Part shown: piece by piece, positions 1 through 64,000 of the stretch
Layout: every line of letters begins with the position of its first letter
Numbering within the stretch: the stretch's first letter is position 1
Source: a virus
IMG/VR virus record: IMGVR_UViG_3300017917_000321
Span: 1 to 64,000 of that record
DNA length: 64,000 nt
Reading direction: 5' to 3' (one strand)
Position numbers and translations under genes: made by a program
The notes under the pieces: generated by a model
The model's database searches: none
Told to the model about the DNA's origin: nothing
The model's input: the letters and a program-made list of their open reading frames with translations, nothing else

Positions 1-2
1 CT

Positions 3-3000
3 CCAGACGGATTAACAGCAAATCCTAGTTTAAAATTATACAGGGGACAAACTTATAGATTTGAAATTGATTGCCCTGGCCAACCTATGGCTATCGCTAT
101 CAGTAGAACATTTACTCCTGGTAATGCTGTAGTTGTTGCTGGTCGTGAAGGTATACGCGGCGAAGGGCTTTTTGATGCTAAGTTATACGGCAATGATTAT
201 GATCTAGGTGATTATATTGTTTTGCCAGACAGCGGATCTGTAACATTTAATGCTGATGAAAATGTTTCTACACTATACCCTGATGGCATTCGTCGCTTAG
301 GAGAAGCCGGCGAAGAAATAGCCAACGTCTATATCGAAAAGGGTATAATTGAATTTACTATTCCGTTAAATGCTCCTGATCGCTTGTACTACATTTCTAA
401 AAATGATATCGATGTTAGTGGACTAATTAGAATCTATGACATTGAAGAAAATACATTCTTAAATGTTGAAGAAGAAATTTTAGGTAAGAAAACATATAAG
501 AGCGCGAATGGTGTTGAATTTACTAACGGACTTAAAGTAGAATTTTTAGGCACAGTGTTGCCTGAAATTTATAATCAAGGCTATTGGTATGTAGAAGGTG
601 TAGGTGATAAGATTAGATTGATTGAAGAAAAAGATCTAATTATTCCTGCGGCTTATACAGCAGACCTTAATGTTCCTTTTGATACAGAAGGTTTTGATAC
701 TCTGCCATTTAGTGATTCTGCATCTTACGCAAAGGAAAAGGACTATATTGTTATCAATCGTGCCAGTAAGGATAGAAATCCTTGGAGTAGATATAACAAA
801 TGGATTCACAAAGATGTATTGATTAAGACTGCTGAATATAATAAGATAGCATTTGATATCGATGAAAATTTGCGAGCAAAGCGTCCAATTATTGAATTTG
901 AAGCAGGCCTAAAACTGTATAACTATGGCGTGTTTGCTAAGAAGGACGTTGATATTGTTGACTATTATACCACTGATGTATTTTCAACAATTGAAGGTAG
1001 CCTGGGATATAATATTGACGGCATTGATGTAGCAGACGGCATGCGTATCTTATTTGTAGCAGATACTGACAAGCTAGTAAGAGGAAAAATTTATCAAGTA
1101 AAGTTTGTAACTATTGGTAGTACAAGACAGATCAGCTTGATAGAAACTGCTGACTCTGAGCCTCAGAATTTAGAAACTGTATTTGTTATTAATGGTAATA
1201 AGTTTGGCGGAAAAACATTCCACTTCCATGAAACGTCATGGGTGTTAGCACAAGAAAAAACAAAAAGAAATCAAGCACCATTGTTTGATATGTTTGATCC
1301 TGTTGGAATAAATTACGCAAACAATACTAATTACGGAGCATCAACATTTAAAGGAACAAAAATATTTTCTTACAAAGAAGGTACTGGAACCGTTGACGCC
1401 GAATTAGGTTTCCCACTAACTTACAAAAATATTCAAAACAGCGGAGATATTGAATTCAGTTTTAATCTGTTGTCTGATACATTTACCTATCAAACAGAAA
1501 CTGACATCGTATCTGTTTCAACTTCAACCGGAAACTTAAAAAAGTATTTTGATAGAACAAATTTTGTTTATGTAAATGGCTGGTCGAAGAATCCAACAAT
1601 ATCTAAACAAAAGGTCATTAGACAATATGTTTCAACAGTAGTAGATAATAACAATTTTCAAATTGATGTCTATAATAGAGCTGCATTTTTAACAGATCTA
1701 AAGGTTAATGTATTTGTCAATAATCAATTTAAAAAACCAGAAGTTGACTACACTTTAGATAGAATTAACGAAAAAGTTTTCGTAAGATTCTTTACTGACC
1801 TAGCAGAAAACTCAAATGTTATAATAAAGACACATTCTTCGCAGGCGAAGAATGAAAACGGCTGGTATGATTTTCCTATTAATTTAGAAAGAAATCCTCT
1901 TAACGAAGATATTTCGTCATTTACTTTTGGTGAAGTATTAGATCATGTTGATAGCATGATTGAAGATATTTACGGGTTTGACGGAGCATTTCCAGGAACA
2001 AGTAATTTGAGAGATCTAGGTGATCTTGATATTTACGGAAAACGTTTTGTAAAACACAGCGGTCCTGTTAACTTACCGTTATATCATGTAACTAACAGAA
2101 CTTACAATATAGTAAAAGCATTAGAATTTAGCAGAAGAGAATATGCGAGATTTAAAAGAATCTTTATAGAAACTGCTACAAACTTTGGTTATGATGGTGT
2201 ATATAAGACCCACGTTGATTTAATTTTAAATGAAATAAACAAAGATAAGATAAAATCACAACCGTTCTATTTCTCTGACATGATTAACTGGGGGAATGAA
2301 TCTAATATAATAGAATACGAAATTCTAGATGCAAGAAATCCATATTATGCACTTAGCCAGACCTTTAATTTAAATTCTCTATCTCAGAGATCTGTAAATG
2401 TCTATCTAAACGATAATCAGTTAGTGCATGGGAAAGATTATACATTCAATGATGAAGGATTTCTTGTTTTAAACAGTTACCAACAGGACGGAGATATCTT
2501 AAGAATTTATGAGTCTGATTCGACTGACGGTTCTTTCATACCTCCTACACCAACAAAGTTAGGTCTGTATCCTTCATATGTTCCTCAACTAATCATAGAC
2601 GATACATTTGTAGCAACAGAACCCACTGTTAACGGTCCTTGGAAGGTTTATGGAGAAGAAGAGTCTTCCGGACGAATTGGTTGGTTTTATCCTGTGTATA
2701 CCAGCAGACGATCTGCACAACAAGCTGATTCTGCAAATACTGCAAAGCAATTAGTCTTAGCCGGTTGTAACAGAGTGTTTTATATTCCAGCTAATACTGG
2801 AATAGAATACGGTCCTGACAATGTAGAACTAGAAGAGTATCCAGTTGGCGTTGCGCTAATAAGAGGACACGATGGAAGTTTTGTAAAGGCATTTAAAGAC
2901 TATAGAGACAATCTGCTGTTGGATCTAGAAAAGAGAATCTTTAACAATATTAAGATATCCTATGATAATACGCTTCTTGATTTTTATGATTTTGTTCCTG

Positions 3001-6000
3001 GAAAATATAGAAAAACAGAATTTACTAGAAATGAGTTGAATGAATCTTTAAGAAGCAGCTTTGTAGAATGGTTGAATCTTGTTGAAACTGATTTTACTTC
3101 TAATAATTTCTACGACAGAGAAAATCAATTTACCTTTAACTATAGCAGTATGAACAGTATTGTTGATGGTGCTCTATTACCTGGACATTGGAGAGCTGTA
3201 TACAAGGAAATGTTTGATACAGATCGCCCACACAGCCATCCTTGGGAAATTCTCGGATTTTCTAAGAAGCCGTCCTGGTGGAATGAAGTATATGGCCCAG
3301 CACCTTATACAGGTAACAACGGTGTAATGTGGGATGATATAGAAAAAGGTATCATAAGAGAACCTGGAAAACAGATTAAAGTAATAGAAAAATTTGCTCG
3401 TCCAGGTTTATCAGGTTATATACCTGTTGACGGCAAAGGACGTTTATTGTCTCCTATTGCCTGTAATATTGCTAAAAACTTTGCTTACAGAACAACTACT
3501 CAAAGTTTTAATTTTGGTGATGAAGCACCAACTGAAACAGCTTGGAGAAGAAGTTCTGAGTATCCATTTGCTTTACTCAAAGCATGGTTAGTAAACCAAC
3601 CTTCTAAAGTAATGGGTCTTGGTTTTGATGTTTCTAGAATTACTAAAAACCTAGTTGGACAATACGTCTATGAGGATACTAATAAGCATTTAGTTCTTGC
3701 AGACCTACAGCTACCAAATACCTATGCAGATACTACTAGAGTACAAACAGCTGGCTTAGTAAACTTTATCTACAATCTCGTAGCAAGTAACATATTAACA
3801 ATATACGACGGATATAAGTCCGATCTAGCTAATATTAGAAATCAGCTAGGATTAAAACTTGCTGGTTTTACTGACAAGAAAAAACTAAAAATTATACTAG
3901 ACAGTAGATCCCCAAAGGCCAGTGAAACTGAAGGCATCTTTGTCCCAGAAGAAAATTATCAAGTTTTCTTGAACACAAGCTCTCCTGTTGAATCAATAGT
4001 TTATAGTGGAGTTATTGTTGAAAAGGCTCCTACCGGATTTATTATTAGAGGTTACAATAACGAAGTACCTTATTTTAAATATTTCCAAGCCCAATCTACA
4101 CAAAACGATATAACGGTCACTGTAGGCGGAATAACCGAAAGTTCAAGTGAGTGGTCTCCGAACAGACGATACTATGCTGGACAACTACTTACTAATAATT
4201 TTAAATATTATCGAGTAGTAAACAATTATACCTCAGGAGCTTCGTTTACTTCAGATAATTTAGCACTACTAAGTGATGTTCCTATAACAGGCGGCAAGAG
4301 AGCTCAGTTTAAGAGAAACTTCTTAAAAACTAGTTATAAAATTCTAACCTACGGTACTAAACTAGCTACATCTCAAGATGTTGTAGATTTTCTTTTAGGT
4401 TATGATGCTTATCTAAAGTATCAAGGATTTAGTTTTGATTATTTTAATAGAGAAACTACGTTTGTTGAAAACTGGGATAACGCAGCAAGAGAATTTTTAT
4501 TCTGGACCACACAAGGTTGGGCATCCGGTACAACGATCGCACTAAGCCCAGGTTCGTCATCTCTTAGCTTAAAAACATCTTATGCAGTTGCAGATGATAT
4601 TTTAGATGCGTTCTACAGCTACGGTGTAACAAAACAAAACGGTGATGCACTTGATAGAAAATATATCAGCATCTACAGAAATAAAAATGATTTTGAAATT
4701 AGACCTAAGAATACCACAGACGGTATCTACGGTGTTTCAATACCTGTAGTACAAAAAGAACATGTTGTAATAGTTGACAACACAACGGTATTTAATGACA
4801 TAATTTATCAACCAGCTACTGGATATAGACAGGAAAGATTAAAAGTTTCTGGTTATAGATCTGATAATTGGACTGGGGGATTAGATATTCCTGGGTTTGT
4901 ATTTGATGATGCTAAAGTTACAGAATGGGAACCATGGCAGGATTATAACGTTGGAGATTTAGTAAAATACAAACAGTTCTACTATGTCGCCATATATCAA
5001 GTTGTTGGATCAGAAGAGTTCAACAGCACCTTCTGGTATAGACTAAACGAAAAACCAGAACCTAAGCTGTACACAAATTTTGATTACAAAATTAATCAAT
5101 TTGCAGATTTCTATGATTTAGACTCTGACAATTTTGATGCTGAACAACAACGTCTTGCACAGCATTTAATAGGTTATCAAAAGAGAGAATACTTAGCTAA
5201 TATTATTAACGACGACATTAGCCAGTATAAATTCTATCAAGGATTTATTCAGGATAAAGGAACAAAAAATGCGATCACTAAGTTATTTGATCCATTAAGC
5301 AGTTCTGACCGTGATAGTTTTGATTTCTACGAAGAGTGGGCAATACAGGTTGGCCGTTACGGAGCAGTTGATAATGTTCAACAGGTTGAATATATTCTTA
5401 ATGAAAAAGATTTTCAAGAATCTCCTCAGCCAGTACAGTTAGTAAATCGTTTACCAACTGAAAAGTTTGACAATATCTATAGAATTAGACCGTTCGAAGT
5501 TTACGATAAGCCTGAAGATTATAATCATGCACCATTCCCAACAACTATCATAGATCCTAACTATCTAATGACCAGTGGTTATGTTCATGAGGATGATGTT
5601 GAATATAAAGCCGGCACGATTGACGATTTAGAAATTACTGATATCAACCAATTGCAGTTAGGACAATATATTTGGTTAACAAGAACTGACAATGACAGTT
5701 GGACAGTATACCAGATTTCTGACAGTGTTGCTAATGTTACGACTCTTGAAGAAACTGGAACATTTACAGAAAACAACAAGCCGATTTTCAAGATTACACT
5801 TGACAGATGGGCAGCTCCGATTCTTAATGCTGGCGATTTGATTGGTATTAAAGGCGCATCAGAATACAGTCTAACAGGTATTTACAGAGTTGATTTTCTA
5901 GATGCTGCTACGGTTAATTTTGTAGCGCCTATTGAAAACGAAATAGGAACATTTGATAATCAAAATTTTGTTCTTGTAAAACTAAGAACTGTACGAGTTG

Positions 6001-9000
6001 ATAATCTTGCAGCTCTTAACAATTTAACTCAAGAAAAAATATACAATAATCAACGTGTTTGGGTCGACGACTATAAGAATAGTGCTTGGGGCGTGTTTGA
6101 AAATTCCCCAGTTTACGGAGCTGTACAGCAGGTTATATCTAATCCAGCATTGTTTGATAGTACAGAACATAGATTCAGTCATTCTATGACTGCTACAGAA
6201 AATAATTATAATGTTTTTGTATCCGCTCCCGGTGACGGTGACGGTGCAGTCTATCATTTTAGACGTACCAAAGATACTAACAACTTAATTCAAGAACCGG
6301 AACTAGCTATTCCTTCAGATCTATACGATCCTCTAAATTCTAAATTTGGAGAAAGTATATCTGTAAGCCCTGACGGCGAATTCTTAGCGGTAGGTATTCC
6401 AGATGCTAGTAAAATTAAAACTAGATTCAAAGGAGACTTTGATCCTACTGTAACTTATAACAAGAATGAAATAGTTCGTTATAGAGAGAGCCTATGGAAA
6501 GCTAACAGAGCAATATTACCAACAACTGCAAGTCAACCGTTCTCCACCTTTGACACTTATGTTCAGTTAGTTAATGAATCAGATACAGATTCAACCGCAA
6601 TACGTCTATTAGTTGCAGGCAATCCTGGATTAGAAAACAGTATCTCTGATCACTTTTTGGTTCGCGCACCTCTAGACATGTATCTAGGAACACAGGCAGG
6701 CGACACTGTTAAGTTAGCTTGGAATCCAAGAAGCTTTGCTTATCCTACGCTAGACGTTTATCAACCTTTTGATAATGAAATTCCTGAACTTTCATCATAC
6801 ATTGAAAATGTACATGAAATTCAAGCAAAAATTGATCATGTTTTCTTTATTGAAACCTTTGTTGGCTTACCGGTTTCCGGAGATCGTGTAACAACTGATA
6901 CAGGATCGGGTATAGTTCACTATGTTGATATCAAAGGTGACAGTGCTGTTGTTTATGTAAAAGATACTAATGGTACCTTTGATCTTTCTGGAGAACTGTA
7001 TATAAATGAAACTGACTTCATTGGTTTCTATTCCGAAGAAGATACTTACAATGCAGCAGATAATCTAGGAGGTTTTTGGTTATTTAAAACCTATAAAATC
7101 GGTGAAGACCCAGAAGGCGGTTATACATCCGAACTAGCAGACGTAGACGGATTTACCTACAATAATAATAGTCGTTGGTTTGATATAGGTCGAGGACTAG
7201 TGTATGTAGACGTTGTTACTTCAGCAAACATAGGCAATCCTGGAAGACCTTTTAATTACTATAATATTCAAGAAGTTATAGCTGCTATAGGCACATACAT
7301 TGCTAATAAGGATCAGGCTAGCTTCATTAGCCAGTTGACATATTTTGGAGATCCTGGTAGAACCTATCTTGTAGATACAGAGGGAGAATATCCATCAGAC
7401 CTATGGGTTGTGCGCGGCGCAAAGGCCTACACCGATACTTTAACAATAGGCGATGATGTACAGTTTAGATTGTACAATCTAGATAACAGAATCATTGATG
7501 TTGCATCAGCAGGTTTCACATATGATATCTTAAACAAAGAGCAAACAGTCTATGATCTATGGGACGGTTATATTGATTTTGAATATACAAGATTTGATGC
7601 TAACGGTGATGTATTTGAACCGGTAATAGGGGACATACTTGAGGATGTACAAACTCCGTTTGACGAATTTGGTGGACTTGCACTAACCAGTGAATCGACT
7701 AGTACAGCTGAGGTTGTTTTCTATCAAAGAAAGTTTAACTCTGTGCGTGTTTATCTTAAGAACAAAGTCGGAGACTGGAAGAAACTCAACAACATCGGTA
7801 GAGTAGAACTACGTAGAAAAGCAAACACTGTTGCTAGAGGACCTGGAGATGTTGATAGAACTATAGGTACTATTAATGACTTTAACAATGATGTTGTGTT
7901 AGGTAGCAGTTTAATTGGTAAGTTAGTAGTATTCCAACATACTGCTGATTTTCCTCTAGTAGAAACTCCTTACATCACAGACGAAGAATATTACTTCTTT
8001 AATGAACTTATAGAAGGTGGTGCAGCACGAGATGAAAACCCACCAAATTCTCTAAACAAGGATTACACACAGGTATACAACATACCCGGTGACGAGTTTG
8101 GCCAAGAAGGTGCTGACGGAGCTGGTGCTGTTGCAATCTTTAATAGAACTAGTAACGGAAGCTATAAGTTGCTAGTACTGCTAGATAGCGAATATTCAGC
8201 AGCTAATAGAAAGTTTGGTCAAAAGGTTAAACTTGTTAAAAACAAGGGACTATACACACTGTTTGTATCCAGTGTTGGAGATACTGCTGATGATTTTGGC
8301 TCTATTGAAATTTTCAAGCACGGATATGAGGACGGCGAAACATTCAAGGGCACCTGGAAAATAACTTCTGATTATCTCAAAGATGATATAGTTCTTTACA
8401 AAGACAATTATTACAAAGCAGTTAAGAACGTCTCATCAGCAGATGCAGCACCTATCTTTAATAGTATCTATTGGAATAAGATTAGCTGGCGTCAAGCTAA
8501 GGATGAAAATTATAGAGGACCTCTCAATACAGTTTATCCTTATAATCTAGGATCTATAGTAAGCTATGACGGCGCTCTATATAGAGCAAAGACTAATATA
8601 GCTGCTGGTGCTACACTTACAGCAACAGATTGGGAAGTGGTTTCTAGTAATGTTGATTATCTAGGATACCTACCAAATAGAACAGGTAACGCATTCTTTG
8701 GCGAAGAAGAATATATTCCTTCGAATACATATATTGAACAGTTTGCTATAGACTTTGAGGTAAGCGCAAGCGGTTCTGTACTAGCAGTGTTAACTAAGGA
8801 AGTTGATTCGGACAGTACTTCTAGAGTTAACATGGTCATCTATAGGCTGTCAGGAGAGCAATACGTTCTTGATCAAACATTAGAACTAGGACGTAATACA
8901 ACTAAGTTAGCAATGAGTCCTCAGGGAAATATTATTGCAGTATCTGAACCGGAAAACGACGAGAAAAAGACTGATCAAGGCAAGGTAGTTGTTTACAGAC

Positions 9001-12000
9001 AAGTAGACGGTGCATTCACTTATGCTCAAACACTGCTTCCTCCTCAGAACGAAGCTTCGGAGAAGTTTGGTTCAAGTATAGCATTCAGCGAAGACAACCT
9101 AGTAGTGTCGAGCCTAAACGGCGACATGAAGATACCAACTACTTTTGATGTAGTAAATAATAATGAAACAACATTTGATAAGGGTTATACTACCTTTAGA
9201 AATGTTATACATGACACCGGTGTAGTCTATATATTTGAAGACATTGAAGACAGTTTAGTGTTTTCAGAATCGTTTAGATATGACAATGCTACAATAAAAT
9301 TTGGTGAAAACTTATTAGCTAATAAGAACCACATCTATGTTGGCATGCAGCAGGTCGGTAATGACAATTACAAAGGTACAATACTCAACTATAGAAAAGC
9401 AAGAAATGCATTTGCTTGGAATAGAACAAGAGAACTTGTACCGCCTGTTGATGTTTCTAAGATTAGAGGAGCTTTCCTCTACAACAGAAGAACAAATCAG
9501 ATCGTAACATACCTTGATTATATTGATCCAATACAAGGAAAGATAGCAGGTCCTGCAGAACAAGAGATCACACACAAAGTTCCCTACGATCCTGCAACTT
9601 ATAATGTTGGAGTATTCACTGGTATTGACAAAGACACATTCTGGGCTGACGAGCATGTAGGCGAAGTTTGGTGGAATATTAAAACATCTCGCTTCACTTA
9701 CCCATATCAGGGTGATATCAAATATCAAAAAGCAAACTGGAACGAACTACAACCAAGAGCATCAGTTGATGTTTATGAATGGGTTGAAAGTAGATTTTTA
9801 CCAAGCCAGTGGGATTCTCTAGCTGATACAGAACAGGCCATTAACGAAGGTATTAGCGGAGTTTCTGTATACGGTGATAACTTATACAGCCAAAAGTTTG
9901 TTTATGATCCTGTTTCTAAAACATTCAGTAATAGATTCTATTTCTGGGTCAGCAAGAAATTAACAGTACCTCAAGTCGAGAACAGATCGATAAGTGTATT
10001 TGATATTGCTAGACTAATTGCAACACCTAGAGAACAAGGATATAGATTTATTAGTTTCTTGGGTGCTGATAGATTCTTACTTAACAACTGCGATTCGTTA
10101 ATTTACAATGACGACATTGTTCTAAACATCAAATATGCTACTGCTGATAATTTAGAACAACAGCTACACAGTGCTTATTATATTATGTCTGAAGGACTTG
10201 CTTCTAGTGAAGTTCATCCAGACATTGAAAGAAAGTGGTGGGACAGCTTGATCGGTTCTGACGAACAAGGTCGAGCTGTTCCAGCCGAAAATCTAACTGT
10301 TAAGCAGAAATATGGTGTACAAAATAGACCTAGACAAGGAATGTTTGTAAACTCTATCGAAGCACTAAAACAGTTTATTGAAAGAGTTAATAGTGTTCTA
10401 ATTGAACAGCCTATTCTTGATGGGTATAATATCGATCCTCTGTTACAGAAAGATCTTAAACCAACAGAAATATCTAGAACATTTGATTCTACTATAGACA
10501 CCCTTGAGGAGTTGTCTTTAGTTAGTACTAATAAAGTTGTACAGGCTGTATTAACACCTGTTATACAAAATGGTCGTATAGTGCGTGTTGATATCGATGA
10601 ACCAGGCAGAGGCTATAAAGTTGCTCCAACATACGATCTAATAGGTCCAGGAGAAGATGCTGAGTTTGATATTACCATAAACAACCTTGGTCAAATTACT
10701 GCTGTAACTATTCTTAACAGCGGTAAGGGCTATGATGGAAACACCAGCCTGCTGGTAAGAAGATACAGTGTATTAGTAAACAGCGACAGTTCAATACACG
10801 GTAAATGGGCAATCTATGCTTGGGATGCAGCAACATCTACTTGGATTAGAACAACCATACAGGGCTATGATGTAACAGCATGGTGGTCATACACAGATTG
10901 GTATGCAGAAGGCTATAATAGCTTTACAAAAGCTGATTACGAATTAGCTATCACTAATGATATTTTTAATGTAAATGATCAATTAGGTGATATTATTAAA
11001 ATACAGAACGTAGGATCTGGAGGTTGGCTACTGTTAGAAAAAACAGGCAGTGAAGATTCTGAAGACTATACTGTAAATTATAAAACAGTAGGAAGACAGA
11101 ATGGAACTATTCAATTCAGCAATGCTTTTTATAATACAACAAGAAACAGCATAGGTTTTGATAATAGAAACTATGATAGTGTTACCTATGACAATGTTCC
11201 TGTAAAAGAATTAAGAATAATTTTAGAAACTATAAAAAATAATATTTTTATTGGCGACTTAAAAGCTGAATACAATAAACTATTCTTTGCTTCGTTACGA
11301 TATATTCTTACAGAGCAAAACTATGTAGATTGGTTCTTTAAGACTAGCTTTATAAAAATCAAACATAACATCGGTAAACTAGAGCAAGATTTAACATTTA
11401 ATACAGATACTCTTTCTAGCTATAGACAGTATGTTGACGAAGTAAAACCATATAAGACTGTAATCAGAGAATTTGTAAGTGCATATGAAGCAGTTGACGG
11501 AACTAATTCGTCAGTTACAGATTTTGACCTTGCACCATATTACAGTTATACTGATAAAAAGAATAAAACAGTTAATGCTATCGTTGCATCAAATTCTATT
11601 GTTTCTGACAATGAAAAATTATTAGAATATCCAAGAAAGCACTGGGTTGAAAATAATGGATATAGTGTAAAAGAAATACGTGTCAAAAACGGCGGTTCTG
11701 GATTTATTTTCAAACCAATAGTTAAACTTGTAGGCGGCGGCGGCACAGGTGCCAAGGCAGAGGCCTATCTCGGTTACGGTAAAGTTACTGCTATTAAGGT
11801 AACTGATCCGGGTAAGAATTATATTACTTCTCCTACTGTTGTTATTGAAGGTTCTCAATTAGATTCAGGAACTCCTGCTACAGCATCAGCTATATTAGGT
11901 AATGGTGTAGTTAGAAGTCCATCGATCAAAATTAAATTTGATAGAACAAGCAAGAATTATTTCATAACAGCACTAGCACAAATTGAAAATTTTGTTGGTG

Positions 12001-14819
12001 AAAGTATTAGAACTACCTTTAACTTAAAATGGCCAATTGATTTACAACCTAAAAATATTAAGGTCTATATTGATGGTGAAGAGCAGTTAAGAAGCTCCTA
12101 TACCTGTTCTAACATAACAAATACAACAGCCGGTTACACTAGAGAACAGGGCAGAATTAAATTTACAGTTCCTCCAGCACAGGATGCTGCTATTAGAATA
12201 GAATACAAGCGTCCTCTGTCTATGCTGTCTGCACCTGATAGAATTAATTTTGCATACAATCCATTAACAGGTATGCTAGGAAAAGACCTAGCACAGCTAA
12301 TGGACGGTATTGATTACGGCGGCGTAGAAATAACCAGCTTTGATTTTGGCGGAACAGCAGGTTGGGATAGCAAGGGTTGGTATACCGATACTTGGGATAC
12401 CTTTGACAATACCTTTGAAGATGATGTGTTTACGTTTGATGGATCAACATCAGCTATTGAGCTTAACGCTCCTTTAGAAGATGGAATGATTTATAATATC
12501 TATCTAAATGGTGTAAGAATTGACGATCCTAATTTTGGAACACCTCAGCAAACTAATCCTAATGCTCTAATGACCACCGTAGTTGGTGATGGTTCTACAG
12601 CCATAATTGATTTTGGTGTATATGATTTTTATGCAAATGACGGCGACGTCATGATTGTAAGAAAGTATACCAGTGATGGTAGCTTTATTCCTGATCCAGA
12701 AAGTTATGATACAGCACTATCAGGTGGAGACATAGCATATTCAACCGCTAAAGGTATTAATGCTGAAGAAATTGTTGTTGATGGTGACGGATTTGTAACA
12801 CCAACAACAAGCAAGGGTCCTGAAGAATTAGTTCCAGGACAGATCATTGATACTCTTGACATTAAAGTTTATTCAAGAAATAGCGGCGGCCAAGGAACTA
12901 TCTATAGTCAGAGTTATATTTTTGATGGAACTGTAACTTATAACCTAGGGGTTGTTCCAGGATCTCGTCCATCGGTATTTGTAAAATTAGACAATGAGCT
13001 ATTAGATGACAGTCAATATACCATTGATTGGGAAAACAATACAGTAACACTAGACATAATAGCTGGACCATATCTAGATACAGAACTGAACATCCTAACA
13101 GTTGAACGCGGTGGTCAGGATATAGTTGATTATGGAAGAATAATTGCTGATGCATCTACTACTGATTACGAATTACCTCGCAAGTATGTTGAAGGTATGA
13201 GCACATTTGTTACTGTAAATGGTATAGAAAAAACAGTAATTCTATATGCTTCTGAAATTACAGGAAATGCATTAATACGATTTACAGACGTACCTGCAGC
13301 CGGTGATATAATTTACTGGACACTATTTAGAACAAATACAACTGTCAATTATAGTGTTATATCAAAAGAAACATTTACAGCAGACGGTATTTCAACAGAA
13401 TTTAACTTGTTGTCAGCTCCGTTCTATGCCGTACCAACTGCATACAATGTAATGGTAAAAGTTGGCAATAGGATTTTAAATCCTGGATATAATATTCAAT
13501 TTGAAATTCCTGCAAACAGACAGAGAGAATTTCCTTTAGAGTCTTTCCAACAACCAGGAAATGCGCTAACTACTGAAAGTATTAATGTTTACTTAAACGG
13601 TGTCCAAATATCTGCTCCTGTGGATTGGAGATTTGATATCTTTAATAGTAGCGTTATCCTTTCTGACAACATAGGAGAAGTTGGTGACAAGCTAGAGATT
13701 TATGTTGTAACAGACGGTGAATATCAACTAAGCGGAACAACACTAACTCTAGTAACTGCTCCTGCTGACGGTGAGATTGTAGAGGTATTTAAATTTAGCA
13801 ATCACAATATTGTAGGAGTTGAACGCATTAACTATGATGTTGTTGCAAGAGACACACTAATAGCCGAAGATATTGATTATGTAACATATAATCGTTTAAC
13901 AGTAGGCGAAATTAAACTAAGAAAACCAGCAGCTGACGTTCAGTATGTTTGGGTAAGTGTAAATGGCGAATTGCTAACACCTAGCGTTGATTACTATCTA
14001 GTTGATAGTAAGACAAAGGTTAGATTAGTAAAAAGACCAGCACAAAATGATGTAATTGATATATTACATTTTACACCAAACGTTTCTCAGCCTAAGTTTG
14101 CGTTTAGGCAGTTTAAAGACATGCTAAACAGAACCCATTATAAGCGTTTAGATGCACCAGTAACGATATTGGCTCAACCATTAAATTCTTATGATTTAAG
14201 AATTGAAGTTGAAGACGGTTCAGTGTTACCAGAGCCTAGCAAGGGGTCTAATCTTCCTGGTATAATCTTCATTAATGGAGAGCGTATCGAGTACCTAGTT
14301 AAAGAAGGCAATACTCTAAGACAACTACGCAGAGGTACACTAGGAACAGGCGTAAAGGATGTACATGCAATTGGTTCAGATGTATATGATCAAAGCGGAC
14401 TAAAGAATATTCCTTATAAGGATGTAACACAGGTACAAAAAGAAGTAGCTGATGGTGCAACTAATACATTTACACTAAACTTTAAGGCAGCATCTGTTAA
14501 CGAGTTTGATGTTTTTGTTGCAGGAAGAAGATTAAGAAAAACAGCAATAGCTGTGTTTAATCCAACACTAGCACTAGATAGTCCAGATGGCGATACTGTA
14601 TCACCTGCTGAATTTACATTAAACAATACAATTAATACAATTACAGGCGCAATTATAAGCAGTCAAGTGGTGCTAGCAGCAACGCCTGGTGCAGATCAAA
14701 CAGTTAATTTTGTAAGAAAAATAGGAAAAGTTTGGAATGAACCAGGACAAAGCCTAGCTAATTCACAGACGGATATAGGACTTTTCTTGAGAGCAGGAAC
14801 AACCAAGCTGCCAGAATAA
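3..14819 (+). CDS. Giant phage baseplate-wedge/tail structural protein, 5'-truncated by the window (>4,930 aa)
   Basis: The frame is open from position 3 (PDGLTANPSLKLYRGQTYRFEIDCPGQP) into the ATG at 87, so the real start lies upstream. Contains GxGYxxxPxVxxxGGGG-type repeats typical of myovirus baseplate/tail proteins (~10600-10740, ~11680-11900), CBM5/12-like and FG-GAP-like repeats, and C-terminal (A/G)DGxxxxF repeats. Followed directly by tail genes. Confidence 0.75.
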   Translation, partial: PDGLTANPSLKLYRGQTYRFEIDCPGQPMAIAISRTFTPGNAVVVAGREGIRGEGLFDAKLYGNDYDLGDYIVLPDSGSVTFNADENVSTLYPDGIRRLGEAGEEIANVYIEKGIIEFTIPLNAPDRLYYISKNDIDVSGLIRIYDIEENTFLNVEEEILGKKTYKSANGVEFTNGLKVEFLGTVLPEIYNQGYWYVEGVGDKIRLIEEKDLIIPAAYTADLNVPFDTEGFDTLPFSDSASYAKEKDYIVINRASKDRNPWSRYNKWIHKDVLIKTAEYNKIAFDIDENLRAKRPIIEFEAGLKLYNYGVFAKKDVDIVDYYTTDVFSTIEGSLGYNIDGIDVADGMRILFVADTDKLVRGKIYQVKFVTIGSTRQISLIETADSEPQNLETVFVINGNKFGGKTFHFHETSWVLAQEKTKRNQAPLFDMFDPVGINYANNTNYGASTFKGTKIFSYKEGTGTVDAELGFPLTYKNIQNSGDIEFSFNLLSDTFTYQTETDIVSVSTSTGNLKKYFDRTNFVYVNGWSKNPTISKQKVIRQYVSTVVDNNNFQIDVYNRAAFLTDLKVNVFVNNQFKKPEVDYTLDRINEKVFVRFFTDLAENSNVIIKTHSSQAKNENGWYDFPINLERNPLNEDISSFTFGEVLDHVDSMIEDIYGFDGAFPGTSNLRDLGDLDIYGKRFVKHSGPVNLPLYHVTNRTYNIVKALEFSRREYARFKRIFIETATNFGYDGVYKTHVDLILNEINKDKIKSQPFYFSDMINWGNESNIIEYEILDARNPYYALSQTFNLNSLSQRSVNVYLNDNQLVHGKDYTFNDEGFLVLNSYQQDGDILRIYESDSTDGSFIPPTPTKLGLYPSYVPQLIIDDTFVATEPTVNGPWKVYGEEESSGRIGWFYPVYTSRRSAQQADSANTAKQLVLAGCNRVFYIPANTGIEYGPDNVELEEYPVGVALIRGHDGSFVKAFKDYRDNLLLDLEKRIFNNIKISYDNTLLDFYDFVPGKYRKTEFTRNELNESLRSSFVEWLNLVETDFTSNNFYDRENQFTFNYSSMNSIVDGALLPGHWRAVYKEMFDTDRPHSHPWEILGFSKKPSWWNEVYGPAPYTGNNGVMWDDIEKGIIREPGKQIKVIEKFARPGLSGYIPVDGKGRLLSPIACNIAKNFAYRTTTQSFNFGDEAPTETAWRRSSEYPFALLKAWLVNQPSKVMGLGFDVSRITKNLVGQYVYEDTNKHLVLADLQLPNTYADTTRVQTAGLVNFIYNLVASNILTIYDGYKSDLANIRNQLGLKLAGFTDKKKLKIILDSRSPKASETEGIFVPEENYQVFLNTSSPVESIVYSGVIVEKAPTGFIIRGYNNEVPYFKYFQAQSTQNDITVTVGGITESSSEWSPNRRYYAGQLLTNNFKYYRVVNNYTSGASFTSDNLALLSDVPITGGKRAQFKRNFLKTSYKILTYGTKLATSQDVVDFLLGYDAYLKYQGFSFDYFNRETTFVENWDNAAREFLFWTTQGWASGTTIALSPGSSSLSLKTSYAVADDILDAFYSYGVTKQNGDALDRKYISIYRNKNDFEIRPKNTTDGIYGVSIPVVQKEHVVIVDNTTVFNDIIYQPATGYRQERLKVSGYRSDNWTGGLDIPGFVFDDAKVTEWEPWQDYNVGDLVKYKQFYYVAIYQVVGSEEFNSTFWYRLNEKPEPKLYTNFDYKINQFADFYDLDSDNFDAEQQRLAQHLIGYQKREYLANIINDDISQYKFYQGFIQDKGTKNAITKLFDPLSSSDRDSFDFYEEWAIQVGRYGAVDNVQQVEYILNEKDFQESPQPVQLVNRLPTEKFDNIYRIRPFEVYDKPEDYNHAPFPTTIIDPNYLMTSGYVHEDDVEYKAGTIDDLEITDINQLQLGQYIWLTRTDNDSWTVYQISDSVANVTTLEETGTFTENNKPIFKITLDRWAAPILNAGDLIGIKGASEYSLTGIYRVDFLDAATVNFVAPIENEIGTFDNQNFVLVKLRTVRVDNLAALNNLTQEKIYNNQRVWVDDYKNSAWGVFENSPVYGAVQQVISNPALFDSTEHRFSHSMTATENNYNVFVSAPGDGDGAVYHFRRTKDTNNLIQEPELAIPSDLYDPLNSKFGESISVSPDGEFLAVGIPDASKIKTRFKGDFDPTVTYNKNEIVRYRESLWKANRAILPTTASQPFSTFDTYVQLVNESDTDSTAIRLLVAGNPGLENSISDHFLVRAPLDMYLGTQAGDTVKLAWNPRSFAYPTLDVYQPFDNEIPELSSYIENVHEIQAKIDHVFFIETFVGLPVSGDRVTTDTGSGIVHYVDIKGDSAVVYVKDTNGTFDLSGELYINETDFIGFYSEEDTYNAADNLGGFWLFKTYKIGEDPEGGYTSELADVDGFTYNNNSRWFDIGRGLVYVDVVTSANIGNPGRPFNYYNIQEVIAAIGTYIANKDQASFISQLTYFGDPGRTYLVDTEGEYPSDLWVVRGAKAYTDTLTIGDDVQFRLYNLDNRIIDVASAGFTYDILNKEQTVYDLWDGYIDFEYTRFDANGDVFEPVIGDILEDVQTPFDEFGGLALTSESTSTAEVVFYQRKFNSVRVYLKNKVGDWKKLNNIGRVELRRKANTVARGPGDVDRTIGTINDFNNDVVLGSSLIGKLVVFQHTADFPLVETPYITDEEYYFFNELIEGGAARDENPPNSLNKDYTQVYNIPGDEFGQEGADGAGAVAIFNRTSNGSYKLLVLLDSEYSAANRKFGQKVKLVKNKGLYTLFVSSVGDTADDFGSIEIFKHGYEDGETFKGTWKITSDYLKDDIVLYKDNYYKAVKNVSSADAAPIFNSIYWNKISWRQAKDENYRGPLNTVYPYNLGSIVSYDGALYRAKTNIAAGATLTATDWEVVSSNVDYLGYLPNRTGNAFFGEEEYIPSNTYIEQFAIDFEVSASGSVLAVLTKEVDSDSTSRVNMVIYRLSGEQYVLDQTLELGRNTTKLAMSPQGNIIAVSEPENDEKKTDQGKVVVYRQVDGAFTYAQTLLPPQNEASEKFGSSIAFSEDNLVVSSLNGDMKIPTTFDVVNNNETTFDKGYTTFRNVIHDTGVVYIFEDIEDSLVFSESFRYDNATIKFGENLLANKNHIYVGMQQVGNDNYKGTILNYRKARNAFAWNRTRELVPPVDVSKIRGAFLYNRRTNQIVTYLDYIDPIQGKIAGPAEQEITHKVPYDPATYNVGVFTGIDKDTFWADEHVGEVWWNIKTSRFTYPYQGDIKYQKANWNELQPRASVDVYEWVESRFLPSQWDSLADTEQAINEGISGVSVYGDNLYSQKFVYDPVSKTFSNRFYFWVSKKLTVPQVENRSISVFDIARLIATPREQGYRFISFLGADRFLLNNCDSLIYNDDIVLNIKYATADNLEQQLHSAYYIMSEGLASSEVHPDIERKWWDSLIGSDEQGRAVPAENLTVKQKYGVQNRPRQGMFVNSIEALKQFIERVNSVLIEQPILDGYNIDPLLQKDLKPTEISRTFDSTIDTLEELSLVSTNKVVQAVLTPVIQNGRIVRVDIDEPGRGYKVAPTYDLIGPGEDAEFDITINNLGQITAVTILNSGKGYDGNTSLLVRRYSVLVNSDSSIHGKWAIYAWDAATSTWIRTTIQGYDVTAWWSYTDWYAEGYNSFTKADYELAITNDIFNVNDQLGDIIKIQNVGSGGWLLLEKTGSEDSEDYTVNYKTVGRQNGTIQFSNAFYNTTRNSIGFDNRNYDSVTYDNVPVKELRIILETIKNNIFIGDLKAEYNKLFFASLRYILTEQNYVDWFFKTSFIKIKHNIGKLEQDLTFNTDTLSSYRQYVDEVKPYKTVIREFVSAYEAVDGTNSSVTDFDLAPYYSYTDKKNKTVNAIVASNSIVSDNEKLLEYPRKHWVENNGYSVKEIRVKNGGSGFIFKPIVKLVGGGGTGAKAEAYLGYGKVTAIKVTDPGKNYITSPTVVIEGSQLDSGTPATASAILGNGVVRSPSIKIKFDRTSKNYFITALAQIENFVGESIRTTFNLKWPIDLQPKNIKVYIDGEEQLRSSYTCSNITNTTAGYTREQGRIKFTVPPAQDAAIRIEYKRPLSMLSAPDRINFAYNPLTGMLGKDLAQLMDGIDYGGVEITSFDFGGTAGWDSKGWYTDTWDTFDNTFEDDVFTFDGSTSAIELNAPLEDGMIYNIYLNGVRIDDPNFGTPQQTNPNALMTTVVGDGSTAIIDFGVYDFYANDGDVMIVRKYTSDGSFIPDPESYDTALSGGDIAYSTAKGINAEEIVVDGDGFVTPTTSKGPEELVPGQIIDTLDIKVYSRNSGGQGTIYSQSYIFDGTVTYNLGVVPGSRPSVFVKLDNELLDDSQYTIDWENNTVTLDIIAGPYLDTELNILTVERGGQDIVDYGRIIADASTTDYELPRKYVEGMSTFVTVNGIEKTVILYASEITGNALIRFTDVPAAGDIIYWTLFRTNTTVNYSVISKETFTADGISTEFNLLSAPFYAVPTAYNVMVKVGNRILNPGYNIQFEIPANRQREFPLESFQQPGNALTTESINVYLNGVQISAPVDWRFDIFNSSVILSDNIGEVGDKLEIYVVTDGEYQLSGTTLTLVTAPADGEIVEVFKFSNHNIVGVERINYDVVARDTLIAEDIDYVTYNRLTVGEIKLRKPAADVQYVWVSVNGELLTPSVDYYLVDSKTKVRLVKRPAQNDVIDILHFTPNVSQPKFAFRQFKDMLNRTHYKRLDAPVTILAQPLNSYDLRIEVEDGSVLPEPSKGSNLPGIIFINGERIEYLVKEGNTLRQLRRGTLGTGVKDVHAIGSDVYDQSGLKNIPYKDVTQVQKEVADGATNTFTLNFKAASVNEFDVFVAGRRLRKTAIAVFNPTLALDSPDGDTVSPAEFTLNNTINTITGAIISSQVVLAATPGADQTVNFVRKIGKVWNEPGQSLANSQTDIGLFLRAGTTKLPE

Positions 14820-14822
14820 ATA
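14817..14822 (+). promoter_or_regulatory. T4-type late-promoter-like motif (ATAAATA)
   Basis: TAAATA overlaps the stop codon of the giant gene, just upstream of the next structural gene. Confidence 0.5.
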
Positions 14823-14851
14823 CAGTGTGGAAAAAGGAAACGAGCGAAATT

Positions 14852-15442
14852 ATGCAAGATAACAGCGGAATTTTAGTACAGGGACACATAAAGATATATG
14901 ATCCCCTATCTAAAGAAGTCTACGTCAATAAGCGTAACGCCATACATTACGAAAACATGAGTTTAGCTCTAGCTGAAAGTTTAAGTAATGCAGGGCAAGG
15001 GTTTATCTACGAAATGAGCTTTGGAAATGGAGGAACATCGGTTGACCCCACCGGTATCATAACATACTTGACACCAAACTCAGCGGGCACAAATGCCAGT
15101 CTCTACAACCAAACATATACCAAGGTAGTTGATGATAGATCAGTTAACAATACTGACCCAGCTAGAAATTATCTTGAAACAAGACACGTAAGCGGTACAA
15201 ATTATACTGACATTTTAGTTAGCTGCTTGTTAGATTACGGTGAGCCCGAAGGTCAAGATGCGTTTGATACAGCAAATGACGCCAGCGGTGAATTCGTCTT
15301 TGACGAATTAGGACTAAGAAGTTATTCCCCATCAGGTACAGGTAGACTTATTACGCACGTTATTTTCCACCCCGTACAAAAATCACTGAATAGATTAATC
15401 CAGATTGATTATACTGTTCGCGTACAGAGCTTGTCGGGTTAA
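14852..15442 (+). CDS. Phage tail/baseplate-associated structural protein
   Basis: GHIKIYDP..KRNAIHYEN..FDELGL..LITHVIFHPVQKSLNR..IDYTVRVQ pattern resembles tail-fibre-collar/baseplate connector proteins; lies between baseplate and fibre genes. ATG 14852 preferred; GTG 14825 possible. Confidence 0.6.
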   Translation: MQDNSGILVQGHIKIYDPLSKEVYVNKRNAIHYENMSLALAESLSNAGQGFIYEMSFGNGGTSVDPTGIITYLTPNSAGTNASLYNQTYTKVVDDRSVNNTDPARNYLETRHVSGTNYTDILVSCLLDYGEPEGQDAFDTANDASGEFVFDELGLRSYSPSGTGRLITHVIFHPVQKSLNRLIQIDYTVRVQSLSG

Positions 15443-15453
15443 GGAGCAAATAA

Positions 15454-17508
15454 ATGGCATATGAAGTAAGTTATACAGACAGTGTTAACAAGGGTGTAAT
15501 TGTTGTTGAGGACGCTACTCTCAACACAGAAACATCGATATCACTGCCTGGTAGAAATAACACAGGATATGGTCAAGCAATAGCAGAAAATTTCTTACAT
15601 CTGTTAGAAAATTTTGCTAATACAACTCCTCCCGAACGACCAGTTGAAGGTCAGCTTTGGTATGATAACACTGACGGTGTTGACCAGCTTAAGGTATATG
15701 ATGGAACTACATGGTCTGCTGCGGGCGGCCTAAAGAAATCAACTACTTTACCGTCTGTTGCTAATTCGCTAGCAGGCGATCTATGGGTTAATACAGATGC
15801 ACAGCAGTTGTACCTATTTACAGGCAGTCAATGGATTTTAGTAGGTCCGGATTTCAGCGATGGATTGTTAACTGGAGCAAAAGCTGAGGTTATTGTTGGT
15901 ACCGACGATGTTAGTTACAATGTATTAACAATCAAGATTGAAGATAAAACTGCTGCAATTATCAGTTCTAGAGCATTTACACCAAAAAGTTCTATTCCTG
16001 GATTTAGAACAGGGGTACAAGCCGGTTTTAATATCGCTTCAACACCTATAGTTGGTAGCGAAACTCTCAAGTACTACGGCCTATCAGATAAAGCTGAAAA
16101 TTTAGTTGTAAGCGGAGAATCGATTCCTGCTAGTAATTTCTTAAGAGCAGACGCTGCCTCAACTACTAATTATCAGTTAAAAGTTAAAACTAATGACGGT
16201 TTACAAGTTGGATCTGGTGGACAAATAAACATTAAAGTAGCCGGGGAGTCAGGAGTTATACAACATAATACTCCAGGCGCCAACATTGACTTTGTTTTAA
16301 GAGAAGGTAATACCAACAATACTGTTATGAGAATTGACAGTACACAGAAAGTTGGTATTAACAATACTGCTCCGGACGAAGACCTTGATGTTATAGGTAA
16401 CGTTCAAATTAGTTCTAAGCCAACTGATGCTACTACAGGTGTTTTAAAAATTGAAAGCACTATTAATTCTGATTCAATTAATGAAGGATCGTTAATAGTT
16501 AAAGGTGGCGCTGGCATTGCATTAAATTTAAACGTTGGCGGCAATGTAGATATCGCCGGTGTTCTAGTTACAGGTAATGTAGCACCTGATGCAAACAGTG
16601 AAAGAAACATTGGTAGTCCTACAAACAAATATGACCAAATTTATGCAACAACATTCTTTGGAAACGTACAAGGTAATGTAAGCGGAACAGTAACAGGTCG
16701 TGCAGGATCAGCTGATAAGTTGGCTTCTGCTACAACTTTTGCGGTTGACGGCGATGTAGATTTTAACAGCTTTGCATTTGACGGTCAAACAGGCGGCTCA
16801 ACAAAGACCTTTGATGTAAGAATTCGTAACAGCTTTGTTAGTAATAAAGATGTTATCTATGATGTAGATAACGCAGACGAGATATTAGTAAACAAGGTTA
16901 TTGGTACAACTGGTTTGTACAGAGTTACAAAAAGAAATTTCTTAAAGAGTATTCCATTAATACCGCCAGGATTTATGGGCCCGTACGGGGGATCAGAAGC
17001 ACCCGAAGGTTGGTTACTGTGCGATGGCTCTGAGTTGAGAAAGTCTGATTATCCGTTACTTTGGGCAGCTATAGGCTTTAACTTTAGAGATGCATCATTA
17101 ATCAGTGACGGCGGCGTTAATTATTTTGCTCTTCCTGATCTAAGAGGAAGATTTGCACTAGGTGCAGACAACATGGGAGGCCCAAGCGCAAATAGAGTTA
17201 CTAGTTCAGCAGCTGATGCTGTAGGTAATAGTTCAGGCGAAGAAAGCAAAACTATTGGAATAGAAAATCTACCAGAGCACGAACACGATCTAGAAGGTCC
17301 AAGCGGAACGCAGTATTACGGTATCAGAGTTGGAGCAGGAGCACCATTAGATGAAGCCGCTATAACGCTACCAGTTGAGCCAGGCGGCGGCGGCACACAG
17401 GGGTTTGCTTCAAGCGGCGGCGTCTTAACTACCGCAACACTTGGTACTCCATTAGATGTTATGAACCCATATCTAGTAGTTAACTACATAATTTATACTG
17501 GACAATAA
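15454..17508 (+). CDS. Tail fibre protein with C-terminal phage tail collar domain
   Basis: C-terminal PPGFMGPYGGSEAPEGWLLCDG..YPLLWAAIG..FALPDLRGRF..NLPEHEH..MNPYLVVNYII is a classic tail collar (MdpB-like) motif; N-terminal ENFLHLLENFA module; AAGGAG RBS. Confidence 0.85.
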   Translation: MAYEVSYTDSVNKGVIVVEDATLNTETSISLPGRNNTGYGQAIAENFLHLLENFANTTPPERPVEGQLWYDNTDGVDQLKVYDGTTWSAAGGLKKSTTLPSVANSLAGDLWVNTDAQQLYLFTGSQWILVGPDFSDGLLTGAKAEVIVGTDDVSYNVLTIKIEDKTAAIISSRAFTPKSSIPGFRTGVQAGFNIASTPIVGSETLKYYGLSDKAENLVVSGESIPASNFLRADAASTTNYQLKVKTNDGLQVGSGGQINIKVAGESGVIQHNTPGANIDFVLREGNTNNTVMRIDSTQKVGINNTAPDEDLDVIGNVQISSKPTDATTGVLKIESTINSDSINEGSLIVKGGAGIALNLNVGGNVDIAGVLVTGNVAPDANSERNIGSPTNKYDQIYATTFFGNVQGNVSGTVTGRAGSADKLASATTFAVDGDVDFNSFAFDGQTGGSTKTFDVRIRNSFVSNKDVIYDVDNADEILVNKVIGTTGLYRVTKRNFLKSIPLIPPGFMGPYGGSEAPEGWLLCDGSELRKSDYPLLWAAIGFNFRDASLISDGGVNYFALPDLRGRFALGADNMGGPSANRVTSSAADAVGNSSGEESKTIGIENLPEHEHDLEGPSGTQYYGIRVGAGAPLDEAAITLPVEPGGGGTQGFASSGGVLTTATLGTPLDVMNPYLVVNYIIYTGQ

Positions 17509-17509
17509 G

Positions 17510-19402
17510 ATGAGTTATCAATTAAACAAAACAGACGGAACGATTTTAACAGATCTAATTGACGGTCAAATTGATGTTGAAAGTACTAATCTTACTCTGG
17601 TAGGTAAAAACTATACAGGCTATGGTGAAGCATTCAATGAAAATTTTATTAAACTTTTAGAAAACTTTGCCAATACTGCTGCACCAAGTAATCCTATTGC
17701 TGGACAACTATGGTGGGACACTGCTGAACAGAGATTAAAAGTTTATGACGGCACTGTGTGGAAAGCGTCAGGCGGACCCTATGTTCAAGAAACTAGACCA
17801 CAAATGGTTCAGGGCGATCTTTGGATTGATAACTTAAACAATCAAGTATATGCCTATGATGGCGCTGATACTATTTTAATAGGACCTATCTATACACAGT
17901 CTCAAGGCATAAGCGGTTTTCAAATAGCTAACATTCTTGACACACAAAGTAGATCACGTACTGTGGCTAAGTTTTACATTGGCGGAACTTTAGTCGGTGT
18001 GTTTAGTAATATTGAATTTGAACCGCAGTATTCGCAACGTATAACAAGTTTAATAACTGTTGACAATCCTTCAGGAATTATATACGAAGGATTTAATATT
18101 GTAAATTCTTCTACATTTAAATTCTATGGAACTGCTAGTAGCTCTAATGCTCTTGTTAGCGGAACAGGAACAATTAGAACAGCTGATCAGTTTTTACCAT
18201 CGGACACTGACGGAATTACAGTTGGAACACTGACTATACAAAATTCGGGTGGTTTAACTATTGGTCTTTCACAGAACAACGTACAAAAAGTAGTTGGACC
18301 TCGCTTCTACATTGAAAATCAGTTAAGAGATCACGACATAAGCCTTCGTGTACGCAGTTCACTATACGAGTCTATTATTGTTGATGCGCTGTATATTGAT
18401 GCGTCAGCAGGAAAGATCGGTATATTTACAACTAATAGATTGCCTGAATATACGCTAGATGTTGAAGGTGATTTAAGAGTAACAGGTGATTTAATTGTAC
18501 AAGGTGATACAACTAAGATTGAAGTTGCTACACTACGAGTTGAAGATAAAAATATAGAACTAGCATCATTAAATGATAGCAGTCTAGGTGACGACGCTGT
18601 AGCAGATGGCGCTGGAATTATTGTAAAATCTACCGATGGAGACAAGACTCTAACTTGGGAATTAATAACAGATTCATGGACTTCTAATAAGAGTTTTGAT
18701 CTTTCTGATAATTCTCTAAGTTTTAGCATCGGCGGAAGCGCAAAACTCAACACTGACAGTTTAACAAATATACTGTATGCCGATGATCTTGTTAGAATAG
18801 GTACACTTCAGTTTTTAGATGTTGATAATATTAATATTAACGGTAATACTATCACTAGTAGCTTAGGAATGGTTATTACAGCCGCATCTGGAATTAATAT
18901 AACTGCCGGCGGAAATATTGCTATTCAAGATAGCCAAAAAATTACAGGCCTAGCTGATCCAACTAGTCCTCAGGATGCTGCAACTAAATCCTATGTTGAT
19001 AATGCAACTGTTACAGCACCTGTTGTTTTTAGTTTAGATATTACAGCTTTGGGATCAGGACTAACACTACAATCAAATGTATCAGGATATTTGAATGATT
19101 TGTTTCCTTCAAATCCCGGTAATACAGGAAAATTAGCTAGAATACATACAGTTTCGTATTCAGGAGCAACAGTTAGCGGTATTAACGTAACAGTCACCGA
19201 AACACCAAATATTACAGGTGTTTTATCCGTATCCAGGGTGGCGGTAGATTCTAACGGAACGCAGAACGAATCAGTTATACAGGATATTGTTTCATCAAAT
19301 ACGGCGTCAGGTGTAGCAGTTTTGACGCCGATTAGAGGATTAATGGTTTTTGAGAGCTCAGGTTCCGGGTGGAATCATGTGTCAACGACTGCTTATCCGT
19401 AA
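17510..19402 (+). CDS. Tail fibre-like structural protein (paralogous N-terminal module)
   Basis: N-terminus GKNYTGYGE..ENFIKLLENFA..GQLWWD..LKVYDG shared with its neighbours; ITGLADPTSPQDAATKSYVD fibre motif; beta-rich G/T/S composition. Confidence 0.75.
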   Translation: MSYQLNKTDGTILTDLIDGQIDVESTNLTLVGKNYTGYGEAFNENFIKLLENFANTAAPSNPIAGQLWWDTAEQRLKVYDGTVWKASGGPYVQETRPQMVQGDLWIDNLNNQVYAYDGADTILIGPIYTQSQGISGFQIANILDTQSRSRTVAKFYIGGTLVGVFSNIEFEPQYSQRITSLITVDNPSGIIYEGFNIVNSSTFKFYGTASSSNALVSGTGTIRTADQFLPSDTDGITVGTLTIQNSGGLTIGLSQNNVQKVVGPRFYIENQLRDHDISLRVRSSLYESIIVDALYIDASAGKIGIFTTNRLPEYTLDVEGDLRVTGDLIVQGDTTKIEVATLRVEDKNIELASLNDSSLGDDAVADGAGIIVKSTDGDKTLTWELITDSWTSNKSFDLSDNSLSFSIGGSAKLNTDSLTNILYADDLVRIGTLQFLDVDNININGNTITSSLGMVITAASGINITAGGNIAIQDSQKITGLADPTSPQDAATKSYVDNATVTAPVVFSLDITALGSGLTLQSNVSGYLNDLFPSNPGNTGKLARIHTVSYSGATVSGINVTVTETPNITGVLSVSRVAVDSNGTQNESVIQDIVSSNTASGVAVLTPIRGLMVFESSGSGWNHVSTTAYP

Positions 19403-19409
19403 TTTACGA

Positions 19410-19415
19410 TAAATA
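19410..19415 (+). promoter_or_regulatory. Late-promoter-like TAAATA
   Basis: GATAAATA in the short intergenic gap upstream of the fibre gene at 19445. Confidence 0.5.
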
Positions 19416-19444
19416 ACATAAAGCACTATTAGGGGTTATTACAG

Positions 19445-20935
19445 ATGGCTTATCAAATTGATAGATATAATAATACAACACTTACAGTTGTAGAGGATGG
19501 AACCGTAGATCAGACCACTGATCTTAAGTTTATCGGTAAAAACTATGCTGGTTATGGTGAAATTCAAAACGAAAACTTCTTGTTTTTGCTAGAAAACTTC
19601 TCCGGCGCAAATGCTCCTCCAAGAGCACTTAGCGGACAGTTATGGTTTGACAGCGCAAACAGCAAGTTAAAGTTTTACGACGGTGAGCAGTGGAGAACCA
19701 CAGGCGGTTCAGCAGTTGGCACAGTTGAACCTACAGGACTTACTGATGGCGATTTTTGGTGGGATAGTGCTAACGACCAGTTATATGTTTATAATGGTAC
19801 TGATTTTATTTTAATTGGCCCACAAAACGCCGGTGAAGGCGTAACACAGATGATTAGCCGTGAGTTACTTGATTCAGCTAATGCTACAAAAAGTGTTATC
19901 ACAGCTACTATTCAAGACGAAGTAATAGCTATTATAAGCCCAAGTGAATTTACCCTAAACAATACTAACCCTATAGTCGGATTTGATAGAATTAAGAAGG
20001 GTGTGACCCTAGCTTGGACAAAGTTAGCTGACAATGGTGTTACAAATAGTGCAGCAGTAGCAGGTAAAGATTTTAATTTCTGGGGTACAGCTTCTAATGC
20101 AGAAAAGCTAGGCGGTGTTCCAGCATCGAGTTATGTCACAACAGTACCAGGCGAAACCACAGTATTCACTACAGTTGTTCAGTTCCCTGACGACGGTGTA
20201 GCAGTAGGTGATAGCTTAGACTTTAAATTCTATGTTCAGAATGGTGATGAAGGTGTAATTGAAAATCAGACTGGTCTAGGCAGTGAAATCAAGTTTAAGA
20301 CTACCAACGGAACCGGTACACCGATTACTTCTATAGTAATTAACAGTACTGGATTGATGCCAGCTGCTGATAATGTGTTTAATATCGGTGCTTCTGGACT
20401 AAAATTTAATACAGTATATGCTTCATCATTTGATGGCGAAGCTACTAAAGCCGCAACACTTCGAGTAGGTACTAATAATTGGTATGCTGCCAATACAAGT
20501 GCCACGCCTAACACAATAGCAGCTAGAACAGGCGATGGAAATATTGCAGCTAACCTATTCCAAGGTACAGCTACAGCAGCACGTTATGCTGACTTAGCAG
20601 AAAAGTATACAACAGACAAAGAATATCCAGTAGGAACTGTAATGGCTGTCGGCGGCGAAGCCGAAACACGAGCTGCTAAAATAAGCGATATTGCAATTGG
20701 TGTAATATCTGAAAATCCAGCAATTATGATGAACAGCGATGCTGAGGGTCAGTACATAGGTCTAAAAGGTCGTGTTCCTGTTAGGGTGGTTGGACCAGTA
20801 TCAAAAGGTATGCCTGTTTATGCGTATCAAGATGGCGTAGCCTCAACACTAGCATCTAATGGACTAGTAGGTATAGCACTTGAAACAAATAATGCTGAGG
20901 GCGAAAAGCTAGTAGAATGTGTGCTAAAAGTTTAA
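19445..20935 (+). CDS. Tail fibre/spike protein with C-terminal peptidase G2-like intramolecular chaperone domain
   Basis: Shared N-terminal module; C-terminal ARYADLAEKY..GTVM..IGVIS..GLKGRVPVRVVG..GIALE resembles autocleaving chaperone domains of phage appendages. Confidence 0.7.
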   Translation: MAYQIDRYNNTTLTVVEDGTVDQTTDLKFIGKNYAGYGEIQNENFLFLLENFSGANAPPRALSGQLWFDSANSKLKFYDGEQWRTTGGSAVGTVEPTGLTDGDFWWDSANDQLYVYNGTDFILIGPQNAGEGVTQMISRELLDSANATKSVITATIQDEVIAIISPSEFTLNNTNPIVGFDRIKKGVTLAWTKLADNGVTNSAAVAGKDFNFWGTASNAEKLGGVPASSYVTTVPGETTVFTTVVQFPDDGVAVGDSLDFKFYVQNGDEGVIENQTGLGSEIKFKTTNGTGTPITSIVINSTGLMPAADNVFNIGASGLKFNTVYASSFDGEATKAATLRVGTNNWYAANTSATPNTIAARTGDGNIAANLFQGTATAARYADLAEKYTTDKEYPVGTVMAVGGEAETRAAKISDIAIGVISENPAIMMNSDAEGQYIGLKGRVPVRVVGPVSKGMPVYAYQDGVASTLASNGLVGIALETNNAEGEKLVECVLKV

Positions 20936-20944
20936 GGAATCAGC

Positions 20945-21874
20945 ATGGCAGACATAAGCGCAGCAAGACTTAATAACTTACAGTCTAGATTAGAGTTAGT
21001 TTTAGGCAACGGATCTGGTCAAAACGGATACGGGCAAACATTATTAAGTTCACCAGTGTCAAATATAGACGGAAGTCTTATTAGTGCTGCTGACATTAAT
21101 GCTATATATGCCGATATGGTTAAAGCTAGAGTGCATCAAATCGGTGCAGAGCCTACAGAAATCGCCGAATTGATTTCCAACTTAAATATTATTGCTGAAG
21201 ACACAAGTTTTTCTGTTGGTAATGACGGTATTACTTTAGTAGATCCTGATGGATCTAAGAAAGGTATTATCGATTATGAAGTTTTAATGAATACAATTGA
21301 GTCCGATAAGTTTTTAGCTCACAGTTCTCAAGTTACATTAGAAGCAGGTGTAGTAGTTCAAAGAACTGCTCAATGGAACGGTATAGTCTTTACAGAGATT
21401 ACCGTTAATTTTAACAACGCTGATCATCGCAGACACTTTTTTAATACAGGTGGCAGCATACGATTTAGCGGAAATAACAGCGGAGCACTTGCAGACAAAG
21501 GAAAAGATTGGAACTTATTGATGATTGAAATAGGTTCTGTAACTTTTAATTACAACGCAACATTTCCAACTAGCTCGGGTATCGGCTCAGCAATTGGCAA
21601 TTACGGCCTTACAGGATCCTATCAGACGATTTTTACTAAAGTTGGCGGCGGAACCTACAGCGGAGTTTATGCAGGTAACGTCTTCTCTATACAAGCAAGA
21701 GCACCGTCGTCTAATACTATTCAATTTAGAATTGAATTAAACGATGTCTCAATAGATCCTCCAGTAGATAACAACGTTGATGGTCGCTTAATATGCACTT
21801 TGCAGCATGTTAGAGCGACAGGAACAGCAGTTAACGTAGATCAACCAACATACACTGTTGACGTTGCCCTATAA
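20945..21874 (+). CDS. Virion structural protein (paralog A)
   Basis: RLNNLQSR..GYGQ..DMVKARVHQIG..RRHFFNTGGSIRFS..W..IGS..GSAIGNYGLTGSYQ; collinear with the next gene; within the tail module. Confidence 0.6.
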   Translation: MADISAARLNNLQSRLELVLGNGSGQNGYGQTLLSSPVSNIDGSLISAADINAIYADMVKARVHQIGAEPTEIAELISNLNIIAEDTSFSVGNDGITLVDPDGSKKGIIDYEVLMNTIESDKFLAHSSQVTLEAGVVVQRTAQWNGIVFTEITVNFNNADHRRHFFNTGGSIRFSGNNSGALADKGKDWNLLMIEIGSVTFNYNATFPTSSGIGSAIGNYGLTGSYQTIFTKVGGGTYSGVYAGNVFSIQARAPSSNTIQFRIELNDVSIDPPVDNNVDGRLICTLQHVRATGTAVNVDQPTYTVDVAL

Positions 21875-21887
21875 TAATTTCTTAGAA

Positions 21888-21921
21888 ACAAGAGTACATA
21901 AATACTCTTGTAGGGGTTTTT
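21888..21921 (+). terminator. Hairpin (possible terminator) with an embedded TAAATA late-promoter motif
   Basis: ACAAGAGTA-cataaa-TACTCTTGT 9-bp stem (21888-21911) followed by aggggtttttt; TAAATA at 21899-21904. Confidence 0.45.
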
Positions 21922-21924
21922 TAT

Positions 21925-22914
21925 ATGCCAACGTTAGTTACAGCTACTAGATTTAATAATTTAAGAGGACGAATAGCATCTATTTTAGGTGCTTCTCAGC
22001 TTTCCACTCCTCAGTCTGGCTATGGTCAAACCCTAACTACACCTTCAAATGTTGTTGGTAATTACGCAACCAATCCTACTACTGTAAATCTAGTTGAAAA
22101 CGAACAGTATAGGGATCTTTATATTGATATGGTTCGTGCTAGAATTCATCAAATAGGATCGGCAGCATTTACACAGCAACCTTTTCCTGTAGGAAGTTAT
22201 AATACCAACGGTGCCAGTACCGATAAGGTATTAGATTCTTATATTACAGGTTTAGAAAGTTTAATGACCACAATTGAAACTAATAAGTTTTCTATTTTTG
22301 AGTCTACACAAGCTTCTCTTGAACCTCTAAAAAATGCTGCCGGATTTGCTGTAGTCGGAACTAGAAACGAATTTGGTAACGGACCGTGGAATACTACACT
22401 GTCTTTTATTTTCACTGTAAATTTTACTTCCGAACAAACCCGCAGACAATTTTTTAATGCCGGCGGTCAAGTAAGAATTTCAAGTGCTCAAAGTGGAACT
22501 CAGCCTAATGCAAAAACACAGCGTTGGGCACAGCTATTATCTAATATTGGATCAATATCTTTTGCTGCTAACAGTACTTACAGCACTGTAGGTTACGGAA
22601 CTGGTTCATCTATAGGTAATTATAATTTAACAGGCTCATATCAACTGTTGTATAGGGGTTATGCATCGGTATACACTGGAAACGCATTTGAAGTATATGC
22701 ACTACAAACCAGTGGAACGCAGATACAGTTTAGAGTCTACCTAGCTGATAATCAATCTGAAGGAATTGACGAAGGTGTTTTTGGAAACTTCACTGTAAGT
22801 GCGAATCTTATCCGCCCTGAAGGTACCGCAACTATTAACGGAACTTCGTATACCACTGTTACTATTGCAACTCCACCTGTTGGCACTGTAGTAACCAATC
22901 TCATAGCAATTTAA
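21925..22914 (+). CDS. Virion structural protein (paralog B)
   Basis: RFNNLRGR..GYGQ..DMVRARIHQIG..RRQFFNAGGQVRIS..W..IGS..GSSIGNYNLTGSYQ; clear paralog of 20945..21874. Confidence 0.6.
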   Translation: MPTLVTATRFNNLRGRIASILGASQLSTPQSGYGQTLTTPSNVVGNYATNPTTVNLVENEQYRDLYIDMVRARIHQIGSAAFTQQPFPVGSYNTNGASTDKVLDSYITGLESLMTTIETNKFSIFESTQASLEPLKNAAGFAVVGTRNEFGNGPWNTTLSFIFTVNFTSEQTRRQFFNAGGQVRISSAQSGTQPNAKTQRWAQLLSNIGSISFAANSTYSTVGYGTGSSIGNYNLTGSYQLLYRGYASVYTGNAFEVYALQTSGTQIQFRVYLADNQSEGIDEGVFGNFTVSANLIRPEGTATINGTSYTTVTIATPPVGTVVTNLIAI

Positions 22915-22916
22915 TA

Positions 22917-22959
22917 TTGCATTTTTAAGAAAATATGCTACACTAATGAGTAGCATATT
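22917..22959 (+). promoter_or_regulatory. Sigma70-like promoter overlapped by a 10-bp inverted repeat
   Basis: TTGCAT (22917-22922), 16 nt, TACACT (22939-22944) with an extended -10 TG; inverted repeat AATATGCTAC/GTAGCATATT (22932-22959); second TATAAT at 22994-22999. Confidence 0.4.
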
Positions 22960-23019
22960 CAGTTTCTCACGATTTCAATCCGTAAACTGACTATATAATT
23001 AAAATCCTTGGAGGTTCTT

Positions 23020-23373
23020 GTGGACGAAAGATTAGATAAAGCTCTCAAATTCAGCAACTATATGGTTACGCTGAACAATCAAAAAAGAGTAATCAAAGAG
23101 AAATTTTTTGAAGACTTATTATACTTTAACAGTGGTTGCCAATTTACTGTTACAAAAGAATTAATTACGTTTGTTGGATTGCTGATTGATCGCGGCAACG
23201 ATACTGATGTCGTATTAACAGATGATAACGACATACCTGCTAAAATTGGAGATTTAAAATCCTTTTATGCTGACATTTTAAACACTTATTTTACAGCAGC
23301 CAACAATTATCATACCAAGTATGAAGATTTAAGAAAAAATAGATCAGTAGAGAAGCTAGTTAACTATGAATAA
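23020..23373 (+). CDS. Hypothetical phage protein, first gene of the enzyme cluster
   Basis: GTG at 23020 follows GGAGG (23010-23014); overlaps the start of the next gene. Confidence 0.6.
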   Translation: MDERLDKALKFSNYMVTLNNQKRVIKEKFFEDLLYFNSGCQFTVTKELITFVGLLIDRGNDTDVVLTDDNDIPAKIGDLKSFYADILNTYFTAANNYHTKYEDLRKNRSVEKLVNYE

Positions 23374-24223
23374 AACACGAGGTGTTGTTTTATTTGCTCG
23401 AAATAATGGCAGGCTTGATTATGTTAAGCAGGCTGTGTTTTTAGCAAAAAGAATAAAAGAATACTTAGATTTACCTACCACGGTTATTACAGATAGTTTT
23501 AACTATCTACAATCAAATTTTGATGTTTCTGTATTTGATAAAATTATTCAAGTTGAGTACATGGAAACAAAAAATAATAGAGCATTTTTTGACGGATCTC
23601 TTTCTCATAAAACTGCTCCTTTTAAGAATGACATGCGCGATGGCGTATACAATTGGTCACCATATGACGAAACACTGTTAATGGATACTGATTATATTAT
23701 TTGCAATGATCTTTTACTAAAGTGTTTTGATATGCAGCACGATCTCATGTTGTTTAAGGAATCGTATGACCTAGCAGATCATAGAGACCATACTGAATTT
23801 GAACATATAAGTGATTATACGATTGATTTTTATTGGGCTACTGTAGTTTTCTTCAGAAAGACCCCGGAGAATGAAGTATTCTTTGATTTAATTAGACATA
23901 TTAAGCAAGAATGGAATCATTACAGAAGATTGTATCAGGTTGAATCTAGTCTTTTTAGGAATGACTTTGCTTTTAGTATAGCAGTTCATATTATGAATGG
24001 TTTTGCAAAAGGCTCTTTTGTAGCACCTCTCCCAGGCAAGCATCTATACACCACTGATAGAGATGTTTTACAGAGATTAGACAACGATTCTATGATTTTT
24101 TTAGTAGAGAAAAAAGATCACTTAGGCGAATATACTATGCTTAAGACAGAAAAACAAAATGTGCATGTTATGAACAAGTTTAGTCTTGAACGTATTATTG
24201 ATGCGGAAATGAAAAATGTCTAA
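23366..24223 (+). CDS. GT-A fold glycosyltransferase (nucleotide-diphospho-sugar transferase)
   Basis: GVVLFA..DYVKQA..SPYDETLLMDTDY (DxD motif), GT8/GT77-like layout. Confidence 0.7.
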   Translation: MNKTRGVVLFARNNGRLDYVKQAVFLAKRIKEYLDLPTTVITDSFNYLQSNFDVSVFDKIIQVEYMETKNNRAFFDGSLSHKTAPFKNDMRDGVYNWSPYDETLLMDTDYIICNDLLLKCFDMQHDLMLFKESYDLADHRDHTEFEHISDYTIDFYWATVVFFRKTPENEVFFDLIRHIKQEWNHYRRLYQVESSLFRNDFAFSIAVHIMNGFAKGSFVAPLPGKHLYTTDRDVLQRLDNDSMIFLVEKKDHLGEYTMLKTEKQNVHVMNKFSLERIIDAEMKNV

Positions 24224-25055
24224 AGGAATCTTAGTTTTAGCTCAAAATAACTCAACTGTTGATTACGTTGAGCAAGCCTGCCTATTAGCAATGAGCTTAA
24301 AGGTTACTAACCCTAACACAGATATTAGTATAGTTACAGATGACGCAGTTCCTGACGTGTACAAACATCTATTTGATAAAATAATTCCTATTCCTTTTAA
24401 TGATGATGCAGCTTCAGTTGACTGGAAGATTGAGAACAGATGGAAACTATATCATGCTACACCATATGATCAGACAATGGTGTTAGATACAGATATGCTT
24501 GTGTTACAGGATATAACAAGTTGGTGGAAATTTTTAGAAAACTATAAGTTATATTTTACATCTAAGGTATTTACATACCGAGGTGAAGTAGTTACTAGTG
24601 ACTATTATAGAAAAGCATTTACAGCCAACAATCTTCCTAATCTATACAGCGGCCTTCACTATTTTGAAAAAAGTGATCTAGCATTAGAATTTTATACTTG
24701 GCTAGAACTTGTTATGCAAAACTGGGAATTATTTTACGGAATGTATGTAAAAGAAAACTATCCTGGTCGTGTTAGCGTTGATGTAAGCGCAGCGATTGTT
24801 GCTAAAATTTTAGATTGCGACGAATCAATAACTAACAAGTATGCAAGTTTTCCTACATTTACTCACATGAAGCCTTATATTCAAAATTGGAATAGAACTC
24901 CTGAAAAATGGCAAGATTGTCTCGGAGTATATATTAATCGAAACTGTGAAATTAAAATTGGAAATTTTTCTCAGTCTGGTATATTGCACTACACTGAAAA
25001 AGACTTCGTTACTCCTGAAATTATAGAAAGATATAGGAATTACCTTCATGTCTAA
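24216..25055 (+). CDS. GT-A fold glycosyltransferase (paralog of the preceding gene)
   Basis: GILVLA..DYVEQA..TPYDQTMVLDTDM (DxD), late HMK and HY motifs. Confidence 0.7.
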   Translation: MSKGILVLAQNNSTVDYVEQACLLAMSLKVTNPNTDISIVTDDAVPDVYKHLFDKIIPIPFNDDAASVDWKIENRWKLYHATPYDQTMVLDTDMLVLQDITSWWKFLENYKLYFTSKVFTYRGEVVTSDYYRKAFTANNLPNLYSGLHYFEKSDLALEFYTWLELVMQNWELFYGMYVKENYPGRVSVDVSAAIVAKILDCDESITNKYASFPTFTHMKPYIQNWNRTPEKWQDCLGVYINRNCEIKIGNFSQSGILHYTEKDFVTPEIIERYRNYLHV

Positions 25056-26433
25056 TTTTTCTGACTTCTTAAAATCCTTAAACATTGAGGTAACAGTATC
25101 AAGTGTTTCTTATGTTTACTATGATCCTCTTACAGGAAAAATAGTAAAAATAGCAAATAAACTAGATCCGGATGATACGCTTGCAACACTAGAAGTTCAG
25201 CATGACAGTGTTGCTGAAATTATTAACGGTACAAAGAGTTCTGAGAACTTTATTGTTGAATATGATGTTGCATTAAAGCAACTAGCACTTAGAGAAATAA
25301 CATACGAAGAACATCTTACCAAGATTGAGTCTCGACTTCATCGGTTACCAGTTGTTAGAACAACAACAGATGAAGCAGGAGATAAATCGTCAATTATTTT
25401 TGACAATATCTATGACGGAGTTGAAGTTTTTTTATGGACTTCCGGTAGTAGACATTTTAAGGATAGTTTAGTTTGGTATAAAAACAATGTTTATAAACTA
25501 TTGGAAAATATTGAGTCTGTTAAATTTGATACAACCAAATCAGAATTATTTGTAGCAAACGTTTCTCTACCAGATATTAAAAGTGTAAATCATTTCGTTG
25601 AATATAAAACAAGTTTTGACCCCATATATGAAGGAATTCATGTTGATGTTTGGTATAGAGAATTGCCACATTTCAAGGGTCAACACGTTTGGGCACATAA
25701 TACTGTTTATAGATACAAATTAGACGTAGCAGAAAATGAGCCTTTTGACTTAGAGTATCTTGATATTATTGAAGAAAACGTTTTTCTTTATGCTGATTCA
25801 AACAAGTATTTGAGTTTTGTTTCTATTTTATCTCCCGGAGATAAGATACTGGATAACAATAAATTATACCTGTTTGTGGACAAGAAGTTAAATGTTAATC
25901 CAAATGAAAAGTCTATATTATTCTATTCATCTAGATACGAAGGTTTATATTATGATGAAATTGCAAATAGACTTACAAAATTTTCATTCATAGAACGTAA
26001 TAACAAATTAACTGCTAAGTCAGAAGTCTTAGATGATGAAGTTGTGTTAACACCGAGCGTACATATCTCTAATGGACAAAAGGTATTAATTGGAAAATCA
26101 CTGTATCAGGCAAACACTCTAGATGAAAGAGATATTGACGTAAACGTTGTTCAAAATAATTTAATAGGCTGCTGGGAAATATATCTTGGAAGAAAAACAA
26201 AGAAAAGCCTTGAGATGATAAATTATATAGGTCATGATATTTTATATTTTAGTGTAACTGCTAAACATGACCCTAATGTTCTTTATAGAACTATGGATTT
26301 TTCTTTAACTAAATTATTAGCTAATAAGGTCCAAAGATATCCGTATCAGTACAAATGGGAAAGCGATCGCACCGACGTAAGTGTGTATACCGCAAAGTTT
26401 TTTGAAACCTATTCACATGAGATTTTAGAATGA
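25048..26433 (+). CDS. Hypothetical protein with internal CBM5/12-like repeats
   Basis: 461-aa ORF with overlapping start and stop; internal duplication FDxIYxGxxVxxW...HFK...VW..N.VY. Confidence 0.55.
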   Translation: MSNFSDFLKSLNIEVTVSSVSYVYYDPLTGKIVKIANKLDPDDTLATLEVQHDSVAEIINGTKSSENFIVEYDVALKQLALREITYEEHLTKIESRLHRLPVVRTTTDEAGDKSSIIFDNIYDGVEVFLWTSGSRHFKDSLVWYKNNVYKLLENIESVKFDTTKSELFVANVSLPDIKSVNHFVEYKTSFDPIYEGIHVDVWYRELPHFKGQHVWAHNTVYRYKLDVAENEPFDLEYLDIIEENVFLYADSNKYLSFVSILSPGDKILDNNKLYLFVDKKLNVNPNEKSILFYSSRYEGLYYDEIANRLTKFSFIERNNKLTAKSEVLDDEVVLTPSVHISNGQKVLIGKSLYQANTLDERDIDVNVVQNNLIGCWEIYLGRKTKKSLEMINYIGHDILYFSVTAKHDPNVLYRTMDFSLTKLLANKVQRYPYQYKWESDRTDVSVYTAKFFETYSHEILE

Positions 26434-27350
26434 GCAAGATTAAAGTTGTTGACTATGACATCATATACCTTAGCTATGATGAACCTAATGCAGAAAAAAA
26501 TTACGCAGACCTCTGTAAAAAGATTCCGTGGGCTAAACGTGTACACGGTGTTAAAGGCAGTGATGCTGCACACAAAGCCTGCGCTAGGCTAAGTGAAACT
26601 GATAGATTTATTACTGTTGACGGTGATAATACTGTCAGAGAAGAATTTTTAAATCAAGAAATTGATTTTAAAGAGCATCATGATCTTACTAATTGTGTGA
26701 TTAGTTGGAGCGGCAGAAATGTTATCAACGGACTAATGTACGGTAATGGCGGATTGAAATGTTGGCCAAAAGAATTTGTGTTAAACATGAAAACGCATGA
26801 AGCAGCAGATCCCAAAAACAAACATGCTCAGGTAGATTTTTGTTGGGATGTGCAGTATATACAAATGAACAGTTGCTATTCAGATGTACACAACAATGCT
26901 AATCCTGCACAGGCATGGAGAGCAGGATTCCGCGAAGGTGTTAAGCTAGCTCTTGATAGAGGAATTAAACCCACAAAAGAAGAGTTTTTAAAAAACCATT
27001 GGCGTTGTTTGCATTGGCTCTATATATGGACTATGGTAGGCGCCGATGTTGAGTACGGCAAATGGGCAATACTAGGAGCCAGAGAAGGTCTTTTTAAAAC
27101 AATGCTTACTGACTGGGATTATGTTAACGTTCGCGATTTCGAATATCTAAACGATTTATGGTCAAAAGAATTTGAAGGCATGGACGAAGATGTAATGGAT
27201 GCTAGAATTAAATTCCTTGGCCGAGAACTCAGCGAAAATCTAAATGTTCCTATAGGTGAAATACTCTCACCAGATCAAAGTAAGTTTTTTAAAACAGTAT
27301 ACGAGCATCCTGCTAGAACAGATCATCAGAGATTTATTGAACGGCTATGA
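26430..27350 (+). CDS. GT2-like glycosyltransferase
   Basis: YDIIYLSYDEPNAE..RVHGVKG..AHK..FITVDGD (DxD)..YGNGGLK..AWRAGFREGVKL. Confidence 0.65.
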   Translation: MSKIKVVDYDIIYLSYDEPNAEKNYADLCKKIPWAKRVHGVKGSDAAHKACARLSETDRFITVDGDNTVREEFLNQEIDFKEHHDLTNCVISWSGRNVINGLMYGNGGLKCWPKEFVLNMKTHEAADPKNKHAQVDFCWDVQYIQMNSCYSDVHNNANPAQAWRAGFREGVKLALDRGIKPTKEEFLKNHWRCLHWLYIWTMVGADVEYGKWAILGAREGLFKTMLTDWDYVNVRDFEYLNDLWSKEFEGMDEDVMDARIKFLGRELSENLNVPIGEILSPDQSKFFKTVYEHPARTDHQRFIERL

Positions 27351-28585
27351 AAAAGCAGGATAAGTTGCGCACACTATTATATCTTGAATATGAGCCTGAT
27401 CAAATTTTTTATATAAACGGGTTTAAAAAAGATTTAATAATAAATTTTTTAACAGACGGCTGGGAACCGACCGGCTTATATGCGCTATGGTCTGACTTTG
27501 ATCAAATTTTTAAAAAAACTACTGCAATACCTGAATCTGAAAAATTCTTTTATCCAATAGCTATTAGTCGATGGGAAGTTTCTGAAATTTTTAATCAGAT
27601 AACAATCAGTAAAAAGATAATTAAAAAGGTCAAGCAAGGCCAGTGCAAAATTCTACTTATATGTCCCTTTGAAGGTTGGACATGGTCTTGGTGGGATAAC
27701 CTAGCCTTCATTTTAAAGACAAAATTTGAACTTGACAATGAGCATATTGTTTTTCTTTCAGCTAACTATTTCCCACACAAAACTTTTAAAACAATAGTTT
27801 TTAATACCTGGGAAAAGCAAATATTTTCTAATTATTCAACATACGAGCATTACGAAAGAAGTGTAAAAGCAATAGAGACACCTAGATCAAATAAATTCAT
27901 ATGTTTAAATAGGCGTCCTTCAATTCATAGATACGCAGTTGTTTCGAGTTTATTTGATAATAGAGATCAGGGAATTTTAACCTGCGCCTTAAAAGGAAGT
28001 TATAGTGACTGGTATCAAAATTGGGTAGAAGAAAATTTCTTAAATGAGTATCCGGAACTTTCAGACAAATACAAGAAAGAAATTAAACCCAGTCTTCCTT
28101 TGACATATAATGATAATATTAATCCAGAAGTCGATAACCCTGCTGCTAACGAATGGGGTAATGTAGAAAAATATTATTCAAGCTATCTTTATATTGTTAC
28201 TGAGACTTTCTTTGAAAATAAAGCACAGGGTCAGGATACTCTATTTCTAAGCGAAAAGATTTTTAAACCTATAATATTTTTTCAGCCATTTGTAGCATTT
28301 GCAAGACCTGGCACTCTTAGATTAATGCAAGATCTAGGTTATAAAACATTCGGTGAGTTTATTGACGAGACTTACGATTTGATTGACGACGATAAAGAAA
28401 GATTGTATAAAGCAGTTGATAGTGTTAAAAAGTTTATCAGTCTATCAAATGAAGAATTAAGAAATACAATGATTAAAATGGCACCAATTTTTAATCATAA
28501 TTATAATGTCCTAAAACAGAATTGGGAATACAAGATTTATGACAAACTTAAAAACGATTTATATAGCTGTTTGCACGGAGAATAA
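27347..28585 (+). CDS. Putative GT-B (GT10-like) glycosyltransferase
   Basis: FICLNRRP..HR..YIVTET..FLSEKIFKPI..GYKTF..IDETYD resembles the EN..Y.TEK donor-binding motif of GT10 fucosyltransferases. Confidence 0.5.
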   Translation: MKKQDKLRTLLYLEYEPDQIFYINGFKKDLIINFLTDGWEPTGLYALWSDFDQIFKKTTAIPESEKFFYPIAISRWEVSEIFNQITISKKIIKKVKQGQCKILLICPFEGWTWSWWDNLAFILKTKFELDNEHIVFLSANYFPHKTFKTIVFNTWEKQIFSNYSTYEHYERSVKAIETPRSNKFICLNRRPSIHRYAVVSSLFDNRDQGILTCALKGSYSDWYQNWVEENFLNEYPELSDKYKKEIKPSLPLTYNDNINPEVDNPAANEWGNVEKYYSSYLYIVTETFFENKAQGQDTLFLSEKIFKPIIFFQPFVAFARPGTLRLMQDLGYKTFGEFIDETYDLIDDDKERLYKAVDSVKKFISLSNEELRNTMIKMAPIFNHNYNVLKQNWEYKIYDKLKNDLYSCLHGE

Positions 28586-28588
28586 TTA

Positions 28589-29857
28589 ATGTCTCATCTT
28601 TTTGAAAAACTTAGAAACTCAAAAACATTCTGTATCATGCCATGGATTCACTGTGCAACACAGACTAATGGTGCTGTGCAGTTATGCTGTGTGGCTTCTC
28701 CTATTAAAGAATTAAATCTAAACAATATGACATGGGATGAAGTATGGAACAGTGAACAGTATAAAGATGCAAGATTAAAAATGCTATCAGACGAAAAGGT
28801 TTCTTATTGTACGAATTGTTATAAGGAAGAAGCAGCAGGAATTAAAAGCCATAGACAGAATGAAAACGAAGTCTGGGCAAATAATTGGAGTCCTATTAAA
28901 TTACATGAGTTAAGGAAAATTGTTGCTGACACAAACGATGACGGTTCTATTGATAGCGGTATTGTTAGTGTTGACTTTAGACTAGGAAATACCTGTAATT
29001 TACAGTGTGTAATGTGCAGGCCTCATGACAGCAGCAAATGGTTAAATGATTCAAAATTCCTTGCTGAAAATCTAACAAGCGAAGCTAAATGGGACTGGAA
29101 ACACAAAAGTAACATTGTTATAGAACAATTTGAATGGTATAAGAATCAAAAATTTTGGGATAGCTTTTATGAATCTGCGCATAATATTAGAGATCTAATA
29201 TTCGGCGGCGGAGAACCTATACTCATCAAACAGCATAAAGAACTTATCAAACATCTTGTTAAGATCGATCATGCTAAAAATGTTGAAATTCGTTATCATA
29301 CTAACGGAACAATGTTGGATGAAGAATTGTTGGAACTATGGACACACTTTAAGAAAGCTCATATCATGGTGAGCCTAGATGCTCATCAAGACCTAAACAG
29401 TTACATTCGTTATCCTGCCAAGTGGGAAGATATAGAAAAGCATCTAAGAATCTATGATAATACAACTGGCGGTGATATTATACTAGATATCAATTGTACT
29501 GTACAGGCTCTTAATGTAAATTATCTGCCAGAGTTTGCAGAATGGATCTGGGCCCAAGATTATAAGAAGATTGGTAAGAGAACACTGTCATCTCCGTTCC
29601 ATACAGCAACACTGCACTGGCCAAAGTATCTATGCACCAAGGTTTTGCCACTAGAATCAAAAAAACGTGTGGCTGAAAAGTTAAACACATTCATGGCTAA
29701 GCATCCTAATAATCCAGAGATACAAAAATGGTCTGCAATCGTAGATTTTATGATGAGTGAAGACTGGTCTGACATGCTGGATCAAACAAAAGACTATCTC
29801 AGAATGCTGGATAAAATTAGACCTGTGCAATTTCCTGAAATATACAAACTGTTATAA
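28589..29857 (+). CDS. Radical SAM protein with N-terminal twitch-type Fe-S domain
   Basis: FCIMPWIH..CC..CTNC; CNLQCVMC (CxxxCxxC); GGGEP; YHTNG. Confidence 0.9.
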   Translation: MSHLFEKLRNSKTFCIMPWIHCATQTNGAVQLCCVASPIKELNLNNMTWDEVWNSEQYKDARLKMLSDEKVSYCTNCYKEEAAGIKSHRQNENEVWANNWSPIKLHELRKIVADTNDDGSIDSGIVSVDFRLGNTCNLQCVMCRPHDSSKWLNDSKFLAENLTSEAKWDWKHKSNIVIEQFEWYKNQKFWDSFYESAHNIRDLIFGGGEPILIKQHKELIKHLVKIDHAKNVEIRYHTNGTMLDEELLELWTHFKKAHIMVSLDAHQDLNSYIRYPAKWEDIEKHLRIYDNTTGGDIILDINCTVQALNVNYLPEFAEWIWAQDYKKIGKRTLSSPFHTATLHWPKYLCTKVLPLESKKRVAEKLNTFMAKHPNNPEIQKWSAIVDFMMSEDWSDMLDQTKDYLRMLDKIRPVQFPEIYKLL

Positions 29858-29859
29858 GA

Positions 29860-30633
29860 ATGAAATATCTAGTAACATCTGGTTGTAGTTTTTCTGATAA
29901 TCACGGTATGCGCTGGCCGCATTATCTAGCTGAAGCGTTAAACCTACAGCTATTTAATAGGGGTCAGGGTAGCTCGGGTAATCATTGGATAGCTAAATCT
30001 TCTATATATCAAACTCAGTTATTACTGGATAAGGGAATCGACCCTAACGATATAATGGTTGCTGTTATGTGGTCTGGTATTGATAGAAAAGATTGTTTTA
30101 TTGATACTGAGACAATTAACTATGAAAGGCTAATTAACAACCTCAACGATCATCCTAATCCTGTTAATTTCTTAGACAATGAACCTAACGTAAGAAATAA
30201 ACACAGCCTACCAACAGCTGATGGATATTTGTCAGGTTCTGCTAGCTGTACTTTTGCAAACGAAAATATTAATAAATTTAAAAAAGATCTAGTGTTGAGA
30301 TATTTTTCTCCGCAAGCTCTTGCTATCGAATCTTATGAAAACTTTTTAAGATTACAATGGTTTTGTAAAAGTGTAGGGGTGCGATTAATTAATCAAACTT
30401 TTATGGAAATAATGAAATTTCCTACAGGTAATATTTTAACAAAAGATTATTATAGAAATATAACACCGCTTTACAATATGATTGATTTCAATCAATGGAT
30501 ATTTTGGAATCAAACTCAAGGTATATACGAATACTGTAGAGATAATAATTTAACCTTTTATGAAGATAAGATACATCCGTCAGAAGAATCACATTATAAA
30601 TATGTTTATGATTTTTTACGGAAAAAATTATAA
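29860..30633 (+). CDS. SGNH/GDSL-like protein
   Basis: VTSGCSFS, NRGQGSSGN, C-terminal DKIHP. Confidence 0.6.
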   Translation: MKYLVTSGCSFSDNHGMRWPHYLAEALNLQLFNRGQGSSGNHWIAKSSIYQTQLLLDKGIDPNDIMVAVMWSGIDRKDCFIDTETINYERLINNLNDHPNPVNFLDNEPNVRNKHSLPTADGYLSGSASCTFANENINKFKKDLVLRYFSPQALAIESYENFLRLQWFCKSVGVRLINQTFMEIMKFPTGNILTKDYYRNITPLYNMIDFNQWIFWNQTQGIYEYCRDNNLTFYEDKIHPSEESHYKYVYDFLRKKL

Positions 30634-31373
30634 TGAAAAAAAATAATCATAATCTAGTTGTATTTGGAGATAGTTGGGGTCGAGGAGCATGGACTTTACC
30701 TGATGAAACTACCTTACATTCAACGCAGGGAGATAATTATTTTTCTGAAAAATGGCAAGAACATTTTAACAGCGTTGAGAATTTTTCCAAAGGCGGATCA
30801 TCTAATTCGAACTCTCTAATTTCATTAATGGATTATCTTCAAACAGAAACAACATTGAGTTTAAGAGAAAATAAAAAGAAAATATTAGTTATTCAAACAG
30901 AGCCAATGAGAGATGTAATACCTCAAATAAATTTTGGTAATGTTAGTCCTTATTATCCAATATTTAAAGACTCTGATTACAAGGCATTTAACGAAACTCT
31001 AATTAATTTTTTCTATTTTAATTTAAATGAAATTGGAAAGAAATTTAAAACACGTATTAATTTAACAGGCGGCTGTTCAGATGTTAATATTTCTTTAGCC
31101 AGACAGTATGCTTATATAAATGTTTGCTGCGAATCATTTTACAGTCTTATTGATACAACGCACACACCAACAATATTTTCAGTTACCCATGATGTTTCGA
31201 AAGCCATGCAGAAAATGACAAAATCAAATATCTTTGTAGTTGATAGTATTGCCAAGAAGCAAGGGATACAGAGTGAATATCAACGAGATGTATTTGGCTA
31301 CGGTCTTGATAATCATCCATCTAGAAAAGGTATTGACATTTGGATCTCTCATATGTCAAAAAACATAAAATAA
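30633..31373 (+). CDS. SGNH/GDSL-like protein
   Basis: VVFGDSW, NFSKGGSSN, C-terminal DNHP. Confidence 0.6.
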   Translation: MKKNNHNLVVFGDSWGRGAWTLPDETTLHSTQGDNYFSEKWQEHFNSVENFSKGGSSNSNSLISLMDYLQTETTLSLRENKKKILVIQTEPMRDVIPQINFGNVSPYYPIFKDSDYKAFNETLINFFYFNLNEIGKKFKTRINLTGGCSDVNISLARQYAYINVCCESFYSLIDTTHTPTIFSVTHDVSKAMQKMTKSNIFVVDSIAKKQGIQSEYQRDVFGYGLDNHPSRKGIDIWISHMSKNIK

Positions 31374-31429
31374 AAATTTATTGTATTCTACGGTATTTCA
31401 GAAGTATCGATCTTTAGAAAAGTAATCAT

Positions 31430-31435
31430 TAAATA
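31430..31435 (+). promoter_or_regulatory. Late-promoter-like TAAATA upstream of ugd
   Basis: TTAAATA in the intergenic gap, followed by an AAGGA RBS and ATG 31455. Confidence 0.4.
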
Positions 31436-31454
31436 AAAGAACAAGGACTAAAAA

Positions 31455-32675
31455 ATGAAAATAGCAATGATTGGTTGTGGTAAACTTGGCTTGCCGTGTG
31501 CAGAAGTTATGGGTAAACATTATGACATAGTTGGATATGATATAATCAAAGATCCGGCTGCTGAAATACCTATGTTAGATTCTATTCAAGAAGCAGTGAA
31601 CAGACGAGATCTTATTTTCGTTGCAGTCCCAACACCACATGATCCTGAATACGGCGGCAGTAAACCAATTGCTGAAATGCCTCCAAAAGATTTTGATTAT
31701 AGTATTGTTCAGCAAGTGCTAGAAGAAATAAATCGGTATGTAAACAAGAATCAGCTGGTTGTATTAATTTCAACAGTTCTTCCAGGAACAGTGCGAGCCC
31801 ATCTTGCCCCTAAAATAACTAATGCGCGATTCATTTATAACCCATACCTTATTGCTATGGGCTCTGTTAAATGGGATATGGTAAATCCAGAATGCCTAAT
31901 CATCGGAACAGAAGACGGCAACAGAACAGGCGATGCTGGTTTACTCATAGATTTTTATAAACCTATAATGGAGAATGATCCGCAGATCAATGTAGGCACA
32001 TGGGACGAAGCTGAAGCCATTAAGATTTTTTACAATACGTTCATTTCTGCCAAAATTGGCCTTGTTAATATGATTCAAGACGTTGCTGAAAAAAATGGTA
32101 ATATCAATGTTGATGTAGTAACAGATGCGCTTAAGGCAGCTACACAGCGTATTACAGGACCTAGATACTTAACAGCAGGTATGGGAGATGCTGGCGCATG
32201 TCATCCTAGAGATAATATTGCACTACGCTATCTAGCGGAACGTTTGGATCTAGGCTATGATTTATTCCACGCTATTATGCACAGCAGAGATCGACAGGCT
32301 AAAAACATGGCGCTTAAACTTGTTGCATTAGCTAAAGAACATCAACTACCAGTTGTAATTCACGGTCGTGCATACAAGCCATATGTACCTTATACCATCG
32401 GTAGCTACTCTGAATTAGTTGGTCACTTTGTTGAAGCAGAAGGTGTTGAAGTATTTTATGCAGATCCACTAACTGATGATTCATGGTCAGGTCGCGCAGT
32501 AATATTAATGGCACATAATCCTGCTATTACTTATTTTGGAACTGGAGTTGATATTAAACCAGAACAGTTTTATTTTTATATTGAGCCAGGCAGCGTTATA
32601 CTAGACCCCTGGAGAACAATAAATGATATTCCTGGTTGCACTGTTATTCATTACGGCAATACTCGACTTCAATGA
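31455..32675 (+). CDS. ugd: UDP-glucose/GDP-mannose 6-dehydrogenase family protein
   Basis: KIAMIGCGKLG Rossmann motif, FVAVPTP, STVLPGT, AEAIKIFYNTFISAKI, GDAGACHPRD (catalytic Cys), YKP. Confidence 0.9.
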   Translation: MKIAMIGCGKLGLPCAEVMGKHYDIVGYDIIKDPAAEIPMLDSIQEAVNRRDLIFVAVPTPHDPEYGGSKPIAEMPPKDFDYSIVQQVLEEINRYVNKNQLVVLISTVLPGTVRAHLAPKITNARFIYNPYLIAMGSVKWDMVNPECLIIGTEDGNRTGDAGLLIDFYKPIMENDPQINVGTWDEAEAIKIFYNTFISAKIGLVNMIQDVAEKNGNINVDVVTDALKAATQRITGPRYLTAGMGDAGACHPRDNIALRYLAERLDLGYDLFHAIMHSRDRQAKNMALKLVALAKEHQLPVVIHGRAYKPYVPYTIGSYSELVGHFVEAEGVEVFYADPLTDDSWSGRAVILMAHNPAITYFGTGVDIKPEQFYFYIEPGSVILDPWRTINDIPGCTVIHYGNTRLQ

Positions 32676-33775
32676 GCAAGCAAAACACTTTTTGTAAAGC
32701 ACTTAGTAACGCTGTAAGTTTTAGAATACCAGGCGAGTCTAATTCTTTAACTTTTAATCCTTGCTGTTTATACGATCATTACTTACCCTTTCATCCAACC
32801 TACTATAAAAAGCATAGAGAAATTTTTATTAATGCAGATCAAGATTTCCTACCAGGTTGCAGTAAGTGTAAGCTAAAAGAAAAAACACACAAAGGACAAA
32901 GCCATCGAGCATTTAATAATAAAGACATACCCGATGGTATAGGAAGTGATATACACAAGCTAGAAATAGTTTTAGATACTACTTGTAATGCAGCCTGTAT
33001 ACAATGTGGAACGTATCAAAGCAGTCTATGGCGCAACGAAGTTGCTAACAGAGATAAAAACTATCAACATATACAACCGGAAACACAGATTGATTCTAAG
33101 ATCGATTTAATCCAGTCTAGTGTAGATTTTTCCACAGTAAAAGAATTTCACTTCTGGGGAGGTGAACCGTTATTAACAGACACTCATTTAAAATTTTTAA
33201 ACAGGATAGAAAATCCGTCTGATGTTGTTATTCGCTACACTACTAACGGAAGTATTTTTCCAGATGACGATGTTTTAAAGTTATGGGAAAAATTTAAAGA
33301 AGTAAAGATTGGTCTAAGCGCAGACGGAATTGGTGATAGATTTCATTATATACGATGGCCCTTAAAATGGGACAAGTGGGCTAGAAACGTTATTCGTTTT
33401 AGAGACGAAGCGCCTTCAAATGTTGATTATCATATTAATTGCTGCGTTATACCTTTGAATGCGCTCTACATACTAGAGCTAGTTGAATGGTTAGATAATA
33501 ATTTTGATGTTCATCAAAGAGGCGCCTATGCAGGACGAAAAATTAATTGTAACTTTATAAGAGGCGAAGGAACTCTTGATATCGGTTGCTCACCTATGAG
33601 TTTGCGTGAAGAAATATGGAAACTATTAGGTGAAGATCATGCTGTAAGCAAAATATTAAAAGAACTTCCTGTTATGGATCCTCAACACATGCTACGTCAT
33701 ATCAATGAATGGGATCCAATTAGAAAATTAAACTGGAGAGAAACTTTTCCAGATGTTGTGAGACATTTTGAATGA
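32672..33775 (+). CDS. Radical SAM protein (N-terminal twitch-like)
   Basis: FCKAL..PCC..CSKC; CNAACIQC; WGGEP; YTTNG; ATG 32672 overlaps the ugd stop (ATGA). Confidence 0.85.
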   Translation: MSKQNTFCKALSNAVSFRIPGESNSLTFNPCCLYDHYLPFHPTYYKKHREIFINADQDFLPGCSKCKLKEKTHKGQSHRAFNNKDIPDGIGSDIHKLEIVLDTTCNAACIQCGTYQSSLWRNEVANRDKNYQHIQPETQIDSKIDLIQSSVDFSTVKEFHFWGGEPLLTDTHLKFLNRIENPSDVVIRYTTNGSIFPDDDVLKLWEKFKEVKIGLSADGIGDRFHYIRWPLKWDKWARNVIRFRDEAPSNVDYHINCCVIPLNALYILELVEWLDNNFDVHQRGAYAGRKINCNFIRGEGTLDIGCSPMSLREEIWKLLGEDHAVSKILKELPVMDPQHMLRHINEWDPIRKLNWRETFPDVVRHFE

Positions 33776-34377
33776 TTGATCAACCTAGTTTAGCAATACT
33801 AATTGACTGCTGGCACATGGGGTCAAAAGCATCTGTTTCAGAAGTTGTATATTCTAACATCATAAATTTTTTAGAAACTAATCAAAATATTAAAACAGTT
33901 GCACTAGCTTCATATAACTGTAAGAATGAATTTTTATCAAATAGACTCTGGTACAATAATTATAGAGATTTTTTTGATAATGAAAAAAACTCTAGGAAAA
34001 TTAGAGATCTAGCAGTAGTTCACAATGTACATAGGCATCAAGATAACAGATTTCCAAATGAATATACAGATCCAATGATATTGAATTATCAAAATGATAG
34101 TCAGTATCAGATAGCCATGTGGTGGGGATGGGAATTGGAATATTATCTATCGCTCAACCCGCATATAAAAAATATTTACGTTTTAGGACTAGCCTGGGAT
34201 CAATGTGTGAAAATACGTCCCTTGGGTTACGAAGCACTAAGCGAAATCCCTAACATAAATGTCTTGACAAAAGTAGATTGTTCTGCTAATATGAATGCTT
34301 CAGCTGTGGAATTAGATTCTAATCCTAATTGGCAGAAAATAGAAGAAAAAATTTATTGTCTAAAATATGCTAAATGA
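33772..34377 (+). CDS. Isochorismatase/cysteine hydrolase-like protein
   Basis: LAILIDCW near the N-terminus and IYVLGLAWDQCV match the Asp and G..CV positions of the family. Confidence 0.45.
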   Translation: MIDQPSLAILIDCWHMGSKASVSEVVYSNIINFLETNQNIKTVALASYNCKNEFLSNRLWYNNYRDFFDNEKNSRKIRDLAVVHNVHRHQDNRFPNEYTDPMILNYQNDSQYQIAMWWGWELEYYLSLNPHIKNIYVLGLAWDQCVKIRPLGYEALSEIPNINVLTKVDCSANMNASAVELDSNPNWQKIEEKIYCLKYAK

Positions 34378-35491
34378 TAGACTGGGATATTATCGTGTAG
34401 GATGGAAAAAGTTCTATAATAAAACTCTAGCTCTGCTAGAGAGCAATAAGACTGGCTATAAGATCGATTGGGTTTTTAACAACGACATTTACGGTAAAAT
34501 TGATTGGACATTACCAGTTTTAGAATCTCTAGATTTATTATATGCTCTGCGAGCTAGACAGCTTAGAGAAAAATATGACTATCTTGTTTTGTACTTCAGC
34601 GGTGGCGCAGACAGTACTAATATTTTAAAAACATTTATAGATAACAATATTTTTCTAGATGAAATTGTAATGCAATGGCCTGAGCCTCAAGTAAAGCAAT
34701 ATTCTGATGTTAACGATAAAAGTAATCTAAATATCTACAGTGAAATTAAGTACCAAGCAGTACCTACATTAAACAATTTAAATTTACATCCTAATACTAA
34801 GATTAGATATCAGGATTTTGCTAAACCCCTGTTAGATTTGCTAGCAAAGGACAATTGGTTTGATGAAATGCCTATGGGAACAAATATTAGTCCTTCGGGG
34901 ATTGGTAGACAGATATCACAAGTGACCGAACCGCATATTCTTAATTTGTGTATGCAGGGTAAATCGTGCGCACAGATACTAGGTGTTGATAAGCCATTGG
35001 TTCACTCTAACGGTTCTGATTACTTTGCATATTTTTCAGATGTATCAGCTATGCATTCTCCACCGGTAGATTATACGATGGGCGATATTTTTAATAATTT
35101 GTATCATACAGAATTCTTTTATTGGACACCTGATCTACCAAATATTGTTGTTAAACAGGCACAACTGATTAAAGCATACTGCGAAACTAGCTCAACAGCT
35201 AAAGCTCAAATTATGAGCTCGATGAAAAAACACATCGGAACATTTAGACCATTATTACATTCTATAATTTATTCGCCCGATTTGAAAATTGAATGGGACC
35301 CAGAAAAACCAAACTCTGCTGTAGTTAGACCTATGGACGAATGGTTTTGGAAGTCTGCATCAAAAACTCAGATCGGCAATTATCTATCTGTAATTGACTA
35401 TATAAAGAAAAACTCAAGCTCTGAATATATGATAGATAATAATATTGAGAATGGCTTGGCCGCCCATACAACCGGCTTTTATAAACTTTAA
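34367..35491 (+). CDS. PP-loop (adenine nucleotide alpha hydrolase) ATP pyrophosphatase
   Basis: LVLYFSGGADS motif; GVDKP; EFFYWTPD. Confidence 0.7.
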   Translation: MLNDRLGYYRVGWKKFYNKTLALLESNKTGYKIDWVFNNDIYGKIDWTLPVLESLDLLYALRARQLREKYDYLVLYFSGGADSTNILKTFIDNNIFLDEIVMQWPEPQVKQYSDVNDKSNLNIYSEIKYQAVPTLNNLNLHPNTKIRYQDFAKPLLDLLAKDNWFDEMPMGTNISPSGIGRQISQVTEPHILNLCMQGKSCAQILGVDKPLVHSNGSDYFAYFSDVSAMHSPPVDYTMGDIFNNLYHTEFFYWTPDLPNIVVKQAQLIKAYCETSSTAKAQIMSSMKKHIGTFRPLLHSIIYSPDLKIEWDPEKPNSAVVRPMDEWFWKSASKTQIGNYLSVIDYIKKNSSSEYMIDNNIENGLAAHTTGFYKL

Positions 35492-35498
35492 GAGGAGA

Positions 35499-35954
35499 AT
35501 GACATTGGAAAAGATGAACGAAGTACAAAAGAGAAGTATAGCAAAAGCAATAACAGCACGAGTAATGTTTACATGCAGCCACTTGGTTAACGGATTTATA
35601 GTAACAGGGTCTCTGGTGTTGGGCGCACAAATCGTAGGTGTGGCAGCAGTTGTGAATCTTTTGTTATTTTGGTTACACGAACGTGCATGGAATTTCTTTC
35701 AGTTTAATAGAAAGCCCAAGGATGGTTTAATGTTCCTTGACGGACATCCTAGAACAGTTAGTAAGTCAGTAACATGGAGAGCAGTAATTACTGCAAATAA
35801 TTTCCTTATTCCATATCTACTAACAGGCTCATGGCAGACTGCTGCGGCATTCTTAACAATCGCAACTGTAATGAATATTGTGCTTTATTATGTACACGAA
35901 CGAGTCTGGAATAGATTTGCCTGGGGCAAAACAGCAGAACCGCAGCCTGTTTAA
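35499..35954 (+). CDS. Membrane protein with two tandem DUF2061-like repeats
   Basis: RSIAKAITAR..FWLHERAWN and RTVSKSVTWR..YYVHERVWNR; hydrophobic; GAGGAG upstream (start 35499/35505/35514 uncertain). Confidence 0.75.
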   Translation: MTLEKMNEVQKRSIAKAITARVMFTCSHLVNGFIVTGSLVLGAQIVGVAAVVNLLLFWLHERAWNFFQFNRKPKDGLMFLDGHPRTVSKSVTWRAVITANNFLIPYLLTGSWQTAAAFLTIATVMNIVLYYVHERVWNRFAWGKTAEPQPV

Positions 35955-36816
35955 TTCTCGCTACCCTATAGTAGCAGCATTAATGAATCAGGTGTCTGAG
36001 GAGACCCTAGCTATTGCAATAAGCAAGGCTGGGGGATTCCCTAGCATTAGCGGTTATTGTTATGATTCAGACAATGGTATTATTAATGCTTTACACTGCT
36101 TTGTTGATGCAACAGGCAGCTCCGATCTCATTTTAGGTGTAGACGAACGATCTTTACTTAACGAAAAGCTAGTTAATACTATAAAAGATTTACAGATCTC
36201 TCATCTATTAAGATATGAAAATGAAGACCCTGCAATATCTGATACTGTTAGAAAAGAATGGCGCGGTATAACTGATAAACTTCTTAACGAATTGTCCTGT
36301 CGAAGAATACAACTAAGGGATAATTTTAATGAAATTAAAGTTAGAAATGCGATCTATTTTATAAAAGGCAATGACGGCGCTGGCCGCCCTGGAGCAGCTT
36401 CAACTAGAGAGCTGTTTGACTATCACAGAGAAAAAACACCCGAAGCATTACTAGTACCTACGGGAGGCATAGGAACTGCTGCACAGGTCAAGTACTATTT
36501 AGAATCAGGTGCAGTAGCAGTTGGATGCGGTACGATTTTTGCAGCGGCTGAAGAAAGCGTATTAAGCCAGCAAACAAAAGAACGTATTATAGCATCGACT
36601 AACAAGGATCTTTCTAGGGTTGACCCTAGATTAAACCAACTCGGGCTAGTCTTTAACAAGCTATCATTAGATAATCTCAATAATACAGCTTCTTTAAAAG
36701 AGGGCATAAAGTCTTCAAAAAACGGATTAATTTTTGCAGGACATGCAGTAGAGCATATTAATAGTATAGAACCTGTAAACGTAATTTTACACAGGCTAAT
36801 GAACTATTCTAGATAA
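35878..36816 (+). CDS. Nitronate monooxygenase / FabK-like FMN-dependent oxidoreductase
   Basis: YPIVAALMNQVS..LAIAISKAGG; VPTGGIGT; GAVAVGCGTIFAAAEES; FAGHAVEHI. True start probably downstream of 35878. Confidence 0.75.
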   Translation: MCFIMYTNESGIDLPGAKQQNRSLFNSRYPIVAALMNQVSEETLAIAISKAGGFPSISGYCYDSDNGIINALHCFVDATGSSDLILGVDERSLLNEKLVNTIKDLQISHLLRYENEDPAISDTVRKEWRGITDKLLNELSCRRIQLRDNFNEIKVRNAIYFIKGNDGAGRPGAASTRELFDYHREKTPEALLVPTGGIGTAAQVKYYLESGAVAVGCGTIFAAAEESVLSQQTKERIIASTNKDLSRVDPRLNQLGLVFNKLSLDNLNNTASLKEGIKSSKNGLIFAGHAVEHINSIEPVNVILHRLMNYSR

Positions 36817-36819
36817 ATA
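36814..36819 (+). promoter_or_regulatory. Late-promoter-like TAAATA
   Basis: GATAAATA overlaps the stop codon upstream of the 90-aa ORF. Confidence 0.45.
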
Positions 36820-36850
36820 TTAGAACAACAGTATTTTAAAGGATACAATC

Positions 36851-37123
36851 ATGAGTTTCAGAATACAAACTAAAAAAGAAAGACTAAGCCCAGATGTGCC
36901 TTGGTATCAGTTTTCAGCGGCATATAGAACAGCTATTACACAGCACAACGGCTCAATTTCTATAGAGGAACCCGATAATCTTACAACTGTAACAACATTG
37001 ACTTTTGCTGACGAAGCTGCATACAATGCATTTGTAGCAGACCCGGTAGTTGTTAAAGAGTTTGCAGATCACGCAGCATACAACAATTTTGCTAAAATTG
37101 AAAAGAAATCAAGAGAACTCTAA
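36851..37123 (+). CDS. Small hypothetical protein (possible dimeric alpha/beta-barrel-like)
   Basis: AAGGA RBS; TLTFADEAAYNAFVADP resembles Dabb/ABM helices. Confidence 0.55.
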   Translation: MSFRIQTKKERLSPDVPWYQFSAAYRTAITQHNGSISIEEPDNLTTVTTLTFADEAAYNAFVADPVVVKEFADHAAYNNFAKIEKKSREL

Positions 37124-37129
37124 GGTTGA

Positions 37130-38320
37130 ATGCTAGAAAAGTTCATCTATGTAGAACAGACTAAGAATCAGTTGCCTCTAATGGCAACTGATTTTTATTA
37201 TATAAACCCTTTGATGTTACTGCATACATCAGAGCATAGAAATGAAATATTATCTAGTCTAGACAAAGATCTTAAATCGGATATACTTTTTGGTGTACAC
37301 TTTTTAGGACCAGTGTATCCAAGATTCAATAGAGAAAACTATTTCTACAAAGTTTCTCAAAATCCAATATATAGCTTTTTACCAAATCTACAGATTAAAA
37401 GAAAGCTAGACTTTTCATCTATAACTGATTCTAGGGCTTTAGAATTAGAGTCTAAGTTAGATAGATTTAAAAATGTATATCTATTTTGGAGCGGCGGGAT
37501 AGATTCTACTGTAATACTCGTTTCTATACTAAAGAATTGGCAAAAGCAAAGTTTAGAAAAATTAATAGTTGTTCTAAATTCTTATAGTATAGAAGAAAAT
37601 CAACAGATGTATGAACAGTTCATACATAACAAAATATCTACAGTATCAACTGATAAATTCTTTTCGGGAGAAGTAAATTTTTCTCACGACAATCTTTATG
37701 TAGACGGAAATGCTGCTGACACACTTTCTGCTACTATAATGTTTTATGAATTTGAAAAACGTTTCCCAAACTATTACCTAAAGCCATGGAAGCAGAACAT
37801 TGACATTCTAATTAAATTTTTTAGTGAGTATGAGGATGTCAACTATGGTCAATATATGTATAAAAAAGTAGTAAGGTCTTTAATATACAATAAGTTTGAA
37901 GTCGAGACTATTTTTGATTTTCTTTGGTGGATGGGCTTTAATTGGATACACGATAGAAATCTACACTGTGTATTATGGCAGTATACTCCGTGCTTTTTTG
38001 CAGATCCTAATATAAGTGTAAAACGGTTCCTTGAAGAAAATATGTTTCAGTGGTTCAACAGCAATGATTATCAGGACTGGAGAGTTGCTGCTGTAGGAAC
38101 AGATGAAATTATAGGAAATACTGTAGCTGAACATAAATTGGCATTTAAAAAATACATATTTGAATTTAATAGAGATAGTGATTATTTCCTCTATAAAGAT
38201 AAAGTAGCATCAACACCTAAAAACGAAACCAAAAGCAGCCATATTATCTTGTGCGGCATTGACACAGACTATAATTACTATTATAGACATGCTCATGAGA
38301 AGATATGGCCGCCTAAATGA
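37130..38320 (+). CDS. PP-loop ATP pyrophosphatase (asparagine synthetase C-terminal-like)
   Basis: VYLFWSGGIDS; YVDGNAAD (compare GEGAD of asparagine synthetases); KLAFKKYI. Confidence 0.65.
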   Translation: MLEKFIYVEQTKNQLPLMATDFYYINPLMLLHTSEHRNEILSSLDKDLKSDILFGVHFLGPVYPRFNRENYFYKVSQNPIYSFLPNLQIKRKLDFSSITDSRALELESKLDRFKNVYLFWSGGIDSTVILVSILKNWQKQSLEKLIVVLNSYSIEENQQMYEQFIHNKISTVSTDKFFSGEVNFSHDNLYVDGNAADTLSATIMFYEFEKRFPNYYLKPWKQNIDILIKFFSEYEDVNYGQYMYKKVVRSLIYNKFEVETIFDFLWWMGFNWIHDRNLHCVLWQYTPCFFADPNISVKRFLEENMFQWFNSNDYQDWRVAAVGTDEIIGNTVAEHKLAFKKYIFEFNRDSDYFLYKDKVASTPKNETKSSHIILCGIDTDYNYYYRHAHEKIWPPK

Positions 38321-39519
38321 TTATCTTAAAACGTCCTCCTGGCGATTCTTTTACTTTTCGATTGTTCGTTGAATTAACTTCAAAAGTAAAACGCCCTAAA
38401 GATTCAATATACATATGGTCAGCTGCAATAGACCCGCATTACACGGGTTGGTCAGCTGCAATAGATCCTGTATACATTGGTCAGCGTCCTGACGAAAATG
38501 GTTATCAACACGAAACTGAGTTGTATTATAGAAGTCAGTTAACTAACGCAATTAAATCAGATCTAGTAATATTAGGAATTAAAGATCATTTAACATCCGG
38601 AGATTTTAATTTTTGGAATAACAAATTGCCCACTATAGTTGAATATGTTTCAACTATGGTAGATTTTTACAGTGATAAGAAGTTTATAATTTTAACCTCT
38701 GTAGAAAATTTAGAAAAGTATCTAGTAAACCCGAATGTTAAAATTGTACCCTGGGGAGGGGACATAACAAATCATCAACGGGAATATCAAAAACTAGAAC
38801 CTGTATTAGCTAAAAATCTCAACAGCTCGTATACTTTTTTAAGTCTTAATAGAAACAAACGAGCTCATCGAGCTATGTTAGTATCATATCTATATGCTTT
38901 AAACATACAAGACAGTGGTTTGATATCCTGTATGTTTAAAGATAAAATTGACGATCTATTTTCTTACACCAACTGGACAGTATCTCGTCCTGAATTATAT
39001 GTAGAAGGGTTTCAAAAATTTAAATCTTCTACACTGTTGCTCAATGATGATTTTCAAATCTATGACAATTATAACAATGACAACGTTTCTAATTTTAGAA
39101 ACAAATTAAGTAACTATTACAGAGATACATTTGTAGAAATCATATCCGAAACAAGCTACACTGAATACTGTTTTAATCTCACAGAAAAAACATTAAACAG
39201 TGTCTATGGAGCATCATTCCCTATTTTATTATGCAGCAAAGGCAGTCTTCAATTTTTAAGAAATATGGGTTTGGATGTATTTGATGACATTATTGATCAC
39301 AGCTACGACACTATTGACGATCCTGCTGTACGATTAGAAACGGCCATAAACAATAATTTAGAATTACTAACCAATAATGCTAGGACCAAACAACTGTGGA
39401 TTCAAAATATTGATAGGTTTAAAAATAACATTGACTTTTGTCAAAAAAGAATGTATAATTACTACAATTCAAGATCTATAGATCTATTTGATGAGATAAT
39501 TAATGACCCAAACTTTTAA
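38317..39519 (+). CDS. Putative GT10-like glycosyltransferase (paralog of 27347..28585)
   Basis: FLSLNRNKRAHR..EIISET..LTEKTLNS..GLDVFDDIIDHSYD. Confidence 0.5.
   Translation: MIILKRPPGDSFTFRLFVELTSKVKRPKDSIYIWSAAIDPHYTGWSAAIDPVYIGQRPDENGYQHETELYYRSQLTNAIKSDLVILGIKDHLTSGDFNFWNNKLPTIVEYVSTMVDFYSDKKFIILTSVENLEKYLVNPNVKIVPWGGDITNHQREYQKLEPVLAKNLNSSYTFLSLNRNKRAHRAMLVSYLYALNIQDSGLISCMFKDKIDDLFSYTNWTVSRPELYVEGFQKFKSSTLLLNDDFQIYDNYNNDNVSNFRNKLSNYYRDTFVEIISETSYTEYCFNLTEKTLNSVYGASFPILLCSKGSLQFLRNMGLDVFDDIIDHSYDTIDDPAVRLETAINNNLELLTNNARTKQLWIQNIDRFKNNIDFCQKRMYNYYNSRSIDLFDEIINDPNF
38416..38485 (+). repeat. 33-bp in-frame tandem duplication (WSAAIDPxYxG x2)
   Basis: TGGTCAGCTGCAATAGA at 38416 and 38449; a third TGGTCAGC at 38478. 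Confidence 0.85.
39431..39459 (+). promoter_or_regulatory. Near-consensus sigma70 promoter
   Basis: TTGACT-N17-TATAAT, ending ~44 nt upstream of ATG 39503. Confidence 0.55.
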
Positions 39520-40120
39520 AACTGATGATTCTTTTTTTACAGTAGTAATGCCTACAAGATGTCCTATAAGATTCTGGGATGTTTTCAAATGGGTAGAAGA
39601 AGATGCTAATGCTAAATTTAGATTCATACGAGATTTTGAAATAGAACAAGGCCGTCTACCTTTAAGAGAAGTTGAAGAAATTTATCCAGGCGTTAAAACG
39701 ATTGGCATAGTAGTTAATCCTTGGGCTAGGGCTGCGTGGTCTTATGCTATGTCTATAGATCCGCCTGAAGGATATCCAGGTGTTGAGCAGATACAAAAAC
39801 AATTTGAAGGATTAGATTTTTCTTCGTTTGATACGTACATATCTAGTATACTACATTGTACCTCAATATCAAATAAGTATCATCCAACTGTAACACAATC
39901 TTCTTGGTTAACGCACGGCGAGAAAAATGTAGATTTTTTACTAAGAGCAGAAACTGTAAATCAAGATTTTAAACAGATACAAGATTATTTTTGTACAGAT
40001 AGGTCATTAGGAGTAGAAGATTTTAATTTTGATTATAGACCATACTATTCGGAAATCAGTAAAGGAATAATTGAACAAATTTTTATTGAAGATATAAATC
40101 GTTATGGATACACCTTTTAA
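39503..40120 (+). CDS. Sulfotransferase family 2-like protein
   Basis: VVNPWARAAWSY (RxPxxRxxSxY-like), DFLLRAETVNQDF, YRPYY..EDINRYGYTF C-terminus; N-terminal PAPS loop divergent. Confidence 0.6.
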   Translation: MTQTFKTDDSFFTVVMPTRCPIRFWDVFKWVEEDANAKFRFIRDFEIEQGRLPLREVEEIYPGVKTIGIVVNPWARAAWSYAMSIDPPEGYPGVEQIQKQFEGLDFSSFDTYISSILHCTSISNKYHPTVTQSSWLTHGEKNVDFLLRAETVNQDFKQIQDYFCTDRSLGVEDFNFDYRPYYSEISKGIIEQIFIEDINRYGYTF

Positions 40121-40130
40121 GGATTGATAT

Positions 40131-40814
40131 ATGTATGACATAGTATTCATAAGTTATAATGAACCTAATGCAGAGTCTAATTGGAAATTGCTCAAAGATA
40201 AATTTCCAATGGCTAAAAGAATAGATGGAGTTAAGGGCATACATCAAGCACACATAGCCGCAGCAAAAAAATGTTTTACTAAAATGTTTTGGGTAGTTGA
40301 TGCTGACGCACAAATACTACCATCTTTTATCTTTGATTACGAACCTAACGAATGGGACTTAGAAACAGTTCACGTATGGCGCAGTAAAAATCCAGTTAAC
40401 GACTTAGAATATGGCTACGGAGGTGTAAAATTATTACCTAGGCTACTAACTTTAGAAGTTGATGTTTCTCAGACTGACATGACCACTAGTATTTCGAAAA
40501 ACTTTAAAGCTATGTCAGATGTTTCAAATATTACAGCATTTAATACTGATCCGTTTAATACTTGGAGAAGTGCGTTTAGAGAATGTGTTAAACTGTCAAG
40601 TAAAATTATAAGAGAACAAAACAACGAGGAAACAGACCAACGTCTCTATGCGTGGTGCAATAAAGGTATTGACAGACCATTTGGAGATTATTCTATTCAC
40701 GGTGCTAACATTGGCCGTGCTTATGGTACTAAAAACATTAATAATCCAAATGAACTAAAGAAGATAAACGATTTTGATTGGTTGTATGAGCAATTTTCAG
40801 AATATACCGTTTGA
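40131..40814 (+). CDS. GT2-like glycosyltransferase (paralog of 26430..27350)
   Basis: YDIVFISYNEPNAE..RIDGVKGIHQAH..WVVDADA..YGYGGVKL..WRSAFRECVKL. Confidence 0.65.
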   Translation: MYDIVFISYNEPNAESNWKLLKDKFPMAKRIDGVKGIHQAHIAAAKKCFTKMFWVVDADAQILPSFIFDYEPNEWDLETVHVWRSKNPVNDLEYGYGGVKLLPRLLTLEVDVSQTDMTTSISKNFKAMSDVSNITAFNTDPFNTWRSAFRECVKLSSKIIREQNNEETDQRLYAWCNKGIDRPFGDYSIHGANIGRAYGTKNINNPNELKKINDFDWLYEQFSEYTV

Positions 40815-41784
40815 TAAGATTGTACACTTTGGACAAAAGACGCTCTTAGAGCGTCGTTTGTTTACTGTCTCTTGGATACTGGCTAGATTCTGTAATTATA
40901 ATTGTTCGTATTGCTGGCCTTATGCTCGTAGTGATACACCTGATCATCGCAGTTTTGAAACTTATACCAAGACTATTGATGAGATAAAGCGTCAAGCTAG
41001 AGAAAATGGTTTTACTGATTTTCATTTTAGTTTCAGCGGTGGCGAACCGACTGCGTATAAACAGTTTGGTGAACTTATAGAGCATTATGCAAGCGACCAA
41101 GAGCCGGCATATCAGAGCATACACATGACAACTAATCTAAGTCCTGGCAGCAAATGGTGGGACAAGTGGTTAACAGTTACTGATCATCTACAGCGTCGTA
41201 GTATTACTGCAAGTTTCCATGCTGAATTTGCTAAGGAACAGGAATTTGGAGACAAGTGTCTTCAATTAATTAATAACGGAGTTCTTCTCACAGTTAATCA
41301 GGTAATGGTTCCTGAGCGATTTGACGAATACTATGATAGATGCAAGCGATTGTTTGATAGGGGCATTAACGTAACATTAAAACCTCAGAGTGATCCCACT
41401 GCTAGTTTTGTTGTCAGCGGTTATACACAAGAACAGTTAAACATACTTCAAACAGGATTTCCTCAACACATCGATGGAGAGGAACAGACTCAAATAGAAC
41501 TAACAGACGATCAAGGTAATAAGTACTACATGGATCAAGCTGAGCGTTTTAATGCTTTTGGGTTTAATAAGTTTAAGGGATGGTTGTGTAACAGCGGCTA
41601 TCAAAGTTGTATTATTAGAGAACCGGACGGCGAAGTAAAACGCAGTTATAGTTGCAGGGATGAGCCTTTAGGTACAATAGATACAGGGTTTAAATTATTT
41701 AAAACTCCTATCCCTTGCAAAACAGAAACATGTGTATCGAGTGCAGACAGTAAAATTCCTAAGATGAAAATATGTACAAATTAG
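40786..41784 (+). CDS. Radical SAM protein with C-terminal SPASM/twitch-like cysteines
   Basis: CNYNCSYC; SGGEP; GWLCNSG..C..PCKTETCVSSAD. Confidence 0.88.
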   Translation: MSNFQNIPFDKIVHFGQKTLLERRLFTVSWILARFCNYNCSYCWPYARSDTPDHRSFETYTKTIDEIKRQARENGFTDFHFSFSGGEPTAYKQFGELIEHYASDQEPAYQSIHMTTNLSPGSKWWDKWLTVTDHLQRRSITASFHAEFAKEQEFGDKCLQLINNGVLLTVNQVMVPERFDEYYDRCKRLFDRGINVTLKPQSDPTASFVVSGYTQEQLNILQTGFPQHIDGEEQTQIELTDDQGNKYYMDQAERFNAFGFNKFKGWLCNSGYQSCIIREPDGEVKRSYSCRDEPLGTIDTGFKLFKTPIPCKTETCVSSADSKIPKMKICTN

Positions 41785-42758
41785 AAGATATAAAATCAAT
41801 TCATTTAGAAGTGACATCAAAGTGTCAGGCTAGATGTCCTATGTGTCCACGTAGAATACATGGAGGACCTCTCTTAACAGGTTTAGAACTTGAAGAAATT
41901 GATTTAGATACATTTAAAAAATGGTTCAGTGATGACTTTATTTGTCAGCTAGGTCACTTAATGATGTGTGGAAATCTAGGAGATCCTATTATTGCTAAAG
42001 ATACACTGGCGATTTTTCAACATTTAAGATCCGTTAACCCTAATATCATACTTCACATGCACACTAACGGAAGTGCTAGATCAAAAGACTGGTGGGAAAA
42101 ACTTGCAGAAGCAGGTGTTGAGGTTACATTTGGTATTGATGGAATGGAAGATACGCACAGTCTCTATAGAATAGATACCGACTGGAATAAAATTATAGAA
42201 AACGCAAAGGCATTCATTGCGGCCGGCGGATCGGCTCAGTGGCACATGTTAGTATTCGAACACAATGAGCATCAAGTACATCTTTGCCAACAGGTCAGCA
42301 GAGCATTAGGATTTAAATCATTCTCATCTAAGCACACTACTAGATTTAAACAAGGAAAGTTTGATGCTGTAGATGAAAATTATAAAGTAACACATACTCT
42401 TTATCCATCAAAGAAAAGCGTTGAAATGATTGTTCCTGCAAAGATAGCACAAGAAGAATCTTTGCCAACTATAACTTGTAAAGCAAAAGAAGAAAATCAG
42501 TTATATGTTAGTGCTACAGGATATGTAACGCCCTGTTGTTGGTTAGATTTAGAATGGTTGCCAGATTTTAGTGATTCTAAAATTGATTATAAGATTAAAA
42601 TTAATCAGTCCCCTAACCTGCATAATATGTCATTTAAAGAAATCTTTGACAGCAATTATTTTAATAAAATTCAGGGATGTTGGACTAACTCGGGTTTAAG
42701 AGAATGCTCTAAGCAGTGTGGTAGTTTTGATAAGTTGAAAGAACAGTTTGAAAGATGA
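41772..42758 (+). CDS. Radical SAM/SPASM-twitch protein
   Basis: CQARCPMC; CGNLGDP; HTNG; C..PCC..CSKQC. Confidence 0.88.
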   Translation: MYKLEDIKSIHLEVTSKCQARCPMCPRRIHGGPLLTGLELEEIDLDTFKKWFSDDFICQLGHLMMCGNLGDPIIAKDTLAIFQHLRSVNPNIILHMHTNGSARSKDWWEKLAEAGVEVTFGIDGMEDTHSLYRIDTDWNKIIENAKAFIAAGGSAQWHMLVFEHNEHQVHLCQQVSRALGFKSFSSKHTTRFKQGKFDAVDENYKVTHTLYPSKKSVEMIVPAKIAQEESLPTITCKAKEENQLYVSATGYVTPCCWLDLEWLPDFSDSKIDYKIKINQSPNLHNMSFKEIFDSNYFNKIQGCWTNSGLRECSKQCGSFDKLKEQFER

Positions 42759-43357
42759 AAGTAGATATACAAGATGTTTTATTTTGGATGGACGCTATCC
42801 GTAATAGCGAGGATCGGTATCGCACCTTAGAAAGTTTCTGGAAGGGGCAAGTTAACAGTAAAATTTGGTTAATTGAAAACTTATCTAAGTTTGTTATGAC
42901 TAATACTAATAATACTATAATAATTCATGGCGGATGGAACGGTGTTCTAGCTAGCTTACTCTTTAATAGTGACATTGGCATTAAACACATCACTAGTTTA
43001 GACATTGATCCAACGTGTGAGCAAATAGCATGTACTGTAAACAAGCGTCAAGAGATCGAAGGAAGATTTAATGCTGTAACTGCTGATATGTCAGATTATG
43101 AATATAATGCTGACATTGTAATCAACACTAGTTGTGAACATATTACCCACGGAGCATATCTTAGATGGTTAGATCTGGTTCCTAAGAGTTCTTTAATTGT
43201 AATTCAAAGTAACAATTATTCTGAATTAGAAGAACATATTAATTGTGCTACTAATCTTAATGATTTTATTAAACAATCTAAATTAAATGTGTTGTTCTCT
43301 GCAGAATTAAAATTACCTAAATACGACAGGTATATGATTATTGGGAATAAGAAATGA
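42755..43357 (+). CDS. Class I SAM-dependent methyltransferase-like protein
   Basis: IIIHGGWNG, ITSLDID, TADM, DIVINTSCEH. Confidence 0.7.
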   Translation: MKVDIQDVLFWMDAIRNSEDRYRTLESFWKGQVNSKIWLIENLSKFVMTNTNNTIIIHGGWNGVLASLLFNSDIGIKHITSLDIDPTCEQIACTVNKRQEIEGRFNAVTADMSDYEYNADIVINTSCEHITHGAYLRWLDLVPKSSLIVIQSNNYSELEEHINCATNLNDFIKQSKLNVLFSAELKLPKYDRYMIIGNKK

Positions 43358-44649
43358 GCAAAACATTTTGCCCATTACCGTGGATACATCTTGCAACACG
43401 ACCCAACGGTGATGTGCGAGTTTGCTGTACTGCTAATGCTAGCGGCGCTGGAATAGTAGATAGTAAAGAAGAAGGTTTGGTTAAACAAGATGGCATAACA
43501 ATGAACCTTCGTGATCATACCATTGAAGAAGTATGGAATTCTCAGCAGATGAAGTATACTAGACTTCAGATGTTGCGAGGAGAGATTCCCGAAAGCTGCA
43601 AGAAATGCTTTGTAGAAGAATCGAACGGTATTGACAGCAAACGAATATGGGAAACAAAAGTATGGCAAGAGAGATTAGATCTTGAAAGCATAGTTGAACA
43701 AACTAAAGCTGACGGGAGTCTTCCTGTTAACATTCCTTATTTTGATCTTAGATTAGGAAATCTATGCCAACTAAAATGTATAATGTGCAGTCCTCATGAT
43801 AGTAGTTCGTGGATAAAGGATTGGAAGATACAATATCCGAAGTACAAAAATATAGAACTAAAGAAAGACCAAACTTGGAGTTTAGACTTTGATTATACTT
43901 GGTATAAGAAAGGTTCTTTCTTAGAATCAATGAAAGCACAAGCCAGCTCCATTAAAGAATTATATTTTGCAGGTGGTGAACCTTTATTAATACCTGAACA
44001 TTATAACATTTTAGAGTTTATGGTTAACAGTGGTAATGCAAGACACTGTGTATTAAGATATAATTCAAACGGCTTAGAAATTTCTGAAAGATTGCTGTAC
44101 TTGTGGAATCAATTTAAACAGGTCAAATTTAATTTTAGTGTAGATGCGTATGGAGATAAGAATGATTATATTCGTTATCCATCTAAGTGGAAAGACATCG
44201 AAACAAATTTACGTCTATTAGACAACACAGGTGATAATGTAGTAGTTAACCTGGCATGTGCAGTACAAGCTCTTAATGTATTATATATTGATGAATTAGC
44301 CGGGTGGAAATTGAATAACGGTTTTAAAAAAATCAATCTAGCACCCTACGGTGCAGGAATTATAGGACTTCATTTAGTCTATCTACCTAGTTATTTAAAT
44401 ATTCGTGTGTTGCCAATGGAATTAAAACAGATGGCAGCAGATAGAATAACACGTTTTATAAAGACAATTAATACAGACGAATTTTCAAATAACTCGTATG
44501 GTCGTCAACGGTGGGAAGGTATTATTAAGTATATGATGGAAGAAGATTGGTCTAACAAGTTACCGTCTCTTGTTGAATACTTAAATGTAACTGATGCAAA
44601 TAGAGGCACAGATTTTAGAAAAACTTTTGTAGAGTTGGGTAGATTATGA
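43354..44649 (+). CDS. Radical SAM protein with N-terminal twitch domain
   Basis: FCPLPWIH..CC..CKKC; CQLKCIMC; AGGEP; close paralog of 28589..29857 (C.PHDSS.W). Confidence 0.9.
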   Translation: MSKTFCPLPWIHLATRPNGDVRVCCTANASGAGIVDSKEEGLVKQDGITMNLRDHTIEEVWNSQQMKYTRLQMLRGEIPESCKKCFVEESNGIDSKRIWETKVWQERLDLESIVEQTKADGSLPVNIPYFDLRLGNLCQLKCIMCSPHDSSSWIKDWKIQYPKYKNIELKKDQTWSLDFDYTWYKKGSFLESMKAQASSIKELYFAGGEPLLIPEHYNILEFMVNSGNARHCVLRYNSNGLEISERLLYLWNQFKQVKFNFSVDAYGDKNDYIRYPSKWKDIETNLRLLDNTGDNVVVNLACAVQALNVLYIDELAGWKLNNGFKKINLAPYGAGIIGLHLVYLPSYLNIRVLPMELKQMAADRITRFIKTINTDEFSNNSYGRQRWEGIIKYMMEEDWSNKLPSLVEYLNVTDANRGTDFRKTFVELGRL

Positions 44650-45632
44650 AAATAATTAAGATCGATTCTAATGTTTCAAAAGATCGCTTAAGAATTGAAT
44701 TATTTTTAAGCAATGTTTGTAATTACAAGTGTTGGTATTGCTTTCCTGGTAGTAACACAGGAACGCATCCGTGGCCTGATTTAGATCTAATAAAAGAAAA
44801 TCTCAGCCACGTTATTGAATATTATAAGACCAACTTAAATAAAAAACAGATTTATCTACACATCATCGGCGGCGAACCAACGCTCTGGAAAAACTTTGGA
44901 GAATTTGTAAAATTCTTTAAAGAAACACACAACTGTTTAATTAGCATATCAACAAACGGTTCTAGAACCTTAAGATGGTGGAATGAATATGGACATTATA
45001 TAGATCAAGTAATGTTAAGTTGCCACCATGAATACGTGGATACAGCACACACAATTGAAGTAGCATCTATTCTATACAAAAAAAGGATTGACCTAGTGGC
45101 GTTAGTACTGATGGATCCTTCTGCATGGGACAAGTGCGTAGAAATTATTCAGCAGCTAGAAACCAGCAAGTATAAATGGCCTATAGCTGCAATGGAAGTT
45201 CATCACGAAACACTGAAATACACTGAAGATCAAAAAGAATTTCTAAAAAATTATAAAAGTCCTAGATCAAATCTTTGGTATAAAATACGCAGTTCTAAAA
45301 TAACTCATCCGCTACCCACAGTTACATTTGAAGATGGTAGTAAAAAACAAGTAGACCAAAATTATTTGTCTCTTAATAACCTTAATAAGTTTTATGGCTG
45401 GGAATGTAACTTAGGTATTGACACACTGTATATTGAAAAAAGCGGATACATGCAGGGAGCGTGTGGACAACCTTTATATAATTTAGATTTTAAGTATAAT
45501 ATTTTTGATACAGACTTCAAGGAAAAATTCTCACCAGCTATTGTGCCTGTTATCTGTAAGAAAACAGGGTCGTGCGGATGTCAACCTGAAACGAATGCCA
45601 GAAAACAAAACGTTCTAGCATTAAAAAGATAA
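44646..45632 (+). CDS. Radical SAM protein with C-terminal Cys cluster
   Basis: CNYKCWYC; GGEP; TNGSR; GWECNLG..C..C..CGC. Confidence 0.88.
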   Translation: MKIIKIDSNVSKDRLRIELFLSNVCNYKCWYCFPGSNTGTHPWPDLDLIKENLSHVIEYYKTNLNKKQIYLHIIGGEPTLWKNFGEFVKFFKETHNCLISISTNGSRTLRWWNEYGHYIDQVMLSCHHEYVDTAHTIEVASILYKKRIDLVALVLMDPSAWDKCVEIIQQLETSKYKWPIAAMEVHHETLKYTEDQKEFLKNYKSPRSNLWYKIRSSKITHPLPTVTFEDGSKKQVDQNYLSLNNLNKFYGWECNLGIDTLYIEKSGYMQGACGQPLYNLDFKYNIFDTDFKEKFSPAIVPVICKKTGSCGCQPETNARKQNVLALKR

Positions 45633-45660
45633 TATACAACACGAATAGAAGGAAACCGCA

Positions 45661-46317
45661 ATGACTAACGAAGAAATTACCAGAGCTTGTTTATACAACA
45701 GTCTAGCTAACCTCGGTGATGTTGTTAAGCTCAAATGGAAGTTTGATCCATATGAAGTAGAAAGACAGATAGAACAATTTAAAGATAACTGGTGTCCTTA
45801 CAACGTAAAAAAGGACACTGTTAACAATAGATGGGGATTACCTGTAACTAGTCACAGCGGTGATGTAATAGATAATTATCATTTAAACAGTTTTGGCTAC
45901 ATGCAAAAATATCATAGTGTAGAAATGAAGGAAGAAAATTTTACTACACCTACACAAGTATATCATGCAATACCTGGGATAAGAAATTTAGTAGATGTAT
46001 TTCGACCTGACATAGGTAGGGTACATCTTTTGAGAGTGGACAAGGGAGGTTTCTTTCCTCCGCATAGAGATTTTCATGGAGCTGCTCCGGAGTATTTTAG
46101 ACTGTTAGCTGTGTTTGGTCGTTGCAGTCCTGAGAATTATGTTCAATTGATCGACGGTAAAGCAGTGTATCCTGAACCGGGCTGGGTCTATTTTATTAAC
46201 TTTCAAAAGGATCACAGTGTGTTTAGCTTTAGCGATAACTTGCATTCTTTAATACTAACAGTTAAGTTGAATGAACGCACACATTCACTTATTATGAACA
46301 ACACAATGGCCGAATGA
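45661..46317 (+). CDS. AspH-like 2OG-Fe(II) oxygenase
   Basis: GGFFPPHRD (HxD)..GWVYFIN..HSV. Confidence 0.7.
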   Translation: MTNEEITRACLYNSLANLGDVVKLKWKFDPYEVERQIEQFKDNWCPYNVKKDTVNNRWGLPVTSHSGDVIDNYHLNSFGYMQKYHSVEMKEENFTTPTQVYHAIPGIRNLVDVFRPDIGRVHLLRVDKGGFFPPHRDFHGAAPEYFRLLAVFGRCSPENYVQLIDGKAVYPEPGWVYFINFQKDHSVFSFSDNLHSLILTVKLNERTHSLIMNNTMAE

Positions 46318-47222
46318 AAATAACTTACCTTAACCCGGAAAAAGAAAATTGGTTTCTAGTTACCTGGGATATTTCAAACAAATGTAATTACCGTTGTTCC
46401 TATTGTCCTGATTTTTTACATGACGGATCTTCAGGTTGGCCAGACTTTGAAAAGGTAACTAGATTTGTTGATACACTTAACGAACAATATCCTGATAAAA
46501 AGATCTGCTTTCGCTTTAGCGGCGGAGAGCCTACATACTGGAAAAGATTTGATGAGCTTGGGAAGTATATAAAGGCGAAAGGAAATTATTTTTCTTTTTT
46601 AACTAATGGTAGTCAAACTGTTGAATATTTTCAAAATATAAAAGATCATACTGACGGTGTTATTATCAGTTATCATTCTGAATTTGCAGAAACACAACAT
46701 ATAATTGATGTAGCTAATACGCTGTCTTGTCCTGTATCAATTAATCTAATGCTGGTTCCTGAAAAATTTGACACTGTTGTTGATATAGCTAAACAAATAT
46801 ACGAAAATAGCAATGCAGCAATATGGCCTAAAGTAATTCTAACCAAGACAGGCGATCTAGGTCTTACTAACGAACCTAAAATTTATACCGAAGAACAACA
46901 GCATTTAATAAAACATTGGCCCTATTTTAGAAAATTAGATGAGACTAAAATACACAGAGGCGGAATAGCACTCAATGATAAACCTATTACTGCTAATGAA
47001 ATTATTTTAACAGGTCTTAACAAGTACTCTGGCTGGAAATGCTACGGCGGCATAGATAGTCTTCATGTATCGGCTTGGGGAGAAGTTTACAGATCCGATT
47101 GTAAACAAAATAAAATTGGACATATAGATAATTTTATTAGACCAACTGAGCCTACGGTATGCTCTAAACAGATCTGTGGTTGTTTAAGCGATCTATATCT
47201 TAGAAAAGAATTAGAAATCTAA
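46314..47222 (+). CDS. Radical SAM protein with C-terminal Cys cluster
   Basis: CNYRCSYC; SGGEP; TNGS; GWKCYGG..C..CSKQICGC. Confidence 0.88.
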   Translation: MKITYLNPEKENWFLVTWDISNKCNYRCSYCPDFLHDGSSGWPDFEKVTRFVDTLNEQYPDKKICFRFSGGEPTYWKRFDELGKYIKAKGNYFSFLTNGSQTVEYFQNIKDHTDGVIISYHSEFAETQHIIDVANTLSCPVSINLMLVPEKFDTVVDIAKQIYENSNAAIWPKVILTKTGDLGLTNEPKIYTEEQQHLIKHWPYFRKLDETKIHRGGIALNDKPITANEIILTGLNKYSGWKCYGGIDSLHVSAWGEVYRSDCKQNKIGHIDNFIRPTEPTVCSKQICGCLSDLYLRKELEI

Positions 47223-48362
47223 AACAGATTTGTAATTTAAATCTTTATCAAACTCTAGTATTGACTGTGACTTATCTTTTAAGTTATAGGATATTGCGTA
47301 CATCTTATCTTTGAATAACAGAGGTCTTCCTAACATTGTATCATCAAAGTATAATTTCTTTTCAACAGTTCCTTCCCGACTTACCTTAATAATAGGGCAA
47401 CTTGGGCTTCCGCCTGGAAAGAAAAATGCAGATCCTTTGTAAGAAATACCAGACCTATATCTATATTTGCCGCCATGTGCAATACCTATATCAAATTGTT
47501 TAATATCTTTTGTGTTAACGTCAAACACTATACCAAGATTGCTGTCATAACAGAACTCGTCACCATAGGGTACGCCTATAATTTTATCTTCAACTAGTGT
47601 AGCAACATTATACTTTTTAGCAAAGTCGTGACCGTGCAAGGGATAGGACTTAAATTCTTTAGTATTAGTGTTAAATTCTATTACTTCATTAAGGCCTGCT
47701 GTTTCGCCAAAAGGTAATGCGTATAAAATATCACCCACTGCTACAACATCTGTATACTTTCTTGTAACAGATGGATTTATATTAGGTATAGGGTATGTTT
47801 CTAATTTAGTTCCATCAAAGCTAACAAGATTAAGGTATCCCTCTGTATCACTTCTAGGCATACTCCAGTAACGGCCATTTGAGAACGCACAGCCCATGTG
47901 CAATTTAACATGTTCCTGCTTATTAAAACTTATTGCATGAACTGTATCATTTTTAATATATAGCCCATAGCTAGTATCTTCATAACCTAACGGGAAGCTA
48001 AACGCAGTCTCGCCATCAGATGCTACACTATAGAATTGACCCTTCCCTGTATTATCTATTTTATGATATATGGGAGTCTTATCTTTTAATTGAACAACGA
48101 TATTAAAATCATCCCATATGCCGTAAGGTACTAACCAAAGACTATCTTTTACTGTAACAACAGCATTAGTCTTACTAGTTACCGGTGGAAGATCAAGATC
48201 TATATATTCGACACTAGTTCCATTCCATACAAGTATTTTACTATAGTCTTTGCACAACTCTGTTGCAAAAGGAGGACTAACAATATTACCTTGATACTCT
48301 GCTAGTATCAAATGTCTTATTTCTGCTTCGTGGTAGAAGTCTGCAAATGCTTTATAGGCCAT
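47211..48362 (-). CDS. Beta-propeller repeat protein
   Basis: About 8 repeats of hydrophobic-x-x-P-[YF]-G (IVSPPF, LWLVPYG, AFSFPLG, YWSMPRS, LYALPFG, IIGVPYG, AFFFPGG, MYAISY). Confidence 0.6.
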   Translation of the reverse strand: MAYKAFADFYHEAEIRHLILAEYQGNIVSPPFATELCKDYSKILVWNGTSVEYIDLDLPPVTSKTNAVVTVKDSLWLVPYGIWDDFNIVVQLKDKTPIYHKIDNTGKGQFYSVASDGETAFSFPLGYEDTSYGLYIKNDTVHAISFNKQEHVKLHMGCAFSNGRYWSMPRSDTEGYLNLVSFDGTKLETYPIPNINPSVTRKYTDVVAVGDILYALPFGETAGLNEVIEFNTNTKEFKSYPLHGHDFAKKYNVATLVEDKIIGVPYGDEFCYDSNLGIVFDVNTKDIKQFDIGIAHGGKYRYRSGISYKGSAFFFPGGSPSCPIIKVSREGTVEKKLYFDDTMLGRPLLFKDKMYAISYNLKDKSQSILEFDKDLNYKSVLDF

Positions 48363-49593
48363 TTAGATCAATCTCTTTAATAACTGTTTCTGTTAGTGTG
48401 TCGAAAACTAGTACGGTTTGAAAGCTATCACTTTGACCATAAGGCATAGCAAAAATCTTATCATCAACTATTACACTAGCATTATATTTTTCTATTGTTG
48501 TGTTATCTGTAAAATGTTTACTTACATCTACACTGTAAAAACTATCATCAGCAGTATTCACAACAAGTATTTCTGCAAGATCGCCTTGACTTTTCCAATT
48601 TTCAAAAGGTTCACAAACACAACCGCCCCTGGGTATCCAATAGATTTTTCCTTTGCTATTTTCCCAACCTGTAAAATATTTTTTACTTTCTTTACCTAGA
48701 TTTACATTAACAGTTTTCCATTGGTCAGTGTTAGCGTCGATGATTAACATTTCACTCCATGACTCTTCATGACCTGCAGGAGGACAATACACTTTACCAT
48801 TTTTAGATACTGTATGACTGTAATATTTTCTCGAAGTTGCCTTTATTCCGGTACGCTCTGAGCTCCAGTTTGTTCCATTAAATTTTAACATTACGTCAAA
48901 GTTATCATTTTCACTATAAGGAGGTGCATACAATTTATTTCCTACCTGTGCCATAGTCGTATACTTTTTATTTGTTATAAACTTTTGGTCATCATAATCT
49001 TTCCACAGATTAGAAAAATCATTTAATTCATAACTAAAATCTCGACAATCTAGTTTTATAACATAGGGAAAATATGGAGGATCACAACGTTCTCCTCTTG
49101 GGACGCCGTAGATAAAATCACCTACAATTTTACTAGTATGCCATTTCTTCTGATCATTTATTGGACAGCGTATATGTTTGTAGAAAAGTTCTTTTGTGTA
49201 TACATCGTATGACAATGCATAATCAAATTCTTCAAATTCACCGTAAGGTAATGCTACAACCTTATTGCCCCATCTATGAGATGCTATGTATTTTCCTTTT
49301 TGTGGTAATGGAACGGATATCTGCTTTACTTCGTCAGTGTCTGTGTTAAGTACAATAATGCTAGTTTCGTTATAAGGAAAGAAAACAATAAAATTATCTA
49401 TTACAGTACCGTACTGCCATTTTTCAAAACTATCATCAACTGATAATTTTATTTTTGTAATTTCATAAGTATTAGGATTAATTTTAAGCATATAATCTAA
49501 ACTCTCTTTGAGGCCGTACGGCGGCACATAGATCATATTATTATTTCCTAGTGTAGGAAAACTAAATGCTTGCGGGGTCAAATTTATCTCCAA
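48352..49593 (-). CDS. Beta-propeller repeat protein (paralog)
   Basis: 8 repeats: IYVPPYG, IVFFPYN, VVALPYG, IYGVPRG, LYAPPYS, VYCPPAG, IYWIPRG, IFAMPYG. Confidence 0.6.
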   Translation of the reverse strand: MEINLTPQAFSFPTLGNNNMIYVPPYGLKESLDYMLKINPNTYEITKIKLSVDDSFEKWQYGTVIDNFIVFFPYNETSIIVLNTDTDEVKQISVPLPQKGKYIASHRWGNKVVALPYGEFEEFDYALSYDVYTKELFYKHIRCPINDQKKWHTSKIVGDFIYGVPRGERCDPPYFPYVIKLDCRDFSYELNDFSNLWKDYDDQKFITNKKYTTMAQVGNKLYAPPYSENDNFDVMLKFNGTNWSSERTGIKATSRKYYSHTVSKNGKVYCPPAGHEESWSEMLIIDANTDQWKTVNVNLGKESKKYFTGWENSKGKIYWIPRGGCVCEPFENWKSQGDLAEILVVNTADDSFYSVDVSKHFTDNTTIEKYNASVIVDDKIFAMPYGQSDSFQTVLVFDTLTETVIKEIDLNGL

Positions 49594-50017
49594 AGGCTGA
49601 TTTTAGATCAGATAACAACTTGTTTTGTACATCCTCGTAGGAATAGATTCCTACATTATCCCAATCAATCAAAAACATTTCCTCACCGTCAACTATTATA
49701 TTACTAAGCACCCAATCATAGTGTGCATACGGTGAAGTTTTCTTTATATTTTCTAAACAGAACTCATAAACTTTTTTTATAAATTCTTTTGTATGTTCTA
49801 GTTTGCTAGCTTCTATGCCACTAATCTTCTTGAAATCAATCCACATAGAATTATCTGTCCAGCCGTATCTTAAAATATATTCTGGCCAGATTCCTTTCAT
49901 TATACTGACATGTTTTTCTAGAGTCTGAACATCTTTAAAGTCCCAGGTCTTTCTGTAACAATCTTCAAGTTCAAAAACTTTTCTTTTCTTTTCAGGTGTT
50001 GATTTAACTAAGACCAT
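49562..50017 (-). CDS. Minimal kinase-like phosphotransferase (APH/RIO-like)
   Basis: HYDWVLSNII (HxDxxxxN) and LIDWD; only 151 aa. Confidence 0.7.
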   Translation of the reverse strand: MVLVKSTPEKKRKVFELEDCYRKTWDFKDVQTLEKHVSIMKGIWPEYILRYGWTDNSMWIDFKKISGIEASKLEHTKEFIKKVYEFCLENIKKTSPYAHYDWVLSNIIVDGEEMFLIDWDNVGIYSYEDVQNKLLSDLKSAFGDKFDPASI

Positions 50018-51044
50018 ATGCAGCAGCTACCTCCGGCAAGTAATCTTTAATACTAACTTTCCTCCAACTATCTAGTGCAGTTATTCTCTGTTTAAAGAGT
50101 TCAATCGCAGCAGGGTTTGCAGGAGCCGACGACCACATTCTAATATTTTTAGATTGATAGTTGTCTTTTAGACTTTGCGGTGCGTTTTTGCAATTGAGCC
50201 AATCCGGAGTATTTAAAATGTTTTCGTAATATCCGAAATTATTTTTGTCAGCATATTCTTCAATCTCATTTGTAAATGTAGCATTGAGCACACTTATAGT
50301 TGGTGTTAAATCTACTTTGCAGAAATCTGCATAGCGTTTAGCATTTTCGTGTATTTGATCCCACTTGCTCCCGTAGCGTATATAATCAATGCGCCTATCA
50401 ACTGCGTCAAGGCTAAGTGCCATTAAGACTTTATCAAATTTTCTAAGAATCTTTTCAAGCTTCGGATTCCATATAGTACAGTTAGTGTTAAAGCGAAGAG
50501 CAACACTTCTATCTAAACGTTCTAAAAATTCAGGAAGGTGCTTAACCATCATCGGTTCGCCACCTGTTAGATACACTTCTTTAATATCAGCAGTTTCTAT
50601 TCTTTGAAAAGTTTCTTCAGTAGCCCAGTTAAAATTAGGAATTTCTAAAATACTATATAGGGGTTGTACTCCTGCTTTGTGCATGTCTATTGCTTCTTCT
50701 GCAATACTGCTACTGCTCATGTTCCAGCAGCTTAAACACTTTAAATTACAACTGTTTCCAAATCTGAGATCAAAGTGGCTAAGACCTGGTCCATAAACTC
50801 TTGGCTTTTGACGTTGACTTTGAATGCCTTTAGCTTCTAAATTCCTGCAAGGTTCGCATGCCGCAGGCCAAACATCATTGTTCAATTGTTCCCTGATTTT
50901 AACATGAAACTCGCTGTCATGCCATTCTTGTGGAGTATGTGTAAAGATAGTTTCTTTATTTTCTGGTTCCAAACTAGCACAGCACAGACGATACTGACCG
51001 TCACTTCGTATACAAATTTGGTGTTCTAGATATTTACATTTCAT
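50004..51044 (-). CDS. Radical SAM protein with N-terminal twitch-like domain
   Basis: C..RLCC..CEPC; CNLKCLSC; TGGEP; FNTN. Confidence 0.88.
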   Translation of the reverse strand: MKCKYLEHQICIRSDGQYRLCCASLEPENKETIFTHTPQEWHDSEFHVKIREQLNNDVWPAACEPCRNLEAKGIQSQRQKPRVYGPGLSHFDLRFGNSCNLKCLSCWNMSSSSIAEEAIDMHKAGVQPLYSILEIPNFNWATEETFQRIETADIKEVYLTGGEPMMVKHLPEFLERLDRSVALRFNTNCTIWNPKLEKILRKFDKVLMALSLDAVDRRIDYIRYGSKWDQIHENAKRYADFCKVDLTPTISVLNATFTNEIEEYADKNNFGYYENILNTPDWLNCKNAPQSLKDNYQSKNIRMWSSAPANPAAIELFKQRITALDSWRKVSIKDYLPEVAAAYGLS

Positions 51045-51072
51045 GAGTAACTCTGGCTATTATATGCTAACA

Positions 51073-51082
51073 TAAATATTTA
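51073..51082. promoter_or_regulatory. Palindromic bidirectional late-promoter-like element TAAATATTTA
   Basis: Perfect 10-bp palindrome giving TAAATA on both strands, centred between divergent starts at 51044 (-) and 51115 (+). Confidence 0.55.
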
Positions 51083-51114
51083 GTAAAGGGTAACACCTAA
51101 GGTTCAATTATAGA

Positions 51115-52314
51115 ATGACTGTTGATAACAATACAAGTAAAAAATGCATACTTCCGTGGATTCATCTTAATGTTGAAACCAATGGTGATGTGTATCCCTG
51201 TTGTCAAGCAGACTTATCATTGCCGGCCCTTGGAAATTTAAATAAAAACACAGTTTCTGAGATACGAAACAGCGATAAATTTATTCAATTACGGCAGCAA
51301 ATGATAGATGGAATCGAACCTTCCTATTGTAGGGGCTGTTATGATAGAGAAAAACAATTTCCGGCATCAATGCAGAGCAAGCGTGTTAGAGAAAATAAGC
51401 AGTGGGAGAAGCTTTGGTCCTTAACTGATACTCCTACAGTAGGCGATCATATTTTTTATCTTGATGTAAGATACAGTAATGTATGTAATTTCAAATGTAG
51501 ATCTTGTGATCCTAGCGGAAGTCATTCTATTGCAGCTGAACAACAAAAGCTAGGGTTAAGTTCTGATGATTCTATTATTAGACGATTTGATTCTAGATCA
51601 ATATTTAAAGCAATAGATAATAATATATCTAATTTAGAAGAAATTTATTTTGTAGGCGGTGAACCGTTATTAATGGAAGAGCATTACATTCTTTTAGATA
51701 AATTAATAGCCGCAGGAAATACTTCAGTTAGGCTAAGATACAACACTAATCTAAGTAGGTTTGATTTTAAATCAAAAAATGTTTTAGAATACTGGAGTAA
51801 TTTTGATTCGATTTTAGTGAATGCAAGTTTAGATCATTACGGAAATAAATTAGAGTACATTCGTAACGGAGCAGACTGGAATATAATACAGCAAAATTTA
51901 AAAGATTTAAAGAATATACCTTCTGTAAAATTGCAAATACACTGGCTAATGTCGGTCTTTAATGCAACAGATATATTTGAAATATTTGATTATTATGTTT
52001 CTAATAACTTTATAAATGAAGAAGATTTTTTCTTAAATGTTTTACTTGATCCATATTATTACTGTATACAGACGTTGCATCCTACTCTAAAAATAGTAGT
52101 TAATGGTCAGATTGATTTACTTTTAGAAAAGTATAAAAACATAAACGAATTTTTAAGAACAAATCTGGAACAAATTAAATATCACATGAATGCGGTTAAT
52201 GCATGGGACATTCACAAAGACAGATTTATAAAAATAACTTCTTTACTAGATAATGCTAGAAATGAAAATTTTAAAGAAACTTTCCCTCAGTTAAAGGTAC
52301 AAATAGATGGATAA
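51115..52314 (+). CDS. Radical SAM protein with N-terminal twitch domain
   Basis: CILPWIH..PCC..CRGC; CNFKCRSC; VGGEP; YNTN. Confidence 0.9.
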   Translation: MTVDNNTSKKCILPWIHLNVETNGDVYPCCQADLSLPALGNLNKNTVSEIRNSDKFIQLRQQMIDGIEPSYCRGCYDREKQFPASMQSKRVRENKQWEKLWSLTDTPTVGDHIFYLDVRYSNVCNFKCRSCDPSGSHSIAAEQQKLGLSSDDSIIRRFDSRSIFKAIDNNISNLEEIYFVGGEPLLMEEHYILLDKLIAAGNTSVRLRYNTNLSRFDFKSKNVLEYWSNFDSILVNASLDHYGNKLEYIRNGADWNIIQQNLKDLKNIPSVKLQIHWLMSVFNATDIFEIFDYYVSNNFINEEDFFLNVLLDPYYYCIQTLHPTLKIVVNGQIDLLLEKYKNINEFLRTNLEQIKYHMNAVNAWDIHKDRFIKITSLLDNARNENFKETFPQLKVQIDG

Positions 52315-53026
52315 CACACATAAAGAAATACTTGAAAGATTTTGGAATGAAAATTCTAAACCTATTGAGTATAGATACCCTGATTTTTTTGATCCTAAAT
52401 GGACAGTGATGGAATCAGGATGGCCCTGTTTTAAATTGAGCATTTTTGATAATCAACCTTGGAAAGAAATGCACAAAGAAGCTGAACAGTTACTTGATAG
52501 TTTTCATCCACATAGAGAAGACTATGGTAATGGTTGGAAAAGTTTAACAATACATGGTCTAGATGAAGATACACAAAGTCTAGGACAGTATGGCAATGAT
52601 CGAAATAAGACGCTCGGCGAATTAGAGTGGACATGGGTAGCTGATAAGTGTCCTACAGTTAAAAAGTTTTTAACGGATGTGTGGCCTGCAGAATTTTTAA
52701 ACAGAGTAAGATTTATGCTCTTAGAACCAGGTGGTTATATACTACCTCATCAAGACAGACCTGATAGCCAAAAGCGTTTAAGTGTTTGTAACATTAGTTT
52801 GAATAATCCTGAGGGTTGTGAATTTCTTTTTAAAGGACACGGTAAAGTTCCCTTTAGTGATCAGGGTAGTGCCTTTTTAATGGATATATCAAATGTGCAT
52901 TCTGTATGGAATAGAAGTAACACTCCTAGACTGCATATGATTATACATTATGAGCTAGGGCATAGAATCAGAGACTTCTTTTATGTACTGCGCAGTAGCT
53001 ATTACACTAACAGAGGTGCAAAATGA
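52307..53026 (+). CDS. AspH-like 2OG-Fe(II) oxygenase
   Basis: GWKSL..RVRFMLLEPGGYILPHQD..HSVWN..PRLHMI. Confidence 0.8.
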   Translation: MDNTHKEILERFWNENSKPIEYRYPDFFDPKWTVMESGWPCFKLSIFDNQPWKEMHKEAEQLLDSFHPHREDYGNGWKSLTIHGLDEDTQSLGQYGNDRNKTLGELEWTWVADKCPTVKKFLTDVWPAEFLNRVRFMLLEPGGYILPHQDRPDSQKRLSVCNISLNNPEGCEFLFKGHGKVPFSDQGSAFLMDISNVHSVWNRSNTPRLHMIIHYELGHRIRDFFYVLRSSYYTNRGAK

Positions 53027-54504
53027 GAGATTGGAATAGCATTACATATGATAGATATCTTGATCATTACAAGCTAGATATTCCTGTTGGCTTAGGCATA
53101 CTAGATATTTCTAGAGACATTGATAGTGAGTTCGTAAGAAAAAGATCTTTCGATATGACCTTTTGGATGACCAATCAAAGTCTAAAGATGGGATATGGTA
53201 CCTATCGAGGATTTAATGATAAAGTAGAAGATATCTTAGAGGAAAGTCTATCTAAAGGTGATCATATTTGTATTATACAGTGCCAAGGTATGATGAGTCT
53301 TAGACTTGCACACATTATTTCAACTAGCGTTAATTACTTTAAACAAAATCCTGATAAGTTTGTGATAGGTCATATAATGGCTCGCAAGGGCCGTTATCCT
53401 GGAATACATAGACAGATGCTTATTGTAAATTTAAAAGTTTGGGAAAAGTTAGGTAAGCCACCTTATTTAGAGCAGGGGTTCTTTTGGGATAGAAAACGAG
53501 AGTACTGTAATTTTGAAGTCAGTGAAAATAAAATTGCAGCAGAATATACACCAGACTGGATAGGACCAAAAGAAGGTACATCTAAATTTGATAATACAGA
53601 AGATGGTGCTAATTGGGTTCACATAGCATTATCTAATGGGATAGTTATAGAAAATTTAAATCTTGAAATGAGAGAATGCAAGTGTTTCTTGTACCCCTAC
53701 GAAGATACTGCACAGTTAGAAAAAGTATGGAATAATCTTCAACAGGAAGAAGAAGTAGACAAACTTAAAAATTACAGTGCAAGAACATGGATGAGAAAAC
53801 TTGCCTATCAAGAATTTATTGAAAAGGATAGGGTCTATGCGTTTAATACTGAAAGACTAAGTGCTGACGGTGTTAGAAGTGATGGTCCAGTAGATCATTT
53901 GTTTAGTGCAGCAGCCGGTTTCAAACCTTTAGCATTATTAAGGAATAATAAGTTTCATGAAGGTACTACTGTACACTATTTTGATTGGTGTCGCGCAAGT
54001 TTAGACTTTAAGAAACATGTATTAGAAACATGGGACGGTTATGATTTTCATAAGTGGTTGCTAGAGAATGATGGTAAGTATAACCTATCCAGTACTTACA
54101 GAGGTAACTACGAAGAATTCTGGAGATTAGAACTAACCAAAGAATTCGGGTCTGCTGATCAGTTTAAAGAATTATGGGATCGTTATAGAAAATTAGAACA
54201 TCATTTCCATGTAATTGATATAGTTAGTGAGCCTGAAAAACTCTTTAACATAATTAATCAGACTACAGGTAATAGAGTACTTTGGACAACTAATATTTGG
54301 GCTAGTATGCAATTACACTGGAACGTTGAAATTGATGAACTAGAACAAAAATGGTTAAAGTTTCAGAGTCTAATACCTGAAGGTCTAGCAATCTACGGTC
54401 AAGACTACTTAGCTAGGGATATACAGCGTAGAGTAAGACATAAATTAGATTACACACACCCGCGGTATGTTAGTACTAATAAATATGTACAACAATGGGG
54501 GTAG
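53023..54504 (+). CDS. Hypothetical protein; C-terminal half possibly a SAM-binding (DUF3419/BtaA-like) fold
   Basis: 493-aa ORF with overlapping start; LFSAAAGFKPLALL..VHYFDW..SLDFKK pattern. Confidence 0.45.
   Translation: MRDWNSITYDRYLDHYKLDIPVGLGILDISRDIDSEFVRKRSFDMTFWMTNQSLKMGYGTYRGFNDKVEDILEESLSKGDHICIIQCQGMMSLRLAHIISTSVNYFKQNPDKFVIGHIMARKGRYPGIHRQMLIVNLKVWEKLGKPPYLEQGFFWDRKREYCNFEVSENKIAAEYTPDWIGPKEGTSKFDNTEDGANWVHIALSNGIVIENLNLEMRECKCFLYPYEDTAQLEKVWNNLQQEEEVDKLKNYSARTWMRKLAYQEFIEKDRVYAFNTERLSADGVRSDGPVDHLFSAAAGFKPLALLRNNKFHEGTTVHYFDWCRASLDFKKHVLETWDGYDFHKWLLENDGKYNLSSTYRGNYEEFWRLELTKEFGSADQFKELWDRYRKLEHHFHVIDIVSEPEKLFNIINQTTGNRVLWTTNIWASMQLHWNVEIDELEQKWLKFQSLIPEGLAIYGQDYLARDIQRRVRHKLDYTHPRYVSTNKYVQQWG
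54480..54485 (+). promoter_or_regulatory. Late-promoter-like TAAATA
   Basis: AATAAATA ~22 nt upstream of ATG 54508. Confidence 0.4.
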
Positions 54505-54507
54505 ACA

Positions 54508-55239
54508 ATGTACGGTCGCGTAATCAAAAACTATGATCCAATTAATCATGGCATAACTAAACACTTTTTGTATGAAACTAATGACTGGGATCTTATTGAA
54601 TTAAACTATAACGTAGATGTTGAACGTTTACAAGACTGGTGGAAGACCGTTCTAAAGAACTACGAGAACATGGTTTTTGATTTTAACAAGCACTACCAGT
54701 CTTTAGAATTAGAAAAAAGCAAAGAGATGGTAGAACAGGGCTACTGCGGATACTATTGCGGCCCGATTGACGGAGTCACACTAGCATGGCCCGAAGAAAA
54801 ATACGAAGCATTGCCTCCGCCTGTACAAGCCAACTTAGAAAAGTATCCAGAGGTCAACAGAGAAACTTTCTTTGATGACGCTACGCTATTACCTAAGTTA
54901 AGATTTGGATACTTTGACGAACTAATTAATGAACTAGGAGAAGATAGTTTCAGGCAAGCGATTGTTACTAGACATCATCCTGGAATGTATATTAGGCAGC
55001 ATAGAGACAGTAAGGTTTTAAAACTGCATATACCTATCGAGTCTCACGAAAATGCTTTCTTCCATTTTGGCGAAAATAAGGAACATGGCAAATATCATTT
55101 AAAGCCTGGAAAAGTTTACATACTTAACACAGGTGACTGGCATGGTACAACCAATGAGACTGATATTTTTAGATCTCATATTATAACAAGAATTGCAGAT
55201 TGGCATATACTAAAGGTAATTGGGATGACTAATGACTAA
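54508..55239 (+). CDS. AspH-like 2OG-Fe(II) oxygenase
   Basis: PGMYIRQHRD..KLHIPI..GKVYILNT..HGT.N..RSHI. Confidence 0.8.
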   Translation: MYGRVIKNYDPINHGITKHFLYETNDWDLIELNYNVDVERLQDWWKTVLKNYENMVFDFNKHYQSLELEKSKEMVEQGYCGYYCGPIDGVTLAWPEEKYEALPPPVQANLEKYPEVNRETFFDDATLLPKLRFGYFDELINELGEDSFRQAIVTRHHPGMYIRQHRDSKVLKLHIPIESHENAFFHFGENKEHGKYHLKPGKVYILNTGDWHGTTNETDIFRSHIITRIADWHILKVIGMTND

Positions 55240-55894
55240 GGTGATGAAAAGGTATATAGAGCAGTACGAGCCTATTGATTTAGGTTTTACTATTATGCCT
55301 TGGATACCTGTAGATGTACAAGCCATAAGAGAATGGTACACTGATTTAGAAAAAAATTACAGTGATTGGAAATTTGTAATAGGTGAAAATCATCATGTTT
55401 GGAAAATGCCTATCTCTGACCCCACAGGAGAGACAGGTCATATTTTGCCTGATGATGCATTTTATTATACTCTGTGTTGGAATGGAGATGAACCTGGACC
55501 AAAACCCTTTGAACAAGGTTGTGCAAAACCTGAGTACAGAGATGATGACAATGACGAATTAAATCCTAGACAGTGTTTTAATGGCTATGCATTAGATTTT
55601 GTAAAACAACTTCCGGTTAGAAGTAAGAAATGGTTAATAACAGGCCACACACCGGGAACTAAATTAATAACACATCAAGATGCTACCGATAAAATAAGAG
55701 TACACATTCCTATATACACTAATGAAGATAGTAACTGGACAATTAACGGTGAAGAATATCACATGGAGCCTGGGTGGGCATATCTAGTTAATACAACACT
55801 GCCACACAGTGTAGAAAATAAAGGTTCAACTAACAGAATACATTTATACGGTAAAGTATGGACTGATGATGTAAGGAAAGTATTGTGCGTGTAG
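55232..55894 (+). CDS. AspH-like 2OG-Fe(II) oxygenase
   Basis: PGTKLITHQD..RVHIPIYTN..GWAYLVNT..HSVEN..RIHL. Confidence 0.82.
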   Translation: MTKVMKRYIEQYEPIDLGFTIMPWIPVDVQAIREWYTDLEKNYSDWKFVIGENHHVWKMPISDPTGETGHILPDDAFYYTLCWNGDEPGPKPFEQGCAKPEYRDDDNDELNPRQCFNGYALDFVKQLPVRSKKWLITGHTPGTKLITHQDATDKIRVHIPIYTNEDSNWTINGEEYHMEPGWAYLVNTTLPHSVENKGSTNRIHLYGKVWTDDVRKVLCV

Positions 55895-56466
55895 TAATAA
55901 CAGGATCTAAAAAATCTAACACACCTGGACATGTAATGAATGGTTGGATGCATGATTATTTTGAAGATCATGAGATTATAACTATTTCTAAATCTAACGG
56001 TTATGACTTTTACACCGATTATGATAGGATATTAGAAGTAGCAAAGACGGCAGACATTTTCGTTAATAGTGCTGCCGTAGACAAATTTCAAATTAAATTT
56101 TTTCAAGACTTATATGGTCATGTACCTAAGATAATTTCTTTAGGAAGTATTGCAGCAGATTTTAGCGATGCACTTAATGATTTTTATCCAAAGATGAAAA
56201 AAGAGTTAAAGACAAAGCATAAGTTTTTACCTTTAACAAATCTTAATGTTTCTAGCGATATCTTGCATATTACTTTAACAGAGGTAGAAAATATAGAAGA
56301 ACATATTCAGGGTATGACCTACAATCAACTTAAAAGAATTTTAGATTTTTGGTTTGAAAATCCTTTCTTCACTAATATAGATTTAAAATACTTCACAGAA
56401 ACATACACTGACTCTGATAAGCTATCTAAAATACAGAGAGTGCTAGCACACTATGAAAATAAATAG
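55885..56466 (+). CDS. Short-chain dehydrogenase/Rossmann-like protein (divergent)
   Basis: VVITGS, DIFVNSA, IISLGS, YxxxK-like (YPKMK). Confidence 0.55.
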   Translation: MRVVITGSKKSNTPGHVMNGWMHDYFEDHEIITISKSNGYDFYTDYDRILEVAKTADIFVNSAAVDKFQIKFFQDLYGHVPKIISLGSIAADFSDALNDFYPKMKKELKTKHKFLPLTNLNVSSDILHITLTEVENIEEHIQGMTYNQLKRILDFWFENPFFTNIDLKYFTETYTDSDKLSKIQRVLAHYENK

Positions 56467-56914
56467 AATTTCTCAAGCAAACTTTAAATCCTTAATGGAG
56501 CAACAGAATATTACAGACCAAACCGTAGATAGCTCTAACGATTTCTATATCTGCTTAAATTCCACAGGATGGATACACAGTATCCCTTATTTTAAAGAAG
56601 AACACGCAAATGTAATCAATCTATATTTTGACGATGTTGAGTCATCAGGTCCAAAAGAGATACAATGGTTTGGCGGAGAAACAAAAATCATTGATGCAAT
56701 AGCAATGAACGAAAGTCAAGCAGAACAGCTAGTTAGGTTTATTTCTACAATACCTTCCGATGCTATTGTTTATATTTATTGTGCTAAAGGAAAGTCACGC
56801 TCGAGAGCTGTTGAAGATTTTATACTGAGCATTGAAACTAATATTGATACTATATCTGAAGGATCTAATCAACATGTTTATAAAAGTTTAAGAGAAGCCT
56901 ATGCTAGACTTTAA
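56453..56914 (+). CDS. Protein-tyrosine/dual-specificity phosphatase-like protein
   Basis: YIYCAKGKSRS (CX5R); LYFDD acid loop. Confidence 0.75.
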   Translation: MKINRISQANFKSLMEQQNITDQTVDSSNDFYICLNSTGWIHSIPYFKEEHANVINLYFDDVESSGPKEIQWFGGETKIIDAIAMNESQAEQLVRFISTIPSDAIVYIYCAKGKSRSRAVEDFILSIETNIDTISEGSNQHVYKSLREAYARL

Positions 56915-58082
56915 AATTAAAGAATTACCTAACATAAAGTTTTCACATACAGCACTACTCAATTATTATAATGAAGTAGTGCAAAATTATCAACATCTAA
57001 AATGGACACCGGCAGGTATTGATACTTTAAATCACAAAGTTGGCGGAGTTTATAGTTGGGCAATACAAAGTAACTTAAAGGACCCTTCGAAGCCCTGTCC
57101 TCCTTACGACATTAAAAACGACGTTGACATACATCCTAACAATGATTTTAAAGTCCCAACAGAACTAATTTTTGGATTTGGAAAAATAGTAGTTGAAGCG
57201 TTTCCTGAAGTTAGACAAACTGTTATAAGCGCACATCCTCCTGGAACAGTAATCGGTGAACACATAGATAATGATGAATTTGTAAAAATACATATACCTA
57301 TTAAAGCTAATAATAACAGCTTCTTTGTATTTGGCGATGAGAAATACAATTTAGAAGAAGGCAAGGCGTATCTTATTAATACAACACTACCTCATGGCAC
57401 TACAAACGAAGGTGATACAGATAGAATACATTTAATTTTTAAATTTCCAATTGAACTAGTTGATACTGTATTATCTACTGATTGGATACTTGATCCTAGC
57501 TTCATTGATTTTGATCTTTTAGAGATAAAAAATTTAGAGTTTGATTTTAACGAACTTGTTGATTACTATAATACAATTAAGCAAGACTATCAATATCTTA
57601 AATGGACAATGCCAGACATTCCTAAAACAAACCTAGGTGGTCTTTACGGATTTGGAATTTTAACAAACAAAGACAATCCTGACGACCCTACCGATCCTCC
57701 GGGAATACGTACGGATAAGAAAAAATTTGAACCTTTGATTAAACCTACAAAGATGCTAACAGGATTTGCTAAGAAGATCTACGAAAAGATTCCGTATCTA
57801 GAGGAATTGGTAATAACAGGTCATCCTGCTAACAGCGGTATCCCACCGCATATTGATAAGGATGAGCATATTCGTATACACTTACCTATTTTTGCTAATG
57901 ACAGATCATATTTTATGATAAACGGAAATGAGTATGTGTTAGAGCCCACTAAGGTATATCTAGTTAACACAAAAAGGATACATACTACTATAAACAGTGG
58001 AAATGAAGATAGAATACATCTACATTTTAAAATACCGATTGGTAAAATAGACTACTTTTTAAAGACCGGAGTAAAACTATGA
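56901..58082 (+). CDS. Tandem two-domain AspH-like 2OG-Fe(II) oxygenase
   Basis: Two full repeats: HIDN..IHIPI..YLINT..HGT.N..DRIHL and HIDK..IHLPI..YLVNT..HTT.N..DRIHL. Confidence 0.82.
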   Translation: MLDFKIKELPNIKFSHTALLNYYNEVVQNYQHLKWTPAGIDTLNHKVGGVYSWAIQSNLKDPSKPCPPYDIKNDVDIHPNNDFKVPTELIFGFGKIVVEAFPEVRQTVISAHPPGTVIGEHIDNDEFVKIHIPIKANNNSFFVFGDEKYNLEEGKAYLINTTLPHGTTNEGDTDRIHLIFKFPIELVDTVLSTDWILDPSFIDFDLLEIKNLEFDFNELVDYYNTIKQDYQYLKWTMPDIPKTNLGGLYGFGILTNKDNPDDPTDPPGIRTDKKKFEPLIKPTKMLTGFAKKIYEKIPYLEELVITGHPANSGIPPHIDKDEHIRIHLPIFANDRSYFMINGNEYVLEPTKVYLVNTKRIHTTINSGNEDRIHLHFKIPIGKIDYFLKTGVKL

Positions 58083-59317
58083 AAATAGCAGTTGTTGGTG
58101 GTGGTACAGCAGGTTGGATGGCTGCTGCATATCTAAGTAAAACATTCGATGTTACGATTATCGAAAGTGCAGATATACCTATTGTGGGTGTAGGAGAAAG
58201 CACACTTCCTATTGTTAAGAAGTTTTGCGATGATTTAGGACTTGACGAAGCAGATTGGATGCCATTATGTCAAGCAGAATACAAGCTAGGTATTAGACAT
58301 GAAGGTTGGAAAAAGGATCGAAAAGATCCTTGGTGGCATTGGTTCTTATATGACAGAAACAAAGATAGCGAAATGCTCAAGCACGTAGAAAATCATACAG
58401 TACCCCCTAGCGGTAGTTATGCTTATCACGTAGATGCTATGAAATTTGGTTCAGCAGTAATGAAGCCTGTTGCCCTTAAAAACGGAGCCAAACATTTAAT
58501 AGATACTGTTGAAGATGTAGCGTTAAATGCTGATGGAGAGATTGACCATTTATTGTTAAAAAATAACGGTCCTAAATGTTTTGACCTTTATGTTGATGCA
58601 ACAGGATTTGCAAAAGTTCTAGCAAAGAAAGTGGGAATAAACTATCTTCCATACGAACATTTAATCAATGACAGTGCTGTGGCCTGTCCTCAAGAACCTG
58701 CACCTATTCAGAATAGATACACTATTACTAGGACTATGAACCACGGTTGGATGTGGGAAATTGCACTACAGAATCGTAGAGGCGCAGGTTATGTTTTTAG
58801 CAGTAAACACTGTTCAGACGAAGAAGCGATTGAAGAATACCTACAGTATTTTCCAAACTCGGATAGATCGAAACTGCGTGTTATAAAATTCAAACCTGAG
58901 TATGCAGAAAATCCATTCTACAAAAATGTAGCAACAGTTGGTATGAGCTGCGGATTCATTGAACCTTTAGAAGCTAATAGTATATGGATGATATCTTATA
59001 ATGTATTGGGACTTTATAGATGTTTAACAGAGGGAAAGTCTTTTGATACATTTAATAGAGCCTTTAGAAAAACCAGTTTTGAAATGTATGATTTTATCCT
59101 AAGTCATTATACACTGTCTGATAGAGATCATACAGACTACTGGAGATACTATAAGGATCTAGAACAGAAGATTAATACTAGAGATAGAGTTAAAGAAAAG
59201 AGTAAACTAATGGATGTAGAACTAGGAAGACATCCTGGGATATTCTATCCCTACAGTTGGTGGACTAAAGACAAATACTTTAATCAAGACGCCACGCTTT
59301 ATACTCAGGAACATTAA
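58079..59317 (+). CDS. Flavin-dependent halogenase (tryptophan halogenase family)
   Basis: GGGTAGW, IVGVGEST, AEYKLGI (catalytic-Lys position), YAYHVDA, YVDATGF, GWMWEI (WxWxI), GFIEPLE, HY..S.R..T.YW. Confidence 0.85.
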   Translation: MKIAVVGGGTAGWMAAAYLSKTFDVTIIESADIPIVGVGESTLPIVKKFCDDLGLDEADWMPLCQAEYKLGIRHEGWKKDRKDPWWHWFLYDRNKDSEMLKHVENHTVPPSGSYAYHVDAMKFGSAVMKPVALKNGAKHLIDTVEDVALNADGEIDHLLLKNNGPKCFDLYVDATGFAKVLAKKVGINYLPYEHLINDSAVACPQEPAPIQNRYTITRTMNHGWMWEIALQNRRGAGYVFSSKHCSDEEAIEEYLQYFPNSDRSKLRVIKFKPEYAENPFYKNVATVGMSCGFIEPLEANSIWMISYNVLGLYRCLTEGKSFDTFNRAFRKTSFEMYDFILSHYTLSDRDHTDYWRYYKDLEQKINTRDRVKEKSKLMDVELGRHPGIFYPYSWWTKDKYFNQDATLYTQEH

Positions 59318-59840
59318 CACGCCATAGCTTTTGCTTGGTGTACATGTACTCAAAGTTGTCATCGACTAGCGTAAAGATTCCAGTCCTAGCTACCCTAGGA
59401 ACCATGTTTTCATTCATGCGTTGACTCTTGCCGTTGGTTGATGACTTTTCTATATTAGTTGTGAAATAAAATTCAGCAACTGGATTAATATTAGTAATAA
59501 AATCAATCTGCATATTTAGAACTTCCATTAGCTGATAGCTGGCTCTAAAACTATGCTGACCAGTGGTGTATCCTGGTAGCGTTGCTCCTCTATAGAATAC
59601 TCTATATGCATTTGTATTCAGTTCTTTCATAGAATGAACACCGCATAAATTAAAAATAATATCTTTGTCTACATCGTACCCTACAAAAAACTGTCCATGA
59701 GGCATCTTCATTTTTTCTAAATTTATTGCCTTAAATGAACTGTTATTATAGTAACCTAATGAGTCGCATCTATTACAAAAATCTTGCAACTTATTATGAT
59801 CACTATCTTGGAGGAGTCTAAACAGAATATTAGAATTCAT
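59280..59840 (-). CDS. GNAT-like acyltransferase (putative)
   Basis: Beta-strand/G-V-H core, YRVFYRGATLPGY, FYFTTN..F.LV pattern resembles the GNAT fold; ATG 59840 overlaps the upstream gene end. Confidence 0.4.
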   Translation of the reverse strand: MNSNILFRLLQDSDHNKLQDFCNRCDSLGYYNNSSFKAINLEKMKMPHGQFFVGYDVDKDIIFNLCGVHSMKELNTNAYRVFYRGATLPGYTTGQHSFRASYQLMEVLNMQIDFITNINPVAEFYFTTNIEKSSTNGKSQRMNENMVPRVARTGIFTLVDDNFEYMYTKQKLWRVNVPEYKAWRLD

Positions 59841-60501
59841 TCTTCCATGTTGTTCTATTTGCTTCTTGTCTTCTACCATAAAACTCTAACGTATTCATGT
59901 CAAAAATATCACCAGTTGATCGACCATTGATAATGCATTCGGCTAATTGAGATGTAGCACTAACAGGCATAAACATTATGTGCTCATCTTTAGCCAGTGT
60001 AGACATGTCAAACTTTGTTGAATTGTATCCTACTAGTATAGGAGGAGGGTACTCGGTCATACCATACCAATTAGCAACTATCTGTACACCGTGATTTCTA
60101 AATGTGTCAATAAACTCCTGAGTAATTTTATTACTACCTGTGACCATGTATCTTACACAGCTCATGTCTAACTGTGCAAATCCTTTGGTCTTTTTTAGTA
60201 ATTCAAAGTGTCTCGGTATAAGACTAATAAAAGTAGGCTGTACTTCTTTAAACAGTTCAATGTATGAGTACGCATTAAATGCAGCAGTGCATAGGTGTGC
60301 GCCACTTAGCATTGCTGGATAAGCAGTTATTGTATAGTGTGCTATGGTGTTAGATGGAAACACATCTAACACTCTATCCTCTGGTCCTAGTTTGCTTTCT
60401 TTAATAGAGCGTAATGCGTAGGACTTCATTCTTTCCCAACTGTGGTTTACCTTTTTAGGTTCATCTGTACTGCCTGACGTGAATAGAGTAATACCGCTCA
60501 T
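59830..60501 (-). CDS. Truncated AMP-binding (ANL adenylate-forming) enzyme
   Basis: FTSGSTDEPK (A3), WYGMTE (A5), STGD (A7), FYGR (A8); 223 aa. Confidence 0.75.
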   Translation of the reverse strand: MSGITLFTSGSTDEPKKVNHSWERMKSYALRSIKESKLGPEDRVLDVFPSNTIAHYTITAYPAMLSGAHLCTAAFNAYSYIELFKEVQPTFISLIPRHFELLKKTKGFAQLDMSCVRYMVTGSNKITQEFIDTFRNHGVQIVANWYGMTEYPPPILVGYNSTKFDMSTLAKDEHIMFMPVSATSQLAECIINGRSTGDIFDMNTLEFYGRRQEANRTTWKNEF

Positions 60502-61322
60502 TACAAATCCTTTAGTATTTCGTTAGCTGTGTGTAAATGCACACCTGTGCCAGGATGGGCAGAGATGTTATTATTTTGTTTCATTACATCACGGGCGTAA
60601 CGTTCGCTAACATTATATATGTTTAAGCTGTCCATGTCAATGCTTTTAAGGTTGAAATCCTGTACAAATTTGTCGTCTGGATAATAGGATAGTTCAATTA
60701 ATTTACAGCCTAGGCTTTTACAAAACTCTCTAAGCATTGTTGAATAACACTGTGCTTCTTTTAGCAAAAAGTCTGTGTTCGTTAATAAATTGTATGCATC
60801 AATATACGTTGGATACTCAAGTGGAATATGTTTTCCCGAGAATGTTAGAGATTTGTCATTATCAAAAAATGTATATCCATGAATTGGGGGGTATTCAAAA
60901 ATGCATATTTTTGGAGTAGTAAATTTTTTTATGTAATTAAAAAATGAATACACCTGTAGTTTAATACTAAAGGTAGGTCCTGCATAGTTAATGTAATCAA
61001 AATTTAAACGATCTGCAATGATATCAGAAAATCTTTTTTCTTCTGGTATGCCTATCCCCATGGCATAACTAGTACCTGACACATAGACAAGGTTTGATGA
61101 TAACGTGTCTAACTCTTTAGTCATACGCAATCCGTGAGAATTAAAATTATATACAACCGGAGTATCTTTATACATCCAATCATCAGGCATATATTTTAGA
61201 TTTCTTTCAAACAGATCTTCTCTATCAGGACCGTAAAACCGGTAAGACCCCGGCTTCATGCTGTCATGAGTATACGGCCAATCCTGAACGTTGTATAGTT
61301 GTACTGTGTTTAACTTAGACAT
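60501..61322 (-). CDS. SGNH-like protein
   Basis: YNFNSHGLR; VSGTSYAMGIG; NYAG; C-terminal SAHPG..H. Confidence 0.55.
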   Translation of the reverse strand: MSKLNTVQLYNVQDWPYTHDSMKPGSYRFYGPDREDLFERNLKYMPDDWMYKDTPVVYNFNSHGLRMTKELDTLSSNLVYVSGTSYAMGIGIPEEKRFSDIIADRLNFDYINYAGPTFSIKLQVYSFFNYIKKFTTPKICIFEYPPIHGYTFFDNDKSLTFSGKHIPLEYPTYIDAYNLLTNTDFLLKEAQCYSTMLREFCKSLGCKLIELSYYPDDKFVQDFNLKSIDMDSLNIYNVSERYARDVMKQNNNISAHPGTGVHLHTANEILKDL

Positions 61323-62046
61323 CGGTTGGCTTGAATTTAAAGAGAGACTCTAAATCTTCCTTTTTAGGAGTTCCGTAAAGTATTACCCAATCATCTCCTT
61401 CGTGATTAATAACAGAATGAAATACTGCTGTGTTTACAAGATATACTTTTCCAGGTTGTAGTATGTATTCTCTTTCAGCAGTATGACCAAAATACCATAC
61501 GCAGTTTTCATGTATCTGAAGGTTCATGTGCATGCGAGCAATAACATTAGGATAAGGCACGTCTACATGTAAGTGCAGTCCTGATCCTTCTGGTATAACT
61601 GTTACTCGCATGTTTAGTAGATACTGTGCTGCCTTGTTGTATAGCTTTTCAAATGCACCAAATTTATACTTTGATAAAATTGGATTAGATTGATCGCTAA
61701 AATTAGGATCACCAATTTCTGGATACAACTCTTTATTTGCTATGAAACTAAAAGGAAGAGGGTCGTAGCGTTCTTTTGACCAATTTAACAACCACCAATA
61801 AGTGGGGTTACCGCTATCGAATGATGGATCGGCAGCTTGCCATCGCCTCACCATATTCGAATCATAATATTTTTCGTATTCCTTACTTACTACAAATTTA
61901 GCTGATTGTAAATTGAGTTTGACCTGTTGGTACCATTCTAACAGACCTGTGTGATCTACGCTAAAAGGCAACTCGATAATATCCCAATCTATATTTTGCA
62001 GATCGGAAGTCTTTAAATTTTCAATGTCTGTTATATATCGCTGCAT
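61315..62046 (-). CDS. AspH-like 2OG-Fe(II) oxygenase
   Basis: PEGSGLHLHVD..RMHMNL..PGKVYLVNT..HSVIN; N-terminus similar to 54508..55239; ATG 62046 preferred. Confidence 0.75.
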   Translation of the reverse strand: MQRYITDIENLKTSDLQNIDWDIIELPFSVDHTGLLEWYQQVKLNLQSAKFVVSKEYEKYYDSNMVRRWQAADPSFDSGNPTYWWLLNWSKERYDPLPFSFIANKELYPEIGDPNFSDQSNPILSKYKFGAFEKLYNKAAQYLLNMRVTVIPEGSGLHLHVDVPYPNVIARMHMNLQIHENCVWYFGHTAEREYILQPGKVYLVNTAVFHSVINHEGDDWVILYGTPKKEDLESLFKFKPTDV

Positions 62047-62050
62047 GCAG

Positions 62051-62056
62051 TATTTA
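62051..62056 (-). promoter_or_regulatory. Late-promoter-like TAAATA (minus strand)
   Basis: Minus strand reads TTAAATACTGCATG, placing the motif 4 nt before the start codon at 62046. Confidence 0.4.
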
Positions 62057-62062
62057 ACAGTC

Positions 62063-62095
62063 AAAAAAAATGGCCTAACTAAATTAGGCCATTTT
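62063..62095 (-). terminator. Rho-independent terminator
   Basis: AAAATGGCCTAA-ctaaa-TTAGGCCATTTT inverted repeat with an 8-T tract on the minus strand, just downstream of the fibre gene. Confidence 0.8.
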
Positions 62096-62112
62096 CGTAT
62101 TAGTTATAATTA

Positions 62113-63348
62113 TTATCCTAGTACAACCCAAGCTGTACCATTGTAACCTTTAAATTCGTTAGTTGTGCTATCAAAGACAATCCAACCTGCTTCCGGACTT
62201 GATGGCAAACTACCTGTTGCGTATCCAGTTGCTTTAAATACTGGAGCAGTAAATACACCGGCTGTGCTAAATGTTGCCTTCTTAAATGCTGCTGGATTTG
62301 GTCCATTTGGCATAGTTAGTTCCATAAGTGACTGAGGTGCAGTTGATACACCGTCACTTGGAGTTACTAGTTTAACATTGATAAGACCTAGTGTAGCAGA
62401 TATAGTTCCTACTGGGGTAAGTGCTAGACCGTTGAATCTTATATTACCTGCACTATCTCCTGAATCAAGAGCAACAGTACTAACTGTGCTGCTTGAAATA
62501 GCATTTAATACTAAGTGAGGACCATTTTGTCCGTTACTAGAAGAATCAATTCTAATGCCAGGATCTGTATAAGGATTGACACATACTAGTGCTGGACCAA
62601 CCGGTCCACCTATACCATTAATTTCGACACTACCTAATGAACTAGTAATAGTATCATTAACAATTGAAATTACTCCATTGGAAAGAATTCTATTAGTTCC
62701 GTCAACTAAAATAGTACTATCTTCACCTGCTACAGAACCTTTAAATGTTCCGTAGTGCTCGTCATTATTGCCATTGACTAAAAGTCTGCCATGTATTGAC
62801 GAAATATTACCTGTTACATTGCCTGTTACATTGCCTGTTACATTGCCTGTTACATTACCAGTTACATTACCAGTTAAGTTGCCAGTGACATTGCCACTAA
62901 CATCACCAGTTACATTACCAGTTAGATCTCCAAAGAAATCTGCATACATGCGTTGATTATAACTGTCAACAAGTATAGCAACACCGTCTGGTGTCCTAAC
63001 TGATCCTAAAAATACTCTGGTATCACTATTTAGAACAGGATCACCGACAGAGTCTTCAAGATCTATATAATAGCTGCCGCCGGGTGTTGTTGGTGATGAT
63101 TCTGGCGAAGCAATCCAGTCAGTACCGTCATAACGTAGAACATCACCTTCTTGCGGTGTAAGTGTTAGATCAACATCGGAAAGATCGTCTAGTCCGTACA
63201 CAGCTCCTGTGTTAACTAGTATTCCGCCTATAGTAGTACCGTCACCAATCCATAAACGTTTGGTATCAGTTGTGTAGATAAGCTCGCCTTCAGCAGGCGT
63301 TATCAGCTGGCGCTGTGTATCTGTTCCGCGTCTAAGACGTAATGCCAT
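62113..63348 (-). CDS. Tail fibre/fibre-like protein with Mtd-type N-terminal domain
   Basis: MALRLRRGT..PAEGELIYTTDTKRLWIGDG; LDDLSDV..GDVLRYDGTDW; GNVT repeats; C-terminal PEAGWIVFDST..FKGYNGTAW; GGGAG RBS before ATG 63348. Confidence 0.8.
   Translation of the reverse strand: MALRLRRGTDTQRQLITPAEGELIYTTDTKRLWIGDGTTIGGILVNTGAVYGLDDLSDVDLTLTPQEGDVLRYDGTDWIASPESSPTTPGGSYYIDLEDSVGDPVLNSDTRVFLGSVRTPDGVAILVDSYNQRMYADFFGDLTGNVTGDVSGNVTGNLTGNVTGNVTGNVTGNVTGNVTGNISSIHGRLLVNGNNDEHYGTFKGSVAGEDSTILVDGTNRILSNGVISIVNDTITSSLGSVEINGIGGPVGPALVCVNPYTDPGIRIDSSSNGQNGPHLVLNAISSSTVSTVALDSGDSAGNIRFNGLALTPVGTISATLGLINVKLVTPSDGVSTAPQSLMELTMPNGPNPAAFKKATFSTAGVFTAPVFKATGYATGSLPSSPEAGWIVFDSTTNEFKGYNGTAWVVLG
62809..62928 (-). 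repeat. 12-bp coding tandem repeat, 10 units (G-N/D-V/L-T)n
   Basis: Units such as GCCTGTTACATT (three identical in a row, 62821-62856) and ACCAGTTACATT. Confidence 0.9.
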
Positions 63349-63379
63349 TCGAGTAACTCCCAATATACTTTATTACAAG

Positions 63380-63399
63380 TATTTATGCCTTTTAGGCAT
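63380..63399 (-). promoter_or_regulatory. Late-promoter-like ATAAATA overlapping a small hairpin
   Basis: Minus strand reads ATGCCT-aaa-AGGCAT-AAATAC upstream of the fibre gene. Confidence 0.5.
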
Positions 63400-63711
63400 T
63401 TACTTAGGGCGTTTCATAAAGCGTTTTGTACGCTCTTGTACGTCTTTTTTGACCTTTTGCGTATTAAGATTAAAGTCCACGCTCTCAATAAGTTCGTCGT
63501 GTTCTTTGAAGAATTCGTCTAGAATTTCTTCTACAGCTTCTAACGTAGTACCGCGGCGTCTACGCAGATCAATATTCCACTGTCTACCGTCTTTAAAATG
63601 TACGTTTACACCCTGCAAATACTCAATAGGTATAGCTTTAATTTCTACATCTTCAAATATTTCGGGCCAGTGATCAATAATTTCTTGCGGTAATTTGTTG
63701 TTTTTAGGCAC
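63400..63711 (-). CDS. Hypothetical phage protein
   Basis: 103-aa ORF (HWPEIFED..PIEYL..V.FKDG..W); start overlaps the upstream gene end. Confidence 0.65.
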   Translation of the reverse strand: MPKNNKLPQEIIDHWPEIFEDVEIKAIPIEYLQGVNVHFKDGRQWNIDLRRRRGTTLEAVEEILDEFFKEHDELIESVDFNLNTQKVKKDVQERTKRFMKRPK

Positions 63712-64000
63712 TTGGTTCAGATGACTTTTTCTTGGTAGGAGATAGCTTTTCAGCTTCTTCTCTTAGACGCTTGGCTTCTTTATAGAGCCTATCAGCATCA
63801 CTACGATATTTAGCCGCAAGGGCATCATCTGAAAGTGGTTGTTCGTTACTTGCAAATGCTTCAAAAGTTTCTGGAGTAGCAGCCGCAACTGGAGCAGCTT
63901 TTGGTGCTTCATTAACATTAGCTGGCTTTACTGCTAGATCAGCTACCGAAACACCTTTTTGCTGAGCAACCATCTCATTTAGTTCTTTAAGAGAAATGGT
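63704..64000 (-). CDS. Hypothetical phage protein, 5'-truncated by the window end
   Basis: Frame open to the window edge (TISLKELNEMVAQQKG...); C-terminal coiled coil. Confidence 0.6.
   Translation of the reverse strand, partial: TISLKELNEMVAQQKGVSVADLAVKPANVNEAPKAAPVAAATPETFEAFASNEQPLSDDALAAKYRSDADRLYKEAKRLREEAEKLSPTKKKSSEPSA

What the first reader, a model, noticed from the sequence alone, without database searches (positions are those of the whole stretch)
23020..62046. ~39-kb phage-encoded tailoring cluster between tail-fibre genes: candidate virion-decoration pathway
Seen: about 40 tightly packed genes, mostly tailoring enzymes, with fibre/structural genes on both sides and TAAATA late-type motifs inside. 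They include 9 radical SAM, 7 AspH-type domains, 6 putative glycosyltransferases, Ugd, 3 SGNH and 2 PP-loop proteins, plus halogenase, sulfotransferase, methyltransferase, kinase, phosphatase, adenylation, GNAT-like and FMN oxidoreductase genes. I could not recognise any exporter, flippase/polymerase, leader protease, precursor peptide or nucleotide-modification gene. Known: some large phages and giant viruses glycosylate their virions, and AspH-family enzymes hydroxylate protein residues. Inference: a late-expressed pathway that hydroxylates/glycosylates virion proteins and then tailors the glycan (radical oxidation, methylation, acylation, sulfation, phosphorylation, halogenation), possibly for host recognition or shielding. 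I am not aware of a characterised phage pathway of this breadth.
Basis: partly seen in the sequence, partly recalled or inferred. Interest (0 to 1): 0.92.

Follow-up and report, generated by a model that had tools for sequence, protein, structure and literature searches.

The report
Jumbo-phage radical-SAM sugar-tailoring island
An uncultured freshwater giant phage carries, behind its tail-fibre genes, 44 soluble enzymes that most likely build and chemically edit an unusual sugar decoration, probably on its own fibres, though the product has never been measured.

Summary
The block is real: 44 close-packed genes (23008-62064). They include 9 radical SAM enzymes (5 of the uncharacterised N-terminal-twitch family NF033640), 7 AspH-type HxD..H domains, a Trp-type halogenase, Ugd, and 7 glycosyltransferase-like genes. 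Sulfotransferase and GNAT calls got no tool support. Kinase, phosphatase, PP-loop, most SGNH and the 42755 methyltransferase calls rest on motifs or sub-threshold hits.

It is not one indivisible cluster. The head (23008-29857) follows the fibre genes in 80 related viral loci, in a complete 360-kb relative, and in cultured Ralstonia phage RsoM2USA. The tail varies. In the complete relative the radical-SAM/oxygenase module lies about 110 kb from the fibres, beside ribonucleotide reductase. Its five-gene core also sits in Bacteriovoracaceae chromosomes with no fibre genes.

New here: the AspH-type gene 52307 and its neighbour 53023 (predicted GT-A plus methyltransferase folds) occur fused, in both orders, in 11 of 16 longer homologues. 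This links hydroxylation to glycosyl or methyl transfer.

Best reading (0.45): a late, cytoplasmic glycan-building and tailoring system, probably acting on virion fibre proteins. The product and target are untested.

This scan has already flagged the same kind of island on other DNA (174 notes, at least 150 genomes).

The parts
87..14819 (+). Giant structural protein, 4,910 aa (left flank, not part of the island)
   Evidence: Weak CBM_5_12, FG-GAP and T7 tail-fibre N-terminal hits. It has a 5,442-aa homologue in G001. It has a weak similarity (25-26% identity) to RsoM2USA ORF361, which was identified in virions by mass spectrometry (PMC8504454 passages).
14825..22914 (+). Fibre module: 14825; three fibres with a shared N-terminus (15454, 17510, 19445); paralogues 20945 and 21925
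   Evidence: Collar domain in 15454. Shared N-termini at 31-34% identity. Syntenic in 80 viral loci. ATAAATA lies upstream of 14825, 19445 and 21925.
23008..23373 (+). Conserved 121-aa protein that opens the island; function unknown
   Evidence: No family hit. Homologues sit at the same position in G003, G001 and RsoM2USA ORF354.
23366..25055 (+). Two paralogous GT8-like (GT-A, DxD) genes, 23366 and 24216
   Evidence: In a profile search against the PDB, 19 of 19 hits are glycogenin-1/2, with E 0.012-0.08. No Pfam hit. At least 584 viral relatives.
25048..26433 (+). Repeat protein resembling the CBM5/12-like region of the giant protein
   Evidence: BLASTP to giant-protein residues 2727-2856, E 3.7e-5. 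Present in 36 of 39 loci that have at least 9 kb downstream.
26430..27350 (+). GT2-like gene (paralogue of 40131)
   Evidence: 34% identity to 40131. The fused G001 orthologue hits PF00535 at 25.5 bits (cut-off 23.3). Seven of 120 listed homologues carry PF00535 or PF13641. No PDB profile hit.
27347..28585 (+). GT-B fold glycosyltransferase-like gene (paralogue of 38317)
   Evidence: AF2 model, mean pLDDT 64. Nearly all of the 50 best VIA matches are GT-B glycosyltransferases, with Z up to 11.3. Atlas lead to GT10 at 0.79.
28589..29857 (+). N-terminal-twitch radical SAM enzyme; closes the conserved head
   Evidence: NF033640 at 367.8 bits. An N-Twi rSAM follows 26430 in 53 of 54 testable loci.
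29860..31373 (+). Two esterase-like (possible SGNH) genes, 29860 and 30633
   Evidence: 29860 hits DUF6071 at 27.8 bits. 30633 hits Lipase_GDSL at only E 0.2. GCS/GDS motifs were read by eye.
31455..32675 (+). UDP-glucose/GDP-mannose dehydrogenase family (Ugd)
   Evidence: PF00984 at 60.6 bits and PF03721 at 58.3 bits.
32636..40120 (+). Variable middle section. Genes: N-Twi rSAM 32636; 33772; PP-loop-like 34367; DUF2061 35445; NMO-type FMN oxidoreductase 35878; 36851; PP-loop-like 37130; GT-B-like 38317; 39503
   Evidence: Pfam and NCBIfam results. SGGxDS motifs read by eye. Absent from G001. Partly present in L010, L011 and L017.
40131..47222 (+). Conserved module core. Genes: GT2-like 40131; rSAM-B 40774; rSAM-SPASM 41772; methyltransferase-like 42755; N-Twi rSAM 43354; rSAM-B 44646; HxD..H oxygenase 45661; rSAM-B 46314
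   Evidence: Pfam and NCBIfam results. A 41772-like gene is present in 32 of 32 loci and a 42755-like gene in 30 of 32 loci. Homologues of 40774 (54%), 43354 (44-46%), 41772, 26430/40131 and 42755 occur in Bacteriovoracaceae. The rSAM-B group is nearest to viperin-like chains, E 2e-12.
47211..51044 (-). Reverse-strand operon: repeat proteins 47211 and 48352, small kinase-like 49562, N-Twi rSAM 50004
   Evidence: Weak Kelch hit and weak LRR hits. RIO1 at E 0.0046. NF033640 at 216 bits. Colinear in G001.
51115..52314 (+). N-Twi radical SAM enzyme
   Evidence: NF033640 at 334.4 bits. ATAAATA lies 43 nt upstream.
52307..54504 (+). AspH-type oxygenase 52307 overlapping 53023 (GT-A plus class I methyltransferase folds); a functional pair
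   Evidence: PF05118 at 47.1 bits. The 53023 model has mean pLDDT 72. Its N-terminal domain matches GT-A folds at Z 8-9.6 and its C-terminal domain matches methyltransferase folds at Z 8-9.5. Eleven of 16 longer homologues of 53023 are fused to a 52307-like domain, in both orders.
54508..58082 (+). AspH-type 54508 and 55232; Rossmann-like 55885; CX5R phosphatase-like 56453; tandem AspH-type 56901
   Evidence: PF05118 hits. HxD..H is invariant in 7 of 7 domains and the distal Arg is present in 5 of 7. DSPc at E 0.055.
58079..59317 (+). Compact (412 aa) flavin-dependent Trp-type halogenase
   Evidence: PF04820 at 303 bits. PDB matches to Trp halogenases at E 1e-55 and to VirX1 at 3.8e-45. GxGxxG, WxWxI and FIEP motifs are present.
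59280..62064 (-). Reverse-strand set: 59280 (unknown), 59830 (AMP-binding central fragment), 60501 (unknown), AspH-type 61315
   Evidence: PF00501 at 71.6 bits, covering profile positions 168-330 of 384. PF05118 at 23.4 bits. The same split arrangement occurs in G001 and G002.
62113..63363 (-). Right-flank fibre-like protein with Mtd_N and (GNVT)n repeats
   Evidence: PF18454 at 40.1 bits. ATAAATA lies 23 nt upstream. No homologue in G001 or in G003 at this position.

Best explanation
The block is a composite island of soluble enzymes, probably expressed late, that sits between the tail-fibre operon and the replication region.

The head (23008-29857) holds a small conserved protein, two GT8-like genes, a CBM-repeat protein, a GT2-like gene, a GT-B-like gene and an N-twitch radical SAM enzyme. 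It is an ancestral extension of the fibre operon.

The tail is an accordion of paralogues that differs between relatives. It has two main parts:
- A portable core: GT2-like, viperin-like rSAM, rSAM-SPASM, methyltransferase-like and N-twitch rSAM genes.
- An oxygenase arm: seven AspH-type domains, a GT-A/methyltransferase protein, a halogenase and a split adenylating enzyme.

Most likely mechanism, inferred. Cytoplasmic transferases use nucleotide sugars (Ugd supplies a uronic acid) to build a glycan directly on a protein acceptor. The acceptor is most probably one of the co-transcribed fibre proteins. AspH-type enzymes hydroxylate a position that the fused or neighbouring GT-A/methyltransferase then glycosylates or methylates. 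Radical SAM enzymes, esterase-like proteins and the halogenase diversify the product.

Shown here: the gene content, folds, synteny, promoter-like motifs and gene fusions.

Inferred: the timing, the glycan product and the virion target.
For: - Enzyme content.
- GT folds and profiles.
- Solubility: only 35445 has membrane-like segments among the island's genes. No Wzx, Wzy, transporter or protease family appeared in the Pfam scans.
- Head next to fibres. Of 80 viral loci, 62 of 68 with at least 4 kb upstream have a fibre-family hit and 66 of 68 have a 20945/21925 hit. Of those with at least 4.5 kb downstream, 54 of 54 have a 26430-like gene and 53 of 54 an N-Twi rSAM. All core genes are co-oriented in 80 of 80.
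- The same head sits after the fibres in the complete relative G001 (DNA polymerase 57% identical), in G003, and in cultured Ralstonia phage RsoM2USA ORF347-355.
- Variable tail: among 39 loci with at least 9 kb downstream, 40131 is present in 27, Ugd in 22, 27347 in 14 and 41772 in 9.
- Promoter motifs. ATAAATA is shared by fibre genes and the island genes 30633, 36851, 51115 and 54508. The four clean TTGACA-N17-TATAAT-type sites all lie in the replication region.
- Functional coupling of hydroxylase and transferase: 11 of 16 longer 53023 homologues carry a 52307-like domain, either N- or C-terminal, and one carries an rSAM-B domain.
Against: - No chemical, proteomic or expression data exist. 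No listed sequencing run holding this DNA is on record as RNA.
- In G001 the rSAM/AspH/halogenase module is at 5-29 kb. The fibres are at 132-135 kb. The module's neighbours are an FkbM methyltransferase and ribonucleotide reductase.
- The module core occurs in Bacteriovoracaceae chromosomes without any fibre-gene homologue. One example is 10 rSAM genes plus two GT2-like genes and a methyltransferase-like gene at 1.403-1.428 Mb of a 2.9-Mb record. The chemistry is therefore not virion-specific.
- The 80 syntenic loci are relatives of one clade, so their shared order may be inherited rather than selected.
- Three sigma70-like matches lie inside island coding sequence.
- GT8 and GT2 support is weak. 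GT8 E-values are 0.012 or higher, and GT2 support is indirect.
- N-x-S/T sequons are not enriched in the fibres overall.
- In RsoM2USA, none of the 10 abundant virion bands analysed were reported as glycosylated (PMC8504454 passages).
Confidence: 0.45

Rival explanations
1. The island makes a free small molecule, such as a tailored sugar, nucleoside or aminoglycoside-like compound. The molecule would be used inside or outside the infected cell, for example against host defences or competitors, and would not be attached to the virion.
For: - The portable core occurs in Bacteriovoracaceae without fibre genes.
- rSAM-B genes are nearest to viperin-like chains, which act on nucleotides. E is 2e-12, over the N-terminal 115 residues only.
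- A Trp-type halogenase and an adenylation fragment are typical of natural-product pathways.
- In G001 the module lies next to nucleotide-metabolism genes.
Against: - No exporter, carrier protein, condensation or cyclase family was found.
- Seven GT-like genes and the conserved position of the head after the fibre genes are not explained by this reading.
- Late-type motifs are shared with structural genes.
Confidence: 0.2
2. The enzymes remodel a host envelope glycoconjugate during infection, such as LPS core, lipid A or another surface glycan. The effect would be to block superinfection or to keep progeny from sticking to debris.
For: - From general knowledge, not tested here: GT8, GT2 and GT-B enzymes of LPS core synthesis are soluble or peripheral; the AspH family PF05118 includes lipid A and ornithine-lipid hydroxylases; WaaP-type sugar kinases are protein-kinase-like.
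- WaaB and WaaG appear among the GT-B fold matches.
Against: - There are no membrane-anchored enzymes, polyprenyl-phosphate transferases, flippases or polymerases.
- In 5 of 5 Bacteriovoracaceae genomes, the homologous island is not on the contig of, or is more than 100 kb from, any Wzx-family or flagellin gene.
- Relatives infecting very different hosts (Ralstonia, aquatic bacteria) keep the same head.
Confidence: 0.12
3. The system modifies a peptide or protein in a RiPP-like way without a glycan. Radical SAM/SPASM enzymes, AspH-type hydroxylases and the halogenase would act on amino-acid side chains of a ribosomal product.
For: - SPASM or twitch domains are present in 6 of 9 rSAM enzymes. 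Weak secondary hits go to peptide maturases.
- From general knowledge: AspH enzymes hydroxylate protein residues, and some flavin halogenases act on peptides.
Against: - No precursor-like ORF fits. Only 1,710 non-coding bases exist in 89 kb, and the one short island gene, 36851, has no Cys and was found only in L017.
- No PqqD/RRE, leader protease or transporter family was found.
- Fibre proteins have 0-1 Cys and no EGF-type AspH consensus.
- Seven GT-like genes and Ugd point to sugars.
Confidence: 0.08
4. The 39 kb is not a pathway at all. It would be a hypervariable dump of unrelated accessory genes at the late/early boundary, with only the short head acting as a unit. Separately, part of it could glycosylate phage DNA.
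For: - Content between the fibres and the replication genes differs strongly among G000, G003 and G001.
- The module is separable.
- The GT-B model also resembles the T4 DNA beta- and alpha-glucosyltransferases.
- A first-stage note reports a 7-deazaguanine system elsewhere on the contig. That system was not tested here.
Against: - Gene order 40131-60501 is colinear over about 24 kb between phages whose DNA polymerases are 57% identical.
- Fusions link AspH-type, GT-A/methyltransferase and rSAM-B domains.
- Paralogue families (5 + 3 rSAM, 7 oxygenase domains, 3 GT pairs) indicate in-place diversification of one kind of chemistry.
- No base-modifying enzyme family was found in the block.
Confidence: 0.1

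Closest known systems
Mycobacteriophage virion glycosylation (Che8/Corndog type; Freeman et al. 2023, seen only as cited in passages of PMC12619734)
   Same: Phage-encoded glycosyltransferases lie next to structural genes and are proposed or shown to decorate virion proteins in the cytoplasm.
   Different: - As recalled, that system uses a few GTs and no radical SAM, 2OG-oxygenase or halogenase genes, and it modifies capsid and tail-tube C-termini.
- Here there are 44 genes, the target is unknown, and no homology to that system was tested.
NCBIfam NF033640, N_Twi_rSAM (twitch domain-containing radical SAM protein)
   Same: Five genes (28589, 32636, 43354, 50004, 51115) score 183-411 bits against a cut-off of 170. 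All have an N-terminal Cys-rich domain plus CxxxCxxC.
   Different: - The family name describes architecture only. My three paper searches for radical SAM in phages turned up no characterised member.
- No solved structure matches 43354 at E <= 0.1.
Collagen lysyl hydroxylase/glycosyltransferase LH3 with ColGalT1
   Same: A 2OG oxygenase is coupled, and sometimes fused, to a GT-A transferase that acts on the new hydroxyl. LH3 and ColGalT1 appear among the weak fold matches of 53023. A 52307-like domain is fused to 53023 homologues in 11 of 16 longer forms.
   Different: - The oxygenase here is AspH-type (PF05118), not a lysyl hydroxylase.
- Fold matches are generic GT-A (Z 8-9.6).
- 53023 also has a methyltransferase-like domain.
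- The substrate is unknown.
Giant-virus glycosylation clusters (chlorovirus and mimivirus)
   Same: Virus-encoded, host-independent, cytoplasmic glycan synthesis for virion proteins. PBCV-1 A64R, Mimivirus R699 and Chlorella virus hyaluronan synthase are among the fold matches of 53023.
   Different: - Those are eukaryotic viruses.
- As recalled, their clusters lack radical SAM expansions.
- Only fold-level likeness was seen here.
Marine T4-like environmental viral genomes rich in radical SAM genes (Nishimura et al. 2017, PMC5332604)
   Same: A T4-like 183-kb viral genome with 12 radical SAM genes is reported (passage read). 43354 homologues are common in Tara samples.
   Different: - That paper treats the genes as Fe-S-cluster clients and proposes no pathway.
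- I did not test whether that genome carries this island.
- Its Table S1E could not be opened.
Cyanophage halogenase VirX1 (PDB 6QGM)
   Same: A phage-encoded flavin-dependent Trp-halogenase-family enzyme. 58079 matches the VirX1 chain at E 3.8e-45.
   Different: - 58079 is 412 aa against about 530 aa.
- It matches bacterial Trp 5-, 6- and 7-halogenases better (E about 1e-55).
- It sits in an oxygenase arm, which from recall VirX1 does not.

Membership tests
Radical SAM superfamily (PF04055) | Pfam score above the 29.5-bit cut-off, plus the CxxxCxxC cluster motif | tested here: met
   Nine of 9 genes score 31.6-54 bits. Nine of 9 carry CxxxCxxC.
NF033640 N_Twi_rSAM | Full-length match above 170 bits, with an N-terminal twitch/SPASM-like Cys domain before the radical SAM core | tested here: met
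   Scores are 367.8 (28589), 182.9 (32636), 410.8 (43354), 216.0 (50004) and 334.4 (51115) bits. Pfam places SPASM at residues 6-85 and the rSAM core after it in 28589, 43354 and 51115.
Viperin family (NF038283 / TIGR04278) | Score above the 180-bit cut-off over the full length | tested here: not met
   40774, 44646 and 46314 score 42-53 bits and match only the N-terminal part. The PDB profile match covers about 115 residues.
Aspartyl/asparaginyl beta-hydroxylase family (PF05118) | Pfam score above 22.6 bits, plus the metal-binding HxD/E...H motif | tested here: met
   52307, 54508, 55232, 56901 (two stretches) and 61315 score 23.4-79.9 bits. HxD..H is invariant in 7 of 7 aligned domains. 45661 has no Pfam hit and is included by alignment only.
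AspH proper (EGF-domain Asp/Asn hydroxylase) | A protein substrate with the EGF consensus C-x-D/N-x4-F/Y-x-C-x-C | tested here: not met
   The consensus occurs in none of the 91 contig ORFs. Fibre proteins have 0-1 Cys.
Flavin-dependent tryptophan halogenase (PF04820) | Pfam match, plus the GxGxxG and WxWxI motifs | tested here: met
   303.2 bits. GGGTAG at residue 7, WMWEI at 224 and FIEP at 293. Substrate was not tested.
Glycosyltransferase family 8 (glycogenin/LgtC type) | GT-A fold with a DxD motif and a significant family match | tested here: inconclusive
   The A2 profile gave 19 of 19 PDB hits to glycogenin, but at E 0.012-0.08 and over residues 13-108 only. No Pfam, PHROG or NCBIfam hit.
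Glycosyltransferase family 2 (PF00535) | Pfam score above 23.3 bits | tested here: inconclusive
   The window proteins 26430 and 40131 have no hit. The fused G001 orthologue scores 25.5 bits. Seven of 120 listed homologues carry PF00535 or PF13641.
GT-B fold glycosyltransferases (incl. GT10 fucosyltransferases) | A two-Rossmann GT-B fold. For GT10, a family-specific sequence match. | tested here: inconclusive
   The fold is supported: nearly all of the 50 best chains are GT-B, with Z up to 11.3 on a model of mean pLDDT 64. GT10 itself is only an Atlas lead at 0.79, with no Pfam or PDB sequence hit.
Wzx/Wzy-dependent surface polysaccharide locus | A flippase, a polymerase and an initiating polyprenyl-phosphate transferase in the cluster | tested here: not met
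   No such family appeared in the Pfam scans of all 44 genes. One membrane-like protein only, DUF2061.
RiPP biosynthetic gene cluster | A precursor peptide gene, a recognition element (PqqD/RRE), and a leader protease or exporter | tested here: not met
   None was found by Pfam. Non-coding space is 1,710 of 89,086 bases. Short unannotated precursors inside coding overlaps were not searched exhaustively.
Phage virion glycosylation system | Demonstrated glycan on virion proteins that depends on phage GTs | not testable with these tools
   This needs virion glycoproteomics. Only synteny with fibre genes and shared promoter motifs are available.

The most novel reading that the evidence does not exclude
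Jumbo phages and predatory Bdellovibrionota share a protein-decoration system of a kind not yet described. In it, AspH-type oxygenases hydroxylate residues or sugars on fibre-like adhesins, GT-A/GT-B enzymes glycosylate them in the cytoplasm, and expanded families of N-terminal-twitch and viperin-like radical SAM enzymes carry out new carbohydrate radical chemistry on the bound glycan. The rapidly changing enzyme set would then give each lineage a different fibre coat for host or prey recognition, or for shielding. The link to predator fibre proteins is my own speculation from recall. No call tested it.
Probability: 0.25. Interest if true: 0.9.

Novelty: new variant of a known kind. Interest (0 to 1): 0.72.

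Why it matters
If the reading holds, phage virions can carry glycans tailored by radical and oxygenase chemistry on a scale so far known only from bacterial natural products and O-antigens. That would bear on host recognition, on phage resistance and on how metagenomic "auxiliary" genes are read.

The island is widespread. At least 584 viral contigs carry the head, and 4,247 homologues of one rSAM enzyme were found at E <= 1e-10.

It holds five members of an enzyme family (NF033640) for which I found no characterised reaction. The oxygenase-transferase fusions give a concrete starting point for biochemistry.

It is directly testable, because the cultured, non-human-pathogen phage RsoM2USA carries the minimal eight-gene version.

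Tried and rejected
**Searches that found nothing or too little**
- Megablast of 24 kb of the island against 50,697 phage records: no match.
- tblastn of 53023 against phages: no match. tblastn of 26430: only RsoM2USA. tblastn of 43354: 8 records at 23-28% identity.
- The search for related loci with 56901: no relative.
- PHROGs on 20 unannotated proteins: only four weak matches and one clear match to families of unknown function.
- Relaxed Pfam (E up to 10) and NCBIfam on the unannotated proteins. The only leads were GDSL E 0.2, DSPc E 0.055, sulfatase 0.057 and nicotinamidase 0.039. Nothing for 34367, 39503, 42755, 45661, 53023 or 60501.
- PDB searches:
  - A1 gave nothing meaningful.
  - A3 gave nothing.
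  - A6 matched only LarE at E 0.43.
  - A7 gave nothing relevant.
  - A8 gave weak LRR hits.
  - 43354 alone gave nothing.
  - 52307 alone matched proline hydroxylase and AspH at E 0.005-0.09.
- Foldseek on the 53023 model: no hit at E <= 0.001.
- Longer homologues of 53023 of 864 aa or more: none.

**Ideas tested and set aside**
- Sequon test. N-x-S/T is not enriched in the giant protein or in most fibres. It is modestly enriched in 62113 because of its GNVT repeats (z 2.4). I treat this as no evidence.
- EGF-type AspH consensus: absent.
- Exact T4 late promoter TATAAATA: 1 site against 12.1 expected. I dropped it in favour of ATAAATA.
- Moraphage paper (PMC12619734): not this lineage as far as its passages show, and it has no mention of radical SAM.
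- amoC-phage preprint: irrelevant, HpnH only.
- Cyanophage S-SCSM2R paper: it lists a radical SAM maturase as an "antibiotic synthesis gene", with no test.
- Sequencing runs. The stretch is held by pond, freshwater, reservoir, aquatic and estuary DNA runs from 10 studies, counting the possible source sample. No RNA holder is listed.

**Limits on what is claimed as unpublished**
- That no paper characterises this island rests only on searches.
- Supplements were closed. Table S1E of PMC5332604 and Supplementary Table 3 of PMC8504454 may hold relevant annotation that I could not see.

Full report
**Setting**

The window is the first 64 kb of an 89,086-bp IMG/VR virus record that CheckV rates 25% complete. 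Its DNA polymerase, which lies beyond the window, is most like those of Agrobacterium phage Atu_ph07 (46%) and Rak2/PBECO4-like jumbo myoviruses. The genome is therefore probably about 350 kb.

Near-identical DNA is held by pond, freshwater, reservoir, aquatic and estuary metagenome runs. No holder is on record as RNA. The window has no tRNA. GC is 0.32-0.36 in the island, against 0.34-0.40 in the flanks.

**The observation**

From 23008 to 62064 there are 44 ORFs, mostly overlapping or abutting. Only 1,710 of 89,086 bases on the contig are non-coding.

Confirmed by Pfam:
- Nine radical SAM genes, all with CxxxCxxC.
- AspH-type PF05118 in 52307, 54508, 55232, 56901 (twice) and 61315.
- A Trp-halogenase-family enzyme at 303 bits. 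It matches solved Trp halogenases at E about 1e-55 and cyanophage VirX1 at 3.8e-45.
- Ugd.
- An NMO-type FMN oxidoreductase and DUF2061.
- A central fragment of an adenylating enzyme.

NCBIfam places five of the rSAM enzymes (28589, 32636, 43354, 50004, 51115) in NF033640. This family has the twitch/SPASM-like cluster domain in front of the radical SAM core. The other four are three mutually related genes (40774, 44646, 46314) and one canonical rSAM-SPASM gene (41772). The nearest solved relatives of the three related genes are viperin-like enzymes, but only over about 115 N-terminal residues and far below family cut-offs.

An alignment of the six Pfam AspH domains with 45661 shows an invariant HxD..H in all seven. 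A distal Arg is present in five.

**Gene calls that did not hold up as well**

- The proposed sulfotransferase (39503) and GNAT (59280) found no support in Pfam, PHROGs, NCBIfam or PDB profiles.
- The kinase (49562; RIO1, E 0.0046) rests on a sub-threshold hit.
- The phosphatase (56453; DSPc, E 0.055, plus a CX5R motif I read by eye) likewise.
- The PP-loop proteins are weak. 37130 hits at E 6e-4, below cut-off. 34367 has only an SGGxDS motif, and a LarE match at E 0.43.
- The methyltransferase (42755) and two of the three SGNH calls rest on motifs or sub-threshold hits.

**Glycosyltransferases**

None of the six proposed GTs has a Pfam hit. Other evidence is as follows.
- 23366/24216. A profile of this family with orthologues hits only glycogenin (GT8): 19 of 19 hits, but at E 0.012-0.08.
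- 26430/40131. No PDB match. The tandem-fused orthologue in G001 passes PF00535 (25.5 bits against a 23.3 cut-off). Seven of 120 listed homologues carry a GT2 Pfam domain.
- 27347. An AlphaFold model (mean pLDDT 64, poor for residues 1-81) matches GT-B glycosyltransferases in nearly all of the 50 best chains, with Z up to 11.3. The matches include fucosyltransferases, POGLUT1 and the T4 DNA glucosyltransferases.
- 53023. This is the most conserved unknown: 71% identity to G001 and no hit in any family library. Its model (mean pLDDT 72) has an N-terminal GT-A domain (Z 8-9.6, a uniform list of GT-A enzymes) and a C-terminal class I methyltransferase-like domain (Z 8-9.5). These Z values are only slightly above the tool's stated background. 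I rate the folds as probable, not certain.

**The block is composite**

All-against-all comparison shows paralogue families: 5 + 3 rSAM enzymes, 7 oxygenase domains and three GT pairs.

Head and its relatives:
- Three viral contigs share the order fibres-23008-...-28589-Ugd-34367-35445-38317-39503-40131 at 50-79% identity, but lack several middle genes.
- A search with the GT8-like profile found at least 584 viral relatives.
- In the 80 best loci the order giant protein-14825-three fibres-20945(/21925)-23008-23366-24216-25048-26430-N-Twi rSAM is kept on one strand in 80 of 80.
  - 62 of 68 loci with at least 4 kb upstream show a fibre-family hit.
  - 54 of 54 with at least 4.5 kb downstream show 26430.
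  - 53 of 54 show an N-Twi rSAM.
  - Further downstream the content varies: of 39 loci, 40131 is in 27, Ugd in 22, 27347 in 14, 40774 in 14 and 41772 in 9.
- These loci belong to one clade, so the shared order could be inherited rather than selected.

Module and its relatives:
- Thirty-two further contigs found with 43354 carry 41772-like genes in 32 of 32 and 42755-like genes in 30 of 32.
- Where they are long enough, these contigs also carry 47211-50004 and 52307-54508.

More distant witnesses:
- G003 has the same layout with a shorter island. It ends at 53023 and runs straight into the replication genes. It lacks four AspH-type genes, the halogenase, the adenylation set and 62113.
- G001 is a 359,563-bp record rated 100% complete, with a DNA polymerase 57% identical.
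  - It keeps 23008-like, the GT8-like pair, 26430-like and an N-Twi rSAM directly after its fibres at 132-140 kb.
  - It carries the colinear module 40131...60501 at 5-29 kb.
  - That module is flanked by small unknown ORFs on one side and an FkbM methyltransferase plus nrdA/nrdB on the other.
- Cultured Ralstonia phage RsoM2USA (343,806 bp) has, in order:
  - a fibre-like ORF355;
  - then homologues of 23008, 23366, 24216 and 26430 (46%);
  - then an N-Twi rSAM, 40131 (44%) and 42755.

  All of these are annotated hypothetical. Its paper identifies the neighbouring ORF361, ORF359 and ORF356 as virion proteins by mass spectrometry. It does not mention these enzymes (passages read).

**Bacterial counterpart**

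A scan of one genome per prokaryote species with the GT2-like profile returned 79 loci.
- Many loci titled as MAGs carry the fibre genes too. These are evidently phage contigs binned with bacteria.
- At least ten loci titled Bdellovibrionales, Bacteriovoracaceae, Halobacteriovoraceae or Oligoflexia carry homologues of 40774 (52-62%), 43354 (43-46%), 41772, 26430/40131 and 42755 without any fibre-gene homologue.
- In a 2.9-Mb Bacteriovoracaceae chromosome record, the island at 1.403-1.428 Mb holds two GT2-like genes, a 42755-like gene and ten rSAM genes.
- In five such genomes the island is on a different contig from, or more than 100 kb from, every Wzx-family and flagellin match.

The core chemistry is therefore not tied to phage virions. 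In these bacteria it is also not part of a Wzx-type polysaccharide locus or a flagellin locus.

**Expression signals**

- ATAAATA occurs 13 times in 89 kb. Eleven sites lie 9-43 nt upstream of a same-strand start, and nine are in the 1.9% of the contig that is non-coding. They precede 14825, 19445, 21925 and 62113 (fibre genes) and 30633, 36851, 51115 and 54508 (island genes).
- The full T4 late box TATAAATA is depleted: 1 site against 12.1 ± 3.6 expected.
- Clean TTGACA-N17-TATAAT-type sites precede four replication-region genes. Three looser matches lie inside island coding sequence.

Co-expression with the fibres is therefore plausible but inferred.

**A new functional link**

52307 (AspH-type) and 53023 overlap by four bases. 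A full-library search with 53023 gave 505 homologues at E <= 0.001. I compared 16 of the longer ones with the contig's proteins.
- Eleven also contain a 52307-like domain (27-43% identity), either N-terminal or C-terminal to the 53023-like part.
- One contains an rSAM-B-like domain.
- One contains a SPASM-like fragment.

Fusion in both orders argues that the oxygenase and the GT-A/methyltransferase protein act on the same substrate in succession. This is as in collagen LH3/ColGalT1, which appear among the weak fold matches. It also ties the radical SAM enzymes to the same process.

**Reading**

The evidence favours a cytoplasmic glycan-building and tailoring system. This rests on seven GT-like genes, Ugd, an oxygenase-transferase couple, esterase-like genes, and the absence of membrane machinery.

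The conserved position of the head after the fibre genes across phages of very different hosts makes the fibre proteins the most probable acceptor. That step is inferred. It is weakened by G001 and by the bacterial islands.

Rivals kept open:
- A free small molecule.
- Host-envelope remodelling.
- RiPP-like protein chemistry without sugar.
- An unrelated assortment of genes, or DNA glycosylation.

**Novelty**

Virus-encoded virion glycosylation is known: mycobacteriophages as cited, and giant viruses from recall. A T4-like marine viral genome with 12 rSAM genes has been noted without interpretation.

My searches found no paper describing this island or any reaction of NF033640 enzymes.

The scan itself has met the same kind of island many times: 174 notes in at least 150 genomes. 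Follow-up agents reached similar conclusions, including the Ralstonia phage and predatory-bacteria links. I re-derived both links from my own calls (84-87 and 116-123).

What this window adds:
- An unusually large version, with 44 genes and an oxygenase/halogenase arm.
- The demonstration in a complete relative that this arm is separable from the fibres.
- The oxygenase-transferase fusion evidence.

Noticed in passing
L010:12180-14718 (also L011:5345-7877): In relatives, the Ugd gene is fractured. The N-terminal part runs on in frame after ...GGGC into an intein-like sequence. A free-standing 268-aa ORF follows. A third ORF then ends its intein-like part in ...VVHN before CHPRD and the rest of Ugd. 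This looks like a split intein with a separate endonuclease-like gene. The window's own Ugd (31455-32675) is intact.
   Followed up: partly
window:1-64000: The T4 late-promoter octamer TATAAATA is strongly depleted (1 site against 12.1 ± 3.6 expected). The 7-mer ATAAATA sits almost only 9-43 nt upstream of gene starts.
   Followed up: yes
window:59280-61322 (-): An adenylating enzyme appears split. 59830 holds only profile positions 168-330 of 384 of AMP-binding, flanked by 60501 and 59280, which have no family hit. The same three-gene arrangement is kept in G001 and G002, so it is not a sequencing break.
   Followed up: partly
window:62113-63363 (-): A fibre-like protein with an Mtd_N domain and a run of about ten GNVT/GDVS tetrapeptide repeats (N-x-T sequons). 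It is absent from G001 and from G003 at this position. No reverse transcriptase was looked for.
   Followed up: no
L051:5460-7058 and one search hits: The 26430-like and 40131-like GT2-like genes are fused in tandem (about 530 aa) in most environmental homologues. In this window they are separate genes 13 kb apart.
   Followed up: partly
G016:C1:1403235-1428092 and G012:C9:74846-99833: Bacteriovoracaceae chromosomes hold their own expansion of 7-9 N-twitch radical SAM paralogues per genome. Most are clustered with rSAM-SPASM and GT2-like genes.
   Followed up: partly
G000:C1:64867-77133 (beyond the window): Four near-consensus TTGACA-N17-TATAAT-type promoters precede replication-region genes on the minus strand. 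This marks a sharp early/late boundary just right of the island.
   Followed up: partly
L010:11443-12183 and 14721-15335; L052:8882-9724: Relatives carry other tailoring genes in the variable part. G001 has an FkbM-type methyltransferase (Pfam hit). L010 has an FkbM-like ORF and an ORF with an RSGST sulfotransferase-like motif; both L010 calls were read by eye only.
   Followed up: partly
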